Shown one piece after another: positions 1-64,000 of a DNA stretch of 64,000 bases; positions within the stretch are counted from its first letter, which is position 1, and every line of letters begins with the position of its first letter. The position numbers were made by a program, and so were the translations under genes. This DNA is from Amoebophrya sp. A120 (Eukaryota; Protista; Dinoflagellata): positions 75,350 to 139,349 of the forward strand of contig CAJINV010000034.1 of the NCBI GenBank assembly GCA_905178155.1, given 5' to 3'. Under the pieces are notes generated by a model. It did no database searches. It had not been told where the DNA came from and saw only the letters and a program-made list of their open reading frames with translations.

Positions 1-1130
1 CGTGAGATCAACCCGGATGGGAGCGTGTTCTCCAAGGCCGCAGCTTTACTGCAAGGCTCCACCAACGCCACCTCCATGAACCTGGTCCACGGTGCCGCTT
101 TCCCAATGGCCAGCGCAGCTCCAATTCAGGTGCACAACACGCTCAACATCGGCGCGCTTTTAGATCATGTAGTTATTATTTTTGATGGTTGCGTGCGTCG
201 TGTGGTGGATTGAGAGTGAAGACGATCGCTTCCGCATGTAATCCAACAAGCCATAATATCAGGGCTCCAGCACCAGCATGATGATCACGGGCGGTTCGAA
301 CGCGCCTCCACTGATGGACCGCCCGCTGCAGACGTTCCCCGCGCGACGGTCGCTGACCATCGGCGAGAAGATGTCCGCAAACCGTGCCCCCCGTGGTAGC
401 AACGACCCGATGCCGTTTCCCGAAGTGGAGCACTACGGCATGATGCACACGACCACCACCGAGGCGACGACCAGTCCGCGCGGTTTGGTTGCGGACACGT
501 CCAGGGAGCTGCTTCCCCCCGATGCGAAAACGACTGGCGCTTTGATTCCCACCGGTGGTGGGAAGGAGACACTGCTCCCACCGGATTCTCCGGTGGCGAA
601 GCCGCAGCCGAAGTCTGTCTCGATCCTGGCTGCGCCGTCTGCTAGCAGCGTGATGGAGTCGTCGTCTTCGAACGAGGCCCCGCAGCCGGAGTTCACGCTG
701 GATGGTATCGATTCTTCCAGCGCCTCATCGGCCGTCGGCAACAACTTGTTGGACACCAACAGCACCCTGGGTGCGGAGTTTGACGCTTTCAACGACGCTG
801 GCGCGACGGCGAAGGTATGAATCTGTAAAAACTCCTTTTGCAACCTCACATCTATGTATGCATATTGACACTTCACACAAGTTGGCAGCTTTGCATTGTG
901 TTTTCATTCTGTCACGCATTGAAAATGATGTTGTGAGGAGGCAAAGGGAGTTTTGTGTTTCATACCTTGCTAAGATGAAGTCCAAGGCCAAAGCTGCGTC
1001 CAAGGCCGAGCCGAAGGTGGAACCGAAGCCCGCCGCAAAACCGGCCGGAAAAGCCGCTACCAAAGCCGCTGCTAAGAATGCTGCGAAGGCGAAGTGTGCT
1101 GAGCCGCCGGCGAAGCGTGCGAAGAAGTGA
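1..1130 (+). CDS. 5'-truncated 3-exon orphan gene; Pro/Ser-rich with Lys/Ala-rich (histone H1-like) C-terminal tail
   Basis: ORFs 25-213, 278-820 and 975-1130 join in frame via a probable GC-AG intron 154-262 and a GT-AG intron 815-974; tail MKSKAKAASKAEPK...PPAKRAKK*. Confidence 0.55.
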
Positions 1131-3363
1131 ATTATCTGCAGTAGTCGGCTTTCTTTCAATTCTTTGTTCTACATATTTGAGTGTAAAACATCGAAGTAGA
1201 AAGCTAGCACTTCTCACTATGGCTTGTTCTTTCTAGTGGAAGTGCCATGTAATGTCTAGCAATTTTTTTGAAAGTGATTTCTTATTTGGTTTTTTCATTA
1301 TATATTTGCTCTCGTCTCTCTCCATGGTAAAGACAAATCCGCAAGGACACAAATCTTCAGCCAGAGCTTTACACTTTCGCAACGCCCTATCCTTCGCCGG
1401 AGCAAAGTTATTTCTGCGTGCAGTTATGGACGGAGCTCTTGGCAAGGAAACTACTTTTTAAAAGCAGCACGCACTAGAAATATTTGACGACTCCATGGGG
1501 CTGCGCGTTCTTCTGGCGTGGTAAGTCCACGCATCTATAAACGAGAGGATGACGAAGCGCTGCTTGTACTACAGGCGGCGCGGCATTATGATGAAAACAT
1601 CAAAGACCGGCTGTAAAAGCCATTTGAATTTTTGAAAGTAGCTGTGGTCTTAGTCAGCTACTGTCTGTAAAACGATGAAAAAATGAACTTGCGCGACCTG
1701 CTTGAAAGGCTACTGCGATTGGCGTTTTGTGTTGTTCTGCTGCTGATTGTGTCGCTGTTGCGGGCTAATGATGAGGGACAGATGAGAGATGCGCTGAAGT
1801 TTGTGTCTTCGTAGCATAGCACACCCTGGTTGAAGATTATGTACTTCGCGCGAGCAAGATGCTTCCCTTCCCGCAAGTCGATCCGTTCTTGGCGGCTGAA
1901 AATGCCGTTGTTGCGCATGAAGCGGTGGCGCAAGCTGCTGCGCCGTCTCGGTATACAGCTTCCAAGGCGACGCACTGGACGCAGGTCCACCTCGACCGCG
2001 TCTCCGGAAAAGCAGAATTCGCAGTGCGTTCCGTTTTCCGCGATCCGAAGCACTGTGGCCGCGATATATCATCGATGGCAATGGTGCTCAGAAGAAGCCA
2101 CAACATCTACGATTGTCCCGATAATATAATGCTTCGGGGTGACGCGAGGAACTTGGTACTGTAACTCATTGACGCGGAGCTTTTTTATTTGTAGCAGTAT
2201 CATGAGTCACAGCATTACATCGAAGATTCTGCATATTGTGACGCATCTTATGTATTATGCCGAAAACGTTAAATATCAGTGTTGGCGCCTGCTGTACCGC
2301 AAGAAGGAGCTGTATGGCGATCAAGCCCGGTGGAGAGACATCATCGGTGGTTGCCCATTTTCGAAAAGCATCGAGAACATCGACGCTCGCAATTTTGAAG
2401 AGTGTGTTGCTGGAGTCGAGGCGTACGGTAGGCAGCAACTTGGAGGGAATAGTCGAACCAGCACCAAGCTGCCTGAACGAAGCCGCGAGATGGTGCTACG
2501 TTCTTTTTTTGCATGCAAAAATGACATGACTTGGGTGGTGCATCGCATGAGATGTTTTATGGATGCAGTGACTGAGTAGTAGTCTTCATATGCGTGTTGT
2601 TATGCGTCAGTCGATCGAAATAAATATCAGGACTATTACATGCGGCGATACTCGGGTGCGAAAATTACTGCGCGGCGCAGAGCTCTCCCGCGGACAAACT
2701 GCAGACTTATTATGGAGCAATACTTCGAGCCACTGAATATAAACCCAAGTAACCAGTGGACTTTATGCCACGACTACTCTTCGCAGCGAGCGGCGGCTGC
2801 ATGCCTATGGATGCGTGGTATATTTTATATAAAAGCGCGACCTACTCCTTTCATGCTTGCGACAAGAAGAAGTTTGCTCATTTCAAAAACTACATCATCA
2901 CGCGTGACATCCTTGAGCAAAGACATCAGGTGGGATTCTCGCAGCCAGAATGCAAACGCTGGCTCGGAAAAATGGAAGAAGACTACTGCGCAATACCAAT
3001 GGCAATGAAGACGGCGGAGTTTCCAAATATCAGCGACCAGAAGAAGCACAAAGATGATCACACTGCCTTGCCACTGGCTGCAGTGGCATGGCGTTTCTCT
3101 GCACGGTAGAAGAACTCTTTGGCGCCGAGGCTCTTGCTGCTGTGCTACTTGATCCGGGTATAACGTGCGAAGCAATCGACGTGGCGAGTTGGTACGACAG
3201 CAAAAGCCCGGCTGTGTGGTCGCTGATTTTGAACGTTCTCTCGGACCAGGGCCCGTCCGAATTGAGAATGTGGCAAGTTCTCCTCCAATATATAGATGGA
3301 GCCACAAGATTACCCATCCAACATCGTCTCAGTAATAATACTGCCAATTTGTGCGAAGAAATC

Positions 3364-4686
3364 TCAGGCGGACAGCCCCGGGCGCCTTCGGGTTCTAATT
3401 ACCAACTAAAATTCGGCTAATTTGAGAGCGCGCGCAGCCCCCTTGCGCCGGCTTGGTTGCGTGCCGAATCTCGTTGCGGAGCGCACGGGGCACATTCGGC
3501 GCGCCGCTATTCGAATGTGAGCCCGTGGCCTCGTGGCTTTGCCGATTTCGCGGCGGGGGTGTCTTTCGCTTTGCGGTATTGGCTTCGGCGGCCCGTCCCC
3601 CTTGGGTCTGGAAGCCGTGGGCGGTTGGTTGGGGCGTGTTCTGGTTTGTCGTTCGGCCTGTGACCCTCCCGGCATGGCTTCCGTCTGTGTGTTTTTTGGG
3701 CCGGGCGTGGCAGGCCGACGGACTTTGCCCCGGTAGGGAGTTTCGCGCCCCGTCCTATGGTTTCCTCCTTCTTCGTCTGGAGATGGTCCTGGGCGCGGGC
3801 AGTTCAAACATGGTGTCGACCATGTTTGACATGCCTGCCAAAAGCCCCGGGAACACCTCCCGGAATTTTCTAATTTGAAATTCTAATTGGAAAACGCACC
3901 TATTTTCGGCGCTTCTAATCTGCACCTAATCTGCAGCTAATCTGCGCCTAATTTGCAGCTAATGTAGCTGCTAATAGGCGCTAATTGGCTGGCTAATTTG
4001 CAGCGGCCGAAAATCGCTACCGATTTCACTGTACAAAATCGCAGAAATTTTGTACAGGGAAATCGGGAACGATTTTTTGGCCGGGGGCTTGGGGATTCTC
4101 TGCAAATTAGATGCAGATTAAAGAGCATATTAGACACGGTTCCAAAAAAATTAGATTGCAAATTAGAAACCTATTTTTCGGGGGGTCGGGTGGTGTCTCC
4201 GGATGCAAATTAAACACGAAACCGGCGCGCGCCGGACACGAATTCGAAGCCGATTCTGATTTGTGTCCTTTCATTCTGGCCCGGCCGATGTTTGCCCGCC
4301 CGCGTCCTCTCTTCGAATTTTGATGGCCTGTGGCCGGGCCTTTGATTGGTTGGGCGCCGCGTGTATCGGCTTGCGCTGGCGCCATGAATTCCCTTGGTGG
4401 GCCTTTCTTTGTGTTCCGGCCGGGCTTTGGGTCCGGCAGGGTGTGTGGTGTTTCTCCGTTCCGGGTTGCTTTTTTTGCCTGATTTTGCGCCTTGTTGATT
4501 CCGTTACGCCCGCCCGCGGAACAATAGTGGTCGGGGGGTTCTTTGGTTCTTCGGGGAGGCATCGCCCTCGGGTTAGGTTGTTCGGCCGGGGTGTTTTTTT
4601 CTGTGCTTGCGCCTTCTTTTGGTTCTCAAATTAGCCAACTTTCAGAAACGAATTAGAAAAAGAAGTCGCCCGGACCTGTCCGCCTG
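3364..4686. mobile_element. Non-autonomous TIR DNA transposon with 8-bp TSD (hAT-like signature)
   Basis: ~64-bp imperfect TIRs (TCAGGCGGACAG..CCGGGCG.CTTC...TTCTAATT...GGCTAATTTGAGA at 3364-3427 vs reverse complement 4623-4687); TSD AAGAAATC at 3356-3363 and 4687-4694; no transposase ORF; right boundary ambiguous by 1 bp. Confidence 0.8.
3846..4203. repeat. Internal imperfect inverted repeat with ~11-bp CTAAT(C/T)TGCA tandem units
   Basis: CTAATCTGCAC/CTAATCTGCAG/CTAATTTGCAG array 3915-4003 mirrored by ATTAGA units 4100-4170; same CTAAT motif as in the outer TIR. Confidence 0.7.
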
Positions 4687-5052
4687 AAGAAATCCGGCGG
4701 CTCTGCGATACTATTCGGCCGCACTTAAACGGACCGAAGGGAAGTGGTGGAAGTGTTGGCGTATTTTCGAAAATGTGGCAGCACTTGGAACGAGAAGTAG
4801 ATGACTCCGATGCCGACACCGCAGCGCGTATTGCAGCGATGGGCTTCATGGTGGAGGTGGACGCCGAGACATTGAAGGACGCAATCGAAAACAGACGCAC
4901 TGCTACCTGATTTTATTTCCATATGAAAACATATAACTTCTCATGCTATATTTCATGACATAACAGCTTCGAGCTGATGCCATCAAGTCAAATTATATTT
5001 GTTTTGCATAGAGCATAGCATCGGGGAAGCAATATATTTTTAGGCATGGATC

Positions 5053-5073
5053 AGGGGGATCATTGATCCCCCT
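5053..5073. other. Perfect 10-bp hairpin upstream of the 820-aa ORF
   Basis: AGGGGGATCA-T-TGATCCCCCT. Confidence 0.6.
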
Positions 5074-5238
5074 CCCCGATGGTAGATTTTGAATCGACAA
5101 AAAATCATCACACCGTCGCGATTAGAGAAAAAAAGACGTCTCGGATTTTTTTCAATTCAGGCGCATAAATTATAAAGTATTTCGATACCTGTCTCATGCT
5201 TCCATTTCATTTACAATTCCAACCAAGGCACGAAGCTG

Positions 5239-7701
5239 GTGAATGGTGTCTCAACGCGGTGGCAACGCAGCCCAGCCGGCGCAAAAATCCTCTCGGAGAA
5301 CCCGCATGAGTTTGATTTTATATTCAGCGCCTTGATGGACGACGAGCGGCTCCACGACACGACTGCTGCGCGAAGAGCTGCTCGCCAAGAACTCGAAAGT
5401 CGAAGTGCAGAAGACAACGACTATGATGGTCGATTCCGGTGCGACGATTTAGATCACGCGGCGGCAGCACTTGGCGGCACGTGGTTGGGATATGCGAGCC
5501 AGGTGTACGGTGCGAAAACGAAAGCTCCACCCGGCGACGCGGAAGCTCTTCTCGACATATCAAAAACGCATGTCGATGCGCATTACCTCTTCGAAGCTCT
5601 TTTCGGCAGCGACCGCACGAAGATGTTTGCGAAACCGGAAGCGCTAGCAACTGCGCGAAGGTTTCTCGACCCGAATCTCGACGAAAATTCTCATCTAACA
5701 ACTCCGCAACTGCGCGAGAAAGTGCGGGCTCGACGCGACGCGTTTTGGAAGGATATGGTGGTAGATGCGGTCGCTTCTCTGCCGAAAAGCGACAATCACA
5801 GGAAGACTTTCTGGAAGTTTTTGCGTAACGTTTTGCAGTGCGATATGCAGGACCTCTACGACCCGCAATACGGTCTGTTCGAGTCCATCGTCGACAAGCG
5901 CATCACTACTCCTACCCGCGACCAAGTTCCGCACCTTGAGAAAAGTCTTCCATTTCGGCAGTTCGGATTCACAAAGCGGTCAATGCGCTGCATCATAGAT
6001 GAACGCCTCGATGTTTTGGAGGAGAAGACCAACGCGAACTGCAAGTCTTTTTTTCTCAGTGAGAAAATTATCGAAAACGCCTGGAAGGACAAGTTGTTGC
6101 AGAAGAAGGCCGGCAAAGCGGATCAGTCACAGTACACCCGGCAGATTGCGCGGTGGAATCTAGTGGAGAAAACGCCCTGCTTCGAAACTATTCCGATATG
6201 CAAGAACCAGGAGAAGACTCCGCCGCTGGGTACTACTACTATTGTCGATGGCATCAGCGAGGTTTTGCAGAATCGCAAAAAGATCTGCAGTACTACGATG
6301 GACACAGCGATGAAACAACTGGAAACCAATGCGCTCGCGGTGGATAGTGCTTCCAAATCTGCGTCGCAAGCCGATGAGTTTGAACAGCTTCTCGGCGATC
6401 TGGAGAAGTTTGCGCGGGAAAAAGCAAAAAAAACTCCGCTGGTTCAGAAGCTGTGGGGCGACCTCCTGGATCACAAGAAATCTTATTTCGGAAGCGAGAG
6501 CCTTGGCCTCAGAGGCATGATCACCAAGTGCGTCCTGGACTACGAGATCCAGTCGCCCGAAGAATATAAAATGCACAAGAGCTGCAGCGTCGTCCTGGCC
6601 GAGAAGAAGAAAATAGCAGCGCAAATTGCTGAGCGGGGTTTTGTCATCGGTCGCGATTCGAAAACGCACCAGGTGACTTGCGTCTTCTACTATTCCGGCG
6701 GCCGCATCGGATACAAAAATCCCCGCCAAAGCGAGGATAGCAGCAGCGTGTACTTGATGTGCGAGACCGTGCAAACAATTGCTTTCCAGCCGGATTTCTT
6801 GCGCGGAGTAGACTTTTTTGAAGGTTCCATCCATCCGTCCATCGGAAAAGTTACACGCTTCGAAATCGAGCTCCGGAATGTGCACTGGTTGCCTTCTACT
6901 ACCGCGATGCTTTCCGTTTTTCAGCACGCTAAGGTAGACCAGCAGTATGCTGCGCTGCGAGGACTAGTCAACCAGTTTCCGGAGTTTACGAAGCACTTGT
7001 TTTCGAAGCTACCAGAGCGGGTGCGTCGTGCGTGTTTCATCAGTTACAAGGACGGAAACTTCTCCTCTTTGCACATGGAAAAACTGATCGAGAGGCTCAG
7101 CGACAAGCGGCTGCGCAAATCTACCACCACTCTCGAGTTCGTCCAGCAGCACAATAAAAAAATCGACGAAGCGCGGGAGAAGGCTGCGCATTCGGTTTTC
7201 GATCCGAAAATGCGCGAGGCCATCGCTGGTGGTAAATCGTCGTCGTCTTCCGCGGGCTGTTCCCGCGAGCGCGCAAAAGTCATCATTTCCGTACACCAAA
7301 ACAACCTGCCGGGCTTCGTTCCGAAATTAATCGCGGTAGGCCGCAGCCATCGTGTGACGCAAGGTGTCGGCGGCGACAAGGTGAGGCTCTACTGGGCCGA
7401 GCCGGATTACAAACCGAAAAAAAGTCCTCTCTGCCCGGAATGCGAAACCACCGGCGATGGAGCATATGAGGAAAATTGCAATCGCCACCTGAGTTTCAAC
7501 TTCATTTGCAACCAAAGTAAAAATGTCACGCGCGTTTCATTCTGCAAAAATTCACGTGGCGATTGCATTTTTCATGTTCGTAATGATCTTGCAAATTTTA
7601 AACGCTTTTTGTTGCCCCGCGTGCTGCTTGAGTTCGGTCTTGAAGCTGCTGATGTGAACGCTACGTATCTGAGGAAAATGCGAGTAGAGAAAAATGCCTA
7701 G
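5239..7701 (+). CDS. Intronless 820-aa hypothetical protein with C-terminal Cys/His cluster (possible Zn-binding)
   Basis: Long uninterrupted ORF; CPEC-x11-CNRH and C-x11-C-x6-CIFH near C-terminus; start codon uncertain (GTG 5239, first ATG 5335); no recognisable family. Confidence 0.7.
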   Translation: MNGVSTRWQRSPAGAKILSENPHEFDFIFSALMDDERLHDTTAARRAARQELESRSAEDNDYDGRFRCDDLDHAAAALGGTWLGYASQVYGAKTKAPPGDAEALLDISKTHVDAHYLFEALFGSDRTKMFAKPEALATARRFLDPNLDENSHLTTPQLREKVRARRDAFWKDMVVDAVASLPKSDNHRKTFWKFLRNVLQCDMQDLYDPQYGLFESIVDKRITTPTRDQVPHLEKSLPFRQFGFTKRSMRCIIDERLDVLEEKTNANCKSFFLSEKIIENAWKDKLLQKKAGKADQSQYTRQIARWNLVEKTPCFETIPICKNQEKTPPLGTTTIVDGISEVLQNRKKICSTTMDTAMKQLETNALAVDSASKSASQADEFEQLLGDLEKFAREKAKKTPLVQKLWGDLLDHKKSYFGSESLGLRGMITKCVLDYEIQSPEEYKMHKSCSVVLAEKKKIAAQIAERGFVIGRDSKTHQVTCVFYYSGGRIGYKNPRQSEDSSSVYLMCETVQTIAFQPDFLRGVDFFEGSIHPSIGKVTRFEIELRNVHWLPSTTAMLSVFQHAKVDQQYAALRGLVNQFPEFTKHLFSKLPERVRRACFISYKDGNFSSLHMEKLIERLSDKRLRKSTTTLEFVQQHNKKIDEAREKAAHSVFDPKMREAIAGGKSSSSSAGCSRERAKVIISVHQNNLPGFVPKLIAVGRSHRVTQGVGGDKVRLYWAEPDYKPKKSPLCPECETTGDGAYEENCNRHLSFNFICNQSKNVTRVSFCKNSRGDCIFHVRNDLANFKRFLLPRVLLEFGLEAADVNATYLRKMRVEKNA

Positions 7702-7899
7702 TCAGCTGCTACTTGCGGCGCTTCTGCATAGTATCGATTTAGCATGACAGGAGGCGATGGCGCATTTTTAATAGTCAGAAGCTGTGCTTCTTTTTTTACA
7801 TTTTTTGCATGACAAATACCCTTTCTTTTCATTCTAGAATTGATGTCATGCAAAGTGCATCCGCTCGCATTTTCCTTGCATACGCTGATCAGTGAAAAA

Positions 7900-8223
7900 A
7901 TGGTCAACATAGTTGCGGACGAGCTCGACCTAGACCAGGAGCAGTGCACCGGAAGTAAAATCTTCTCCAAAGCAGCAGAACAAAAAACAACAGCTGAGAA
8001 GCGGGCCACCCTTCTTCCTGTAGTCGAAGAAAAAGAAACGAAACAAAGAAAGATGTCAAGTAAAGCAGCAAAAAAATCCGAACCTTCCAAAAGTAAAGCT
8101 AGTTCGTCAAAACTAAACGCTCCAGGAAAAGGAGACGTGCCGCGACTTACTGGACCAAAGGCGAAAATGAAGTCGAAGAAGAAAAAAGACGATACAGACA
8201 GTGAAGATGAAGAAGACGACTAA
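7900..8223 (+). CDS. Small Lys-rich protein with acidic C-terminal tip
   Basis: ATG 7900 in ORF 7840-8223; KMKSKKKK followed by DDTDSEDEEDD*. Confidence 0.45.
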   Translation: MVNIVADELDLDQEQCTGSKIFSKAAEQKTTAEKRATLLPVVEEKETKQRKMSSKAAKKSEPSKSKASSSKLNAPGKGDVPRLTGPKAKMKSKKKKDDTDSEDEEDD

Positions 8224-8577
8224 ACCAGTAAAAGCGTACTTATTTAGTGGTAGTGACTGCAAAACGCAATAACGCGCTTCAGTTTTTTTTGTTTCTATCG
8301 AGCCACTCTATTACTTCCTCCACATGCCGGCTTTTGCCTCGCGATTTATCTTCGTGCGTTTTGAAAAAAAACACCTCTATGATAACTCTTTCGAGTCAGT
8401 GACAAGGGTCGCACTTTTTGAAAAAAGTAGTTGCATGAGTATAGTAAAACAAAAAAAACTCAGTAGCACCGTAGTGCAAGTTTTATAGTGCGTCCTCTTG
8501 AATAAAATACCCTGCAAGCGTATGCCTACAGAAACTGCTTGCCCTCACTACAGTACCAGCCTGGTGCTCGCTGGAGT

Positions 8578-10005
8578 TTACATTATTCCGCAGCTGTTAT
8601 CGTTCGCTGTGCCATTGTCGTGATGGTTCTGCTTGTCGTGGTCAGCTGGTTGCTTTCGTTTTGTATTAGTCGGAAACTCATCTTCAAGTGCACGCGCTAC
8701 TGCTTTTGCTAGTTCGTCTTTCTCGAAGTATTTCATCTCGATCCACCGGCTTCGTTTCTTTCGCACACCAGCAACAGGAGGGCACGCAGCAAGCATGCTA
8801 ATCCCAGGGTGGCTGTGGTTTTGAGAGTGCAATTACATCTCGAGTCTCGTTATTTTTTGCTTCGTAGTTGTGTCTTCTTTTCCTCGTCAAAAACACGTGC
8901 TCCATGCAGTTTCGAAGCCCATATATGTTTCTTTAGGTTTGGCTTCAAGCTATTGCATCACCAGATAACAAAAACGCACCTGTCGTCTCGCCGTAAGTAA
9001 CCATTAGCGTCCAACTCTGCAAAAGAGATAAGTACGGAGCCTGCTAGCTCAAAGGCGCGAGGGCTAGCGGCATCATATGGCTCAACGTGAGCCAGTAGGT
9101 AGTCCGCGTCTCCACGTTCGTAGTTTTTCCCGCTCTTCCTGGTTTTAGATTTTTGAGGGCGTAGTGGATCTACAAAAAGCGACAACAACTAACACCTTCG
9201 AACAATATCAAAATGCACCACGTACCGCAGCATCTTCACCCTCAAACCCAGCGACGCGCCGTTTTCAACCCGCCACACGCCAGCCTTCTCCTGTACCGCG
9301 ATACGATGCTGCTCTTGCCCTGCGAAGTAATTAAAGATGCCCGTCCGTCGCTTCGCCTTCGGTTTCGGCTAATTCATACCGGATTCCGCTGTTTTGTAAC
9401 GAGTCGCAGAAGGCTAGTCTTGCTGCTTTCTCTCGTAGCGATCCGGCACTGAAGCAGTTCGCCAGCGTTGTGTTTGTAAATAGATTAGTACTGGAAGCGC
9501 ACCAAATTGCGTTCAACCGCTGCGATAGATTGCTCCTCGTGCAATTGTGTCGCGCGTTTGTTGCGTCGAAATTTGCATACCGCCCGCACTGATGAACCAG
9601 GTGAACTAGGACTTCATCGGTGTCGTCCAATGATATCCCAACCAGCACAACATCGCGCAAAGCAGTTTTCTCGTTGTTCAGAATCGACTTCGTTTTTCTG
9701 TGGTAGTCTCCGGCTCTCCGCGAAGTTACTTTGAGCTGCATAGGTAGAGAAAATCCTGCGTCATGGCCTCCCGAGCGGGTTCGGTTTTTATTCGTATAGC
9801 GCAGTCGTGCGTAGAAGTCAGCTTTTTTCTCGTGCGCTGGCACGACCGTAAATGACTCCTCTATAAGCTCCCTGAAGAGAGTAGCTCCTTTGCGCTCAGT
9901 TTTCTTAGGATCTGAGCCCATCTCGTTCGTATGAAAGGATAAACGTGAGGGATTTTCACAATTTCCAATGTAAAAACGCACTTCGTCGGGATCGAAAATC
10001 AACAT
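8578..10005 (-). pseudogene. Tandem PD-(D/E)XK-type endonuclease gene with two GT-AG introns and a single +1 frameshift
   Basis: Domain 1 ADFYARL…PMQLKVTS; domain 2 ATDG[fs at GGG 9340-9342]IFNYF…RIAVQEKAG…MLR|KSGKNYERGDADYLLAHV…DDS|HPGISMLAACPP…RWIEMKYF; introns 9139-9225 and 8813-8979 join frames. Confidence 0.65.
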
Positions 10006-10216
10006 TACTACCCTGAAAATTCTTACAGTTGAAGCGATTCATTGTTCTATTTGCCATGTAAATCGCTACACTTTGACCACTTTTCATTACAAGAACCCGC
10101 CAGCTTCCCCATATAAGGCATTTTGATCATGCACCCCATGAGCACTACCTTGTACAGCTTTGCATATCTAGATCCTTTCAATATACAATTGCAATACAAT
10201 TAGAAAGGATCTGTAG

Positions 10217-12460
10217 TGGTTGTTATTGTGCTGGTTCTGTGCGATGTAGTAGTCGAGTCACCTGCTCCAGAACATGTCCACCGTCGAGCCGGCAAAGCGT
10301 TCCGAGGGGAATCCGTGATCGTTGGTCGCGGAGGTTGCGGGTTCTATACACGCCTGAAAACGCCCTTAATTAGCTATATAAATTACTACCTATTTAACCA
10401 TAGCTACTACTTTTAGGCATTAGAAATCAGGACTCTTTCTAGCTATAAAAAATCGCTAATAAAATTTTTGGGTATTTTGAGTTTGGGTAAGTTGACGCAT
10501 CCATATATCGGGATTATCAAATGCAAATATGTCTTCTGGGTCTGGAAGGATGCAAGGTTTGTCATGCTTGTCTGGCATGATGACTGAAAAGTCTGTGATG
10601 CGTCTCCAAGAAGAGACCCTTTTGCTTGTCATGCAAAGACGCAGTTTGTCATGCGGAAACCGCAACACTAAGCCCCGCAAATAATTCTCATGCTTGGCTG
10701 TGCATTACAGACCACTCACTATTCACAACTCAGCATTACAAGTTTCCAGACCCAGACATATTATTTGCGATGCATAGGGATTGCCCGCAACTGGATTTTC
10801 GAGCATTCTGTGCTGGAACGGGGCTGCAAAGTCTGGTCCTTTGACCCCACCATGGCCGTTTCGAACACACAACTCGGGTCGGACCCGGCCACCTACCAGC
10901 GATTACCGCAGATTTTGTCGAGTCAAACGAAGCGCCACCCGACCCGGCACTGGTTTTACTCCGTCGCCATCGGAACCACGATGGGGCAGGGCGGCGGGGG
11001 GCAGGGCGGCTGGGAGTCGACCAGTGTTTATAATCACCGTGGGGCGGGTTTTATCCTGTGCAAAAGTATCGTACTCGTATTGCAGTCATGCATTGCAAAT
11101 TTTTTTCTTAAGTTAAATCAGCATTACAAATTTTATTTCTTATGCTGAGGAAATTTGTAATGCATTTATATTACGAGTACGATACTTTTGCAATGCATAG
11201 GTTTCCGGTACAGCACAGTGACCCTGCGACACATGATCGAGCAGATTGCGAAGCTGCCGAAGGACCAGAATCTGCACGTACTGCGGATTATCAATTGCAA
11301 TAGCATCGTACTAGTGGTATATTGCTATACAAGTTAGCTCAGCACGACAAATGGAATTTGTCATGCTGATAATGCATGACTGCAATTACTACGAGTGTGA
11401 TACTTTTGCACACGATACGGATGGATGTGGAAGGCGCTGAAGTGCCGGTGCTGATGATATCCAATGCAAACATGTCAGTCTGTGTCTGGAAGATTGCAAG
11501 ACTTGTTATGCAGGTTTCCACGGCCCGTGGGGTGAGATCTGGGTCTGGCATGCAGGACTAGCATGACAGATTCTGTGAGATATCTATCTGATAGACGGGA
11601 ACAGGTGCACCAAAACAGGAATGATAGTATCATTCCTGTTTTGGTGCATGAGAAACTCCCTCTCCAATCGGTCAAATGTGCACACCAGCTTTGGGCAATC
11701 ATGCAACACAGATTTTGGCATGATTCAGATTTAGCATGACAAGTTGCAGTCTACATCCAGCCCCAGACATGTTTGCAATGCATAGATGAGTTGGCTCAAC
11801 GATAACGGAATTTTCAATATCCTGTGCAAAAGTATCGCACTCGTGGTAATCGCAAACATGCATTACAAATCTTTTATTTCATTTTCTTAAGGTAAATCAG
11901 CATTACAAATTTTCTTTCTCATGCTGAGGAAATTTGTAATGCATTTATAAGAGTGCGATACTTTTGCAATGCATATTCAATCGCATCGACCAGCTTTTGA
12001 TGGAGATTCACGTTTTCAAAAAAGGCCCGAACACGGACTTTCCCGCCATGCACAAGGCACTGGTGAGTGCTGTGGGGAAGTATATGGACCCCTTCTGGAT
12101 AAACAAAAACGGTCACTTATCCTGAGTAAAAACGTACCCACACCAGAGTTGTAATGCAGATTTGCAAAGACAGGAAGACTTGTAACGCGCATCCCCATGA
12201 GAGCCATTGCCAGTCGTGTTTTGGGATTTGTGATGCTGTGAACAGGATGAGCAGACGAATCTGTGATGCGGCTGCGCTTGCTAACCTGCACTACACTGCA
12301 TAGTGCAACTTGTCATGCGTGACTCACAAAACTCCTAGGCTTGTGTTGCAAAATCCCCATCCTGACTCTGGTGTGGGTGCGTTTTTACTCAGGATATCAT
12401 TCCCCCGCAGTCTATGAGGTCGGGTTCTTGAACCGCGACAGATTTAGGACGGGGAGGTAG
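10217..12460 (+). CDS. METTL24-like (Methyltransf_22/FkbM-related) methyltransferase, 5' end missing, 6 TIR introns
   Basis: Spliced motifs IGIARNWIFE, GCKVWSFDPTM, LRMDVEGAE, IDQLLMEIH, YEVGFLN; stop TAG 12458-12460; in-frame stop at 10201 and no ATG. Confidence 0.85.
10515..10776. mobile_element. Introner family B
   Basis: TIR TATCAAATGCAAATATGTC..TGGGTCTGGAA; DR GGGAT/GGGAT; frame restored. Confidence 0.9.
11052..11199. mobile_element. Introner family A
   Basis: TIR TAT....TGCAAAAGTATCGTACTCGTA; DR GGTTT/GGTTT. Confidence 0.9.
11289..11417. mobile_element. Introner family A
   Basis: DR CGGAT/CGGAT; splits LR|MDVEGAE. Confidence 0.9.
11458..11784. mobile_element. Introner family B
   Basis: DR GATGA/GATGA. 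Confidence 0.85.
11818..11975. mobile_element. Introner family A
   Basis: DR TTCAA/TTCAA. Confidence 0.9.
12118..12396. mobile_element. Introner family C
   Basis: TIR TATCCTGAGTAAAAACG; DR TCACT/TCATT. Confidence 0.9.
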
Positions 12461-13860
12461 AATGAGGTGTGGTGATCAAGAAAATTCTCGTGATGTGACG
12501 ACTGTTGTAGAAGTAGCAACTGCATCAAGACGAAAACCTCGACCTCCGCACTACTTTTATTGCCAACGTTGAAGCAGTAGATGAATCTGCGGCAATCTGA
12601 TAGTCACAGCGGACCGATAAAACACATTGCGCTTGATGTTCCACCAATGATCATCATCCTCGTCCTCGTGTAGCAGGCGTATGAAGAATAGAAAATTTTG
12701 TGCCAACTGATCTGCTCGCATTCCTTCTTCGGCTGCAAGGGCAGTTTAAGTTTTGTTTAGCACGACACAGAAATGTGGCTGTGGAGTTCTTGTCGATGGA
12801 AGTTGATCTAATTGCTTCATAATCTCGGATCAGTTCCTTGTACATTACCGTTGCCACGATCTGCACTGCAAAAGTAGATAGCAGTCCCGGAAGACGACCG
12901 ATGCATGGTCCTCGCATGCAAAAACACTTCTAGATTTTTTGTTGAGGACATGATCCCTCCCACCTATAGAAGGTTGTACTATTGGCAATATTGAACGCAA
13001 ACGGTCCTATTTCTAGCCCCTATATCTTTCTTCGAAAAAAATAAGGGAGCTGCGAAAAGGGAAGGATGCGGATGGTTTTTTCTTCTGGAAGATCAAGATT
13101 TGACTCCCATCAAGTAGATGAGATCTCTGCGTTGTGTTTCACATATCCCTTTTTCGTAGTTTGATGTGCTTGGAGGTAAAAACAAATCGGCTATAATGCA
13201 TGCCTGTTTTTCTGCTCGCGCAAAAGTTAATAATAGAAGGCATCAAATCATTATCATGATTTGTTGTATGAGAACGAATTGTATGAGTACCCGTTGGGCA
13301 ATGTGATGGGTTTCTAGAGCACAAGTTTCACGAATAAAGAACTGCTGCAAAACAATTGCTATGTCATCAAAAACTCCAAATTTTAGGCGCCGAAAGGGTC
13401 TCGAGTCAAAATCAAAATGTCTACAAAAGAAAGCTAATTTTCTCAACATTTGCTTAAACTGACAACTTCATGCTATTCCAACGACAACTACGACACTGCG
13501 TCACTAAGTACGTTTTTGATATGATGTAAAGCGACAAAATATGTTTCTTTTTCTATTTCTAAACTCGACTTGTTGATATTTCAAAGCGACAACAAGATTT
13601 TTCAACAACGCGACAAAACACCGCGACCTCTGCGATCAACTACATCAGACTGGAAGGTTGCGGCATTTGCTGTTTAGCGACAAAGCAGGCAAAAAGTAGC
13701 TTGCTGGCACGAAACTGAAAGTGCGGTGGATTTACTTTGCTACTCGGCTAGCTGTAGCTGCAACGGAGAAGAACTCAGAGACCCACCATAATTCCGCTCC
13801 TCCTTCCAGTGGCCTCTGGGATACTAGATCATATTGGACCACGACTAACATCCAATCACC

Positions 13861-16800
13861 ATGCCCAAAAGAAAGAAAACGAACGCGAGCGCCGTACTGT
13901 TTTTTTTTTCCTTTCCGGTAGGAGGTAGAAGAATTCGAAACAGGCGGAGTTGTGCACAAAACTTTTAGAACATGATAGTTTAGAAATTGTTTTCCCAGAG
14001 CAGGCTCTTTCATCTCGCAACAAACGTATAGCACAACGATGATGGTTTTTGATTTTGTGCATGACAAAATTTGTACGGAAGGTTCCGAGCGCATTAGAGT
14101 TAGTCTGAGCAACACGGTACAATTACCAGGTTCGCGGCCAAGGAGACCACGTGAGGACGACAACAGACAAGGAAGGTCACGGGCAGAATCATATTACCAC
14201 AGAGCAAGACAGGACGATGAAACAACCACTGCTCCTGACGCACAACACAAGTAGACCGGCTTCTGCTGCTGTCAACAACATCTCCTCGCAAGAAAATGAA
14301 TTGCAGGATCGTCATGTTGATGGTGTTGAAGATTCAACATCTGGAACAACACCACAAGTGGTCTCTGCGTTCTCCACTTCTACTTCCGAACGAGATCATG
14401 CTGAGAAAGCGAAAAAATACTACACGGCCAGTCGTCAGTGGTCTGGCGGACCAACCACGTGCGCGAAAAAGGTGTGGTCCTGGTTAATATCAGCTGAGCA
14501 GAAGGAGTATGAGTTGCAAAAGTGTCTGGGTCTGGAAGAATGCAAGTTTGTGATGCTTGTCTGGCTCTGGCATGACTCGAGAATCTGCGTTGCATAGGCA
14601 CGAAAGAGCCCTCTTAACTGTCACGCGAAAAGGCAGTTTGCCATGCGGAATACGTAAGACATGGCAGCCACAAAATTTGTCATGCATAGCTGCGTATTGG
14701 GGCGCGTCTATCATTCACTTTTAGCATTACAAGTTTCCAGACCCAGACATTTTTGCATTTCATAAGGAGCCGCAGCTGCTGACCGACCAGAAGGAACGAA
14801 AAGATGATAGTACTATTGCTGGAAAAGAGGATAGTATTGCTGCAGGAGGACCTGGTGGACGAACGACCTCCACACGAGCACGAACAGGCGCTAGCTGCTA
14901 TCGAATGCAAATATGTCCTCTGGGTCTGGAAGATAGATTGCAAGACTTGTCATGCAGGTTTATTCCACGGCCCGTCCCTGTCGTGAGGTCTGGAATGCAA
15001 GATAACTAGCATGACAGATTCTGATGTAAGATATCTATCATGCCTGTCTTGCATGAGAAACTCCCACCTCTCAACTTGGTCAAAACCAAAAATCGGACAG
15101 ATTTTGGCAATCACGCACCACAGATTTGCATGACAAGTTGCAGTCTTCCCGACCACCACCAGGGATGTTTGCAATGCATACTCGCAAAAATGCTAGTACA
15201 ACAACTGGTGGAAATAAAACTACTTCTACAAGTGCGTATTTGTGTAGTTCTCCTGCGACGAAGATTAAACCTGATGTTGCAAACAAAAGCGAAAAAAACC
15301 GTCTAATTTTGAAGACTCCGGTTCTCCTCACCGGCACCGCTTCAACCCGCGAAACCGAGGATATCTCCCCAGGACTCGGCCCCGCTTCATCTGCTGGCGC
15401 CAGCAGTTCCTCTGCTTCTTTTCCCAGTGCGACGACGCGGCTGCGGCAACGGGGTGGTAAGGCGAAGGCGCGAAGAGGTAAAAAGGGCAAAAAAGGCAAC
15501 AGTCTGGCCTCCTTCGTGGAGCCGGCAGAGAAGCTGACCTGCGCGGACATCAACTGCGCTGGGGAGCAGGCCGAAAACACAAACCGGACACCCCGCAAGC
15601 TGTGCTTGGCGCTTGTTCTGCTTGGCGGTTTTTCTGTTGTGGGCTACGTCGCAGCGCAGCAGTTTCTGCTGCGAGGTACTGCTGAATTTAAAAAACGGGG
15701 GCGGGCGGCGGCGGCCGCTCGTGCTGCAGCTGCAGAGGCGAAGGAGAATACCGGGGGCAGCTGGTGGAGCTCCGTTGCGTCTTTTCTCTTCGGGGACGAC
15801 GCAGATGCGGCAGTTCGCTCTGCTCCGCAGGAAAAAGAGAGCGTGGGCGAAAAGGAAAGCCCCGTCGGGCGGACCCCTGCTGCGTCAGGGGGTGTTGACA
15901 AAGCTCCCGTCGCCGCGGATGCCCTGGAAAAAATGCACGACGCTAGCAACACCAACAGAAACAGTTTGTTGAACCAGGTGCAGCCGCAAGGCGAAGATGT
16001 CGGACAGCACGACTCTGATAAACAGCACAGAGGAACGGGGAATGCAGTGACTACAGCCAACATTTTGACTGATCAAAATACACCTACATTACCTGGCGAA
16101 CTACATCAAACCGATCCTGACCAGCACTCGTCCACTTCTGCGGTACAACTATCTGGTGAGAAGCACTACATGAGCCAACAACAAGAAGCGAAAACTGCAC
16201 CTCCTACAGCTGCTGTTTCGCACCTACAACAGCAGCCGTCTACATCAACTTTGGCGCAGGGCAAAAATCAGGGGGTGGATCAACATGCAGTACGAGCAGA
16301 CGACGTTGGTATGAAAGGAAATCAGCCTGGTGGAACTACAACTTCCAGCCACGGAGAACCAAATGTGGGAGGTGAAAATAAAGGGATCATGGCACCTCTT
16401 CAGACTACAAGCGTGATGAATCTCGGCCCGCAAGATGAACCGGCGGAACTACGAGACCCTGTACCGCAAACCACGAGCCCCACCGCAGAGAAGAATTATG
16501 CATTGCAAATGTACTACGTATCGCGCACACGCTACATGAAAAATTATTTTCTCGTGAAGAAGAATGAGAAAATAAAAATCGGAATTCCTCACCCTCATGC
16601 AGATTCCGGGACAAGCACAAGAGCATTAGAATGAATTTTGTATTTTTTGTAATGCACGAAAGCGATTACGATTTAGTACAACAAGCCCGAGTTGTGCGTT
16701 AGTACTTTTGCTTTGGAGAAGAATGGTGGTAAAGGTGGTGCTGCAACGAGGACGGGGCCGCAACAAGTTTCTTACGCTCCGATCTCTAGGGTAGGGACGA

Positions 16801-19800
16801 AGCGGAAAGAGGAGGAGAACGCCCGGGGGATTGACGAAAGAGACGGAAAGAACCGTGAGCTCCACGAGGAAGAAACTCTGACCAGGAAAACCCAGATGGT
16901 GACGCGAAGCGGCCGGAGTGGAGGTCCAGCGTACACCAATCAGCGCGTTCTATCGCCGGACCCAGAGAACAAGGATGCTCCTGCTCCTGCAGAAGAAGTG
17001 GTGGCGCGACCTTCCACGGGAAAGATGGGCAAGCACTTACCTGCTCCAGCACGCGGTCAAGGGCGGGACGAGGTGAGCAATGATCACGCAGATACTGCTG
17101 GCAAAAACAGGATGAGCACGACGAAAGTCGCCGATGAAAGGGCTACGTCCTCTGGGAACAAAATTACCTCCGTCGTGATCAACGAGGAAAATGTGGTGCA
17201 AGAAAATTATGACCAGGACAGCGATAATTTTCTCTCCGGTGGCCGCGAGGAACCCGTGATGTACGACCACAACGGCGCTTTGTTATTGGAGGAGCCGCAG
17301 AATGAGAAAAAACAAAAACAGGACAGACTTGCTGAGAGCAACAAAAAGCAGCAGACTCAACATCATCATGCAGCTTCGTCACAGTCTAAGTCTTCCGGTC
17401 CGGAAAATGAGGCCGCGACAACTGATGATGGAAATTTAGTCACACCACGACCAGCGTCTGACGACATCGCTGGAAGAACCCCTGCGTTAGACACAGGTGT
17501 CGACCACGAGGTACTAGCTGCAACAACCAATACTGGTGGCGTTTCTATTGAAGGAAACAGGCCGGAGCAGATTGACCGTGCTGATGCACTGCAGGTTGAC
17601 GAACATGCACATGGTCATGATGAGGACGCCAGTGGAACTACTACAAGTGGTACTGGTACAACGGGCAGCACCTCCACCGCTGTGGAAGTCGGACTCAGAC
17701 CACCTAGCAAGGAGAAACAAGGGCGAGAGGTAGCGGAGATAACTGGCTTACACGGGGGCGATGAGGAAAAATCAGGAGGACAAGGCGGGATTACTACAAA
17801 TGCTGAAGATGCATCTTCGAAAATGGCAAGGGCATCTGTTTATTCACCGCAAAAGTATCGTATTCGTACTCACTGATTGCAATGATCTCCTATGCCTATC
17901 GCATTCGCAGAAAATTCATCATTACACATTTCACTTTTTCTTTTCTCTCGGAAATAAAATTTGTATATGTAAATGTAACTAGTTGTACTGGTGGAACTAG
18001 AAATACTGTACTCTACGATACATTTGCAATGCACATTGTTGAGAAGCCTGGTCAGACAAGTGGGGCGAAAGACGTTCACGTGCAAAAGCCGCCGAGCAGC
18101 ACGAGTAGCAGCATCGACGCCGCTGCTGATCCAGGCCAACAATCTGCTGAGGAAGGAACTGCTGTTGCTACGACAGAAATGCTCCCTTCGCATACAGAAG
18201 AACAAGGAGACTCTCCTTCAGCCAGCACGCTATATAATGTGTTTGTCCTTTCGGCAAAGGCACCCATCGTCGACCCGCTCATGATGCCTTCGACATGGGA
18301 GTTGGATTATCACCATTTAGTCCAGGGAAACGAAGAAGAGCTATCCGTTGCAAATAATATGTGTGGGTCTGTACAGAAAATCGAAGTCCATTGAGCCTTT
18401 TGCTTATTTGCGGATGAACAGCACCCTATGCACAAGGAGGGGCCACGCCTGACAAGGAAGACTTTGAGGGACTACGTGCGTCTGCCGCAGAGCAGCGCAT
18501 ATACGATTACGAATAGCGTTTTTGCATGACAAATAAGACGCCCTGCCCTTAGCCGTCCAACATGACAAATCTTGCCACGTACAATCTTCTCTGGTGTGTT
18601 CACCGCTCGAGGACGATTATTACTGGTTGAAGAAGCACGCGTGTCATATTTGCATTTCCTTTCAGGTCCCAAATTTTGAAAAAGCTTGACTTTGATTGCA
18701 AGTGCAATCTTCTTGGCCCAGCCCCAGACATAATCTTCGCATTGGATAGGAACTGGAGACCCATACCACTAACGGTGTCGTCGACGCATATGACAGAGTA
18801 CCAGGTTACTTTACCGACCATCGTAACCCGGATACTCACCCGCTGCTTCAATTCGATATTCCAAACCCCCACGACGAAAATTACGGCCAGTTCCTTTTCA
18901 GCGAACAGAATCTCAAAAGCGCAACTGTGGCAGCGAAACAGCTGGAGTTTTCCTTCAACTTTCCTCAACAAGCAATACGACAACGCGCAAGCAAACCACC
19001 GTCCGCTTATGCTTTTTTGTTGTGCGAAATGGCTGACGCAGCTCCAAATCCCTCAAATTGCTTTCCGGAAAACCCGGATGCCGCCACAGCAAAGTCTTGC
19101 CGTGTGATCCTGACAAGCAAAACCGCTGACGGGAAATGCGCACCGCTGTTCCTCGTCCGAAAAGCCGGCACGGGGGGGCCACTGGTACTCCTTTCAACCG
19201 ATAAAGTCACGACCGAGCTCTACGAGAAACCAGGACCCGATGGCGTCGAGGGATTAATTCCACGCGTCCTAACAAAGCTCGTACGCAACATATTTGCGGA
19301 GACGTCCCTGCTTGCCCGGTCAGCAAAAGCGCTGAAAAATATAGGAGAAGATGCACTGTCGTCTTGGTTGCCCAACGCTCTGGGGGCCCTTCTTGGAACG
19401 CTTTCTGGTTCGACTGCGGCTTTTGGTGTCGGTTCTGTGACGCGGGCGATCGTAAGCGAGCTTGTCGTGCCGAAGGTAGTGCAGTCGAATTCGGATTTAG
19501 CATCTTTGGACAATCTCCTCGGACGTCGTTTGCGCATTGCTACGAAATGGGCAACGAATTCTGGCTGGGGTTCGGGGGCAAATTGGCCACACGGAAGATT
19601 CCTGAAAAGATTCATCGGAGGAAAAGTGCAGGAGTTGGTTCCATACTATCTGGACTACTACAAGATCGATGTTGCAGCGATGACGGGTTTGGCTGGCGTT
19701 TCCATCACGTTGATCGCGCCATATTTGTGGAGCGAAATGTTCAAACAAACCGCGAGTCAGATAACCCGCGATCTTCAGCTTCACGTCTACGACAGAATAG

Positions 19801-22800
19801 TGGCGGAAAGGAAGGACAATGTGAACGATGAAGAGGACAAGGCCAGGGCACGCAAGATGGCGGCGGCAGTTGAAGCTTTCAAATCGAAAATGAGCGATGC
19901 AGCAGATTCGCTCTGGCGACCATTCGTCCCGCGTTTTGGGCTCCGACTTGCAACAAGGAACCCCGCCCACATGTTCGCATGGCACTACCTCGGCCTTGCA
20001 GCACAAGAAGAAGCAAAAAGCGCGAATAGCGGTCGCCGTAGTAGCGCAGTCATCTCTGCACTGAGTCCGCGTACAGGAGCACTGCTCGAGGCAGCGATCT
20101 TGGGCCAGCCCAATGCACCAGACGAGGGAATAATACTACCAGCATCAGATGAAAAAAATGCAGCTATCTTAGCACAAGCAAAACAGAATATTGACGAGGA
20201 AAACAAAAAGGACGCTGACGCAGCGGAGAAAACCCTGCGAGACCTCTTGTGCGCAGCCTTACTTCAGCCCAATGCGGTTACAGTACCGGCGGGGCGAGTG
20301 GTGTGGAACGCCGAAGACGAGCTCTGCTTCGTCGCAGAAGTCACTGGTGCAGCTGCTTCAGCAAAAATAGAAAATCTGGATACCGATGTGAAAACTGCTG
20401 GACAAAGCAACGCCCTCGCGGAAGACCCGGACGACAATACGGGCATGCGAATGTTTGGGACAGCCATTCCGGCGGCAATACGTACGTGGGAGGTACTACG
20501 TTCCAACAAGCCACTGGATTGGTTTAATAAAAGACGCAAAAATTCTGAAGCGCTCGCGAAGGAGACTGCTGTGGAGCCGAAGAGCGACAGTCTTGCGGAT
20601 GTGCTTGCCGGTGTTGATTACAAGGAAATACAAAATGCACCAAAGAAGGACATCCCAGAAACAACGGGGACTCTGTGGGACGACTTGTTTCCCGTAGAGC
20701 AACCGCTCTGGGACCCCGCTGGCATTATTGCTGCCTCAGAGGAAACCGGAGTAGCTGGCTTGAAAATGCGAAGAGTAGATTTTATCGGCGACTTCACGGA
20801 GCTACCTGGAGTAAAAGAATTGTTAGATGGAGATGGTGCAAAGAATCTGAATCAGAATCCGGCCGACGAACTTGCGGCAGAATTAGCAAAACATTACAAG
20901 GCACAGATCCTGGACCCAATGTTGGAGACGTCGCAGGAGAAAATACGCGTAAAAGCCGTTGAAGATGAACAGCCTGGTGGTGTGGGAGCTTTATTCGACA
21001 ACGCCACGCAGTTTCTTAAAGATGCAGTGCAATCGAGCACTTCTGACGCCAAAAGTGCCATGGAGGCGCGCATACAACTCGGCATTCTTCGGTCTGGTGA
21101 CTTGCTGACGAAGGATCAAGACGTGGCTTCGTCAGATGGTGGTGTAATTGAACTGCTGGTGCAAAAAGCAATTGATAACGCAGGCACCAGCGTCGGCGGT
21201 TCCACCTCTGCCCCTACCTCGAGGGCAACATCCCTCGATACCGAAAGTGATTCCCCTGTGCCTGCGGTGCAGCGTCATGTCGAAGACGCAACTTCGGCAA
21301 TGTCATCTTCCGTTCCGGGGAACAAGGCGGAGCGTGACGGTGAAAAAACAATCGGAATCGCGTCATCACCTCCTGACAACCCCGCTGTACGAACTCGAAC
21401 TCCTACTGCGTCTGGTGTTGACGAAACTCCCGTCCTCGCCGGGAGTGCAGCTGAAGTGTACGACGCCAGCGGCGGTTTGGTGAACCAGAAGCCCCTGCAG
21501 AGCGAGGATGTCGGACACGGTCATCCCGATAAACAGCAGAGAGAAACGAGGACTGCAGCAGCTACTGTCAAGATCATTTTGGCTGATCAAAATACACAAC
21601 TACATGGCGAACAACAAACCGATCATGACCAGCACTCCACTTCTTCTCCGGCACAACTATCTGGTGAAATGAACGGGAACGGCGCTGTAGGTGGTGCCGG
21701 TGCAGGTGGCAAGATGGGCGACAGCTATGCTTGTGCATTCCTAACTACGATGTCTGGGTCGGGAAGAGTGCAGACATGTGTCATGCACTTTTTGGACCTG
21801 CAGCTGCACCTGCAGGAAGCTCTCGAGTGCACGCGGAGCATGCCAAGTTCCCCGAAGCTTTTCAGGCTTAGCGTGCATGAGAAGTGCCAACTTGTGATGG
21901 GCGGCACCAAACGCTCACGCTTTTCCTTTTTGCTGGCTAGACAAGGCGTGCGCCTTCCTCAGCACCACAAGTTGGCATGTTTCCAGATCCAGACACATAA
22001 ATATGTTTGCAATGCATAACGAACAAGCTACGTCCACAACTTCGAGAAGCACCCCCGACCCTGCGCTGTCAGGACACGGGGACACAACCGTAATGGGTGG
22101 TGGTGACCACACCAGATTGAAGGGAGATGATGAGACCACGGCGGGAACGACTGGGACGGGCCCGGTTCAACTGGCTGAAGGCGGAAGCACTGTTCGTCAC
22201 GTGCAGCATAGTGAAGACGCAGCTTCGGCAGTGTCGTCCGCTATGGGAAAGAGCATTGAGGACACTACCGCTGGAAAATCAACTAGACCAGCATCAACAT
22301 CATCAAATTCAGACGACACCGCTGGACGAGGTTCTGCGTCAGCTGTTGAAGAGCAGGCAGCTGGAGAAACTACTATCGGGGCTTCGTCCCACGGGGAAAA
22401 GCCAGAACAAGCCACCGCTGCTGGTGATCTTCCCGTGCAGCTTGAAGACGTTGATGGGAAAAGCACGGCGAGCAGCACCACGAGCAGCAACAGCATCGAC
22501 ACAGCGGGTGAAGATGATCCAGCGCAGCATGGAGCTGAGGAAGAAACGGCTGTTGCTACGACAGAAATGTGGAGCAAATTTGGTTTTACAAGATTTGGAA
22601 CCCGCAGTGGCCCTACCCCGAGTTCGAAAGAGACGAGCCAATTTGATGAAAGGTGGAAACTCTTGCAAACAAAAATTGCTGCTGCACTCGAGAAAATGCA
22701 GAAAGTCGGGCCAAAAACTTTCAATCATCTGTGGAACAAGGCGGGACGCGCTGGCTCTGTTACTGTTACTCAGGCGAAGCGCGACGAAGTATTCGAGCAA

Positions 22801-25354
22801 AAAGATATAAGCATTACGTCAATTGTGCTTGTCGTTGCCGCGACTGCAACAAAGTGGTACGTTCTTAGAGTGTAAGTATCTAATCTAGCTGTAGTACACT
22901 GGAACCTCTTCCAGGTTACCGTGACGTGCATAGTTTTCTCCGCGGCCAGCACTACGCGCGCCAGAAAATCATGTCAAATGCATCTCCTAGTTACTGCTCT
23001 TCTGTGCAGTTAAGTACTTCCTGTGTGGCATTCTGCAAGAACATGTGCGATTGCGAAGTGCTCCTACTACAAAAACATTTCGCGCGGCGACGACATAGAT
23101 GGATGTACATTTGACTCTGCTATCAAATTTTCCTGTTATGCGCAATCTTCATCCTCCCAGACGAGCATGTAAAGAAGGATGCAATGGACTACTGGAAAGA
23201 TCAGATAGATTTGGCTGTGGTTCGCGGGCGCGCCGAGCCGGATATGAATGTGTCAACCGTGATGAGGATCTTTCCGCACGAAAAGAACAAGATGCCCGAG
23301 GAACGAGTAGTCGAAGGAACGGAAACCGAAACTGACGGCGGCATCGAGATAAGCTGGGACGCGCGAAGCGTGTCTTCTGGTAGCTTCGGAACCGTGACGG
23401 AGGTGTCCAATAATCCACCACGCCCTTTTTTTTTTCCGGATCAGCAAACGATGCCCGACCACCAAGTCGTCAAAGTAGTAGAATGTCCGAATAAAAATTC
23501 TCCGAATGCAGAACAGTGTCTGGATGAACACGTTCCCGAGGTCATCTTCAACGTAATCCTCAGCCGTACTGCGCAAGATTGTGTGGCAAGAATGTCCCGT
23601 CTTGTTGTAAGCTCTGATCTGAATAGCGACGGAGAGCTGAAGACGCGCCTTTTCTTTTTTCTTGAAAAGGTAGAAATGCTCGCCACCACAAGCCCGAATG
23701 CAGGAATGATTCCGCCTCCGGCGAGTGATCTCGGAAAGGAGAGGCTGACCCGGGCATTATTCGCGTGTTACGCCGACACTTTTGCAGACCTCGGGCTTGC
23801 GCACAACGACGTAAAGCCTAACAATATTGGCTACACGGGAGACGAAGCCTGGCAAGCGGAGGCTTGGGTGAGAGTGTTTGACTTCGACATGAGCAGTTTT
23901 ATCGCCGTAAAGGACGCCGGGCCCGGGGCCACCGTAGGGGGCGGAAGCGCCACCCTCATGACAGCGAGCGTCATGCTCGGACGTGATCCAAATTTGGACC
24001 CAGGTGTTGATTGGCGGTCCATCAACAGTAAGCAGGTTCAAACCATCTTCACAAGGCTCAACCCCAATCAGAATATAGAGCAGTCGTGCCCGGCCTGTTT
24101 GGAACCATTCGCGCAGTATTTCCACCTTCTCCCAGGTCCGCCTCCTAGTGATTCTGAGGCTAGCCCGAGCCCGCTCCAGCTTGATTTTCTTCAGCACCCT
24201 TCCTGTGTTGGCTCTCCGGGATTTAATCACCCGCTTCTGGAGTGGTATCCCTGGCGATGGTTCCAACACCATGCCGCGCCTTACAAAACCAACGACGTCA
24301 GCGGGGCTCCCCAATTCAACGAAGGAACAGAAGCGCGGGCCTGGGTGCCTTACCAGGGGCGACAGGACAAAGGCCCGACAATTCCATTCGCCACCTCGTT
24401 CGACCTCCATGGGGTTGCCGTTGTATTGTTTTGGCTGTTTGACAACCACCACGGCCACGAGCAAACGGAGGGGCGCGCTTTTGTATATTACGAGAATTTC
24501 TTCCGCTACGACTGGTTTTTCTGGCCGCCGCTCTGGGAGGAGGTTTTCTTCAAACAAGAACCGCAGGCAGACGATTGGCGCGGAGCAAAGGGGCACGCCA
24601 CGAGGGTGGTTGTTTTACCTGGGACGGAATCGCGCATATACCTTCCCTTTCCGAAAGCAAAGTACAAAACCGTACAAGAGGCGAAGGACCATTTCCAGGA
24701 AAGAAAAAAACTACCCCAGTACCTTCTCGAACTGATTGCGCATCCGATTGAACACGCCTACCAACCAAACGAGGTCGCAGAACGGGTCAGGAGTGTGTTG
24801 GGGTTTTTCAAAGAGAAGGAAGCCGGGGGCAACGAACAAGTCAGCACGGACGCAAAGGTCAAGGCATTGCTGCAGGATCCGGGTGGGTCCACGGCGTCTG
24901 TTTCTTCTACTGGTTCGCGCGATCAAGATGCCTCGACGTTGTCGCCCGCTTCGTCCTCTTTTTCACGACCTTCCGGCGCTGTCGTTAAAAATGGTAATAG
25001 AGTAGGTGGCAGTTTCAGTTTGAGTTTGGCGGCTGCAGCAGCTTATACATTGCAAACGTCTCGTACTCGTGCACGCACTTACGTATAAGCTGCAAAATAT
25101 ACAAATTTTATCGGCGAGAACAAAAGTGGGGTTCGTAATTCTGATTCAGTTCGGGAAAGATGATATTTGTAGACTGCAGTTTATGCGAGTACGAGAATAC
25201 TTTTGCAATGTATACCGCTACAGAGGTGCTCCAAGTAGGGGGACAGCCGGAGCACCAGACCGGTGCTGATCCACCGCAGACTGACAAACACGATGTTGAT
25301 GGCGGAACTGCGGATAGAAGCAGTGAGGACAGGAGCACGATTGGCAGTCGTTGA
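13861..25354 (+). CDS. Giant (>3000 aa) low-complexity membrane protein with C-terminal divergent protein kinase domain
   Basis: ORFs 14151, 15126, 16692, 17882, 18927 and 22003 join in frame after removing TIR introns; TM segment LCLALVLLGGFSVVGYVAA; the link to the kinase ORF via a small exon (~22915-22989) and acceptor AG at 23160 is inferred; 5' start uncertain. Confidence 0.6.
14508..14764. mobile_element. Introner family B
   Basis: DR AGGAG/AGGAG; near-identical to 34380-34631. Confidence 0.9.
14899..15180. mobile_element. Introner family B (decayed DR)
   Basis: DR GCTGC/CTCGC; frame restored. Confidence 0.8.
16497..16719. mobile_element. Introner, family A-like
   Basis: DR AGAAT/AGAAT; right end AGA instead of ATA. 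Confidence 0.75.
17841..18035. mobile_element. Introner family A
   Basis: DR CTGTT/TTGTT; right end ACA. Confidence 0.8.
18342..18748. mobile_element. Introner family B (long, diverged)
   Basis: TATCCGTTGCAAAT..TGTGTGGGTCTG ... CCCAGACAT..CGCATTGGATA; DR AGAGC/GGAAC; removal joins ORF 17882 to 18927. Confidence 0.75.
21726..22018. mobile_element. Introner family B
   Basis: DR ACAGC/ACGAA; frame restored. Confidence 0.8.
23184..25043 (+). CDS. Divergent Ser/Thr protein kinase domain exon
   Basis: Gly loop SSGSFGTV, VVK lysine, catalytic HNDVKPNN, DFD in place of DFG, GSPGF, DLHGVAV. Confidence 0.8.
25044..25214. mobile_element. Introner family A
   Basis: DR CAGCT/CCGCT. Confidence 0.85.
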
Positions 25355-26208
25355 AACCAGCGGCAGAAAGAGGAATCATCTGCCGCGGGGTTGCTTTGTA
25401 ACAACAGGATTTATGTACTTATGAATACGCAGATGTAAAAAATGAGTGCGAAAACATTTTTTTTATTTTTGGACCAAGTTATTATATATGTATCATAAGA
25501 ACCAGAACCACAACCAAACATTGTTTTTACATTCAAATCTGCGCACGTTTCAAATAGAAGACGAAGAGAACATTGAAGAGTTTTCTATATGCAACTGTTG
25601 AAATAGGAAGATCAAGATCAGGAAGGTTTCTGTTGAAGATGAAGTCTAAATCGAAGTAAAATCAAGATGAAAGTTTCTTTGGAGCTGCTGAATTCTATCA
25701 CGTCAGGTACTGGCTATTGTACGCAGTAGTTACGCAACCTTCTCCACAAATCTGATAAACATCGACCCGGAGTAGATCTTCTTGCTAGTTATATCTACCT
25801 GGTGCACCATCAAAAACATCTGCGTCTTCTTCTTCTTGCACAAATGGCTAAACGGTGGTGAGTGCTCTGTGTTCTGGCGGTGGCCGCTTTGTTTCGGAAT
25901 GTCCGTTCAGACATCATGCGTGTGTTTCTCCGGTCCAAGATAGAACCTTTGGAGGCTTTTATCGTTCCTTATTTTCGTTTTTCTTCATTGTTGCGGAATG
26001 TGCAGAAAAGATCAAGAAAACAAGGAAACGTGACTGGATTAGTACCAGAAAAGGAGCCCAAAAACCGTTGCCTGAATGCATTCGGATCACAACTTTATCA
26101 CTCCTTTTATGGAGAAGCAGAAGAAATACAAAATTTAGTGTTGTACTCTGTGGTCGTCCCTGCAAAACTGTACTAGCTGAGTAGGACTCGTCAGCTATTT
26201 CAGCCAAG

Positions 26209-29200
26209 ATGCCAGGTTCCCTTTCACGAATCCCAAAGCCTCCCCTCGCGCCGAACTTCGGTAGCAAATCTGGTAAAAACACCTCCACGCACCTGTCGGA
26301 TAACAGCAGTACGAGCACAAACCACATTTCTTCTCGTCGCGAAGGTGCAGGAGCGCTGGATGTTGACTCCGAAGGGCAAGAGATGGAGCGCGCGCCGCTG
26401 CACGAGCTGCAAGAACAGCCGCCGGCACAGCACGAGGATCGCTCGTTATTGAGTGGCGGCCAGGACGACTGCCAGTACGACGTCGATTTGGCCCCACGTC
26501 GCAATGATGTTGCTGACTTTAGCGATGGCACCATGTTGGCTCCTTTGCAGCCAGGAGGCCGAGTTATAGAACCGGATTTTTTGACGTCGTACGGAGGAGC
26601 CGAGGATGATCATTTGAAGGCGTCTACCACCGGCTTTGACGAACCGTCGTGCGCCCGCCACTATCTTCACGTGGACGTCGACGGTGCCCAAGATGAGCGA
26701 CCTGTTCCTCCGCAAGAAATCAACATGCCACACACGGTAAAGACCGACGAACACCTAGTCGTACCCCACGACCAGCTCCACCCCACATCAGCCCTGGACC
26801 TCGGCCTTAAGATATTCCCGCCCGTGTTTCTCTCGTCCTCTAGCAGTCGGAGCAGCACTGCGCCGTTGCAAAACAAACAGGAGCTGCCACAGGGAGGGCC
26901 TTTCGGAAGCACGATGCATCAGTCCACGCTTAATCCCCATGACCACCTGGAAGTTTTCGGGTCAGTTTTGAACGCAAATGACGAACTGCTCTTCAAGTTC
27001 GAGTGGTCATCGGCATCAGAGAATATTACCAACGGGTGCAATATGAAAAGCAAAAGCATCGCGCCAGTTCTAGTAGTAACCGCATTAGAATTTAGAAATT
27101 TGCTAAGCATGACAAAAGGAATTTCTCATGCTGATTTACCTTGTGAAAGAGATTTGTCATGGATAATTGCGACTACTACGGGCACGATACTTTTGCGCAG
27201 GATATGCAACAAACAACCCGTCGAGTTTCGGACGACAATTCAGCGAATATCCTCTGCAAAAGTATCGTATTCGTATTGGTGCAATCATGCATTACAAATA
27301 TTTTTGTTAAGTCAAATCCGCAGTACTTTCTCATGCTGAGGAAATTTGTAATGCATTTATACGACGAGTACGATACTTTTGCACTGCATAGCGAACTTTC
27401 ATGGACAACGACATCAGCCGTCCTACAAACAACCACGAACAACTAGAATCTCAACTCCATCAAGACCAAAACCACCTAAAAATCGTCCTGGAAAAGCGCA
27501 ATCCACTCGACGGCACCATCGACTTACACACGACGCTCTACCTGCCCATCGAAAAGATTCTGCACAACGTGAAAATTTCCGGGCAGAATTTCCTCACTCT
27601 GTGGCTGGGGCTGGTTGGAGATGAGGAAGCAGATGGAGGTCGTCGGGTTTTTTATCCAAAATCTTCAGAGGAAGAAGAAGAAGAAGTACGGCGAGAAGTT
27701 GTTCTTGCTGGCCACTATCAGTATCACTCAGAAGTCGACGTGAACCAAAAGTTCCTTGAGTCCATCCAAGCCGCTCTACGGTTGACCGCACCGAAACTGT
27801 GTGTGAGTATCAAGCTTTTCGACTTTAATTTTTTCCCGTTTTTGACAACCGTGGACGAGCACGAGGTCGTGCAAGAACAGGAGCAAGAAGGACCAGCAGA
27901 AGGCATGACGGGGGACGGGAACGGGATTGGCGACGGACAAGGGGGGATAAACGTTAGTTCTGGAGGAGGTGCTGTTACAGTTCCTCTTCCTTTATGGATT
28001 GCAAAAATGTCTGGGTCTGGAAGATTGGAACTTGTGATGCTGTCTCTGCATTCTGAAAAAATCTGTATTGCATGACCAGCAAAAGGGGTTCATTTTGTGC
28101 TACATGGAGAGGGTATTTCTCATGCGGGATAGGCATCAGAAAGCCCGCTCAAGATCTGTGATGCCAGGTAGCGCATTACAGACCTCATGTGTCATGTAAA
28201 ATCTGCATGACAAATTCGGCACTCTTCCAGACCGAGACATTTTTACAATCCATATCCTTGTCAGAATTACACAGCGGACCGGATTTTCCAGATTGTCGAG
28301 CGGTACGACATGGCGTTGTATTCGCTGTACGCAAATTGCGAGTACGTTTTGATTATCCTGTGCAAAAGTATCGTATTCGTATTGCAATTATGCATGACAA
28401 ATCTTGTCCTGAAGGTCAAACAGCATGACAAATTCCATTTGTCATTCTGAGGAAATTTGTAACGTAATTACTACTAGTACGATGCGCTTTTGCCATTCAT
28501 ATTGAATGAACAGTCCAAGAATTTCGAGCAGATTCAGCTTTTCCAGCAGGAGAAGAACAGCAAGTGCTTCATCAGTCGGGACAAGCATGACAAACTCGTG
28601 AAAAAATTGGAAAAGAGACTCCAGGACGAGAAGATTACGATTAAGCAACTGGAAGAAAAAATCGAATCTTTCCGGCGCTTATCCACAGCGAAAAAAGTAT
28701 TAAGTATCTTCGTACTAGTAGGTGTAGCAGAAATGGTGCATGACAGATCTGCGCTTCGCAAACTAGACCAGCATGACAGACTCTTTTTTTTGTTTTTCAT
28801 TCTGAGCAGGAAACTTGTGATGCAGTTTCTACTACCAGTAAAGTGCGATCATGCTTTTGCACTGCATACCGTTGCATTTACAAATTTCCTCAGCATGAGA
28901 AATGAAATTTGTAATGCGGATCTCCCTTGACAAAGAAATTTGTAATGCAAGACTCGCATATGTACGAGTACGATGCTTTTACACTGCATACCGTTGCCAA
29001 TCGTTTTCCGGACGGATGGTGTCGACGGCTGGTAGTAGTTTGAGCCAGCAGCATATGCATGGAGGAAAGTGTTTCAGGTACACATAATTGTCGTGTTGCA
29101 TGGCACGCAAGACAGACAACCTCTGTCATGCCGGAAATACTTGCAACCCTCGTTTCATGCGTCATTTCCCATCCCCCCCGTGCAAGCTCTGCATTGCAAC

Positions 29201-32200
29201 TTTTCATTTTCTCTGCAGCCATTGCCATGCAGAGTGAGTTTGTCTTGCTGAAGTTCCACTAATATAAGTGGGCAATTGTGACACTTTTTTCTTTGCATAC
29301 AGCAACGGCGGAAAAGCTCAGTCTGCTCTACTGCGGCGAATAACGGAGGTTCATCTGCAACGGGAGCTCGCCATCTTTATCCTGTGTAGAATCTTCTGAA
29401 TTATGTCAACCAAAATTTATTATAATACCCCGCAGTTTGTTGATATCGTGATACGTTCTCACTTTGAACAACCAAAAGGTGGTAAGCATTTCTCTTCTAT
29501 TTTCTGCATTACAAACTGACGCCAAGTTGTAATGTGAGGTTGACGTGGAAAAGACCGAAGATTCTACACAGCATATTCTCCGGCGAGAGTCCAGTGTGTC
29601 CAGCTGCACCAGTGTCAGTCGCGGCGGAATTGCAGCTGGACAGCAGCACCAAACGCAAACCACCACCGGGCAAGATCTACCGATGAATTCGCTTGCACCT
29701 AAGGAAAAGCAAGTAGACCCTCTACAACTAGTACACTCAGATTCGCCAGGAATCTCTGTTGCTGTCATGCACGCGGAGGGTTCCGATCCGGGCGGATACG
29801 AGCCAGAACAGGTTCTACAACTTCCAGCCGACCCAAATTTTCACGGCGTCTTCGCTAGTACAACTGCTACGGGAGCTATGCAAGAAAAAAACTGTGTAAG
29901 TGTAGATCTGTGATGCAGAAAATGCAAAACAGTTACACTTGTCATGCTCGACATGCATGATCGGCTCGCTTCCTATGTGTTTTCCGTTCGTATCTGCGCA
30001 TAACAAGTTTGACCTGTCATGGCAGACAAACTTGTGATGCTGTTTTCCCAAAAGACTTACACTAACACAGTTTTTTTCTTGGATAGGAGCACCTGCTGCT
30101 GCTACTTTCAACCAAGTAGGTGGCCGCGATGGTGAAGCTGCGGAACAAGCAGATAGAGAACTGCTACTAGCCGAGCTGGAACATCTGCGAAAAGAGGTCA
30201 AGGAGACGAAGCACCGAAAGTACAATGCGGAGCAACAGCTTCGGGAACAGAAGATCCAAAAGTATGTATTGCAAAAATACCGTATGCGTATAAATGCACG
30301 TCTTGCATTAGAAATCTTTTTCTTGAGGCAAATCCGCATTACAAATTTCATTTCTCATGCTGAGGAAATTTGTGATGCATTTATACGAGTGCGATGCGGT
30401 TGGATTTCATAAAAACGAGCAGCTGACCATCGAGCTGACAACGGCAAACGAATCCTTGAAAGCGAAGATTGAGTCCCACTCGGTGATCACGAAGAGATTA
30501 CGGGAGGAAAACTTCAAGTTGAAAACGAAGCTGGAAAATGTATCAAATGCAAATATGCCTGGGTCTGGATGTCATGCTGTTTTTGCATGACACAGAAGGG
30601 TTGTCACGGAAGCCCTAGCATCACAGATTTCGAGAAGTAGCTTCAGCATTGCCTATCTCGCATGACAAATCCCCCACTGTGGCGACAGGCTATGGTCATC
30701 TTCTACTGCCTATGCATGAGAGATTTCCGTGTGTTGTGAAATGCGCATCACAAGTTCGCAGCTTTCCAGATCCAGACGCAGACACTTTTGCAAGGCATAA
30801 AATGGTGGCAAGGGTAATCCTAATTTGCTGGCACTGGTTGAGGGAGTGGGAGGAGGAACAGGTTCAGGTCAAGGTCAAGCTCATCAACATCTTGGTCCTC
30901 CGAATAATTCCACCAACGATCATTTTCTATTCCAGCGAGTTATGAACAAATCTTTTTCGTCCGCTTCCCTCCCTTCCCCGGGGACGGGGAAACAAGGGAC
31001 CACAGGCGCTGGAATTTTTACGTCTTTTGCGGGAGGGACCAATGGGAATGGTAGTAAAATTCCGAAACCGGCGGGTTCGTCTGCTACGGGCCCCATGAAC
31101 TATCCTGTGCAAAAGTATCGTACTCGTAGTAATCGCAGTTATGCATTACAAATTTCCTCCTCAAGTTAAATCCGCATTTCAAATTCTATTTATCATGCTG
31201 GGGAAATTTGTCATGCGATTTGTACTAGCGCGATGCTTTTGCATTTCATAGGAACAACGGGAGAACGTTTTCGGAGCAGATCCAGCATTTACAGCAACAG
31301 CAGCAAGAACTAGACGCCCTTCGCTGGAACCACGAGCACGATTATGATGGGACTCTACTTGACAACCAGGGTGGCGTTGTTGTGGAGCGTCACTCATCTA
31401 CTACTTCCAACGGTCATCAGAACAACACAACGGCTGCAAGTGCAGCATACTCTAAGACCAGCAGAGGCCACGGTCTTGTGACCAAGCGAATTTCTCCCAG
31501 GCACGTTTACCACGCAAAAAATGATGACGAAAAAACGTCTGGTGCTGTGGCAAAAACGCACAGAAACCACCAGCAGAACGACGCCGCCAGGAGCTCGACC
31601 CACTTGCAGCAACACGACAAACCCGGCTCTCTTCATCAAAACGATGAGACCGAAAGCGAAATGCAGAGGAACAGCATTACCCCCTGTCCGCGCCCGAGAC
31701 TGACGCCACCGGAGCCCTCGTACTTGGAGGAGGAAATGCAAGTCGAGGGAGACGCAAACGCGCATGAGCAAAACGAACGCAACTATGGAGAAGAAAACAT
31801 AAACAACTTGATGACGCTTCGGTCCCCCGAGCAGGAGGGGGATGAATTTTCCGAGCACCAAATCGTCTCTCCACCGGCCGCACCACGTGGGGCTGCTACT
31901 GGTGTTGACAAACGGGGAGTGGTAGCCGCGGACATCTACGGTTACGGAGGGCAGCAGATGAAACATCAGAGTATGCCTGCTGTCCGGGCCCCGGAAGTGC
32001 AAAAGCGGGAGGTTCTTGCGGAAGCACAAAGCTACAAGCATGGGAGCAGCTGCCAGAGCAAAGGGCCTCCTATCATAAATCGAAGCGAAGCCGCTACCTA
32101 TGACCAAGGCACCAGCAGGACCGAAAATTATGGTAATTTCAAGACGGTTCAGCACAACGGTATCAGCTTCCACGTGAACGTGAACAAATCGCCGTCGTAC

Positions 32201-34645
32201 AGCGGAAGTGCAGCCGCTGGTGGTACGACAATGGGGGAGAAACAGAAAAAGAAAGACAGCGTCACTGTGAACCACACTTACCTCTACGAAAAGCAGAAGC
32301 AGCACCTGCAGAACCAGTCGGGAAGCTGCAATCATGCAAACTATCCCGTACCTGCAGGTGGAGCCACCGCGACAACAACTCGTTCTTTGCTGTCCCCGAC
32401 TACGACACAGGCACAACACCTGAAAAACCTCGGGGCCATGATGCAACTAGGGACCGCCCGGAACAACAACATCTCCGGAAGTCCAGGGGCGGTGGTACTT
32501 GCAACGCATTCCCCTGATGCCGGAGACACCGTCGCTTCTGCATCTGGTTTTAATACTAGTGTTGGCTACTACAATTCGCATCACAAACAAGCCCAGCTGT
32601 CCCCAACCATTGCTCTCCAGAAGCAGCTATGCACTGCAAAAGCATCGTACTAGTATGAATTGCATTACAAATTAGGTCAGCATGAGAGATGGAATTTGTC
32701 ATGCTGTTTAACCTTGGGATGGAGATTTGTAATGCATGACTACGATTACTATGAGTCCGATGCTTTTGCGCAGGATAGCAGCAACTGGTCTACTCACCGA
32801 GCCGGCAGAAGTATCACGACAAAAAAGTGGTGCAGTTACACACTGTGTTACAGGCCTAGTTTGACAGACAACCTATGTCATGCCGGAAATACTTTTGAGC
32901 CTCGTTTTATACGTGTTTTTCCTTATGATCTTTGCATTGCAAGTTTTCTCTCTCATGCGGAGAAAATTTGTGTTGCTGAATTGACAGCAAGTGTGTAACT
33001 GTAACACTTTTTGCGTGTGATAAAAAGCTCTTACAGCACAACCAGGAGGTGCGGATGGCATTTGCGAGAAACAACCTCATATCAAATGTAAAAATGCTTG
33101 GGTCTGGAAGAATGCAACTTGTCATTCTAAATCTGGAATCCAAAAAAATCTGTATTGCATGAGCAGCAAAGGGAGTGTAATCGTTCCTACGCGGCGAGGG
33201 CATTTGTCATGCGGAATAGGCATCAAGAAGCCTTCAAAAAATCTGTGATGCTAGGGCATGCATCACAGACATCAGGGCTCAGGCACGACGTGCATGACAA
33301 ATCCCAGAATCATCCAGACCCAGACATTTTTGCATTTGATACCTCAGTCCGCGGGTCGAGCGGGAGGGAAATTCAAATCACGCACGACAGCAGCAACAGA
33401 AGCAGGCAGTAGAAAATTATGACACGACCGGAAAAAATCGTAAGGAGGATGAACAGGGGACTGCTGCAGAACAAGGTAGAGAGGAGCGAGGCCCTGCAGA
33501 AACAACATCGCAAGTTCACTTCGTAGAGCGACAGTCTTCTGGCTCCGCAACCACGAGAGTTCTTTCTCCTAGCACTACAAACTCGAATCAGCTGCAGAAG
33601 TCCCACTTCGCTGTCAGTACCGGTTCACCATACGTGCTGCAGCCGCATCAGCAACAGCAATTGCACTTACAGCACCACAACCTACTGCAAAATCCGTCCC
33701 CGACAATGATGGTGACGGCGACGCCGTTATCCTCTGCAAAAGTATCGTACTCGTATTGCAATCATGCATTACAAATCTTTTTGTTGAGGTAGATCTGCAT
33801 ATACAAATTTCAATTCTCATGCTGAGGAAATTTGTGATGCATTTATACGAGTACGATAGTTTTGCACTGCATAGCCGTCGTTGATCATGCCACAGGTCAA
33901 TACAGCCGCCGGCTTCAGTCCGCACTTGCTTCACCAACAAGTGGCAACAGGACCACCTGGAGGTAAGCAGCAAGCGTCTGCGAGCGGTTATGCATTGCAA
34001 ATATGCCTGGGTCTGGAACAAGGATCCAAACTTGTCATGCTGTCTTTGGATTCTAAAAAAATCTGTATTGCATGACCAGCAAGAGGCGCCCAGATTGTGC
34101 TACGCGGAGAGGGCATTTGTCATGCAGATTAGGCATCACGAAGCCTTCAAAAAATCTGTGCTGCTAAGTCATGCACTACAGGCATAATGGGTCATGCAGA
34201 ATATGCATGAAAAACCTGGCAATCTTCGAGACCCAGACACCTTTGCATTTGATAGCGGAACCAGCAACACAAACTCAAATGCCACTGGTTCTTCAGCTGC
34301 GCCGGGTTTGAAGACGACCATGTCGCCGTTTTTGTTCTTTCAGCAGGCCATTGGGAGGAGTTGAGAAGGAAAGCACTTTTATCAAATGCAAAAATGTCTG
34401 GGTCTGGAAGAATGCAAGTTTGTCATGCTTGTCTGGCATGACTCGAGAATCTGCGTTGCATAGGCACGAAAGAGCCCTCTTAACTGTCATGCGAAAAGGC
34501 AGTTTGCCATGCGGAATACGTAAGACACGGCAGTCACAAAAGTTGTCATGCATGGCTGCGTATTGCGGCGCGTCTGTCATTCGCTTTTAGCATATACAAG
34601 TTTTCAGACCCAGACACTTTTGGATTTCATACACTTTCGAAATAA
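26209..34645 (+). CDS. Large hypothetical protein with coiled-coil and Gln/Ser/His-rich regions, 17 TIR introns
   Basis: Continuous frame traced from ATG 26209 through all introns; coiled coils (…LVKKLEKRLQDEK…, ELEHLRKEVKETKHRK…); ends AGHWEELRRKALSK* if GT-AG 34306-34343 is spliced, otherwise stop at 34364. Confidence 0.75.
27042..27204. mobile_element. Introner family A
   Basis: DR TGCAA/TGCAA. Confidence 0.85.
27248..27390. mobile_element. Introner family A
   Basis: DR GCGAA/GCGAA. Confidence 0.9.
27993..28254. mobile_element. Introner family B
   Basis: DR TCCTT/TCCTT. Confidence 0.9.
28354..28501. mobile_element. Introner family A
   Basis: DR TTGAT/TTGAA. Confidence 0.85.
28680..28990. 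mobile_element. Compound family A introner with two right ends
   Basis: One left TIR; right end + DR (ACTGCATA-CCGTTGC) occurs at 28868 and again at 28990; left DR GCGCT. Confidence 0.75.
29054..29299. mobile_element. Introner family D
   Basis: TATGCA..GAGGAAAGTGT ... ACACTTTTTTCTTTGCATA; DR CAGCA/CAGCA. Confidence 0.85.
29378..29575. mobile_element. Introner family E
   Basis: TIR TATCCTGTGTAGAATCTTC / GAAGATTCTACACAGCATA; DR ATCTT/TTCTC. Confidence 0.85.
29877..30085. mobile_element. Introner family F
   Basis: TIR TATGCAAGAAAAAAACTGTGT; DR GGAGC/GGAGC. Confidence 0.9.
30263..30411. mobile_element. Introner family A
   Basis: DR AAAAG/AAAAC. Confidence 0.8.
30541..30799. mobile_element. 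Introner family B
   Basis: DR AAATG/AAATG. Confidence 0.85.
31101..31250. mobile_element. Introner family A
   Basis: DR TGAAC/GGAAC. Confidence 0.85.
32628..32777. mobile_element. Introner family A
   Basis: DR GCAGC/GCAGC. Confidence 0.9.
32812..33022. mobile_element. Introner family D
   Basis: TATCAC…AAAAAGTG.TGCAGTTACAC / GTGTAACTGTAACACTTTTT…GTGATA; DR AGAAG/AAAAG. Confidence 0.85.
33080..33341. mobile_element. Introner family B
   Basis: DR CCTCA/CCTCA. Confidence 0.9.
33728..33873. mobile_element. Introner family A
   Basis: DR GCCGT/GCCGT. Confidence 0.9.
33989..34254. mobile_element. Introner family B
   Basis: DR GCGGT/GCGGA. Confidence 0.9.
34380..34631. mobile_element. Introner family B
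   Basis: 6-bp DR CACTTT/CACTTT; near-identical to 14508-14764. Confidence 0.85.
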
Positions 34646-35225
34646 ATGATGAAAATGCAGATCGGAGACTGCTTCTGGTGCGGTACGGATTTTGATGAAA
34701 AAAGAAAAAGGCTATACCTATAGCGCTTGCACGACGCTGCAATTGATTTCGCGACGAGGACTATACTGAAGCTGAACTGTCGATTGTGCGGCGGGCTGGT
34801 TCTTGGAAGTTTGAGTTTTACAAAACTTACCATTTTTGAATTCGAACGATTACTATGGACGTTCGCCACGACTCAGGAAGCTCAGAGCTCTGCCTGCTGT
34901 TCTGTTGCTTCGCCATCACGAATGCACATGACAGCTGACGAGTTTGAAAAGGGTGTACAGGGGTTCAGGAAAACATCGTTTCTGGGCAGTCTACATACAA
35001 GCAAGAGAGAACAAACCAAAACATCGACCGTGCTGTCTGATACAAACATGACGACAGAGCGTCCCTGTGATTCCCATCCGACATCAGTATGCTGGGAACT
35101 CGTATAATTGTGTGTGCTGATGAACGTAAGGAAGCAGTGGCTGCAGACACTTTATCTTTGTTTAACTTTACAAACTGACCATCCCACCAAGAACACTGGC
35201 TGGAGGTGACAAGAACGACACCAAG

Positions 35226-37938
35226 ATGCAACCCTCCTCCTTCCCGCTTCTTTTCGTCTGTGGTGGCGGCGTCATCCTGTATTGGCAGCGCTCCGTCACT
35301 ACGCATTGCAAACCTTCGTGCGTGGTATAAATCGCATGGAAAATAATTTACTCAGCATGAAAAACGAGACTTGTGATGCTGATTTACCTTAAGAATGGGA
35401 TTCGTATTTATAATTAGATGAACGTGCCTACGATTACTACGTACGAGCACAACACTTTTGCAATGCATAGCCACCGCAATTCTCATGGTCAAGGGCCTGG
35501 CGCAGGAGTTCCAGCTGACAAAACAAGACCAGTCGGAAATCCTCTCCGCTTTTTTCATCGGCTATCTAATCTCCGGCGCGATCGTTGCAGTCGTTTTGAC
35601 CCGGATTCTTCAGCGTTTCAAGCCAGAGCACGTCTGTTGCGCTAGCATTTTGCTCTCTTCGGTTTGCACCTTGGGGCTGGCTGCAGATCATAACTCAGTG
35701 GGGGTCTATTTGGAGTATCTCTTACAGCTGTCGGGAGTTGGGTTGGATTACGGAAGAAGAGACGGCACCGACACCAGTGCCACCGGATCGATCACACTTC
35801 AGGACGAGGACCATAGTACAATGCATTCTCGTCCGATATTAAATGCGCACGAGCTGCTACCACCCCCGTCGTCGCGAACTACGCCTTTGAATGACTTGAA
35901 CGGCGACAAAACTACCGAAAATCTTCATAGCCATCACATCAAAACACAGCTCTACTTTCTCCGCTTCCTCTCCGGCTTGTGCCAAGCGTTTTTTCTCCCT
36001 GCCTGCTTTGCCTTCTACCAAGAACAGCTACACCACTGCGCGAAGCGGAAAACGGAGGGCGTGGGGCGGTTATCGGCTTGCGCAAACATCGCGGTGGCGA
36101 GCGTGTATTTCTTCGGCGCAGAAATGAAGGACGAAGAGTGGCGGAAAACGGTCGTGATGTCGGGGCTGGTGCTGCCGCTGCCGTGGTTTTTCACTTTTCT
36201 TCTTCTGCCGAGAATTTTGAGTGCGAAACTGGTGGGCGATCTTGTCGGAAATGTGCTTCCGAGTATGGTGAAATTCGCAGCGCAGTCGGAGCTGCGTGGG
36301 ATCAATCCGGCCCCGCAAGAGCTGGAAGTCGAACTGGAAGCGCTGAAAACGTTGAGGCAAGACGAGTCGGCGCCCGGAACACCGTCGGAGGATCAAGACG
36401 GTGACGAGTCAACATCGGCCGACGGAGCAGGAAAGCACACAGAGGATGGCTGTGCTAGAAGTTCGCCGGTGCTGGGGCAGCAAGATCATCTCGACGCTTT
36501 GCCATCTTGCTCTTCGTCGAGCAGTGAGGAAGACATTCTTTCAGACCAGCGAGGGACTGCGGGCGTCATCCGCGAGAAGATGTTCATCAACATCGATGGA
36601 ACCGAGCCGAGTCCGCTGGGCACTAAAATCAAACTCGGTATCAGCAAGAAAAGTAGGGCGAGGGCGGGCAGCCAAGGCGATAAACCTGCTCGGAAGGCGG
36701 GGAACCACGCTGCAGCGGGGATTGATCAAGCACGACAACTCAAGAATGAGAGATGCCTTGAAGAGCAGCGTCGTGAAAAGGGCCGCCACCTTATTTCAAC
36801 CACTCACAGCATGACCTCTCTCCGAATACTCGCCACCTTTCTGCAAACGAAACCCTACATCGCCGTCGTGATCGGCCACTTCTTATGCAATGCAAAAGCA
36901 TCCTACTAGTATACTTAAATTGCATTACAAAAAAGGAATCAGCATGAGAAATGCAATATGTAATGCTGTTTTACGTTTGGAAGAAGATTTGTCATGCAGA
37001 TTTGCAACTAGTTTTAGTACGAGTGCGATACTTTTGCCCCGGATACTTCTGTCACACGACCGCGGCATTCATGCTCATGAGCTGGCTGCCGACCTTCTTC
37101 GGCAAGGAGAACGCCTTTTTCAGCGGGTTTCCCTACCTCCTAGCCGGTTTCGGTTCGCCTATCTGGCCGGAATATTGCAGAAGACAGCTGGAGAAGGGGA
37201 GGAACCTGTGGGCTGTCCGCAGAGAATTAGGCGCGATAGGATTACTCTTGCCGGGAATAGCGCTGCTGTTGGTGCTAGGGATCGTCGTTTTTTTGGAGAG
37301 TGATAAACTGCAAGACGGCGAGGAAATGATAAAGCCAGGAGAAGCTACAAAATTGAACAAAAGCGCCAGTAGTCAGCTCATCCTCTTGTCCAAAGCGGTT
37401 CTCTTTTCCGCCGTTTTGTTCTATCAACTACAAAGATGTCAGTCTGGGTCTCGAAGAGTCCAAGCAAGGTTTGCCCTGCTCTGCTAGCATGACTCCAAAG
37501 GCTGTCATGTGCATTACCCAAAAGCCCCACTTTATTTCTGTCATGCAGAAACGCGACTTGTCATGCAGAATACACAACGCCGTGGCCGTAGGTACTCAGA
37601 AACTTGTCATGCTGAGCTGCAAGTTGAGGCGTCATCATAATTGTCCAACACGCATCACAAGGTTCCAGACCCAGACATATTTATTTGCAATGCATATGCT
37701 CTTCGGCGCGGCGACTTCCAGTTCGATTTCCATGGGTCCGCTGGACCTGGCGGCGAGGAAAGAGCACAGTGGAACGCTCTACGCTTTCTCCAACACGTTT
37801 GCCGCGTTGCCCGGCATTCTAGCGGTCCGCATTGCCGCCGACATGGGCACCGGAGTGTTGGTTTGCGGCTGTCTGAAGGTGTTCGCGACGGGCGTATACT
37901 GGAAATGGGGGTCGGCAACGAAGATCGAGGCTGGGTAG
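35226..37938 (+). CDS. MFS transporter, SLC17/anion:cation symporter-like, 3 TIR introns
   Basis: Spliced motifs ILYWQRSVTAI, QSEILSAFFIGY, LRFLSGLCQ, HFCH…LMSWLPTFF, DLA…SGTLYAFSNTFAALPGIL; a further 5' exon (~34922-35101) is possible. Confidence 0.85.
35300..35469. mobile_element. Introner family A
   Basis: Left end TAC; DR GTCAC/GCCAC. Confidence 0.85.
36884..37045. mobile_element. Introner family A
   Basis: DR CTTCT/CTTCT; splits HF|CH. Confidence 0.9.
37422..37696. mobile_element. Introner family B
   Basis: DR TGTTC/TGCTC. Confidence 0.85.
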
Positions 37939-38439
37939 GGAATGGAGGAGGAGGAGCTTTTTCATTTTATTTTTATAGAGCTATAGCTGCCTAGGGTCAA
38001 GAACATCACTCGTCTTCCTGCTCGGAGCCCTTGTATATTAGGTTGAACCCTCTCCATGTTTTTGCCACCTTCGCTTTTTGTTTTTGTGAGTAGTACACTC
38101 GAAAAAAATTTTGATTACTTGCGTGCAACAAGGGCTAGCTGGAAGCTGGTTGGTTCTGATGTCGTTTTTGTTTCACAGCTAACATGTCGCCGCGTGATCC
38201 GTTTCCATTGATATTGTGTTGTCGGCACACAATTTGCCATCGTCCAAACGACACGCAGTGCCGAGGGTGCGCATCAAAGAATGAAACTGCAGCGCGCCAG
38301 TTGGGTAGAGTTCTTGTCCTTGATCCGCAGCCGCAGCGCGCACTGGCCTGCATGCGCAGCGTGTTCACCTTCAATCTGACGAGATTCGGGCCCGCGGTCT
38401 TTGTGCCCTGTGCTCCTTGATGCCTGTCTATGAAGGGAG

Positions 38440-39800
38440 ATCTGCAGGCAGGAGCGCCCGGGCCCGCAGCTGCCGGGGCGGCTCCGCCGGGCGCGTTTTC
38501 CGTGTTCCTCTGCTACTAGCCCTGCCGCCAAGCAACAGGGGCGGGCGGGCGCGTGCCCTAGGGCCGCGCACACACTGCCCGGCCGGGCGGCGACGGGCGG
38601 GGCCCGCGCACTACGGGGCGACAGAACACAGACTGCCTGACTTGCAAGTTTGGCAACCAAATGCGCGGCGACATTGGCGGCAAAAAGTGCCGGGCTGCCG
38701 GCGCTTACTTTTAGAAGCACGGCCGTCGTGGGTCGATCTACATGGGGCGGCAGCGATGGCGTGGGGCCGCTGCCAAAGGCTTGACTGAAGTGCAAGTGGC
38801 TGGGCTCCTGAGGCTGCTATATGCACCGGGGCGATTCGAGGGCGGGCCCGGCCATAGGCGGAAGCCGGTGGGGGAACCACGGCGGCAGGAATGAAGTTGG
38901 CGGGGAAGGCCAGTTCTTCCTTGGGGCCGCCCGACGGGCCCGGCCGTCCGTGGCGCACCGTCCGCACTGGTCTGCGTCGGCCTGTTCGCCAGGCCGGCGC
39001 AGTCGTCCGGCATCGACGGCGCGAAGAGGCCAGGCCATGACTATGCGTCTGGCCAGACGGCAGGCATGGAGGTCTCCGGGTACGAAATTCGGACTCCGGA
39101 CAGGCCGCGCCTCCGCGTACGGCGTTGATAGATTTATTTTTTTCCTGGAATTGCTCCGGGCGCCGCGTAAGGTCTTACCAACCGCGCCCATGCACTTCGT
39201 TCACCGACCGCGGTCCAGGTGTCGCTCGTATGTGCGTGGGGCAGTGGGCCCGCGGGTCGCTCTCCAGGGGCACAAACATGCCCGACAGCACGAGCAAGGC
39301 CGCGACACACTTTCCCGGCAAACAGTCCAGCCGGCGAGGCAGACCCGGGCGGCCGGCATCCGGGTAGCTGCCTTCCCGCGGACCCGCCCGGGGCGCCGCG
39401 CTCGGCCTTGGGGCCAGCGGCGCGGGCGGGGGGGGGGGTGCAGTCAGAGGCGGGCTCTTCCCGTTGTCAAAAGCAGGGGTCGGGCTATCGCAGCACTGGC
39501 CTGGCCGCTGGCTCTGGTCCGTGGTATGTGGTATGTGGGGCGGCGAAGACCGCGAGCTGGGCGGGGAAGCTACCACCTTTGCGCGCGGGCCATTGTTGAA
39601 GAAGTTCGCCCGGTCGGGCGTACCAGGCGCGAGCGCCCGTGGGCGCTGCCGTCGCCGTGTTTTTTTGTTGCCCCCCCCTGCGTGTTTTATCTATTTGCAT
39701 GTTTGGGAGAGGGAGCAGCCAGACCTATTGGCCTCCAGTCTGCCGCAGCGAGCCATTGCATGCATGCGCCAACTACGGTCGGGCTGCACTTGCGGCCCTT
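38440..39800. other. GC-rich non-coding island, probable repeat/transposon remnant
   Basis: Abrupt rise in GC; overlapping Arg/Pro/Gly-rich spurious ORFs on both strands; no convincing TIR/TSD found; boundaries approximate. Confidence 0.4.
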
Positions 39801-39939
39801 TGCTTAAAGGGTGTTCATTGGGTTGTGTAGATGACTGATGTGTTCTCGCGCCGGATCTTCGGACATGGATGGAAGAAGGAACAGATGGAGTATGTCTGCG
39901 CCCTGCCTGCGTTCGTTCGCACTGGATTCGTCGCAGTGA

Positions 39940-42325
39940 ATGGCGTTAATGAGTCCCGGCCGGGGTTTCTGCGAACTAGAGTCGTGGAAAGCACTGCCCC
40001 CCCCTGTTACGACAATATGTCTACATGACGAAAGCCTGGCACGAGCGACAAGAACTGCAATTCTAGCTCGCCCCCCCCCTAGCATGGTAAGAAACAGCAT
40101 GGCAGTGATGTTTCTCTCGTTTTCATCAATCTGCAGCCCCTTGCGGGTCGTGGCGCCTACCATTTTCCGCAGTGTGCTGGCCATTGGGATGGCGATGCTC
40201 TACAACCCGTTCACGGGCTTCGTGGCCACAACTGCTTCTACGATGCAAGACGCGAGGACCCCAATGCAGTCCGCAGCCACAGCGCCGTTCCATACTGCCC
40301 CCCACCGCGGCTTTGGGCCACTTGATCATAGAAGCGGAGATGGATTTAGATTGCAAGCGGAAGAAAGTAGAGCAGGAAATCAACATAGCGAATCTTCCTC
40401 ATGCTCCAGCACATCAACACAACACTCACATCCCCCTCCTCCACAACAACACGTAAACCCCGCTCATCAAGAAAAACCAGACGACCCCCGGAATTTCCCG
40501 CTTTTCCCGAGACTTCGGGAACAGTATCTAGCGCAGCACTGTCTAACCGTGGAGAAACAACTACTCGGGGAGCCGAACCTCCTCACGCCAGCGCATCTAT
40601 GGGCGCAGTCATTTATGGGCGCCTCCACCACGCTGCAGGCGTCGCCAAAGGACCTGGCCGAAGTGAAAAGCCTTGGCAGAAAGCTCCAAGTTGCCTGTGA
40701 GGCGCTGGAACAACGGAAGCAACAGGGACTGGCGCTGGTTTCGACTGGTTGTAGCAAAAGGAAGCGGGCCGCAGGGGCGACTGGCGTAGGTGAAGAAGAG
40801 GAGCTAGCACAAGAAGAAGCAGCGGAGCCGTCGAGCACGCCTGATGCAGTAGTACAGGAGGGTCTTCCAGTGCATGCGCAGTCAACTACAGTGGGTGGGT
40901 CGTCGTCGTCCTGGTCGACCTCTGCTTTGGAAAATGATAAATCTTCTGCATCTTCAAGCTCGTGCTGTCCTGCTCCATGCAGGACTACCACCACCGCCAT
41001 CGACGATGGACTGTCCACTCTTCAAAACAACATCAACTCTGCACTGCTGCCCCAAAAAAACCAGTTCCGCAAAACCCGACTGGAACTAGCACAGAAGAAG
41101 CTCGCGCAGTGGCAACTGTATCGAGACAAGGCTCTTCAGACTTTGCTTTCTGCAATCGAAAAACGGAACGCGGCCAGGGAGAAGCTGTTTCTGATCAACC
41201 GGATGAAAATGAATACGAGCGTGCAAAACTGCCCTTTCCCCTCATTTGTGATGCAAAACGCCGACTCCACGTCCACCTGTACTCTTGCGTTGAAGCAACA
41301 TTGTTTGCATGACAAATTTTGGATGAAACTGACACCGTACTACAATCCATGTGCAGATTTGTGATGCGAAGTGCCCACTTCTCACGTTGCTTGTGTTGCT
41401 GCTCGCGCATCGCGAATGAGGAGCAGAGGGGGGGTTGTGCACTTTTCATAATTCACGAAGAAAATTTACATCCGGCGGACCATCTCCCATTTTTACGGTT
41501 CAACGCAGACAGCGGCGAGCAGCGGTACCTGGCGAGCAGAGCAGGATATCAAATGCAAATATGTCTGGGTCTGGAAACTTGTGATGCGAGTCCGTGAACA
41601 GCTAGTGCTCTGTAATGCGCCACCAAGCATGACAACTCTTTTCGTGCTTCTGTGCTGTGTATTTTGCATGAGAAGCTGCGTATTGCATGACAGGCGGGAG
41701 GACCTCCTGGTGGCCACGCAATACAGTTGACAAAGAAGTCATGCCAGACTAGCATAACAAGTCCCGCAATCTTCCAGACCCAGACATATTTGCATTTGAT
41801 ACGGGAGCGGGAGGGCACCAGCATCTACTCCAAACCAATACCAACATGAACTTACCTTCCTCCTCCTCCTCTTCCTCTGATGCAGAGCTGCAGCAGAAAC
41901 ATTTCAACAACCAAAGATTGGAATTCCTCCATCGCCCGCTACTAGTCAGGATGTCGCTGAGCTACCACCAGGCGGACATCGACAGGAGGCAGGAAGAGTT
42001 GGCCGAACTAGACCGAAAGCTGAAAATCCTCGAAACGCAACTCCACTCAGCGGAAGTGCAGGACCCGATTGGGACCGCGTTCTGGCAGGTCGTGTGTTTG
42101 TGCCGAAGCGACTTGGGAAAATCCGGGTACGAGGGCGAATTGGCGGCGGAGGTGCTCGAGTTTTTGTGCTGTCAGGAGGAGAATAACGAAAACGCGATAG
42201 TTGGGGAGGAACGAAGAAGGCCAGGAGGCTGCGACGACACTAGTGCCCATCATGCAGCGGTAATAGTCAATCCTGAGAACAACTACGCTGCAGTGGGTGC
42301 TGCAGTTCCGATGGAGGACGAGTAG
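39940..42325 (+). CDS. Hypothetical coiled-coil protein, 2 TIR introns, 5' end uncertain
   Basis: ORF 39940 joins 41456-41546 and 41807-42325 in frame after element removal. Confidence 0.6.
41214..41450. mobile_element. Introner family G
   Basis: TACGAGCGTGCAAAAC.GCCC / GGGGGGTTGTGCACTTTTCATA; DR ATGAA/ATTCA. Confidence 0.75.
41547..41801. mobile_element. Introner family B
   Basis: DR CAGGA/CGGGA. Confidence 0.9.
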
Positions 42326-43051
42326 AAACCTTTTCGACGACGAGGCGATATAAGTTATTTCCAGTGCTGCCGTTCGCGTTTCTTCGATTTGGTTCGTGCA
42401 AATGATAGCACTGTAGAAAATCCTTGTGGTTAATGTCCTAGAACTTGATGTACACTATCCAAATGTATTTAAATGACCCCGACAGGGCCCTGTTTCGATT
42501 TTCCTTTGTTTTTGTGAGGATCGCGTTCTCTTTTCAGTATGTGACTACAAACAATTTTGCAATTTTCCAGACAGCACGAGCATGAGTTTCGTAATGTCAT
42601 CACTCCACGAACATGAACAACTCGTTCTCGTTTTTGTCGCAGTTGTAATGCTTGATTGGTGCGATTACGCACCGCATTATATGAACTCGATACTCCTTTT
42701 GTCAAAACGCAACAGTGAAAAGAAAAGAAGAGGTGGTCATCATTTTCCCAATACCGTTTCACAAGATCGAACCTACTAGGTGGAGATTTTTCTGCGGCAG
42801 TGGTTGTTACTTCTTCCCGAACCCGATCTCAAGATGTTTCGGTTGGTCACCGAGGGAAAACACCTAGTCGAAAACTAGTCGCGAGGAAAAGGGCTTTTTT
42901 TCGGCCCCTCTTTTTCTCCATGCGCAACGCCCCCGAATCCGCAATGCAATTTTTTTTTAGGCTCGCTCCTTTTTTCCGGCGGGGTTTTATCAACAAGGAG
43001 AGTCAAGCATTTTGATGTCGAAAATTATTCATACTGAGGCTGGACTTGAAG

Positions 43052-46000
43052 ATGAAGATGGCTCCTTCACTACGTAGGTCTGAGCGGTGGAACTGCGTTT
43101 TGTCGTTTCTCTTCCACCTGCTCTCCCGCTGGAACAGAAACTCGTCGTTTTTTCTTACCTTCGCAGGAGTTCTTGTAAACGCACAGGAACAACATCAAGA
43201 TGACCAGCAGCTCCCGCCGCAGCACCACCACGGACTCCTTGACCCCACTCCGAACAAACTCTACCGCGGCTGCCAGCTTTGTCAGGACATTCCGGAAGTG
43301 CTGGCGGATAGTTTCTTCTTCGACAGTAAGGACTGCATGTGGCCGAAGAAGCGCGTTGTCGAAAAAACCGACACGGTGGTCTCTTGCACGCTGCTCTCCT
43401 GCGTGGCGGTGTACCTCCTGTGTGGCACGGAGAAACTGACCAACGAAAACCCGCTATCCTGAGCAAAAACGTCCCCACCGCAGAGTTGTCATGCAGATTT
43501 CCAGTCACAGGAAGATTTGTAATGCGCGTCCCCATGAGAGGCATCGCATTGCCAATCGTGTTTTAGACTTTGTAATGCTCGAAACAGGATGAGTAGATAG
43601 ATTTGTGTTGCGGTTGTACTTGCTACACTGCACTACAATAGAGATACGAACTTGTCATGCTTCACTCCCAAAACTTCTCGATTTGTGTTGCAAAATCCCC
43701 ATCTCGGTCTGGTGTGGGGACGTTTTTACTCAGGATATCCGCTGGACCGGCTCGCTTTGGAGCTGCCGAGGTTTTTTATCGACTACTACCATAAACTGCT
43801 TGTTTCCGGGAAAAGAATGGCGCTGGCGAAAATGGCAGCCTCTGACGACGATGAGGAGATGAAAATGACGGATCCGGAAAACAAGTTGAAGCTCATATGC
43901 ACAGCGCAAAAGCATCGTACTAAGTAGAAATCGCATTACAAATTCGATCAGCATGTTGACAAGTGGAATTTGCCATGCTGTTTTACCTTGGGATGCAGAT
44001 TTGTTTTTGTAATGCATGATTGCGATTACTACTTCTTTTGCACGGGATACCTCAAACCGATCGACGACAGCATTCCGGTGATTATCGCGAATCGAATGAA
44101 AGACTTACTGGTTTCGAAACTCCCGGAACTCCATTTGTACAAGCAAACCTACAGTTCCTTCTCCGATAGCACAAAGTTCCACGCGGGCGGGTTTCTCGCG
44201 CCGGAGATGCTGACACTGGTGGAAAATCTGGTGAATTTTCGCCGTTTGTTCCAGTGGAGGTTTAATTTTCTCAACGTCGCGTGCCTTATTGAGAGGAAAA
44301 ATCCCCCCTCCCCATATTGAAACGGCATGCTTCCGAAAATTTGTGTTGCTGATTTGAGGTCACAAATCACATTTGTTTTGCAAGAAGACAAGGGCAGAAG
44401 CTTCCGCCCCATTATGGAAGCGATTTGTCATGTTGTTGGGCCTAAAGGGAAGCCGCTTGCCATGCTGAACAACTAGACGCATACGCCCCTACCTAGCCTG
44501 GGGATCTGTCTGCAATGCTTTCCTGCAATACAAAGCTGATTTGTGTACTCAAATCCAGCATCAGAGATTTCGTTTTGATATGGGGAGGGGGGATTTTTCC
44601 TTTTGATATGCCTCCGGTGGTCGTTTATGGAAGGGTGCTCACCGGATAGGATTGTATTTGAGAACAAAATATGCATTGCAAATATGTCTGGGTCTGGAAG
44701 GATGCAACTTCTGATGCTGTCTTCGCATTCTAAACAAATCTGTGCTGCATGACCAGCACGACGCGTCGACTTTGTACCACGCGGAGAGGGCATTTGTCAT
44801 GCAGTATAGTACGCTGCATCAGAAAGCCCTCAAAAAGCCTGTGATGCTAGGGCATGCATCACAAACATCATGGGTCATGCAAAATGTGCATGACAAGTTC
44901 CAGACCCAGACATATTTGCATTTGATACAAAATACCACGGTTTTACCGGGTGAAGGTCGTGACGGATCTGTTGAAGTCCATGTGGTATGCATTGCAAAAG
45001 TATCGTACTTGTACTAATTGCAGTTATGCATTACAAATCTAGGCGTTGAGGGAAATCCGCATTACAAATTTCATTTCTCATGCTGAGGATATTTGTAATG
45101 CATTTATTTATACGAGTGCGATACTTTTGCAATGCATATGTGGCTACGGAAGGTGGAGGAGAAAGAGCAGAACCAGGGGGAAAATAGAATTCTAGAAGCA
45201 GGGGCCGCCGCAGGGTCAAGAAGCACTTCTAGAAGCCACCACGACGATTATTCACATAATTCTAGGGCAGTCCCCTGGTACTTCGATAATTCCAAATACG
45301 ACTACCACGACGAGAGAGTCTTCCCCTCTGAACCAAGCGCGGAGGTGATGCAGGACAGCATCGCGCACGGACTAGAATCCCAATACGTGAAGCAAACGGT
45401 TTTGAAATTTGTCGAGGTCGGGGTGTTTCAGGGTCGGCTAGCATACAGTGTGCTGAAAACCTGTCCATTTGTGGAGTATTTCGGCGTGGACCCGTACAAG
45501 TTCGAAGCGGAGGACTACGAGTTTCAGGGGCTGTTCACAGACCAGATTGAAGAAAAAAAGGAGAAGGAACAAGGGAGTGTTGATAACGGCGGAACAACGC
45601 CTGGGGAGGCACTTCCAGAGTCAGCGACAGCATCTTCTTCTTCTTCGACAACACCAGGGGAACAAGACCTTTCGGAAGTAGATGAAAACGCCGCTGCAAA
45701 AACTAGTACCGAATCAGAAGAGGAGAAAAAGCAGTCTTTCGCCCAAGCATTATTAGAAGCGCGGAACGGTGCCCGGAGCAAGATCGGGTTTTTCCAGAAA
45801 CGGGCTCGGCTGCTGGAGAAGACGAGTGAGGAGGGGGCGCGGCAGATGAAAAGGATACTGTTTGAAAGTGGCGATACTGATACAACACGAGCTCCTGCAA
45901 CTGACGGCGCCGACGAAAATGGTTTTAACACTGCAAGAATAAATGCACCTTCTGCCTCCATAGATTTCGTCTTCATCGACGGCGACCATCGGTACGAGGC

Positions 46001-46271
46001 GACCTTCAACGACATTACATATTGGTACCCGCTGGTGAAGGAGAAAACGGGGATTATTGGCGGCCACGATTTCGGGTCGAATATAGAGGTGACAAAGGCT
46101 GTCATGGATTTCATGCGGCTATACTTGCCCGAAGACTGGAAACTCTATGTAGACGCAGATTGGACCTGGTTTTTTATAAAACCTGATCTTGGACGAGAAA
46201 AAAAAGACAAATTGCTGGTACATCAGCGTCATGCAACGGTGCAAAAAAGTGCAAGTCACGATGAGCTTTAG
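43052..46271 (+). CDS. Class I SAM-dependent methyltransferase (Methyltransf_24-like) with hydrophobic N-terminal segments, 5 TIR introns
   Basis: VEVGVFQG, YFGVDPY, DFVFIDGDHRYE, GIIGGHDF; frame continuous from ATG 43052 after element removal. Confidence 0.85.
43455..43737. mobile_element. Introner family C
   Basis: TIR TATCCTGAG.AAAAACGTCCCCAC; DR CCCGC/TCCGC. Confidence 0.9.
43896..44049. mobile_element. Introner family A
   Basis: DR GCTCA/CCTCA. Confidence 0.85.
44287..44608. mobile_element. Introner family H
   Basis: TIR TAT….AGGAAAAATCCCCCCTCCCCATAT; DR TGCCT/TGCCT. Confidence 0.9.
44670..44927. mobile_element. Introner family B
   Basis: DR CAAAA/CAAAA. Confidence 0.9.
44986..45138. 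mobile_element. Introner family A
   Basis: DR TGTGG/TGTGG. Confidence 0.9.
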
Positions 46272-47233
46272 GAAAGTTGGTTGAATCAGAGTAAAAGTCA
46301 AATCTTCGCATTGACAGAGTGCAGTTTTGCGTTCAGTTTTCTACACCAATGTGACCAGGCTTGTAGATAGAGATCCGACCACGGCCAGTTGCCAATGGCA
46401 ATTATGGTACGGGACGCAAGTCAGGAACAAGATCCGCTAGAAGTGTTGTAGAACAGGTAGTTGAAGAAGCTCTGCGACGTTTATTTTCTCTGTGCAGTTA
46501 CTAGCGGCGGAGCCGGTTCGGCCATCGTGGATCTTTTTTTCCGTTTTTTCTAAAAAGCGAATAAAGCTTAAGGCTCTGACGTAGTTGCAACCGAGCTCGT
46601 CTATATATTGCGCCGTTAATACTTGACGATCTAGCTTTAGCCCAGTTTCCCGTCACCTCAGCATGAAGATGCGACGAAAGATCAAAGTATTGCTATTCTT
46701 CTATCGGACAAGACCACGACCGCAAGACCTAGATATACTTCAATAAGATTTTATTACGGACGAGCCGCCGCGGGCTTAGAAGGTTATATTCTTTTTGTCG
46801 AAGCTGGTGCGCTACTAGTATCTGCTCATACTGCAGTACAAGTACTGAAATTTCAAAAACTAATCACCCAGGTCAACACAGTTCTTGTTCTCTTGATTTA
46901 GCGATATTCTCCTGCGTTTATTCTTGCAGGCCATTTCTTTAGAGCTGTCTGTGAAAAAATCCAGGTCCGCTCCACCACACACAATACTTTTCGTCGTTTT
47001 ACCAAACAACCAAATAGGAATCCGCTGCATTGTTCTTTGTCGATACAGTTCGCACCACTAGAAAGATAACCCAACATAACAAGAACAATAAGCACAAGTC
47101 GTTTTTCAACCACCAGAAGTTGTGTAGGGCGAGAAAATCTAAATCTCAGCAGGGGACTACTACCTCTGTTCCGCAACCGACGCATCCCAAGCGAAGCGCC
47201 AGTACCACCTTCTCAGGACCAGGAACATCGACC

Positions 47234-53652
<6,419 letters not shown>

Positions 53653-56483
53653 GAGCGGTGTTGTTGAAGACGGCGCTTTATGACAAGTCGTCCCTGTGTC
53701 ACGAACAGACGTTTTCTTTTACTACAAAAGTACATCAAGTCACTATTGTTCCCGACGATTTTTAGTACTCCTGCATTTTCTTGTGTGCAGGAGAACAACT
53801 GCTATAGGTCACTTTAACACTTCACCTCAAAACAAAGAACAACAAGTAGATTTTTTATATCAGATTTTTGCAAAACTCAACAACCAGGTCTCACGAAGAC
53901 CAGCAAGCCAGAATGCTTATTCTTACAACACCATGATATTGATCAACAAGAGGAGGCCCTGCTGCTAGCGGTGGTGGCTCCACTTCGTCCATAACTATCG
54001 ATAGATTTAGATGCTGCATGGTGGCAAGAAGAATTATTTTCCCAGATAAGCAAAACGTACTAATTCTAGTAGATAACTTATAGGTCTAAGGTCTTTTTTT
54101 TGACCACCACACAACTTCAGCGTCAGCAGTAGAACCACCCAAATCTGCTGAAGTCTTGCTGTTTTGAAGTTGTTGAGAATGATTTTCACTTTCTTTTACT
54201 CGACAACCCAGGTTTTCTTTCAGAAAGACAGACTAAGATCACTCTAAACTCATTGACAAGCTATTTTCATACGACTTTTCGATTTTTCATATCTATGTGC
54301 AGCTCTTCGCTTTCTTTGCAGCACACGGTCAGAAGCGAGGACGCGTGTGGCTGCAATGTCCGCACGGCACCTGCTGTACCTGTAGCGGCGACAGGAACAG
54401 ACAGACCTATGCAAGATAGAGGGCGCACGTTCGTAGCTGCAATTACAGCTACTGCAGCTCAAGGCAAGAGAGCAAATTTTGCTCTGCGTAAAGAATTCCG
54501 ATATAAAAACAAACGTAGAATGAACTACATCGGAACTACAACAAAAAAATTATACTCGATGATTATAGAAATCAAACACGGCTACTGAATAAATAGCAGG
54601 TGGAGCAGAAAATGAAAACAAAAACACAAAAACCGAAACAGTACAAGTAGTACAGGGAGGTATATAATTCGAATTGCAGACTATCATTTGTTTCTAGAAA
54701 GCGTGAGTGCCGTATTTTCTGCTACTAGAGCAGAGAGCAGGAGCACATCCTGCTCTCTTTAGATCACGGCGTCGAAATGAGAATATGCCAGTAGTTGTGC
54801 GGGTAGAGATGAATGCAAATTACCGACAAATTATGTTTTTCAGAAATGCAGGCAAGAAAATGCGACGAAGAGAGGTCCTTGCATTCCAGTCTATTTCATA
54901 GAAATCTGATGAACTAGGAGCAGGTTTTTTACATCACAGAGTAAAAATTCTAATTCATCTCCGTGCCTTTTCATCGAGGTTTTCTCCGAAGTAGCAAATC
55001 ATATTTTTTGTCGATTTACCGAAGCCGATAGTGGTTCTACCGCTCTTGATCTGGTGTACTACTAGAATTTCTTATGCAAACATTTGATGATACAAACGAA
55101 AGCATGAAATGAAATACCGACCGAAAATGTACACGTACTGGATAATTATCTTCTCTGGCTCTCTAGAAAATTGCTATTATACTTTTTAGGCGTAAACAAA
55201 AAATGAATTTTTCGACCCAGGCAAATAGAGCAGAGGGCCATTGTATCAGTCAACATCGACTAGTACGTAGTTTGTTTTAAGAAAACAAGCAACTAACAAA
55301 ATTTGTACAATGGTGTAAGCTAGGTAGAGAAACGACGAGAATTATTCATTTTTAAGTTTGAAAAATTTTCATCGAAACAAAAAAAAACACATCAATGCGA
55401 TATTGATGTACAACCTCCGAATAGGTTGCAAGACTCTTAACGAAAGCCTTAAAAAAGACACTTTCTCCTGGCACCAGTGAGCGATCGCTCGCTGCTAGTA
55501 TCACGCTACTTGGAAGAGGACGAGATTATGATTATCGTCAACGTTGGTAACTGTGCTGCGGGAGTAGACAAAGGCAGCAGCGCAGCCAAGCAACTAAAAT
55601 TTTTACGAACCTAATGAACTACGAGGTAGGATCCAACGTAGCTAACACAGACCAGCAAATATTTCTTTTTGCCGCTTCAAGGAGAACAAGCAAGGAATAT
55701 AATCATCCAGCCAAAACCATCAAATAAGAAGAAATGGGAGGCGGGAAGATGACAAGGCGCCCCGCCGGAGAATGCCGAATTCTCAATCGAAGCGATTTCT
55801 TTTGATAGCACCTGCTCATTTTTGATCATGCAGTTGAGCTTTCATAGTACTCAAAAACCGATCGACGGCAGGGCGTGGAAATGAGTCGAGAAAAATTTCT
55901 GCACATTTTTGAGTCGGGTTGAAGTTGCTGTTGCTTTATGAGACGCGTTCGCTTGGGTTTTTTCCTCTTCTAGGTTCGCCGACAGTCTGTAGGTTGTTTT
56001 TTCTTCCCTCGTGGGTGTTCTGCATCGGTTGGCTTTTTTTTTGGGCGGCGTGGAATGAGTGTCAGTATCGGTTGAGTAGTTTTTGTTTCTGTTCGAGATG
56101 ATGATATCTATGCACACAAAATTTCGGTTGCATCTAGTGTGGGGGGGATGTATTTTTACCCAGGAGGAGGGGGAGGTTTTGTTTATTGTAGTAGGTACAT
56201 CAAGCTACTTTTTTCACTTTTTATCGAGTGAACAAACAGAAGAACGACATTAGCCACTCTCACTACCACTAGCAGCAAGGAGCACGACTTCATCGGTCTC
56301 GAAGAATGTGTCATCCTAAATGTCCCCGCACTGAGGACTTGAGCTTTACTAGAACACGCTAGAGGCGAAGATAGCCAGAGAGCGCAGACGCTTTTAATTT
56401 CCATATGTAGTTTTCTTTTTGCAGTAGCAGTTGCATTCCATAATCTCACATACAACACAAAGAACTCAAACACTCGCACGACC

Positions 56484-59400
56484 ATGCCGCCCAAGGCAAC
56501 GAGCCTTCTAAGCAAGGCGAAAGCCACCTCCGCCGCAGCAGCTACTACACCCGCGAAAGCCAAAGCCGGCTCGACTCCAGCTGCGTCCGCTTCTGCGGGA
56601 AATAAAAACAGCTATGAATCCTGGTTCCCGCTCCAAGACGCGAAAGCGAAACTAGAAGCGGAAAAGCTTTTCGGAAAAGACTCTGCAGACGGGGCGCACG
56701 AAGCAGAACCAGGTGACTCACTCACCTTACATGACGTCTTCGAAAAAAGCTCGAAGCTCTTGACCGAGGAAAGCAGCACAGTGTTGAAAAACCTTTTCTC
56801 CGCGTATTTGGCTGTGGATGATTTTACAACTTCCGCGAAGAAGACTAGCGGAAGTAGCGGGGAGGATTTTTTACGACCCGTGGCGGAACAAATCCAACTG
56901 CGTCAAATCGCGGCCATAGATCCACTCGCCTTGAGCCTGTCGCAGTGTGCGAAACTGGAGGCGGTCATGTTTGGAGGAGGTCGTGGTGCTGATGAAGCCG
57001 TAGGAAGTGAGAATGCAGCAACCAAAGCCGTTCTTCTTGCGGAGAAAAAGTTCTCCGATTCGTTCGCCAGCCTTTTGAACCAAATAAAAGGCACAGCGAC
57101 CACTGCAGCGGGAGGTGCTGGAACAGCATCTAGTGCAACTACGGCGAAAGCCGCCCGGCCACCTGCGCTTGCGAAGGCGAAAGCGGGTAGCAGTGCAGCT
57201 GCATCAACATCGGGGAACAAGACCACAGGAGCAGCGGCAGCCGGTGGAGCGGCCTCCAATTCAACTACAATGTCCGCAGAACATCAAATCCTCCCCTTAC
57301 TTCTATCCCTGATTTACCAGGGTTTGGTCCTCCGAAAAACGGATTTCACAACCAACCTGCTACCCATGATCGCACCAAAATGCTCCACTTTCTCGGAGGT
57401 CTACGACTGTTTGGTCCAGGCGGAGCGGGGGGAGCAGCATGTGATTTGTTGTGTGAAGAACAGTAGCAGTTTGCTGCTGCAGCAACAGCTGAAACAGTTT
57501 GCAGCGTGCATTGTGAGCGCGACATCATCGTCCGGTGGACGAGGACAAGAGCAGAAGCAGAACACAACTTGTGTCATCGACGTGAACCAAGTCCTAGCGG
57601 ATTCCTTCTTGAATCGGACGCAAGCTACGCTCGAGGGACTCCTGTTGTCGGTAATCCAGCCTGTTTTGTCTGGTAATGGCAGCTCTGCAGGAGACAGCAC
57701 AACTGCGGCTCCAAACAACATGATTTTCGGCAGCAAGAAACTTTGCTTCCTCTGCGGCACGCTTGACGTGACGAGTGTTTTGGAATATTTCGGAGAAATT
57801 TTACGGCAGAAAGGGCTGTTGGGGATGTTGAACAAGGATTCGAACAAGACGCAACTCATCTTCTTCACGATGGCACCAGCTAGTACAGCTTCGACTACTA
57901 GTACGGACAGTAACGGCGATCCCTTCATCCCTGAGGATCAACTGGCGACGATTCATTTTGCCCCGGCGCATATTAACCTCTCACGACCAGGGCCATTTGA
58001 CGGCGCTAGCAACGACTCTTTCCACCTTGCCGCGCCAAGCTGCTTGTTTCGGGAACGGGAGCGGAAAAACAAACAGCAACTACAGGACGAAGGGATCCGC
58101 AGCGGTAGTGCAGTTGCCCCGAAAAAAGATGATGAGCTTGACAAAGACCTGCAAAATGACCTCACCCACGTTTTAAACCAGAGCGTCGCATTTGATTTCG
58201 CCGAAGATTTTACAAAGTACAGCATCACAGGAGATAGCCCGAATTCCACCTTCGCATCGTCCAAAACGAGCAACGGCCCCACCTGGCTCCCCGGGCCAAA
58301 TTTCGAGGACGAACGGGGAAACAAGCTGAAACCAACTTTGATCTCCGCGAAGATCGTGAAACACCCGGTACAGTGCCCACAGATCGCGAGTATCCTGTGC
58401 AAAAGTGTCGTGCAGGCGTGCATGAGAAGATTCTTTTCTGAACTATATTTTAGCATGACAAATTTAGTTATACAGTTTTGATAATGTTCATCCCGTTAAA
58501 ATTTCTGATGCGATAACTTCAACTGCTCGTTACGGTTACTATCATGATACTTTTGCATATGCATAGCAACGCCCTGTCTGCAACTCGTTGGTGGCGCGGC
58601 GAATTCGCATTGCACGGGGTTGTATGCACTGCAAAAGGATCGTACATTCCAAGTATAAACGCATTACAAATTTCCTCAGCATGAGAAATGAAATCTGTAA
58701 TGCGGTTTTCCCTTGAGAACAAGATTTGTATAAATGAATGACTGCAATTACTAGTACGTTTACGAGTGCGATAGTTTTGCAGTTCATAGGTTGTATCATT
58801 GCTTTTTCGACGGCGAAAACATTCGAGGCGGTGGACCACACGCAAGTGAAACTACAAGCTCAACAACAACCCAAACAAGTGACAGTGCTTCTGCTCTCCT
58901 CATCCGTCCCAATACGATCGAATTTACGTTCACGATGCAAGGCAAAATCGAGTTCCAAAATGCCTGCGTCGTTTTCACGGAGAAGAAAATCGAAAACCGA
59001 ATCCTTCCTGACGCGAGGGTTGGCGTGCAGTTCACCGTGACACGCGGCGGGTTGATGATTTGCGAAGAAAACATGAACTCGGTGAACATCCAAAACGACG
59101 GGAAGCTATGAACTGCAAAGGTATCGTACTCGTATAAATGCATTACAAACAAGGTCAGGGCACGGGGGCGGGGGCCCCCGTGCAGCGACCTTCCCGCCCT
59201 TTGCAGGACGGGGCGCACGTCGTAGGACGGGGCGCCCTTTGCACGGACGTGGACAGCACACCAGAAATTTCAAAACTTTGCGCTATACTGAAAGCAAGGG
59301 CCCGGCCGCAGAGTCCCCACGCTGACCTAGGGCCTTGGCGCCTGGGCCGTACGGCTCCCGGGAGGCATCGCGCGCGTCCATCCAGCTGGCCCCTAGGTCA

Positions 59401-62400
59401 TGACGCGGGGACAGAGTCCCCGCGCTGACCTAGGGCTTTCGCCCCGGGGCCGTGTTCGGGAAGCGCTTCCTTGCAGCTGGCCCCTAGGTCATGGCGCGGG
59501 GACAGAGTCCCCGCGCTGACCTAGGGCTTTTGCCCCGAGGCCGTGTTCGGGAAGCGCTTCCTTGCAGCTGGCCCGTTCCCGCGCTGACCTAGGACTTTTG
59601 CCCCGGGGCCGTGTTCGGGAAGCGCTTCCCTGCAGCTGGCCCCTAGGCCATGGCGCGGGGACAGAGTCCCCGCGCTGACCTAGGGCTTTTGCCCCTGGGC
59701 CGCAGGCACGCTGCCCGGGAAGCGCTCAAAGCCCGTCCCTAGGTCATGGCGCGGGGACAGAGCGGCCTCGCTGACCTAGGGCTTTTGCCCTTGGGCCGTG
59801 CGGTGTCCGGGCAGGCACGCAGGGCCCGTGACTAGGTAGCCCCTCCGTCATGGGGCGACGCTCGTTGGGACAGGGCCCCCCCGTTGATCTAGGGCTTTGG
59901 CGCCCGGGCCATGGGGATTTCCCTCCGGGACGGATGCAGGCACCGAGAGCTCGCCCCCGGTCATGGCGCGGGCGGACACGGGGTCCTCGCGTTGGCCTTG
60001 GGCACTTGCCCGGCCGGCCGCGGGCCTTGCCTGCGGTGCCCGGGAAGCGCTCCCTCCCAAATGTTTTGACATGGCGCCACCTTGGAGGCCCATGCCCAGA
60101 CGGGGGCGGGGCCGCCTACGGGGGTTCGGGACTTCCGCCTCCTGGAATGTCTGCGCGCCCGCCGCTCTCTGTTCCTGCGTGTTTGCGCCCAGCGGGCCCA
60201 CTCACTGTTGATGTGCTTGGTCTGGAATAAAAGCGGACGCGCCCGGCGTGCCTGCTTCCTTGGTCTACTGGCCTGGGTGGTGGCGCGTGTGCATAGAATA
60301 AAAGCAGCCCCCTGCGGCCTTTGCAGAAAAATGCAGGGCCCATAGATACGCGCCCGCCTTGTTTCTCAGCCGGGCGCGCGCTTGTTTTGTTGTCGCAGAA
60401 AAGGCCCCCGCGTGGGGCTTGCTAGGTCGGCGCGCCCGGAATGTCTATGCACGGGGCACACCAGCAGCAAACACACCCCAAGGCACGGCGGCGAGTGGCT
60501 TCGCGGGATCCACCCCCTCGAGTGGGCCTGCTTATCTGTGTTGACACTCACTGGCCATGCCGATCGGAGTCGCGTCCGAAAGCGCCCGGGGTCGGTTCGG
60601 GGGTGTGTCCAGCTTTTTCCCCGAGGTGTGTTCGGGAGTGTGCCCCGGGGTGTGCCTGGCGGGTGTCGGGTGTGTGTGTGTGTGTCTGGGGTGTGTGTCG
60701 GGGGTGTGGGCCGGGGGTGTGCCTGGGGTGTGTCGGGGGTGTGTCTGGGGTGTGTCTGGGGTGTGTCCGGGGTGTGTTCGGGGTGTGGCCTGCAAATTGC
60801 AAATCACGATGCTACGCAGCCACTTTGCATGCCCCAGAACACACCCCAAAGCTTCAGCAGTTCTTGTCGGGGGGGTGTGTCGGGGATGTGTCTGGGGTGT
60901 GTCGGGGGTGTGTCTGGGGTATGTTTTGGGGTGTGGCCTGCAAATTACGAATCCCGATGCTAGGCAGCCACTTTGCATACCCCAGAACATACCCCAAAGC
61001 TTCAAAAGTTCTGGTTTGCTGCAGTCTAAATAGTAATTTCCTCAGCGTCAGAAATAAAGTTTGTAGTGCGGATTTGCATTCAGAAAAAGATTTGTAATGC
61101 AGAGGTTGCATTTATACGAATACGATACTTTTGCACAGGATAGAAGCTGAAGAATGACAAGTGGTGCAGCGTGAAGCTGCAGATTGACTGGAAATATGCT
61201 CATTTTTAAAACCGTCCCTACCGCCAGCACGCCCAGAGTTGTCATGCGGATTTGAATTTGATGCGAAAAGAATCGCAGAAACGTTTGCACTAAAATGCGC
61301 ATCCCCATGAGGGGCATCTTCAGTCGTGTTTTGGACTTTGTAATGCTGTCACCAGGATAAGGAGTTGGCTTTGTCAAATGCGTGACTTGCAAAACTGCTG
61401 GATTTGTGTTGCTAAGTTCCCAACTTGATTCTGGGATGGGGCGACGTCTTTCCTCAGCATAGGAAAGAGAAAAAGATCATTCCGCAAGTGGATTTATCAA
61501 ATGGAAATATGTCTGGGTCTGGATCTACGTTGCAAGACTTGTCATGCAAGTTTCCCATGCCCCGTGAGGTCTGGAATGCGAGACCCAGCATGACAGATTC
61601 TTTTAGGTCTCTATCGTGCCTTTCCTGCATGAGAAACTGCCTCTCAGCTTGGTGAAAAGCGGACAGCTTCTGGTACTCACGCAACACAGAAGATTTTTGC
61701 ATCTTTCTGATTTAGCATGACAAGTTGCAGTGTTTCAGATGCAGACACATTTGCCTTTGATAGGATTCCCAAATGAAGGGGAAGTATGCTCCGGCCAAGC
61801 AGAGCGTGGCGTTTCGGGACAAGCGGTGCAATATCAACTGCAGGATTCTTCGTTCTGGTCTGCAATAAAGGTGATTGTTCCTGTTCGATTCGTGTTTCTG
61901 AGTTAAGCATGACAATATTTTTCTCCCGCTTGTTGTTAACCCTGAATCAGCTGCAACACAACCCATTGAAGCTGTGGTCCACCTCTGCCTCATGCACATG
62001 CTCATTTTCACTGGAGACTGGCATCACAAATTAAGACTAAGACAAGAGGGATATTTACTTGCAATGCATATGTAACGGCTTCGGGTACGTCTACCTGTAC
62101 AACTGCGAGTCCTTGGCCACGTTCTGGTATCCAGAGCCGCGAAAGTATCGTGCAGCTGCAGTCTTTGTCCTGCATAACAGACCAAGGCTTCTGTACTAAA
62201 ATCAGCATGACAAAGTCAAAGTTTGACTATTTTAAAATCAGTCGATTTGTTCAGTAGAAAATTTGTCATGCGACAATTTAATACAGCTACTAGCGTGATA
62301 TTTTTCTACATGCATACCGGGCTGCAGAAATTGCGGGTTGCAAACGAATATGGATTGCAAAAGTGTCTGGGTCTGGAAGATGATTGCAACTTGTAATGCT

Positions 62401-63434
62401 GGATTTGGATTCTACAATAAATCTGTATTGCATGAACGGCAAGAGAGGTCCAGTTTTTGTCATGGCGAAAGCGCATTTCTGATGCGGTATAGGCATGAGG
62501 AAGCCCCCATAAATAAATGTGTCATGCTAGGGCATGCATCACAGACATCAGGAGTCATGCAAAATGTGCATGACAAACCTTGCATCCTTCCAGACCCAGA
62601 CACTTTTGCATTTGATAACAAAGTGGTCGCAACGGATGGAGACGCGGACAACAAGTATGCAGTGGAAAAGTGTCGCACTACTAGTACAAGTAGGCGCATT
62701 GCAAATTTTCTCAGCATGACAAATGGAACCTGTCATGCTGAATTCTCCTTGAGGAAATCAATTTGTCATGCACTACTGCAATTACCATACTACGAGTACG
62801 TCGATGCTTTTGCAGAGGATAACAAAACTTTGCTGGCCATGGAGGGATTGGATGCGAGAAAGTATCGCAAGAAAAAACTGTTTCATTGTAAACTTGTAAT
62901 GCAGAAAATGCATCGGAGAAGTGTTTCTCTTGCTACACATGCAAGACAAGGATTTTTAGCTATGTTTTCCCTTAGGAGTCTCGCATGGCAGATTTTCTCT
63001 GTAATGTAGAACAAACTTGTGATGCAAAAATTGGAAAATCGTTACAGTGAAACAGTTTTTTCGTACGATAGAAAGCAAATGGAGGATAACCTGCGGAAAA
63101 AAGAAGCGGAAAAGGCCGTGGAGAATATGGAAAAGGGAAATAAGTTGTGACGACAAAACACTTACAGTATCCTTCATCCTCGTGACGAACTTTTCGTCTA
63201 TTAAGGAAAAGCTTTTCTCCTGCGGAATGTTAATGTAAATGTTGCGCATGAGGATCAGCAGAAAGAGATCTGTAGTTTTTTCGCGGCGGAGGAACAAGAT
63301 GGTTGTCACTATCTATTTTCGTCTTCTGCATAGCACACGATATGAAGGTGGGGATGAAGATGGGTGGATTTGCGAAAACAACTGGACATGGGATGAATCT
63401 GGCGGAAGAACAGAACGCGAATATCAAATTTTGA
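56484..63434 (+). CDS. Hypothetical protein with Ala/Lys-rich N-terminus and probable beta-rich C-terminal domain, 11 TIR introns
   Basis: Frame traced from ATG 56484 through micro-exons (…QNDGK|LKNDKWCSVKLQIDWK|EKKIIPQVD|SQMKG…) to …EEQNANIKF* (TGA 63432-63434). Confidence 0.75.
58391..58565. mobile_element. Introner family A
   Basis: DR GCGAG/GCAAC. Confidence 0.8.
58623..58788. mobile_element. Introner family A (reverse orientation type)
   Basis: DR GGTTG/GGTTG. Confidence 0.9.
59310..59800. repeat. ~90-bp tandem array of GC-rich hairpins
   Basis: CCCTAGGTCA-TG-GCGCGGGGAC-AGA-GTCCCCGCGC-TGACCTAGGG at 59391-59435, 59482-59526, 59641-59685, degenerate 59737-59781, plus half copies. Confidence 0.9.
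60598..61012. repeat. (GGGGTGTGTCN)n minisatellite inside a ~150-bp duplication
   Basis: 11-mer G/T repeats 60598-60785 and 60870-60935; GGGTGTGGCCTGCAAATT…CCCCAAAGCTTCA block at ~60781 and ~60930. Confidence 0.85.
61195..61461. mobile_element. Introner family C
   Basis: Internal sequence matches 12118 and 43455 copies; DR GGAAA/GGAAA. Confidence 0.85.
61495..61762. mobile_element. Introner family B (reverse orientation type)
   Basis: DR GGATT/GGATT. Confidence 0.9.
61832..62070. mobile_element. Introner, diverged family B-like
   Basis: DR TGCAA/TGTAA; frame restored. Confidence 0.75.
62127..62316. mobile_element. Introner family A (diverged)
   Basis: DR TCTGG/CCGGG; frame restored. Confidence 0.7.
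62349..62617. mobile_element. Introner family B
   Basis: DR ACGAA/ACAAA. Confidence 0.9.
62656..62821. mobile_element. Introner family A
   Basis: DR ACAAG/ACAAA. Confidence 0.85.
62863..63070. mobile_element. Introner family F-like
   Basis: TIR TATCG…GAAAAAACTGTTTCA.TGTAA; DR GAAAG/GAAAG. Confidence 0.85.
63126..63332. mobile_element. Introner, highly diverged (family J)
   Basis: TATGGAAAAG..AAATAAG.TGTGAC.AC / GTTGTCAC…TATTTTCGTCTTCTGCATA; DR GAGAA/GCACA; frame restored. Confidence 0.6.
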
Positions 63435-63599
63435 GGAGCTTCAATTTATTTCAAAGTAACGTACTCACTTCGTACGCTGAACAGCGTCTGCTAGTGCTAC
63501 GATGCCAACATGCTGAAAGGAGAAAGGAGAACACGACAAACACAAAAGCAAATAAGTGACTAAACTGCTTACCGCGACCAACAGCCTCAGTGCGGTAGC

Positions 63600-64000
63600 G
63601 CTGATGATTTTCCCAACACCGCAAAAAGCCGGCAAAAAAGCTGCCCGGCTCAACTGCAACCGGGCAGCATGACACAAAAGCTGCCGCGGGTTGCGAATCA
63701 CGCAAAACCCCGGCGGCTGATTTTCCCAACGCCGCAAAAAGCCGGCAAAAAAGCTGCCCGGTTCGACTCCGGAAACTCTCCTGGAGGCCCTTCGGAGTTC
63801 GGCTAGGTTTTTGGCGTTTCCGCGCGAGGCTTTTGCGGGTTGCGAATCCCACGCCGCCCCCTCTGCTGATTTTTCCAACGCTGCAAAAAGCCGGCAAAAA
63901 AGCTGCCCGGTTCGACTCCGGAGCCTCTCTTTGGGGTTCTTCCGGGTTCGGCTAGGTTTTTGGCGCTTCCGCGCGAAGTTTTTGCGGGTTGCAAATCACA
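63600..64000. repeat. Tandem repeat (113-149-bp units), continues past window end
   Basis: TGATTTT.CCAAC.C.GCAAAAAGCCGGCAAAAAAGCTGCCCGG at ~63605, 63718 and 63867. Confidence 0.85.

Follow-up and report, generated by a model that had tools for sequence, protein, structure and literature searches.

In the stretch of Amoebophrya sp. A120 DNA analysed here (the window, 64,000 nt), MITE-like elements that interrupt genes appear to be removed at a fixed position: all 13 junctions at which the two copies of the flanking direct repeat differ fit a single cut, 1 nt before the TAT at the left end of the element and 4 nt after the ATA at its right end. The direct repeat does not appear to be read by the removal machinery. 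Neither the fixed 1/4 cut nor the independence of removal from the repeat had an earlier description in the literature searched.

A pattern scan combined with manual pairing of ends recovered 66 TAT…ATA elements between positions 10515 and 63332, the same count and range as in the original prediction. The start is TAT in 64 and TAC in 2, and the end is ATA in 64, AGA in 1 and ACA in 1, as had been claimed. In the pattern scan of the window 35 of 43 candidates scored at least 11; Markov-simulated sequences (n=5) yielded 3-7 candidates each, none scoring above 10. The elements have terminal inverted repeats (TIRs) and a target-site duplication of constant length, are short and non-coding, and lie in either orientation, as expected for MITEs; both orientations occur within + strand genes. 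No recognisable coding capacity was found in the window elements, and we infer that they are non-autonomous transposon copies. A division into about ten TIR families (A 29, B 21 and smaller ones) was not reproduced by BLAST clustering, which gave clusters of 23, 17, 3, 3 and 2 elements and 18 singletons. The elements and the frames that carry them are as follows.

10515..12396, + strand: gene 1, six elements (10515-10776, 11052-11199, 11289-11417, 11458-11784, 11818-11975, 12118-12396); 233-codon open frame after removal
14508..22018, + strand: gene 2, six elements (14508-14764, 14899-15180, 16497-16719, 17841-18035, 18342-18748, 21726-22018); 2359-codon open frame
25044..25214, + strand: gene 3, carrying one element and perhaps forming the end of gene 2; frame after removal
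27042..34631, + strand: gene 4, 17 elements; open frame, with contig joints of element + 5 for nine from 30263 on
Gene 4 elements, first half, + strand: 27042-27204, 27248-27390, 27993-28254, 28354-28501, 28680-28990, 29054-29299, 29378-29575, 29877-30085
Gene 4 elements, second half, + strand: 30263-30411, 30541-30799, 31101-31250, 32628-32777, 32812-33022, 33080-33341, 33728-33873, 33989-34254, 34380-34631
35300..37696, + strand: gene 5, MFS transporter (PF07690), elements 35300-35469, 36884-37045, 37422-37696; contig joints for 36884 and 37422
41214..41801, + strand: gene 6, elements 41214-41450, 41547-41801; joints 41212>41455 and 41543>41804 in three runs
43455..45138, + strand: gene 7 (Methyltransf_24), elements 43455-43737, 43896-44049, 44287-44608, 44670-44927, 44986-45138; joints for the last three
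47652..53474, + strand: gene 8, DED1/DDX3-like DEAD-box helicase, 15 elements; 53297 joined directly, the other 14 through summed skipped length in one contig
Gene 8 elements, first eight, + strand: 47652-47922, 48012-48173, 48243-48487, 48550-48712, 48926-49223, 49700-49851, 49939-50158, 50460-50671
Gene 8 elements, last seven, + strand: 50765-51026, 51722-51830, 51914-52055, 52136-52419, 52462-52764, 52829-52982, 53297-53474
Gene 8 GT-AG introns, six, + strand: 47346-47534, 48781-48879, 49333-49488, 50237-50368, 51064-51198, 51448-51675
58391..63332, + strand: gene 9, 11 elements (58391-58565, 58623-58788, 59107-61142, 61195-61461, 61495-61762, 61832-62070, 62128-62316, 62349-62617, 62656-62821, 62863-63070, 63126-63332)
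59150..61030 (edges approximate), no strand assigned: GC-rich tandem-repeat insertion of about 1.9 kb within element 59107-61142, without the internal motif described below

We counted nine element-bearing open reading frames, all on the + strand, where eight host genes had been predicted; two of the nine may be one gene joined through GT-AG introns at 22872-23160, which would give eight. Genes before 10.4 kb are without clear elements. A homologue search with a gene 2 exon found none. In gene 4, element 28680-28990 is a composite with two right ends, and 34380-34631 is located 3' of the stop codon. Taking out each element plus 5 nt opens long + strand frames, and the insertions within helicase motifs, between ATP and GR and between DEADR and MLDMGF, are as claimed; 62 of the 64 elements checked would disrupt the frame if retained.

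Removal was followed in assembled contigs. Element plus 5 nt is missing from spliced-looking contigs for 17 elements directly and for 14 more by summed length. Among the joints listed, 15 of 15 skip element plus 5, with 31101 and 53297 added from contig pieces. The four contig runs come from one sample of one study and consist of contigs only; they are presumed to be RNA, which the loss of GT-AG introns from the same contigs supports. The start of one such intron, 49333, was picked after a 21-nt shortfall appeared in the summed skips. A further 11 elements, those of gene 9, are consistent with the public protein P0001: spliced at the fixed cut, gene 9 translates to P0001 over 901 of 901 amino acids. 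P0001 is an annotation and is not independent of such RNA data. The contig joints thus bear out the expectation that transcript mapping would show loss of the element plus exactly 5 nt without GT-AG borders. The predicted lack of consistent GT/GC-AG ends also held, such ends being possible at 5 of 66 elements under any placement compared to 4.1 by chance, and present at the mapped cut in 2 of 66 window elements and 9 of 280 oriented elements.

The position of the cut was determined from junctions at which the repeat copies differ. The only cut compatible with all nine contig junctions retains 4 nt of the left copy (P=0.031), and four more junctions from P0001 agree, giving P≈0.002 for the 13 under randomly placed cuts. 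Two junctions, 41214 (contigs) and 63126 (annotated protein), set the lower bound of the cut, and cuts may be mixed between elements. At 21726 the fixed cut would yield codon R, and neighbouring cuts K or S. Five is the sole fitting length for the direct repeat, with exact 6-bp copies in 1 of 66 window elements and 0 of 331 in a wider set. The original prediction of a 5-bp repeat at every element was correct as to its length, but only 37 of 66 elements have identical copies, alongside 18 with one mismatch, 7 with two and 4 with three; in the wider set the copies are exact in 244 of the 331. Two elements indicate that the repeat itself is not read. At 34380 the repeat lies one base out of register, and contigs skip 257 nt, the TIR distance, rather than the 258 nt of the repeat match; at 63126 just 2 of the 5 repeat positions match, and P0001 still fits element plus 5. 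The claim that removal reads the TIR/direct-repeat structure rather than spliceosomal dinucleotides is upheld for a transposon origin and the lack of GT-AG; the support does not extend to the direct repeat, to a reading of RNA structure or to a route outside the spliceosome.

The elements are the A120 introner elements already described (PMC7789003, Farhat et al. 2021); their predicted identity as Amoebophrya introners agrees with the anatomy given there and with the A120 label on P0001, the gene 9 protein. A120 introners have inverted repeats of TAT, seven variable bases and AAA, direct repeats of 3-5 nt (a 5-bp example in the Fig. S19 legend), repeated families, non-canonical ends and RNA-seq support, and the text suggests that four nucleotides of the direct repeat precede the inverted repeat (PMC7789003). 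The window elements share the inverted-repeat rule, the repetition in families, a direct repeat (5 nt here) over the exon/intron border, and removal without GT-AG.

The mobilising enzyme had been called unresolved. No transposase was found here, but a candidate is in print: A120 introner family 38 is about 808 bp, with TIRs, a 5-bp duplication, TA/TA termini and integrase-like homology, and is labelled Ginger in the dataset (PMC12130899). By description it resembles the window elements (5-bp duplication, TA/TA termini). IS3EU/GingerRoot elements also share TA..TA termini, but their duplication is usually 6 bp (PMC10045372), a length that does not fit the window elements. No long coding element with the same ends was found in the window or in 149 loci. 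Of seven long TIR-bounded stretches, those examined proved to be either usual elements enlarged by nested insertions or pairings due to chance; their longest ORFs span 85-269 aa. Seven ORFs, five of them within 1-10 kb, had no Pfam match, the window had no Rfam match, and viral contigs had no match to the TIR pattern.

We also identified an internal motif, YTGTVATGC, that occurs in both orientations and is present in 379 of 397 elements, representing 60 of 71 clusters. Spacings between same-orientation copies tend to be multiples of 10.5 bp (Rayleigh p=6e-4, R=0.50, n=30), though they are not independent of ancestry. The motif matches 6 times in 939 nt of GT-AG introns (null mean 0.1, maximum 2 of 500) and 4 times in 25.4 kb of exons. 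Four of the six gene 8 GT-AG introns bear it, two as pairs 33 bp apart. Neither the motif nor its spacing is mentioned in the available portion of PMC7789003 or in other literature searched. A branch-point role for the motif is not supported: the TNA core would suit it in either orientation, but within GT-AG introns the motif lies anywhere from -36 to -90, and it is absent from two of them.

With moderate confidence, we attribute removal to a relaxed spliceosome of U2 type that takes its signals from the TIR ends. The mapped cut yields U+2/A+3 in 66 of 66 elements, a register that matches the GTA donors of the same gene (GTA in 6 of 6 gene 8 GT-AG introns). The occurrence of the internal motif in GT-AG introns as well points the same way. 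An integrase-related (Ginger/IS3EU-like) transposase would make the 5-bp duplication and would probably bind the helically phased YTGTVATGC sites. Each TIR end would supply both splice signals, so that either orientation works. Read forward, the end would be N-U-A-U, providing the U+2/A+3 core of GTA donors; at the 3' end it would provide a U-tract (positions -18 to -15) and AUA (-7 to -5) as the reference for locating the acceptor, with positions +1, -2 and -1 free. Since 1 + 4 = 5, the exon would be restored without the repeat being read. According to PMC7789003, A120 has U2, U4, U5, U6 and nearly all spliceosomal proteins, with U1 snRNA undetected; 15% of its canonical introns carry inverted and direct repeats; and T occupies +2 in each of its nine most frequent non-canonical motifs. 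TIR introners of Fritillaria borealis, likewise MITE-derived with TIRs and duplications, need the U2 spliceosome (10.1101/2025.08.15.670264). In that species, however, splicing takes place at the TIR ends themselves, mostly AG-AC/AT, and U1 has been retained, whereas in A120 the host duplication supplies the two terminal bases, which are free.

The freedom of the terminal bases counts against this reading, because splicing is said to need a non-Watson-Crick pair between the terminal intron bases. All 16 (+1, -1) combinations are present in 280 oriented elements, which show no base preference at +1, -1 or -2 (G at +1 in 83 compared to 85 in the mirror control; AG in 24 compared to 15). The U+2/A+3 of U2-type introns is found, but GT/GC…AG ends and a constrained terminal pair are not. 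Neither a branch point nor a lariat was identified. A drift of +1 to G, apparent in the window, was not replicated in a second assembly (4 compared to 6), nor was a drift of -2/-1 to AG. In favour of the spliceosomal reading, variants of the 5' terminal triplet are at +4 in 5 of 5 confidently oriented elements, whereas the 3' mirror positions do show variation (5 of 8; Fisher p=0.075). This asymmetry vanishes (p=0.62) once three copies of low-confidence orientation, variable at +2/+3, are counted.

A separate, non-spliceosomal pathway, like that proposed for euglenids, is possible, although we suspect it is not the correct one. In it the TIR ends would form a stem, a nuclease/ligase would count off 1 nt on its 5' side and 4 nt on its 3' side, and the intron would be released as circle or linear RNA. 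The indifferent end bases, the fixed distances, the undetected U1 snRNA, TIR-end pairing predicted in 55 of 65 elements, and a geometry near the Euglena rule N3-CDG…CH'G-N5-6 all favour it. Nonconventional introns of euglenids likewise lack GT-AG, and the inverted motifs that define their termini stand at set, asymmetric distances from the cuts (PMC12501133). Their CDG/CH'G lies at +4 to +6, compared to +2 to +4 for TAT/ATA, and they require a purine at the next exon base, a bias that A120 elements do not show; the signature with purine at exon +1 was not found. Selection for an RNA stem is not supported: TIR pairs contain no excess of G·U (192) over A·C (182), a result without earlier description in the literature searched. 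TIR positions 4 and 7 are complementary in just 24 and 21 of 66 elements. Further against such a pathway, the cut falls on the canonical U+2/A+3 register, and the internal motif is common to GT-AG introns, whereas Euglena hybrid introns are rare.

It is rather unlikely, in our estimate, that a fuller scheme holds, in which a U1-less splicing machine, indifferent to both terminal bases, measures from the transposon ends by a ruler code N/N-TAT…ATA-NNNN/N (slashes mark the cuts), any insertion duplicating 5 bp leaves no scar whichever way it is oriented, and a single DNA-binding factor at phased YTGTVATGC marks both elements and GT-AG introns, tying transposition to intron definition. We regard as improbable a DNA-bound factor, transposase-derived or host, that marks the intron during transcription through phased motifs and TIRs and passes positions to the splicing machinery. 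The prevalence of the motif in both orientations, its 10.5-bp phasing, the 33-bp pairs in two GT-AG introns and its rarity in exons fit this role, but phased subterminal sites are expected from transposase binding alone, the spacings share ancestry, GT-AG introns could be old elements, and 6 of the 66 elements, like 2 of the 6 GT-AG introns, have no exact copy. Ciliate IESs have TA-rich ends with short TIRs, as do these elements, and the evidence comes from among the joints listed, with 751 + 12 joints outside that list; DNA excision of this kind, or a cut floating within the repeat, is nevertheless very improbable, given that contigs without elements also lack GT-AG introns, that contigs of the DNA-like run X5 run through an intron and through elements, and that a single cut is common to the 13 informative junctions.

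Although the elements themselves are published, their splicing route was left open and their borders were called unknown in print. A fixed cut would explain harmless insertion in either orientation, and would allow rule-based re-annotation of tens of thousands of A120 intron borders. The phased motif offers a bait for a mobilising or marking protein. If the relaxed spliceosome acts on these elements, then the two terminal bases, believed to pair with each other in the active site, would be dispensable; if it does not, A120 would represent a second case of Euglena-like splicing.

The 66 predicted elements between 10515 and 63332 were recovered in number and range by a scan for inverted ends bordered by a 5-nt repeat, an end profile and manual pairing. 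The repeat scan scored 35 of 43 window candidates at 11 or higher; five simulated sequences, serving as control, gave 3–7 candidates each, with no top score above 10. Element length varied from 109 to 2036 nt (median 216), and both orientations were represented in the two largest families (9/8 and 8/15). GT/GC-AG boundaries could be placed at 5/66 elements against 4.1 expected. The original prediction also placed a 5-bp direct repeat on every element; the length held and the exactness did not, the repeat being exact in 37/66, while 18, 7 and 4 elements show one, two and three mismatches, respectively.

As an outside check, a caller blind to the repeat was applied to the window and to at least 149 overlapping loci (598 kb), fetched by TIR pattern from a second metagenome-collection assembly of uncertain relation to the window's genome. 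In the window, 44 of 46 calls agreed with the 66-element list. The caller found 331 elements among the second-assembly loci listed, with an exact repeat of 5 nt in 244, of 2 nt in 28, and of any one of 3, 4 or 6–8 nt in at most 7. Orientation in these loci was taken from a codon model (neighbours concordant in 64/74). Three elements there carry nested insertions:

L024, 632-1465: nested insertion of other sequence, 340-690 nt
L050, 3862-4492: nested insertion of other sequence, 340-690 nt
L069, 7024-7995: nested insertion of other sequence, 340-690 nt

In the window, the composite element 28680-28990 has right ends at 28868 and 28990, each followed by CCGTT; its frame check refers to removal to the outer end (28990) only.

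Deletion of each element plus 5 nt opened nine + strand frames, the host genes including a DED1/DDX3-like helicase, an MFS transporter and a methyltransferase. Transcript evidence came from contigs of four runs of one single sample, whose RNA status is a guess and not recorded; these contigs lack both the elements and the GT-AG introns, and contigs of a DNA-like run are continuous through both. Between 26.3 and 46.3 kb, the joints listed cover at least 16/27 elements (15 from the joint table, one from contig pieces, with 12 further joints beyond those listed), each skipping the element plus 5 nt. In the helicase gene, one element joint was direct and 14 elements fit by summed skips of 1419, 1133 and 1245 nt, one GT-AG intron start having been shifted 21 nt post hoc after a shortfall; the shifted start is a GTA site and leaves the frame intact. 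Gene 9 (58391-63332), spliced by a ruler cut 1 nt before TAT and 4 nt after ATA, yields public protein P0001, labelled Amoebophrya sp. A120 by its source, over 901/901 residues. Removal of the element plus exactly 5 nt is thus supported by contigs for 31/66 elements, by the P0001 annotation for 11 more, and by frame alone for 24.

Where the two repeat copies differ, a joint reveals k, the number of bases retained from the left copy. The k intervals of nine contig junctions intersect at the single value k=4, and four P0001 junctions are also consistent, making 13 in all. Over the 13, k is bounded below by 41214 and 63126 and above by 30263, 33989, 53297 and 58391 (element starts). Under random draws of k by each element, the probability of a common value is 0.031 for nine junctions and 0.002 for thirteen. 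The common cut indicates that the intron reads N-TAT…ATA-NNNN. The direct repeat does not guide the cut, contrary to the prediction that it is read: at 34380, outside the coding frame, the repeat is a base out of register and 257 nt, rather than 258, are skipped, and at 63126 only 2/5 repeat positions match. At the mapped cut, 94/187 second-assembly elements in the loci listed fall between codons (p=4e-6), against 25/63 in the window (p=0.26).

The mapped cut places U at +2 and A at +3 in 66/66 window elements, the arrangement also present at the helicase gene's six donors, all GTA. Among confidently oriented copies, 5' terminal-triplet variants occur at +4 only (5/5), and 3' variants at the mirror of +2/+3 in 5/8 (asymmetry p=0.075; p=0.62 after adding three weakly oriented copies). 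We give about an even chance to a relaxed spliceosome that reads the TIR-end sequence. A normal spliceosome is argued against by 280 oriented elements, in which all 16 (+1, -1) combinations are present and no excess of G+1 or AG was found; a drift toward G+1 in the window was rejected, as it did not replicate in the second assembly. A separate pathway measuring from the stem is rated somewhat less likely than the relaxed spliceosome. TIR pairs contain 192 G·U against 182 A·C, which counts against a selected RNA stem, in a test diluted by fixed family asymmetries. In the downstream exon (window and loci listed), depletion affects T at +2 (37 observed, 56 expected) as well as A at +3 (44 observed, 61 expected; p about 0.001, uncorrected for the 20 positions), as if a fresh N-T-A donor past the joint were avoided.

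An internal motif, YTGTVATGC (counted as YTGTNATGC), occurs in 153 copies in 14.3 kb of window elements and 4 in 25.4 kb of exon; the GT-AG introns, 0.94 kb in total, hold 6 (against a null mean of 0.1, maximum 2 of 500). Across the window and loci listed it is present, in both orientations, in 379/397 elements and 60/71 clusters, mostly 35-50 bp from an element end. Spacing follows a 10.5-bp period for same-orientation copies (R=0.50, n=30, p=6e-4) and converging copies (R=0.88, n=8), these cluster-level values not being independent; two GT-AG introns carry pairs 33 bp apart. Such phasing points to a protein binding double-stranded DNA, which would most simply be a transposase. DNA-level marking of the introns seems improbable, and all other explanations together slightly more so. 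Given its presence in GT-AG introns, either these introns are old elements or the sites serve the host. The motif is also carried by putative GT-AG introns, or termini of such introns, at 7731-7892, 14026-14129 and ~23100-23159; two of the three start G-TAT, and 7882 resembles a leftover right TIR. Upstream of the 66 elements, at 816-964, lies a TIR element that lacks a direct repeat. The frame is kept whether it is removed by the ruler cut (815-968) or as a GT-AG intron (815-974), the outcomes differing by two codons, and it may stand midway between these intron types.

Other features include a degenerate TAT…ATA element at 4922-5010 (TIR weak, repeat poor, in no evident ORF) and a 1.3-kb element at 3363-4688 from another transposon family, with different ends (CAGGCGGACAG, inverted) and a flanking duplication of 8-9 nt. 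An uninterrupted ORF of 841 codons (5176-7701) gave no Pfam match. TAT…ATA elements are absent from a GC-rich intergenic stretch (38330-39800) and a 149-bp tandem repeat (63600-64000).

The intron system itself is already known. In the sections covered of Farhat et al. 2021 (PMC7789003), these A120 introner elements are described with their border called unknown, U1 snRNA and a transposase are both reported as not found in A120, and the nine top A120 non-canonical motifs all have T at +2. The nine top motifs of the other strain, A25, all begin TT, and its IR begins TTA, which by our reading would likewise yield U+2/A+3. Excerpts of PMC12130899, with 41/58 A120 rows of its Dataset S7, show splice-site calls varying from family to family, and family 38 with a 5-bp TSD, TA/TA termini and integrase-like homology. 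No description of the fixed cut or of the motif was found in the portions searched of these papers, PMC10045372, PMC11282704, PMC12005148, PMC9860276, PMC12501133 (euglenid introns) and bioRxiv 2025.08.15.670264 (Fritillaria borealis introns); Farhat Figs S19-S25, Roy 2023 and Henriet 2019 may bear on this. What the window adds is a probable splicing register and a phased motif common to the elements and the GT-AG introns.

Follow-up and report, generated by a model that had tools for sequence, protein, structure and literature searches.

Introner elements in both orientations within plus-strand genes of Amoebophrya sp. A120 and their likely removal from pre-mRNA

The window analyzed here, a stretch of 64,000 nucleotides from contig CAJINV010000034.1 of Amoebophrya sp. 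A120, carries copies of the same repeated element families in both orientations inside + strand genes, which raises the question of how such elements are recognized, and whether they are removed at the RNA or at the DNA level. The elements belong to the A120 motif/introner-element system of Farhat et al. (2021, PMC7789003), and the phenomenon is not new. According to that study, repeated introns number 29,850 and occupy 17% of the A120 assembly; the inverted repeats begin with TAT, seven variable letters and at least three A, and are accompanied by direct repeats of 3-5 nt, hairpins and non-canonical borders, the same organization being found in 15% of canonical introns. It also reports that spliceosomal proteins are nearly all present and that U1 snRNA was not found; its authors lean toward a mechanism other than the usual one, and the hairpin idea was already put forward there for A120 introner elements.

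Element anatomy and orientation

Sixty hairpin elements of 109-2036 nt were mapped (Table 1), constituting 28% of the 10.5-63.4 kb interval; the copies listed in a first-pass annotation of this DNA are real, although many others had been missed. TAT opens 58 of the 60 elements and ATA closes 59, and base counts over the 60 are the same at the 5' end and at the mirrored 3' end, with one consensus, TAT[C/G][C/A]A.TGCAAAA, common to both. The 5-nt flank repeats are exact in 35 elements, with one, two and three mismatches in 17, 6 and 2, respectively; exact 5-nt repeats were found in 0/60 when the flanks were displaced by 10 nt, and exact repeats of other lengths in 0/60 (3, 4, 7 and 8 nt) or 1/60 (6 nt). 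Hairpin z values were -8.66 (44986), -6.46 (49700) and -8.06 (50765), and in these three folded copies, whether + or -, the stem begins at the first U of UAU. The elements are short, transposon-like and non-autonomous, and have mirror-image ends and duplicated 5-bp flanks; their copy number is reflected in a DNA-like run, where depth reaches 163,030 in element bins versus ~45 over unique DNA.

As had been proposed, families A and B both occur in the two orientations inside + strand genes, with 8 + and 10 - copies of family A, and 9 + and 7 - copies of family B. These calls rely on a weakly asymmetric interior, and because the elements are ~60-70% self-complementary over their whole length, an orientation could be assigned to all but 7 of the 41 family A/B copies. 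Motif A (28 nt) gave 11 matches at up to 3 mismatches (7 +, 4 -; 0.00 expected from shuffles), and motif B gave 13 (0.11 expected). Motif A matches lie on the previously assigned strand in the + copies at 11052, 11818, 30263, 33728 and 44986, and in the - copies at 49700 and 58623; likewise, + matches of motif B at 33145, 47726 and 62418 and - matches at 11699 and 50944 agree with the assignments of the copies at 33080, 47652 and 62349, and at 11458 and 50765. Two other family A copies assigned as reverse, 48550 and 59107, hold no motif A match at up to 3 mismatches, yet the former is reverse by whole-element alignment, and the right part of the latter is set as reverse by the inverted pair 31100-31208 / 61035-61143 (77% complementary).

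The + strand location of the host genes was borne out in the genes examined by RNA-like contigs, open + frames across joints and three public proteins (P0001, P0002 and P0003, each an "unnamed protein product [Amoebophrya sp. A120]"), which match window exons at 99, 100 and 98%, respectively.

Table 1. Host genes and hairpin elements of the window. Strand denotes gene strand or element orientation; k, bounds on upstream repeat letters kept in mRNA; record, RNA-like record skipping the element; FP, copy listed in the first-pass annotation.
Feature	Position	Strand	Flank repeats	k	Missing from	Remarks
Family B	10515..10776	+	GGGAT/GGGAT			TIR, 5-bp repeat; open + frame through joint
Family A	11052..11199	+	GGTTT/GGTTT			motif A, TIR, repeat, open + frame; FP
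A-like	11289..11417	unclear	CGGAT/CGGAT			TIR, repeat, open + frame
Family B	11458..11784	- (weak call)	GATGA/GATGA			motif B, TIR, repeat, open + frame; FP
Family A	11818..11975	+	TTCAA/TTCAA			motif A, TIR, repeat, open + frame; FP
Family D	12118..12396	.	TCACT/TCATT			open + frame through joint
Family B	14508..14764	+	AGGAG/AGGAG			TIR, repeat, open + frame
Single A-like copy	17841..18035	.	CTGTT/TTGTT			open + frame through joint
A-like	25044..25214	unclear	CAGCT/CCGCT			open + frame through joint
Family A	27042..27204	-	TGCAA/TGCAA			TIR, repeat, open + frame
Family A	27248..27390	+	GCGAA/GCGAA			motif A, TIR, repeat, open + frame
Family B	27993..28254	+	TCCTT/TCCTT			motif B, TIR, repeat, open + frame
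Host gene of P0002	28310..34361	+				1094 aa, without Pfam family; 14 exons, 13 introns, all element+5
Family A	28354..28501	+	TTGAT/TTGAA	≤4	P0002	
Composite	28680..28990	.			P0002	one element plus partial second copy; 16-nt direct repeat 28860-28875 / 28980-28995
Family C	29054..29299	.	CAGCA/CAGCA		P0002	
Single copy	29378..29575	.	ATCTT/TTCTC	≥1	P0002	
Family C	29877..30085	.	GGAGC/GGAGC		P0002	
Family A	30263..30411	+	AAAAG/AAAAC	≤4	P0002	FP
Family B	30541..30799	-	AAATG/AAATG		P0002	
Family A	31101..31250	+	TGAAC/GGAAC	≥1	P0002	RNA-like piece starts 31252
Family A	32628..32777	-	GCAGC/GCAGC		P0002, record 9	
Family C	32812..33022	.	AGAAG/AAAAG		P0002, record 9	
Family B	33080..33341	+	CCTCA/CCTCA		P0002, record 9	FP
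Family A	33728..33873	+	GCCGT/GCCGT		P0002	RNA-like piece ends 33722; FP
Family B	33989..34254	+	GCGGT/GCGGA		P0002	
Family B	34380..34631	+				19 nt past last P0002 codon (34361)
Host gene of P0001	35226..37935	+				696 aa, MFS_1 transporter; 3 introns, all element+5
Family A	35300..35469	-	GTCAC/GCCAC	≥2	P0001	starts TAC; RNA-like piece starts 35472; kept in DNA-like contig
Family A	36884..37045	-	CTTCT/CTTCT		P0001, record 10	kept in DNA-like contig
B-like	37422..37696	.	TGTTC/TGCTC	≥3	P0001, record 10	piece starts 37700
Single copy	41214..41450	.	ATGAA/ATTCA	≥4	record 11	starts TAC; piece ends 41212, pieces separated by 89 nt of record
Family B	41547..41801	-	CAGGA/CGGGA	≥2	record 11	piece starts 41804
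Family D	43455..43737	.	CCCGC/TCCGC	≥1	record 12	
Family A	43896..44049	-	GCTCA/CCTCA			required by record 12 arithmetic
Single copy	44287..44608	.	TGCCT/TGCCT		record 12	
Family B	44670..44927	+	CAAAA/CAAAA		record 12	
Family A	44986..45138	+	TGTGG/TGTGG		record 12	FP
DDX3/Ded1-like DEAD-box helicase gene	47000..53650	+				carries ≥13 elements and additional introns
Family B	47652..47922	+	GATTT/GATTT			motif B, TIR, repeat, open + frame; FP
Single copy	48243..48487	.	GCCGA/TCCGA			frame kept across joint
Family A	48550..48712	-	TTTGC/TTTGC			TIR, repeat; helicase frame kept; FP
Family B	48926..49223	-	TCAGC/TCAGC			exons collinear with DDX3X 2i4i_A, residues 49/50
Family A	49700..49851	-	CACCG/CACCG			exons collinear with helicase chains 8pnk_A 203/204, 2i4i_A 159/160, 5e7i_B 192/193, 1wrb_A 158/159; FP
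Single copy	49939..50158	.	CAGAA/CAGAA			DEAD-box motif region; open + frame through joint
Family C	50460..50671	.	CGGTC/CGGTC			TIR, repeat; frame kept
Family B	50765..51026	-	TGCGG/TGCGG			motif B, TIR, repeat, frame kept; FP
Single copy	51722..51830	.	CATCT/CATCT			109 nt; TIR, repeat; open + frame
A-like	51914..52055	unclear	GGAGC/GGAGC			TIR, repeat; open + frame
Family B	52136..52419	-	AAAGG/AAAGG			GT-AG-capable; TIR, repeat; open + frame
Family A	52829..52982	-	CAAGG/CAAGG			GT-AG-capable; TIR, repeat; open + frame
A-like	53297..53474	.	ATTTG/GTTTA			open + frame
Host gene of P0003	56484..63431	+				901 aa; 11 introns, all element+5
A-like	58391..58565	.	GCGAG/GCAAC	≤4	P0003	
Family A	58623..58788	-	GGTTG/GGTTG		P0003	FP
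2036-nt element	59107..61142	-	GAAGC/GAAGC		P0003 (2041 nt)	family-A ends enclose GC-rich tandem-repeat insert of ~1.9 kb; FP
Family D	61195..61461	.	GGAAA/GGAAA		P0003	
Family B	61495..61762	-	GGATT/GGATT		P0003	
Single copy	61832..62070	.	TGCAA/TGTAA		P0003	
A-like	62128..62316	.	TCTGG/CCGGG	≥3	P0003	
Family B	62349..62617	+	ACGAA/ACAAA	≥3	P0003	FP
Family A	62656..62821	-	ACAAG/ACAAA		P0003	
Family C	62863..63070	.	GAAAG/GAAAG		P0003	
Single copy	63126..63332	.	GAGAA/GCACA	≥4	P0003	

Absence of the elements from mRNA and protein

In the three public proteins, each of the 27 introns corresponds to an element plus 5 nt (element+5), one of them being 2041 nt long; exon chains were exact for P0002 and P0003, and P0001 sits entirely within the virtual product made by deleting element+5. 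The same deletion opens + frames across 9, 6, 5, 4, 3 and 3 joints. RNA-like contigs skip twelve elements, and the lengths add up exactly (81, 375, 89 and 492 nt separating the pieces), the evidence coming from contigs rather than reads of runs X3 and X4, whose RNA nature is the tool's guess; in record 12, the 1195 missing nt equal 288+159+327+263+158. Furthermore, the exons beside the reverse copies 49700 and 48926 are residue-for-residue collinear with solved DDX3X/Ded1 structures. Exact absence from mRNA or protein was found for 36 of the 60 elements, and the other 24 are backed by frame or repeat evidence, one of these (34380) lying outside the coding frame. Removal is supported for 5/8 A+, 7/10 A-, 4/9 B+ and 4/7 B- copies, and both orientations of the two families are missing from mRNA as element+5.

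One of the two mechanisms originally suggested, precise excision at the DNA level as in ciliate IES removal, is disfavored, since the elements stand at full depth in the DNA run and are missing from cDNA-like contigs of the same organism. The DNA-like contig 34504-37506 spans two elements without mismatch at a depth of 41.5, that of the neighboring unique contigs being 41.4-44.6. The cDNA-like runs show zero depth over the intergenic segment 38339-39005.

Cut register and proposed mechanism

Where the flank repeats have diverged, the mRNA holds letters 1-4 of the upstream copy and letter 5 of the downstream copy. This register (k=4), with cuts lying 1 nt ahead of TAT and 4 nt past ATA, fits the diverged repeats with a single exception, the composite's intron 28675-28990, for which k is 0 or 1. 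Three copies, two of them A+ and one unoriented, set the upper bound, and reverse-oriented copies give only k≥2. A single polar register at k=4 fits the observations, a fit rather than a proof, and represents a modest addition to the known system.

Symmetric recognition, as initially claimed, holds in part. Recognition does not depend on polar GT, branch and AG signals of one orientation, because copies of families A and B are absent from mRNA at element-defined borders whichever way they point, the end consensus is mirrored, and GT-AG is readable in only 2/60 elements; the cut, however, appears polar. Both GT-AG-capable copies (52136 and 52829) read GT-AG exactly at k=4. Over the 60 elements, neither a shared first letter nor shared last four letters were found at the k=4 intron ends, which would be hard for a conventional active site. 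The k=4 spacing matches that of a canonical AG^GTATG site (^, cut), mildly favoring a relaxed spliceosome. The two GT-AG-capable copies, the canonical introns with this repeat organization and the near-complete set of spliceosomal proteins lean the same way; the reported lack of U1 snRNA counts against it.

With these results, we consider it fairly likely that the published A120 introner elements are cut from pre-mRNA, in either orientation, by a relaxed U1-less spliceosome. Sites are predicted to be found from the terminal hairpin and the end motif instead of GT-AG; the 5' end of any copy would read N^UAUG/C and the 3' end a U-run plus AUA, the stem being the same, and orientation would be immaterial because a single consensus, taken as its reverse complement at one of them, describes both ends. 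With NNAGG as the 5-bp target, AG^GTATG...NNAG^G would result exactly at the fitted cut, and the register seems to descend from the layout of ordinary splice sites, GT and AG presumably no longer being required. In a preprint (bioRxiv 10.1101/2020.10.14.339549), class 12 introners of Polarella display a 5-nt NNAGG duplication with geometry as in A120. Regarding folding in RNA, a weak test of G-U pairing gave 62 G-T versus 47 A-C in the element arms, and the + strand RNA was the better folder in 38/59 elements (p 0.0075), a comparison confounded by element orientation.

Structure, families and orientation of the hairpin elements

The window carries 60 hairpin elements, designated here by their start positions, which begin with TAT in 58/60 cases and end with ATA in 59/60. 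Their lengths range from 109 to 327 nt, with a single element of 2036 nt, and together they sum to 14,600 nt, or 28% of the interval from 10.5 to 63.4 kb. A first search, which required inverted TA...TA ends bounded by the same 5 nt on either side, retrieved 35 candidates, including one nested false pair; the list of 60 was obtained by allowing one flank mismatch, inspecting degenerate copies and adding introns from protein models. The 5-nt flank repeat is exact in 35/60 elements and carries one mismatch in 17 (52/60 with at most one), two in 6 and three in 2, while flanks shifted by 10 nt gave 0/60 exact repeats as a control; other repeat lengths were never exact for 3, 4, 7 or 8 nt, and only once for 6 nt. 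The flank repeats of the 60 elements display no consensus. Conversely, the element ends follow the consensus TAT[C/G][C/A]A.TGCAAAA, with the same base counts at the 5' end and the mirrored 3' end, and with A at positions 11-13 in 50-57 of the 60 elements at both ends.

Self-complementarity extends over the whole length of the elements (60-70%), and in three predicted folds the elements form long hairpins, the stem starting from the first U of UAU in both orientations, with z-scores of -8.66 (family A, + orientation relative to the genes), -6.46 (family A, -) and -8.06 (family B, -). Pairwise identity grouped the elements in families A (24 copies, ~150 nt), B (17 copies, ~260 nt), C (5) and D (3), and left 11 single copies, among them the 2036-nt element 59107. 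As in MITEs, or non-autonomous DNA transposons with terminal inverted repeats (TIRs), the elements combine TIRs, a target duplication of fixed length, many copies and no coding capacity. No transposase was seen in the window, Rfam returned 0 families at gathering score over the same sequence, a 20-nt family-A repeat had 0 matches in viral contigs, and a Pfam search of 12 large exons recovered MFS_1 and Methyltransf_24 only.

The repeats noted in the first-pass annotation are real, with motif matches far above the shuffled expectation: the 28-nt family-A motif matched 11 times at ≤3 mismatches (7 on the + strand, 4 on the -) and never in shuffled sequence, and the family-B motif 13 times against 0.11 expected. 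Among the nine family-A places assigned to a strand in that annotation, seven carry the motif on the strand given; in the other two, the reverse-oriented 48550 and 59107, the motif has more than 3 mismatches, but whole-element alignment and an inverted pair with a + copy agree with the assignment. The motif matches likewise placed all five family-B copies on the strands originally proposed. Considering whole families, A has 8 copies one way, 10 the other way and 6 unclear, and B has 9, 7 and 1, respectively. Family-A orientation goes along with end octamers that differ slightly: one end reads TATCCTGT..., the other ...GCATA. Families C (29054, 29877, 32812, 50460 and 62863; 5/5) and D (12118, 43455 and 61195; 3/3) each display, unlike families A and B, one orientation relative to the + genes. 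Given the small numbers, this uniformity could be due to chance (a probability of about 1 in 64) or to a constraint on the orientation of these families.

Features of the window and their positions
Position	Feature	Details
28310-34361	Gene of public A120 protein P0002	
28675-28990	Composite intron	Full element, then partial second copy; 16-nt direct repeat 28860-28875 / 28980-28995
34380-34631	Family-B element	19 nt past last codon of P0002 gene, after stop codon
35226-37935	Gene of public A120 protein P0001	MFS_1 transporter
47000-53650	DDX3/Ded1-like DEAD-box helicase gene	Glycine-rich tails; at least 13 elements
near 48012-48160	Degenerate A-like copy	In helicase gene
within 48718-48925, 49229-49699, 50164-50459, 51451-51680, 52425-52828	Further introns	In helicase gene; without assigned hairpin element
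56484-63431	Gene of public A120 protein P0003	
59107-61142	Element with family-A ends	Interior 59150-61030, ~1.9 kb, GC-rich
59281-59913	Tandem units inside 59107-61142	~91-nt units
60618-60941	Tandem units inside 59107-61142	11-nt GT-rich units

The family-B element located past the coding end of the P0002 gene indicates that elements also lie outside coding sequence, either in the 3' UTR or in intergenic DNA. Two stretches of the window, 1-10500 and 15000-25000, contain uninterrupted + frames of 841, 525, 1089 and 657 codons. Unlike the element-dense genes to their right, these frames have elements rarely or not at all, and they matched no Pfam family. Another stretch, 38339-39672, has 63% GC and contains long open frames on either strand; its depth is normal in the DNA-like run and zero in the cDNA-like runs. 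It is probably intergenic, and no Pfam match was found for 38812-39804.

Absence of the elements from mRNA in either orientation

For three genes, the exons each matched one public protein (identity 99, 100 and 98%), annotated in every case as 'unnamed protein product [Amoebophrya sp. A120]'. When each element was deleted together with 5 nt of flank (element+5), + frames opened across 9, 6, 5, 4, 3 and 3 joints, and the inclusion of six more elements yielded one 948-codon frame across 11 joints. The length of element+5 is divisible by three in 25/60 cases only, and stops are found in all + frames in 45/60. After this deletion, P0001 (696 aa) is contained letter for letter in the virtual product, and in the exact exon chains of P0002 and P0003 all introns, 13 and 11 respectively, are of the element+5 kind. 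Together with the 3 introns of P0001, 27/27 introns of the three proteins correspond to element+5. These include the 2041-nt intron removed in the P0003 model, whose element consists of family-A ends around a foreign, GC-rich, tandem-repeat core of 1.9 kb.

Further support came from contigs of X3 and X4, two cDNA-like runs, in which the record letters between contig pieces (81, 375, 89 and 492) equal the element+5 prediction for 12 elements. In the helicase gene, the two exons around the reverse-oriented copy 49700 follow each other without a gap in chain 8pnk_A, the first closing at residue 203 (159 in 2i4i_A) and the second opening at 204 (160); across the joint of the reverse-oriented B copy 48926, the 2i4i_A numbering runs 49 | 50. 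Altogether, 36/60 elements have transcript- or protein-level support, comprising 5/8 family-A copies in + and 7/10 in - orientation, and 4/9 family-B copies in + and 4/7 in - orientation; for the remaining 24/60, the evidence consists of repeats and frames. Only 2/60 elements can be read as GT-AG introns in any register giving the same mRNA, namely 52136 (target AAAGG) and 52829 (target CAAGG), and no G[T/C/A]-AG reading was found for the other 58/60 in any such register. Thus, neither of the outcomes that would have spoken against the first-pass annotation, one orientation left unspliced or the use of cryptic GT-AG sites, was observed: copies of both orientations are absent from mRNA, regardless of orientation, interior and border letters.

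The elements are present in DNA. Depth in the DNA-like run X1 is 41-48 over unique sequence, whereas element bins reach as much as 163,030, or ~3,600 times the depth of unique DNA, and error-free X1 contigs hold whole elements, as illustrated by 34504-37506 at a depth of 41.5. Conversely, X3 and X4, which we infer to be RNA runs, give zero depth across the probably intergenic stretch 38339-39005 and contigs that skip the elements. Element sequence is nevertheless found within the cDNA-like runs, with bins up to 329.9 compared to ~10 over exons. Joint counts from the DNA run were dominated by repeat-to-repeat joints and were left out, as was X9, a set of raw RNA reads under the same species label but from another strain, which contributed 3 reads at ≥95%. 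These data point to removal of the elements from RNA.

The predicted folds of + and - strand RNA were compared in the 59 elements shorter than 400 nt: + strand RNA folded better in 38 of them (p 0.0075), with means of -74.4 and -71.9 kcal/mol, a difference that partly follows the intrinsic asymmetry and orientation of family A and hence is not clean evidence for selection on the transcript. In the terminal arms, G-U and A-C mismatches numbered 62 and 47, respectively, with no clear RNA-level signal.

Cut register and candidate removal machineries

Identical flank repeats leave the cut position undefined, and for this reason the border is called 'unknown' in the Fig. 3 legend of PMC7789003. Diverged flank repeats, however, can reveal the true cut register left open there, and the register was therefore read from such elements as k, the number of upstream flank-repeat letters kept in mRNA. 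The proteins, whose models are annotation, though RNA-seq driven, set k ≤ 4 at 28354, 30263 and 58391 (the upper bound thus depends on three copies, none clearly reverse-oriented). The lower bounds from proteins are 4 for 63126, 3 for 62128 and 62349, and 1 for 29378 and 31101. From the ends of contig pieces, the minimum k is 4 for 41214, 3 for 37422, 2 for 35300 and 41547, and 1 for 43455 as well as for 31101. A single value, k = 4, fits 13/13 informative elements; the intron would then consist of one letter, TAT...ATA and four letters. Where the flanks differ at positions 1-4, the upstream letters are those found in mRNA in 10/10 elements, whatever the orientation, and where they differ at position 5, it is the downstream letter in 3/3. 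The composite intron 28675-28990 constitutes the exception, with k = 0 or 1, and is the sole case in which downstream flank letters are kept.

Should k = 4 hold throughout, the cut is polar, with 1 nt on one side and 4 nt on the other, and is set by the transcript rather than by the element. The symmetric recognition put forward in the first-pass annotation thus stands in part: removal is blind to orientation, but the cut would be polar, as judged from the diverged flank repeats and provided that k = 4 is general. A symmetric nuclease with equal offsets on both sides was ruled out, the 5 nt removed along with each element being odd in number.

We lean towards a relaxed spliceosome as the removal machinery. 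With their mirror-image ends, copies of both orientations would present identical features at the 5' side (N|UAUG/C) and at the 3' side (U-run, AUA) and would fold into one common stem. This reading is favoured because k = 4 is the register in which an NNAGG target yields AG|GTATG...NNAG|G, and because both GT-AG-capable copies have targets of the NNAGG kind. It is favoured as well by three published systems, since class 12 introners of Polarella are described with the same geometry at canonical sites (Roy et al., bioRxiv 10.1101/2020.10.14.339549), 15% of the canonical A120 introns are reported to have the same repeat organisation (PMC7789003), and a modified major spliceosome is reported to handle non-GT-AG introns in tunicates (PMC13326754).

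A strong rival to the relaxed spliceosome, although we regard it as distinctly less probable than its negation, is a spliceosome-independent route of the kind proposed for the euglenid nonconventional introns (PMC11282704): a structure-specific endonuclease would make its cuts at set distances from the foot of the terminal hairpin, and the exons would be joined by an RNA ligase. The machinery might then, as a tentative proposal, measure from the stem base (1 nt at 5', 4 nt at 3') while ignoring cut-site letters and orientation. Such a route is consistent with cut sites lacking conserved letters, with a stem that begins exactly at the element ends in both orientations, and with the removal of the 2036-nt element despite its foreign interior, which implies that the ends alone matter. 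Moreover, U1 snRNA was not found by the authors of PMC7789003, who suggested a distinct mechanism, and euglenid introns are reported to have noncanonical borders, paired ends and flank repeats as well, and to be released as circles (PMC11282704). If true, this cut-and-ligate pathway would set the elements apart as a separate class among nuclear mRNA introns, one that has converged with the euglenid nonconventional introns. Two of the observations that favour the relaxed spliceosome argue against it, namely the coincidence of the deduced register with that of canonical splice sites (AG|GTATG for an NNAGG target) and the repeat organisation shared with canonical A120 introns. In bulge-helix-bulge (tRNA-endonuclease) introns, the two cut sites are marked by a 4-bp helix with a 3-nt bulge on each side; no such structure was found in the three predicted folds, where both deduced cut sites lie in flanks outside the continuous stem. 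A 1-nt/4-nt offset in unpaired flanks is also unlike a bulge-helix-bulge site, the flank repeats being identical and not complementary.

Much less probable is precise excision from DNA in the transcribing stage, with the 5-bp repeats as pointers and mRNA arising from element-free DNA. Ciliate internal eliminated sequences are transposon-derived, TA-bounded and precisely removed from the DNA of the somatic nucleus, leaving one repeat copy; similarly, the window elements have TA ends and lie between direct repeats, of which exactly one copy stays behind. In contrast to the ciliate sequences, they are retained at full depth in X1 and are missing from cDNA-like contigs and protein models. Compatible with stage-specific excision, a dinospore collection protocol is listed in the author contributions of PMC7789003, where the transcriptomes cover the whole infection cycle. 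Nevertheless, element-bearing X1 contigs show no mismatch at the depth of unique DNA (41.5 compared to 41.4-44.6), although contigs lose rare variants and rare excised molecules could escape. Element sequence occurs in the cDNA-like runs, as expected of transcribed elements, and the flank letters kept in mRNA (upstream in 10/10, downstream at position 5 in 3/3) follow a direction of transcription to which a two-fold symmetric excision would be blind. For the sampled stages, full X1 depth, elements in cDNA-like runs and consistent flank letters thus disfavour the DNA-level variant of the first-pass annotation.

Ordinary spliceosomal introns that rely on cryptic GT-AG (or GC/GA-AG) sites close to where the elements end, one orientation perhaps remaining unspliced, can practically be dismissed: copies 52136 and 52829 are readable in this manner, but the other 58/60 are not, all 27 introns of the three public proteins are element+5 with both orientations removed, and transcript or protein evidence refutes the reading for 36 copies.

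Relation to published introners and copies elsewhere

We know of no case of transposons turning into introns that is more extreme than Amoebophrya A120. The window elements are the A120 introner elements of PMC7789003, with which they share the genome, TAT + 7 nt + AAA inverted repeats, 5-bp direct repeats, hairpins, non-GT-AG borders and absence from RNA, with no essential difference from the description available in that source; each of the features by which A120 introners are recognized (genome, TAT ends, direct repeats, non-canonical borders and absence from RNA) was found in them. According to that study, A120 has more than 60% non-canonical introns and unidirectional gene blocks (Farhat et al. 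2021, BMC Biol 19:1, PMC7789003), and its repeated introns, with 3-5 nt direct repeats and hairpins, number 29,850 and occupy 17% of the assembly; about two thirds of the non-canonical introns are such repeats by the published count. Along with the missing U1 snRNA, the authors of PMC7789003 report no transposase in A120. A later study placed A120 introners among diverse transposons and described autonomous relatives for some families (Gozashti et al. 2025, PMC12130899).

The orientation-blind introner phenomenon is already known, the A120 introner system is published, and orientation-independent introners were reported for Aureococcus and Polarella (bioRxiv 10.1101/2020.10.14.339549). The orientation of elements relative to the gene is absent from the main text and one supplement file of PMC7789003, where 'orientation' refers to genes only; consequently, the explicit orientation count and the register deduced here are small additions rather than a new phenomenon. 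In literature from 2021 onward, we found no study on the removal mechanism of A120 introners. The window shows in compact form a removal blind to orientation and interior. A genome-wide reading of diverged repeats would separate a register defined by the transcript from one defined by the element and from a symmetric DNA cut.

Introner transposons were reportedly treated by Huff et al. 2016, alongside the work on Polarella glacialis, Symbiodinium and Aureococcus anophagefferens. In these three organisms, several introner classes create introns either way round (Roy et al., bioRxiv 10.1101/2020.10.14.339549); like the window elements, they are described as non-autonomous DNA transposons, and their target duplication supplies part of the splice site. 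Polarella class 12, with a 5-nt NNAGG duplication and a 5' site formed by the last duplication G and the first element letter, is reported in the same register as the window elements. However, introners of these organisms are characterized by G[T/C/A]-AG borders and a target preference, whereas the window elements lack a flank consensus and 58/60 are never canonical; the G[T/C/A]-AG sites typical of canonical introners, as in Micromonas, Aureococcus and Polarella, are available in 2/60 only.

Euglenid nonconventional introns, for which a MITE origin is considered likely and the removal mechanism is given as unknown (PMC11282704), resemble the window elements in their noncanonical borders, pairing terminal inverted repeats and duplication-like junction repeats, a likeness that does not imply membership. 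They belong to an unrelated lineage and differ in carrying CAG/CTG at +4..+6 / -8..-6, instead of TAT...ATA; they are reported to be excised as full-length circular RNA, once conventional introns have been removed. In fritillarid and Oikopleura tunicates, most introns are reported as non-GT-AG, handled by a modified major spliceosome and of likely MITE origin (PMC13326754); these introns keep a lineage-specific border pattern and, unlike in the window, hairpin ends and flank repeats are not defining there.

The exact 23-nt family-B end was also found at 144 or more places in one public contig set, JACKZZ01... (loci L001-L144). Gene strand was deduced for 17 of the 122 complete family-B elements recovered there, and the 13 of these that could be oriented, too few for a firm reading, comprised 10 in the same and 3 in the opposite orientation to the gene (p 0.09). 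None of the 122 shares a 60-mer with the window; 96 are bounded by exact 5-bp repeats, and often several lie on one contig.
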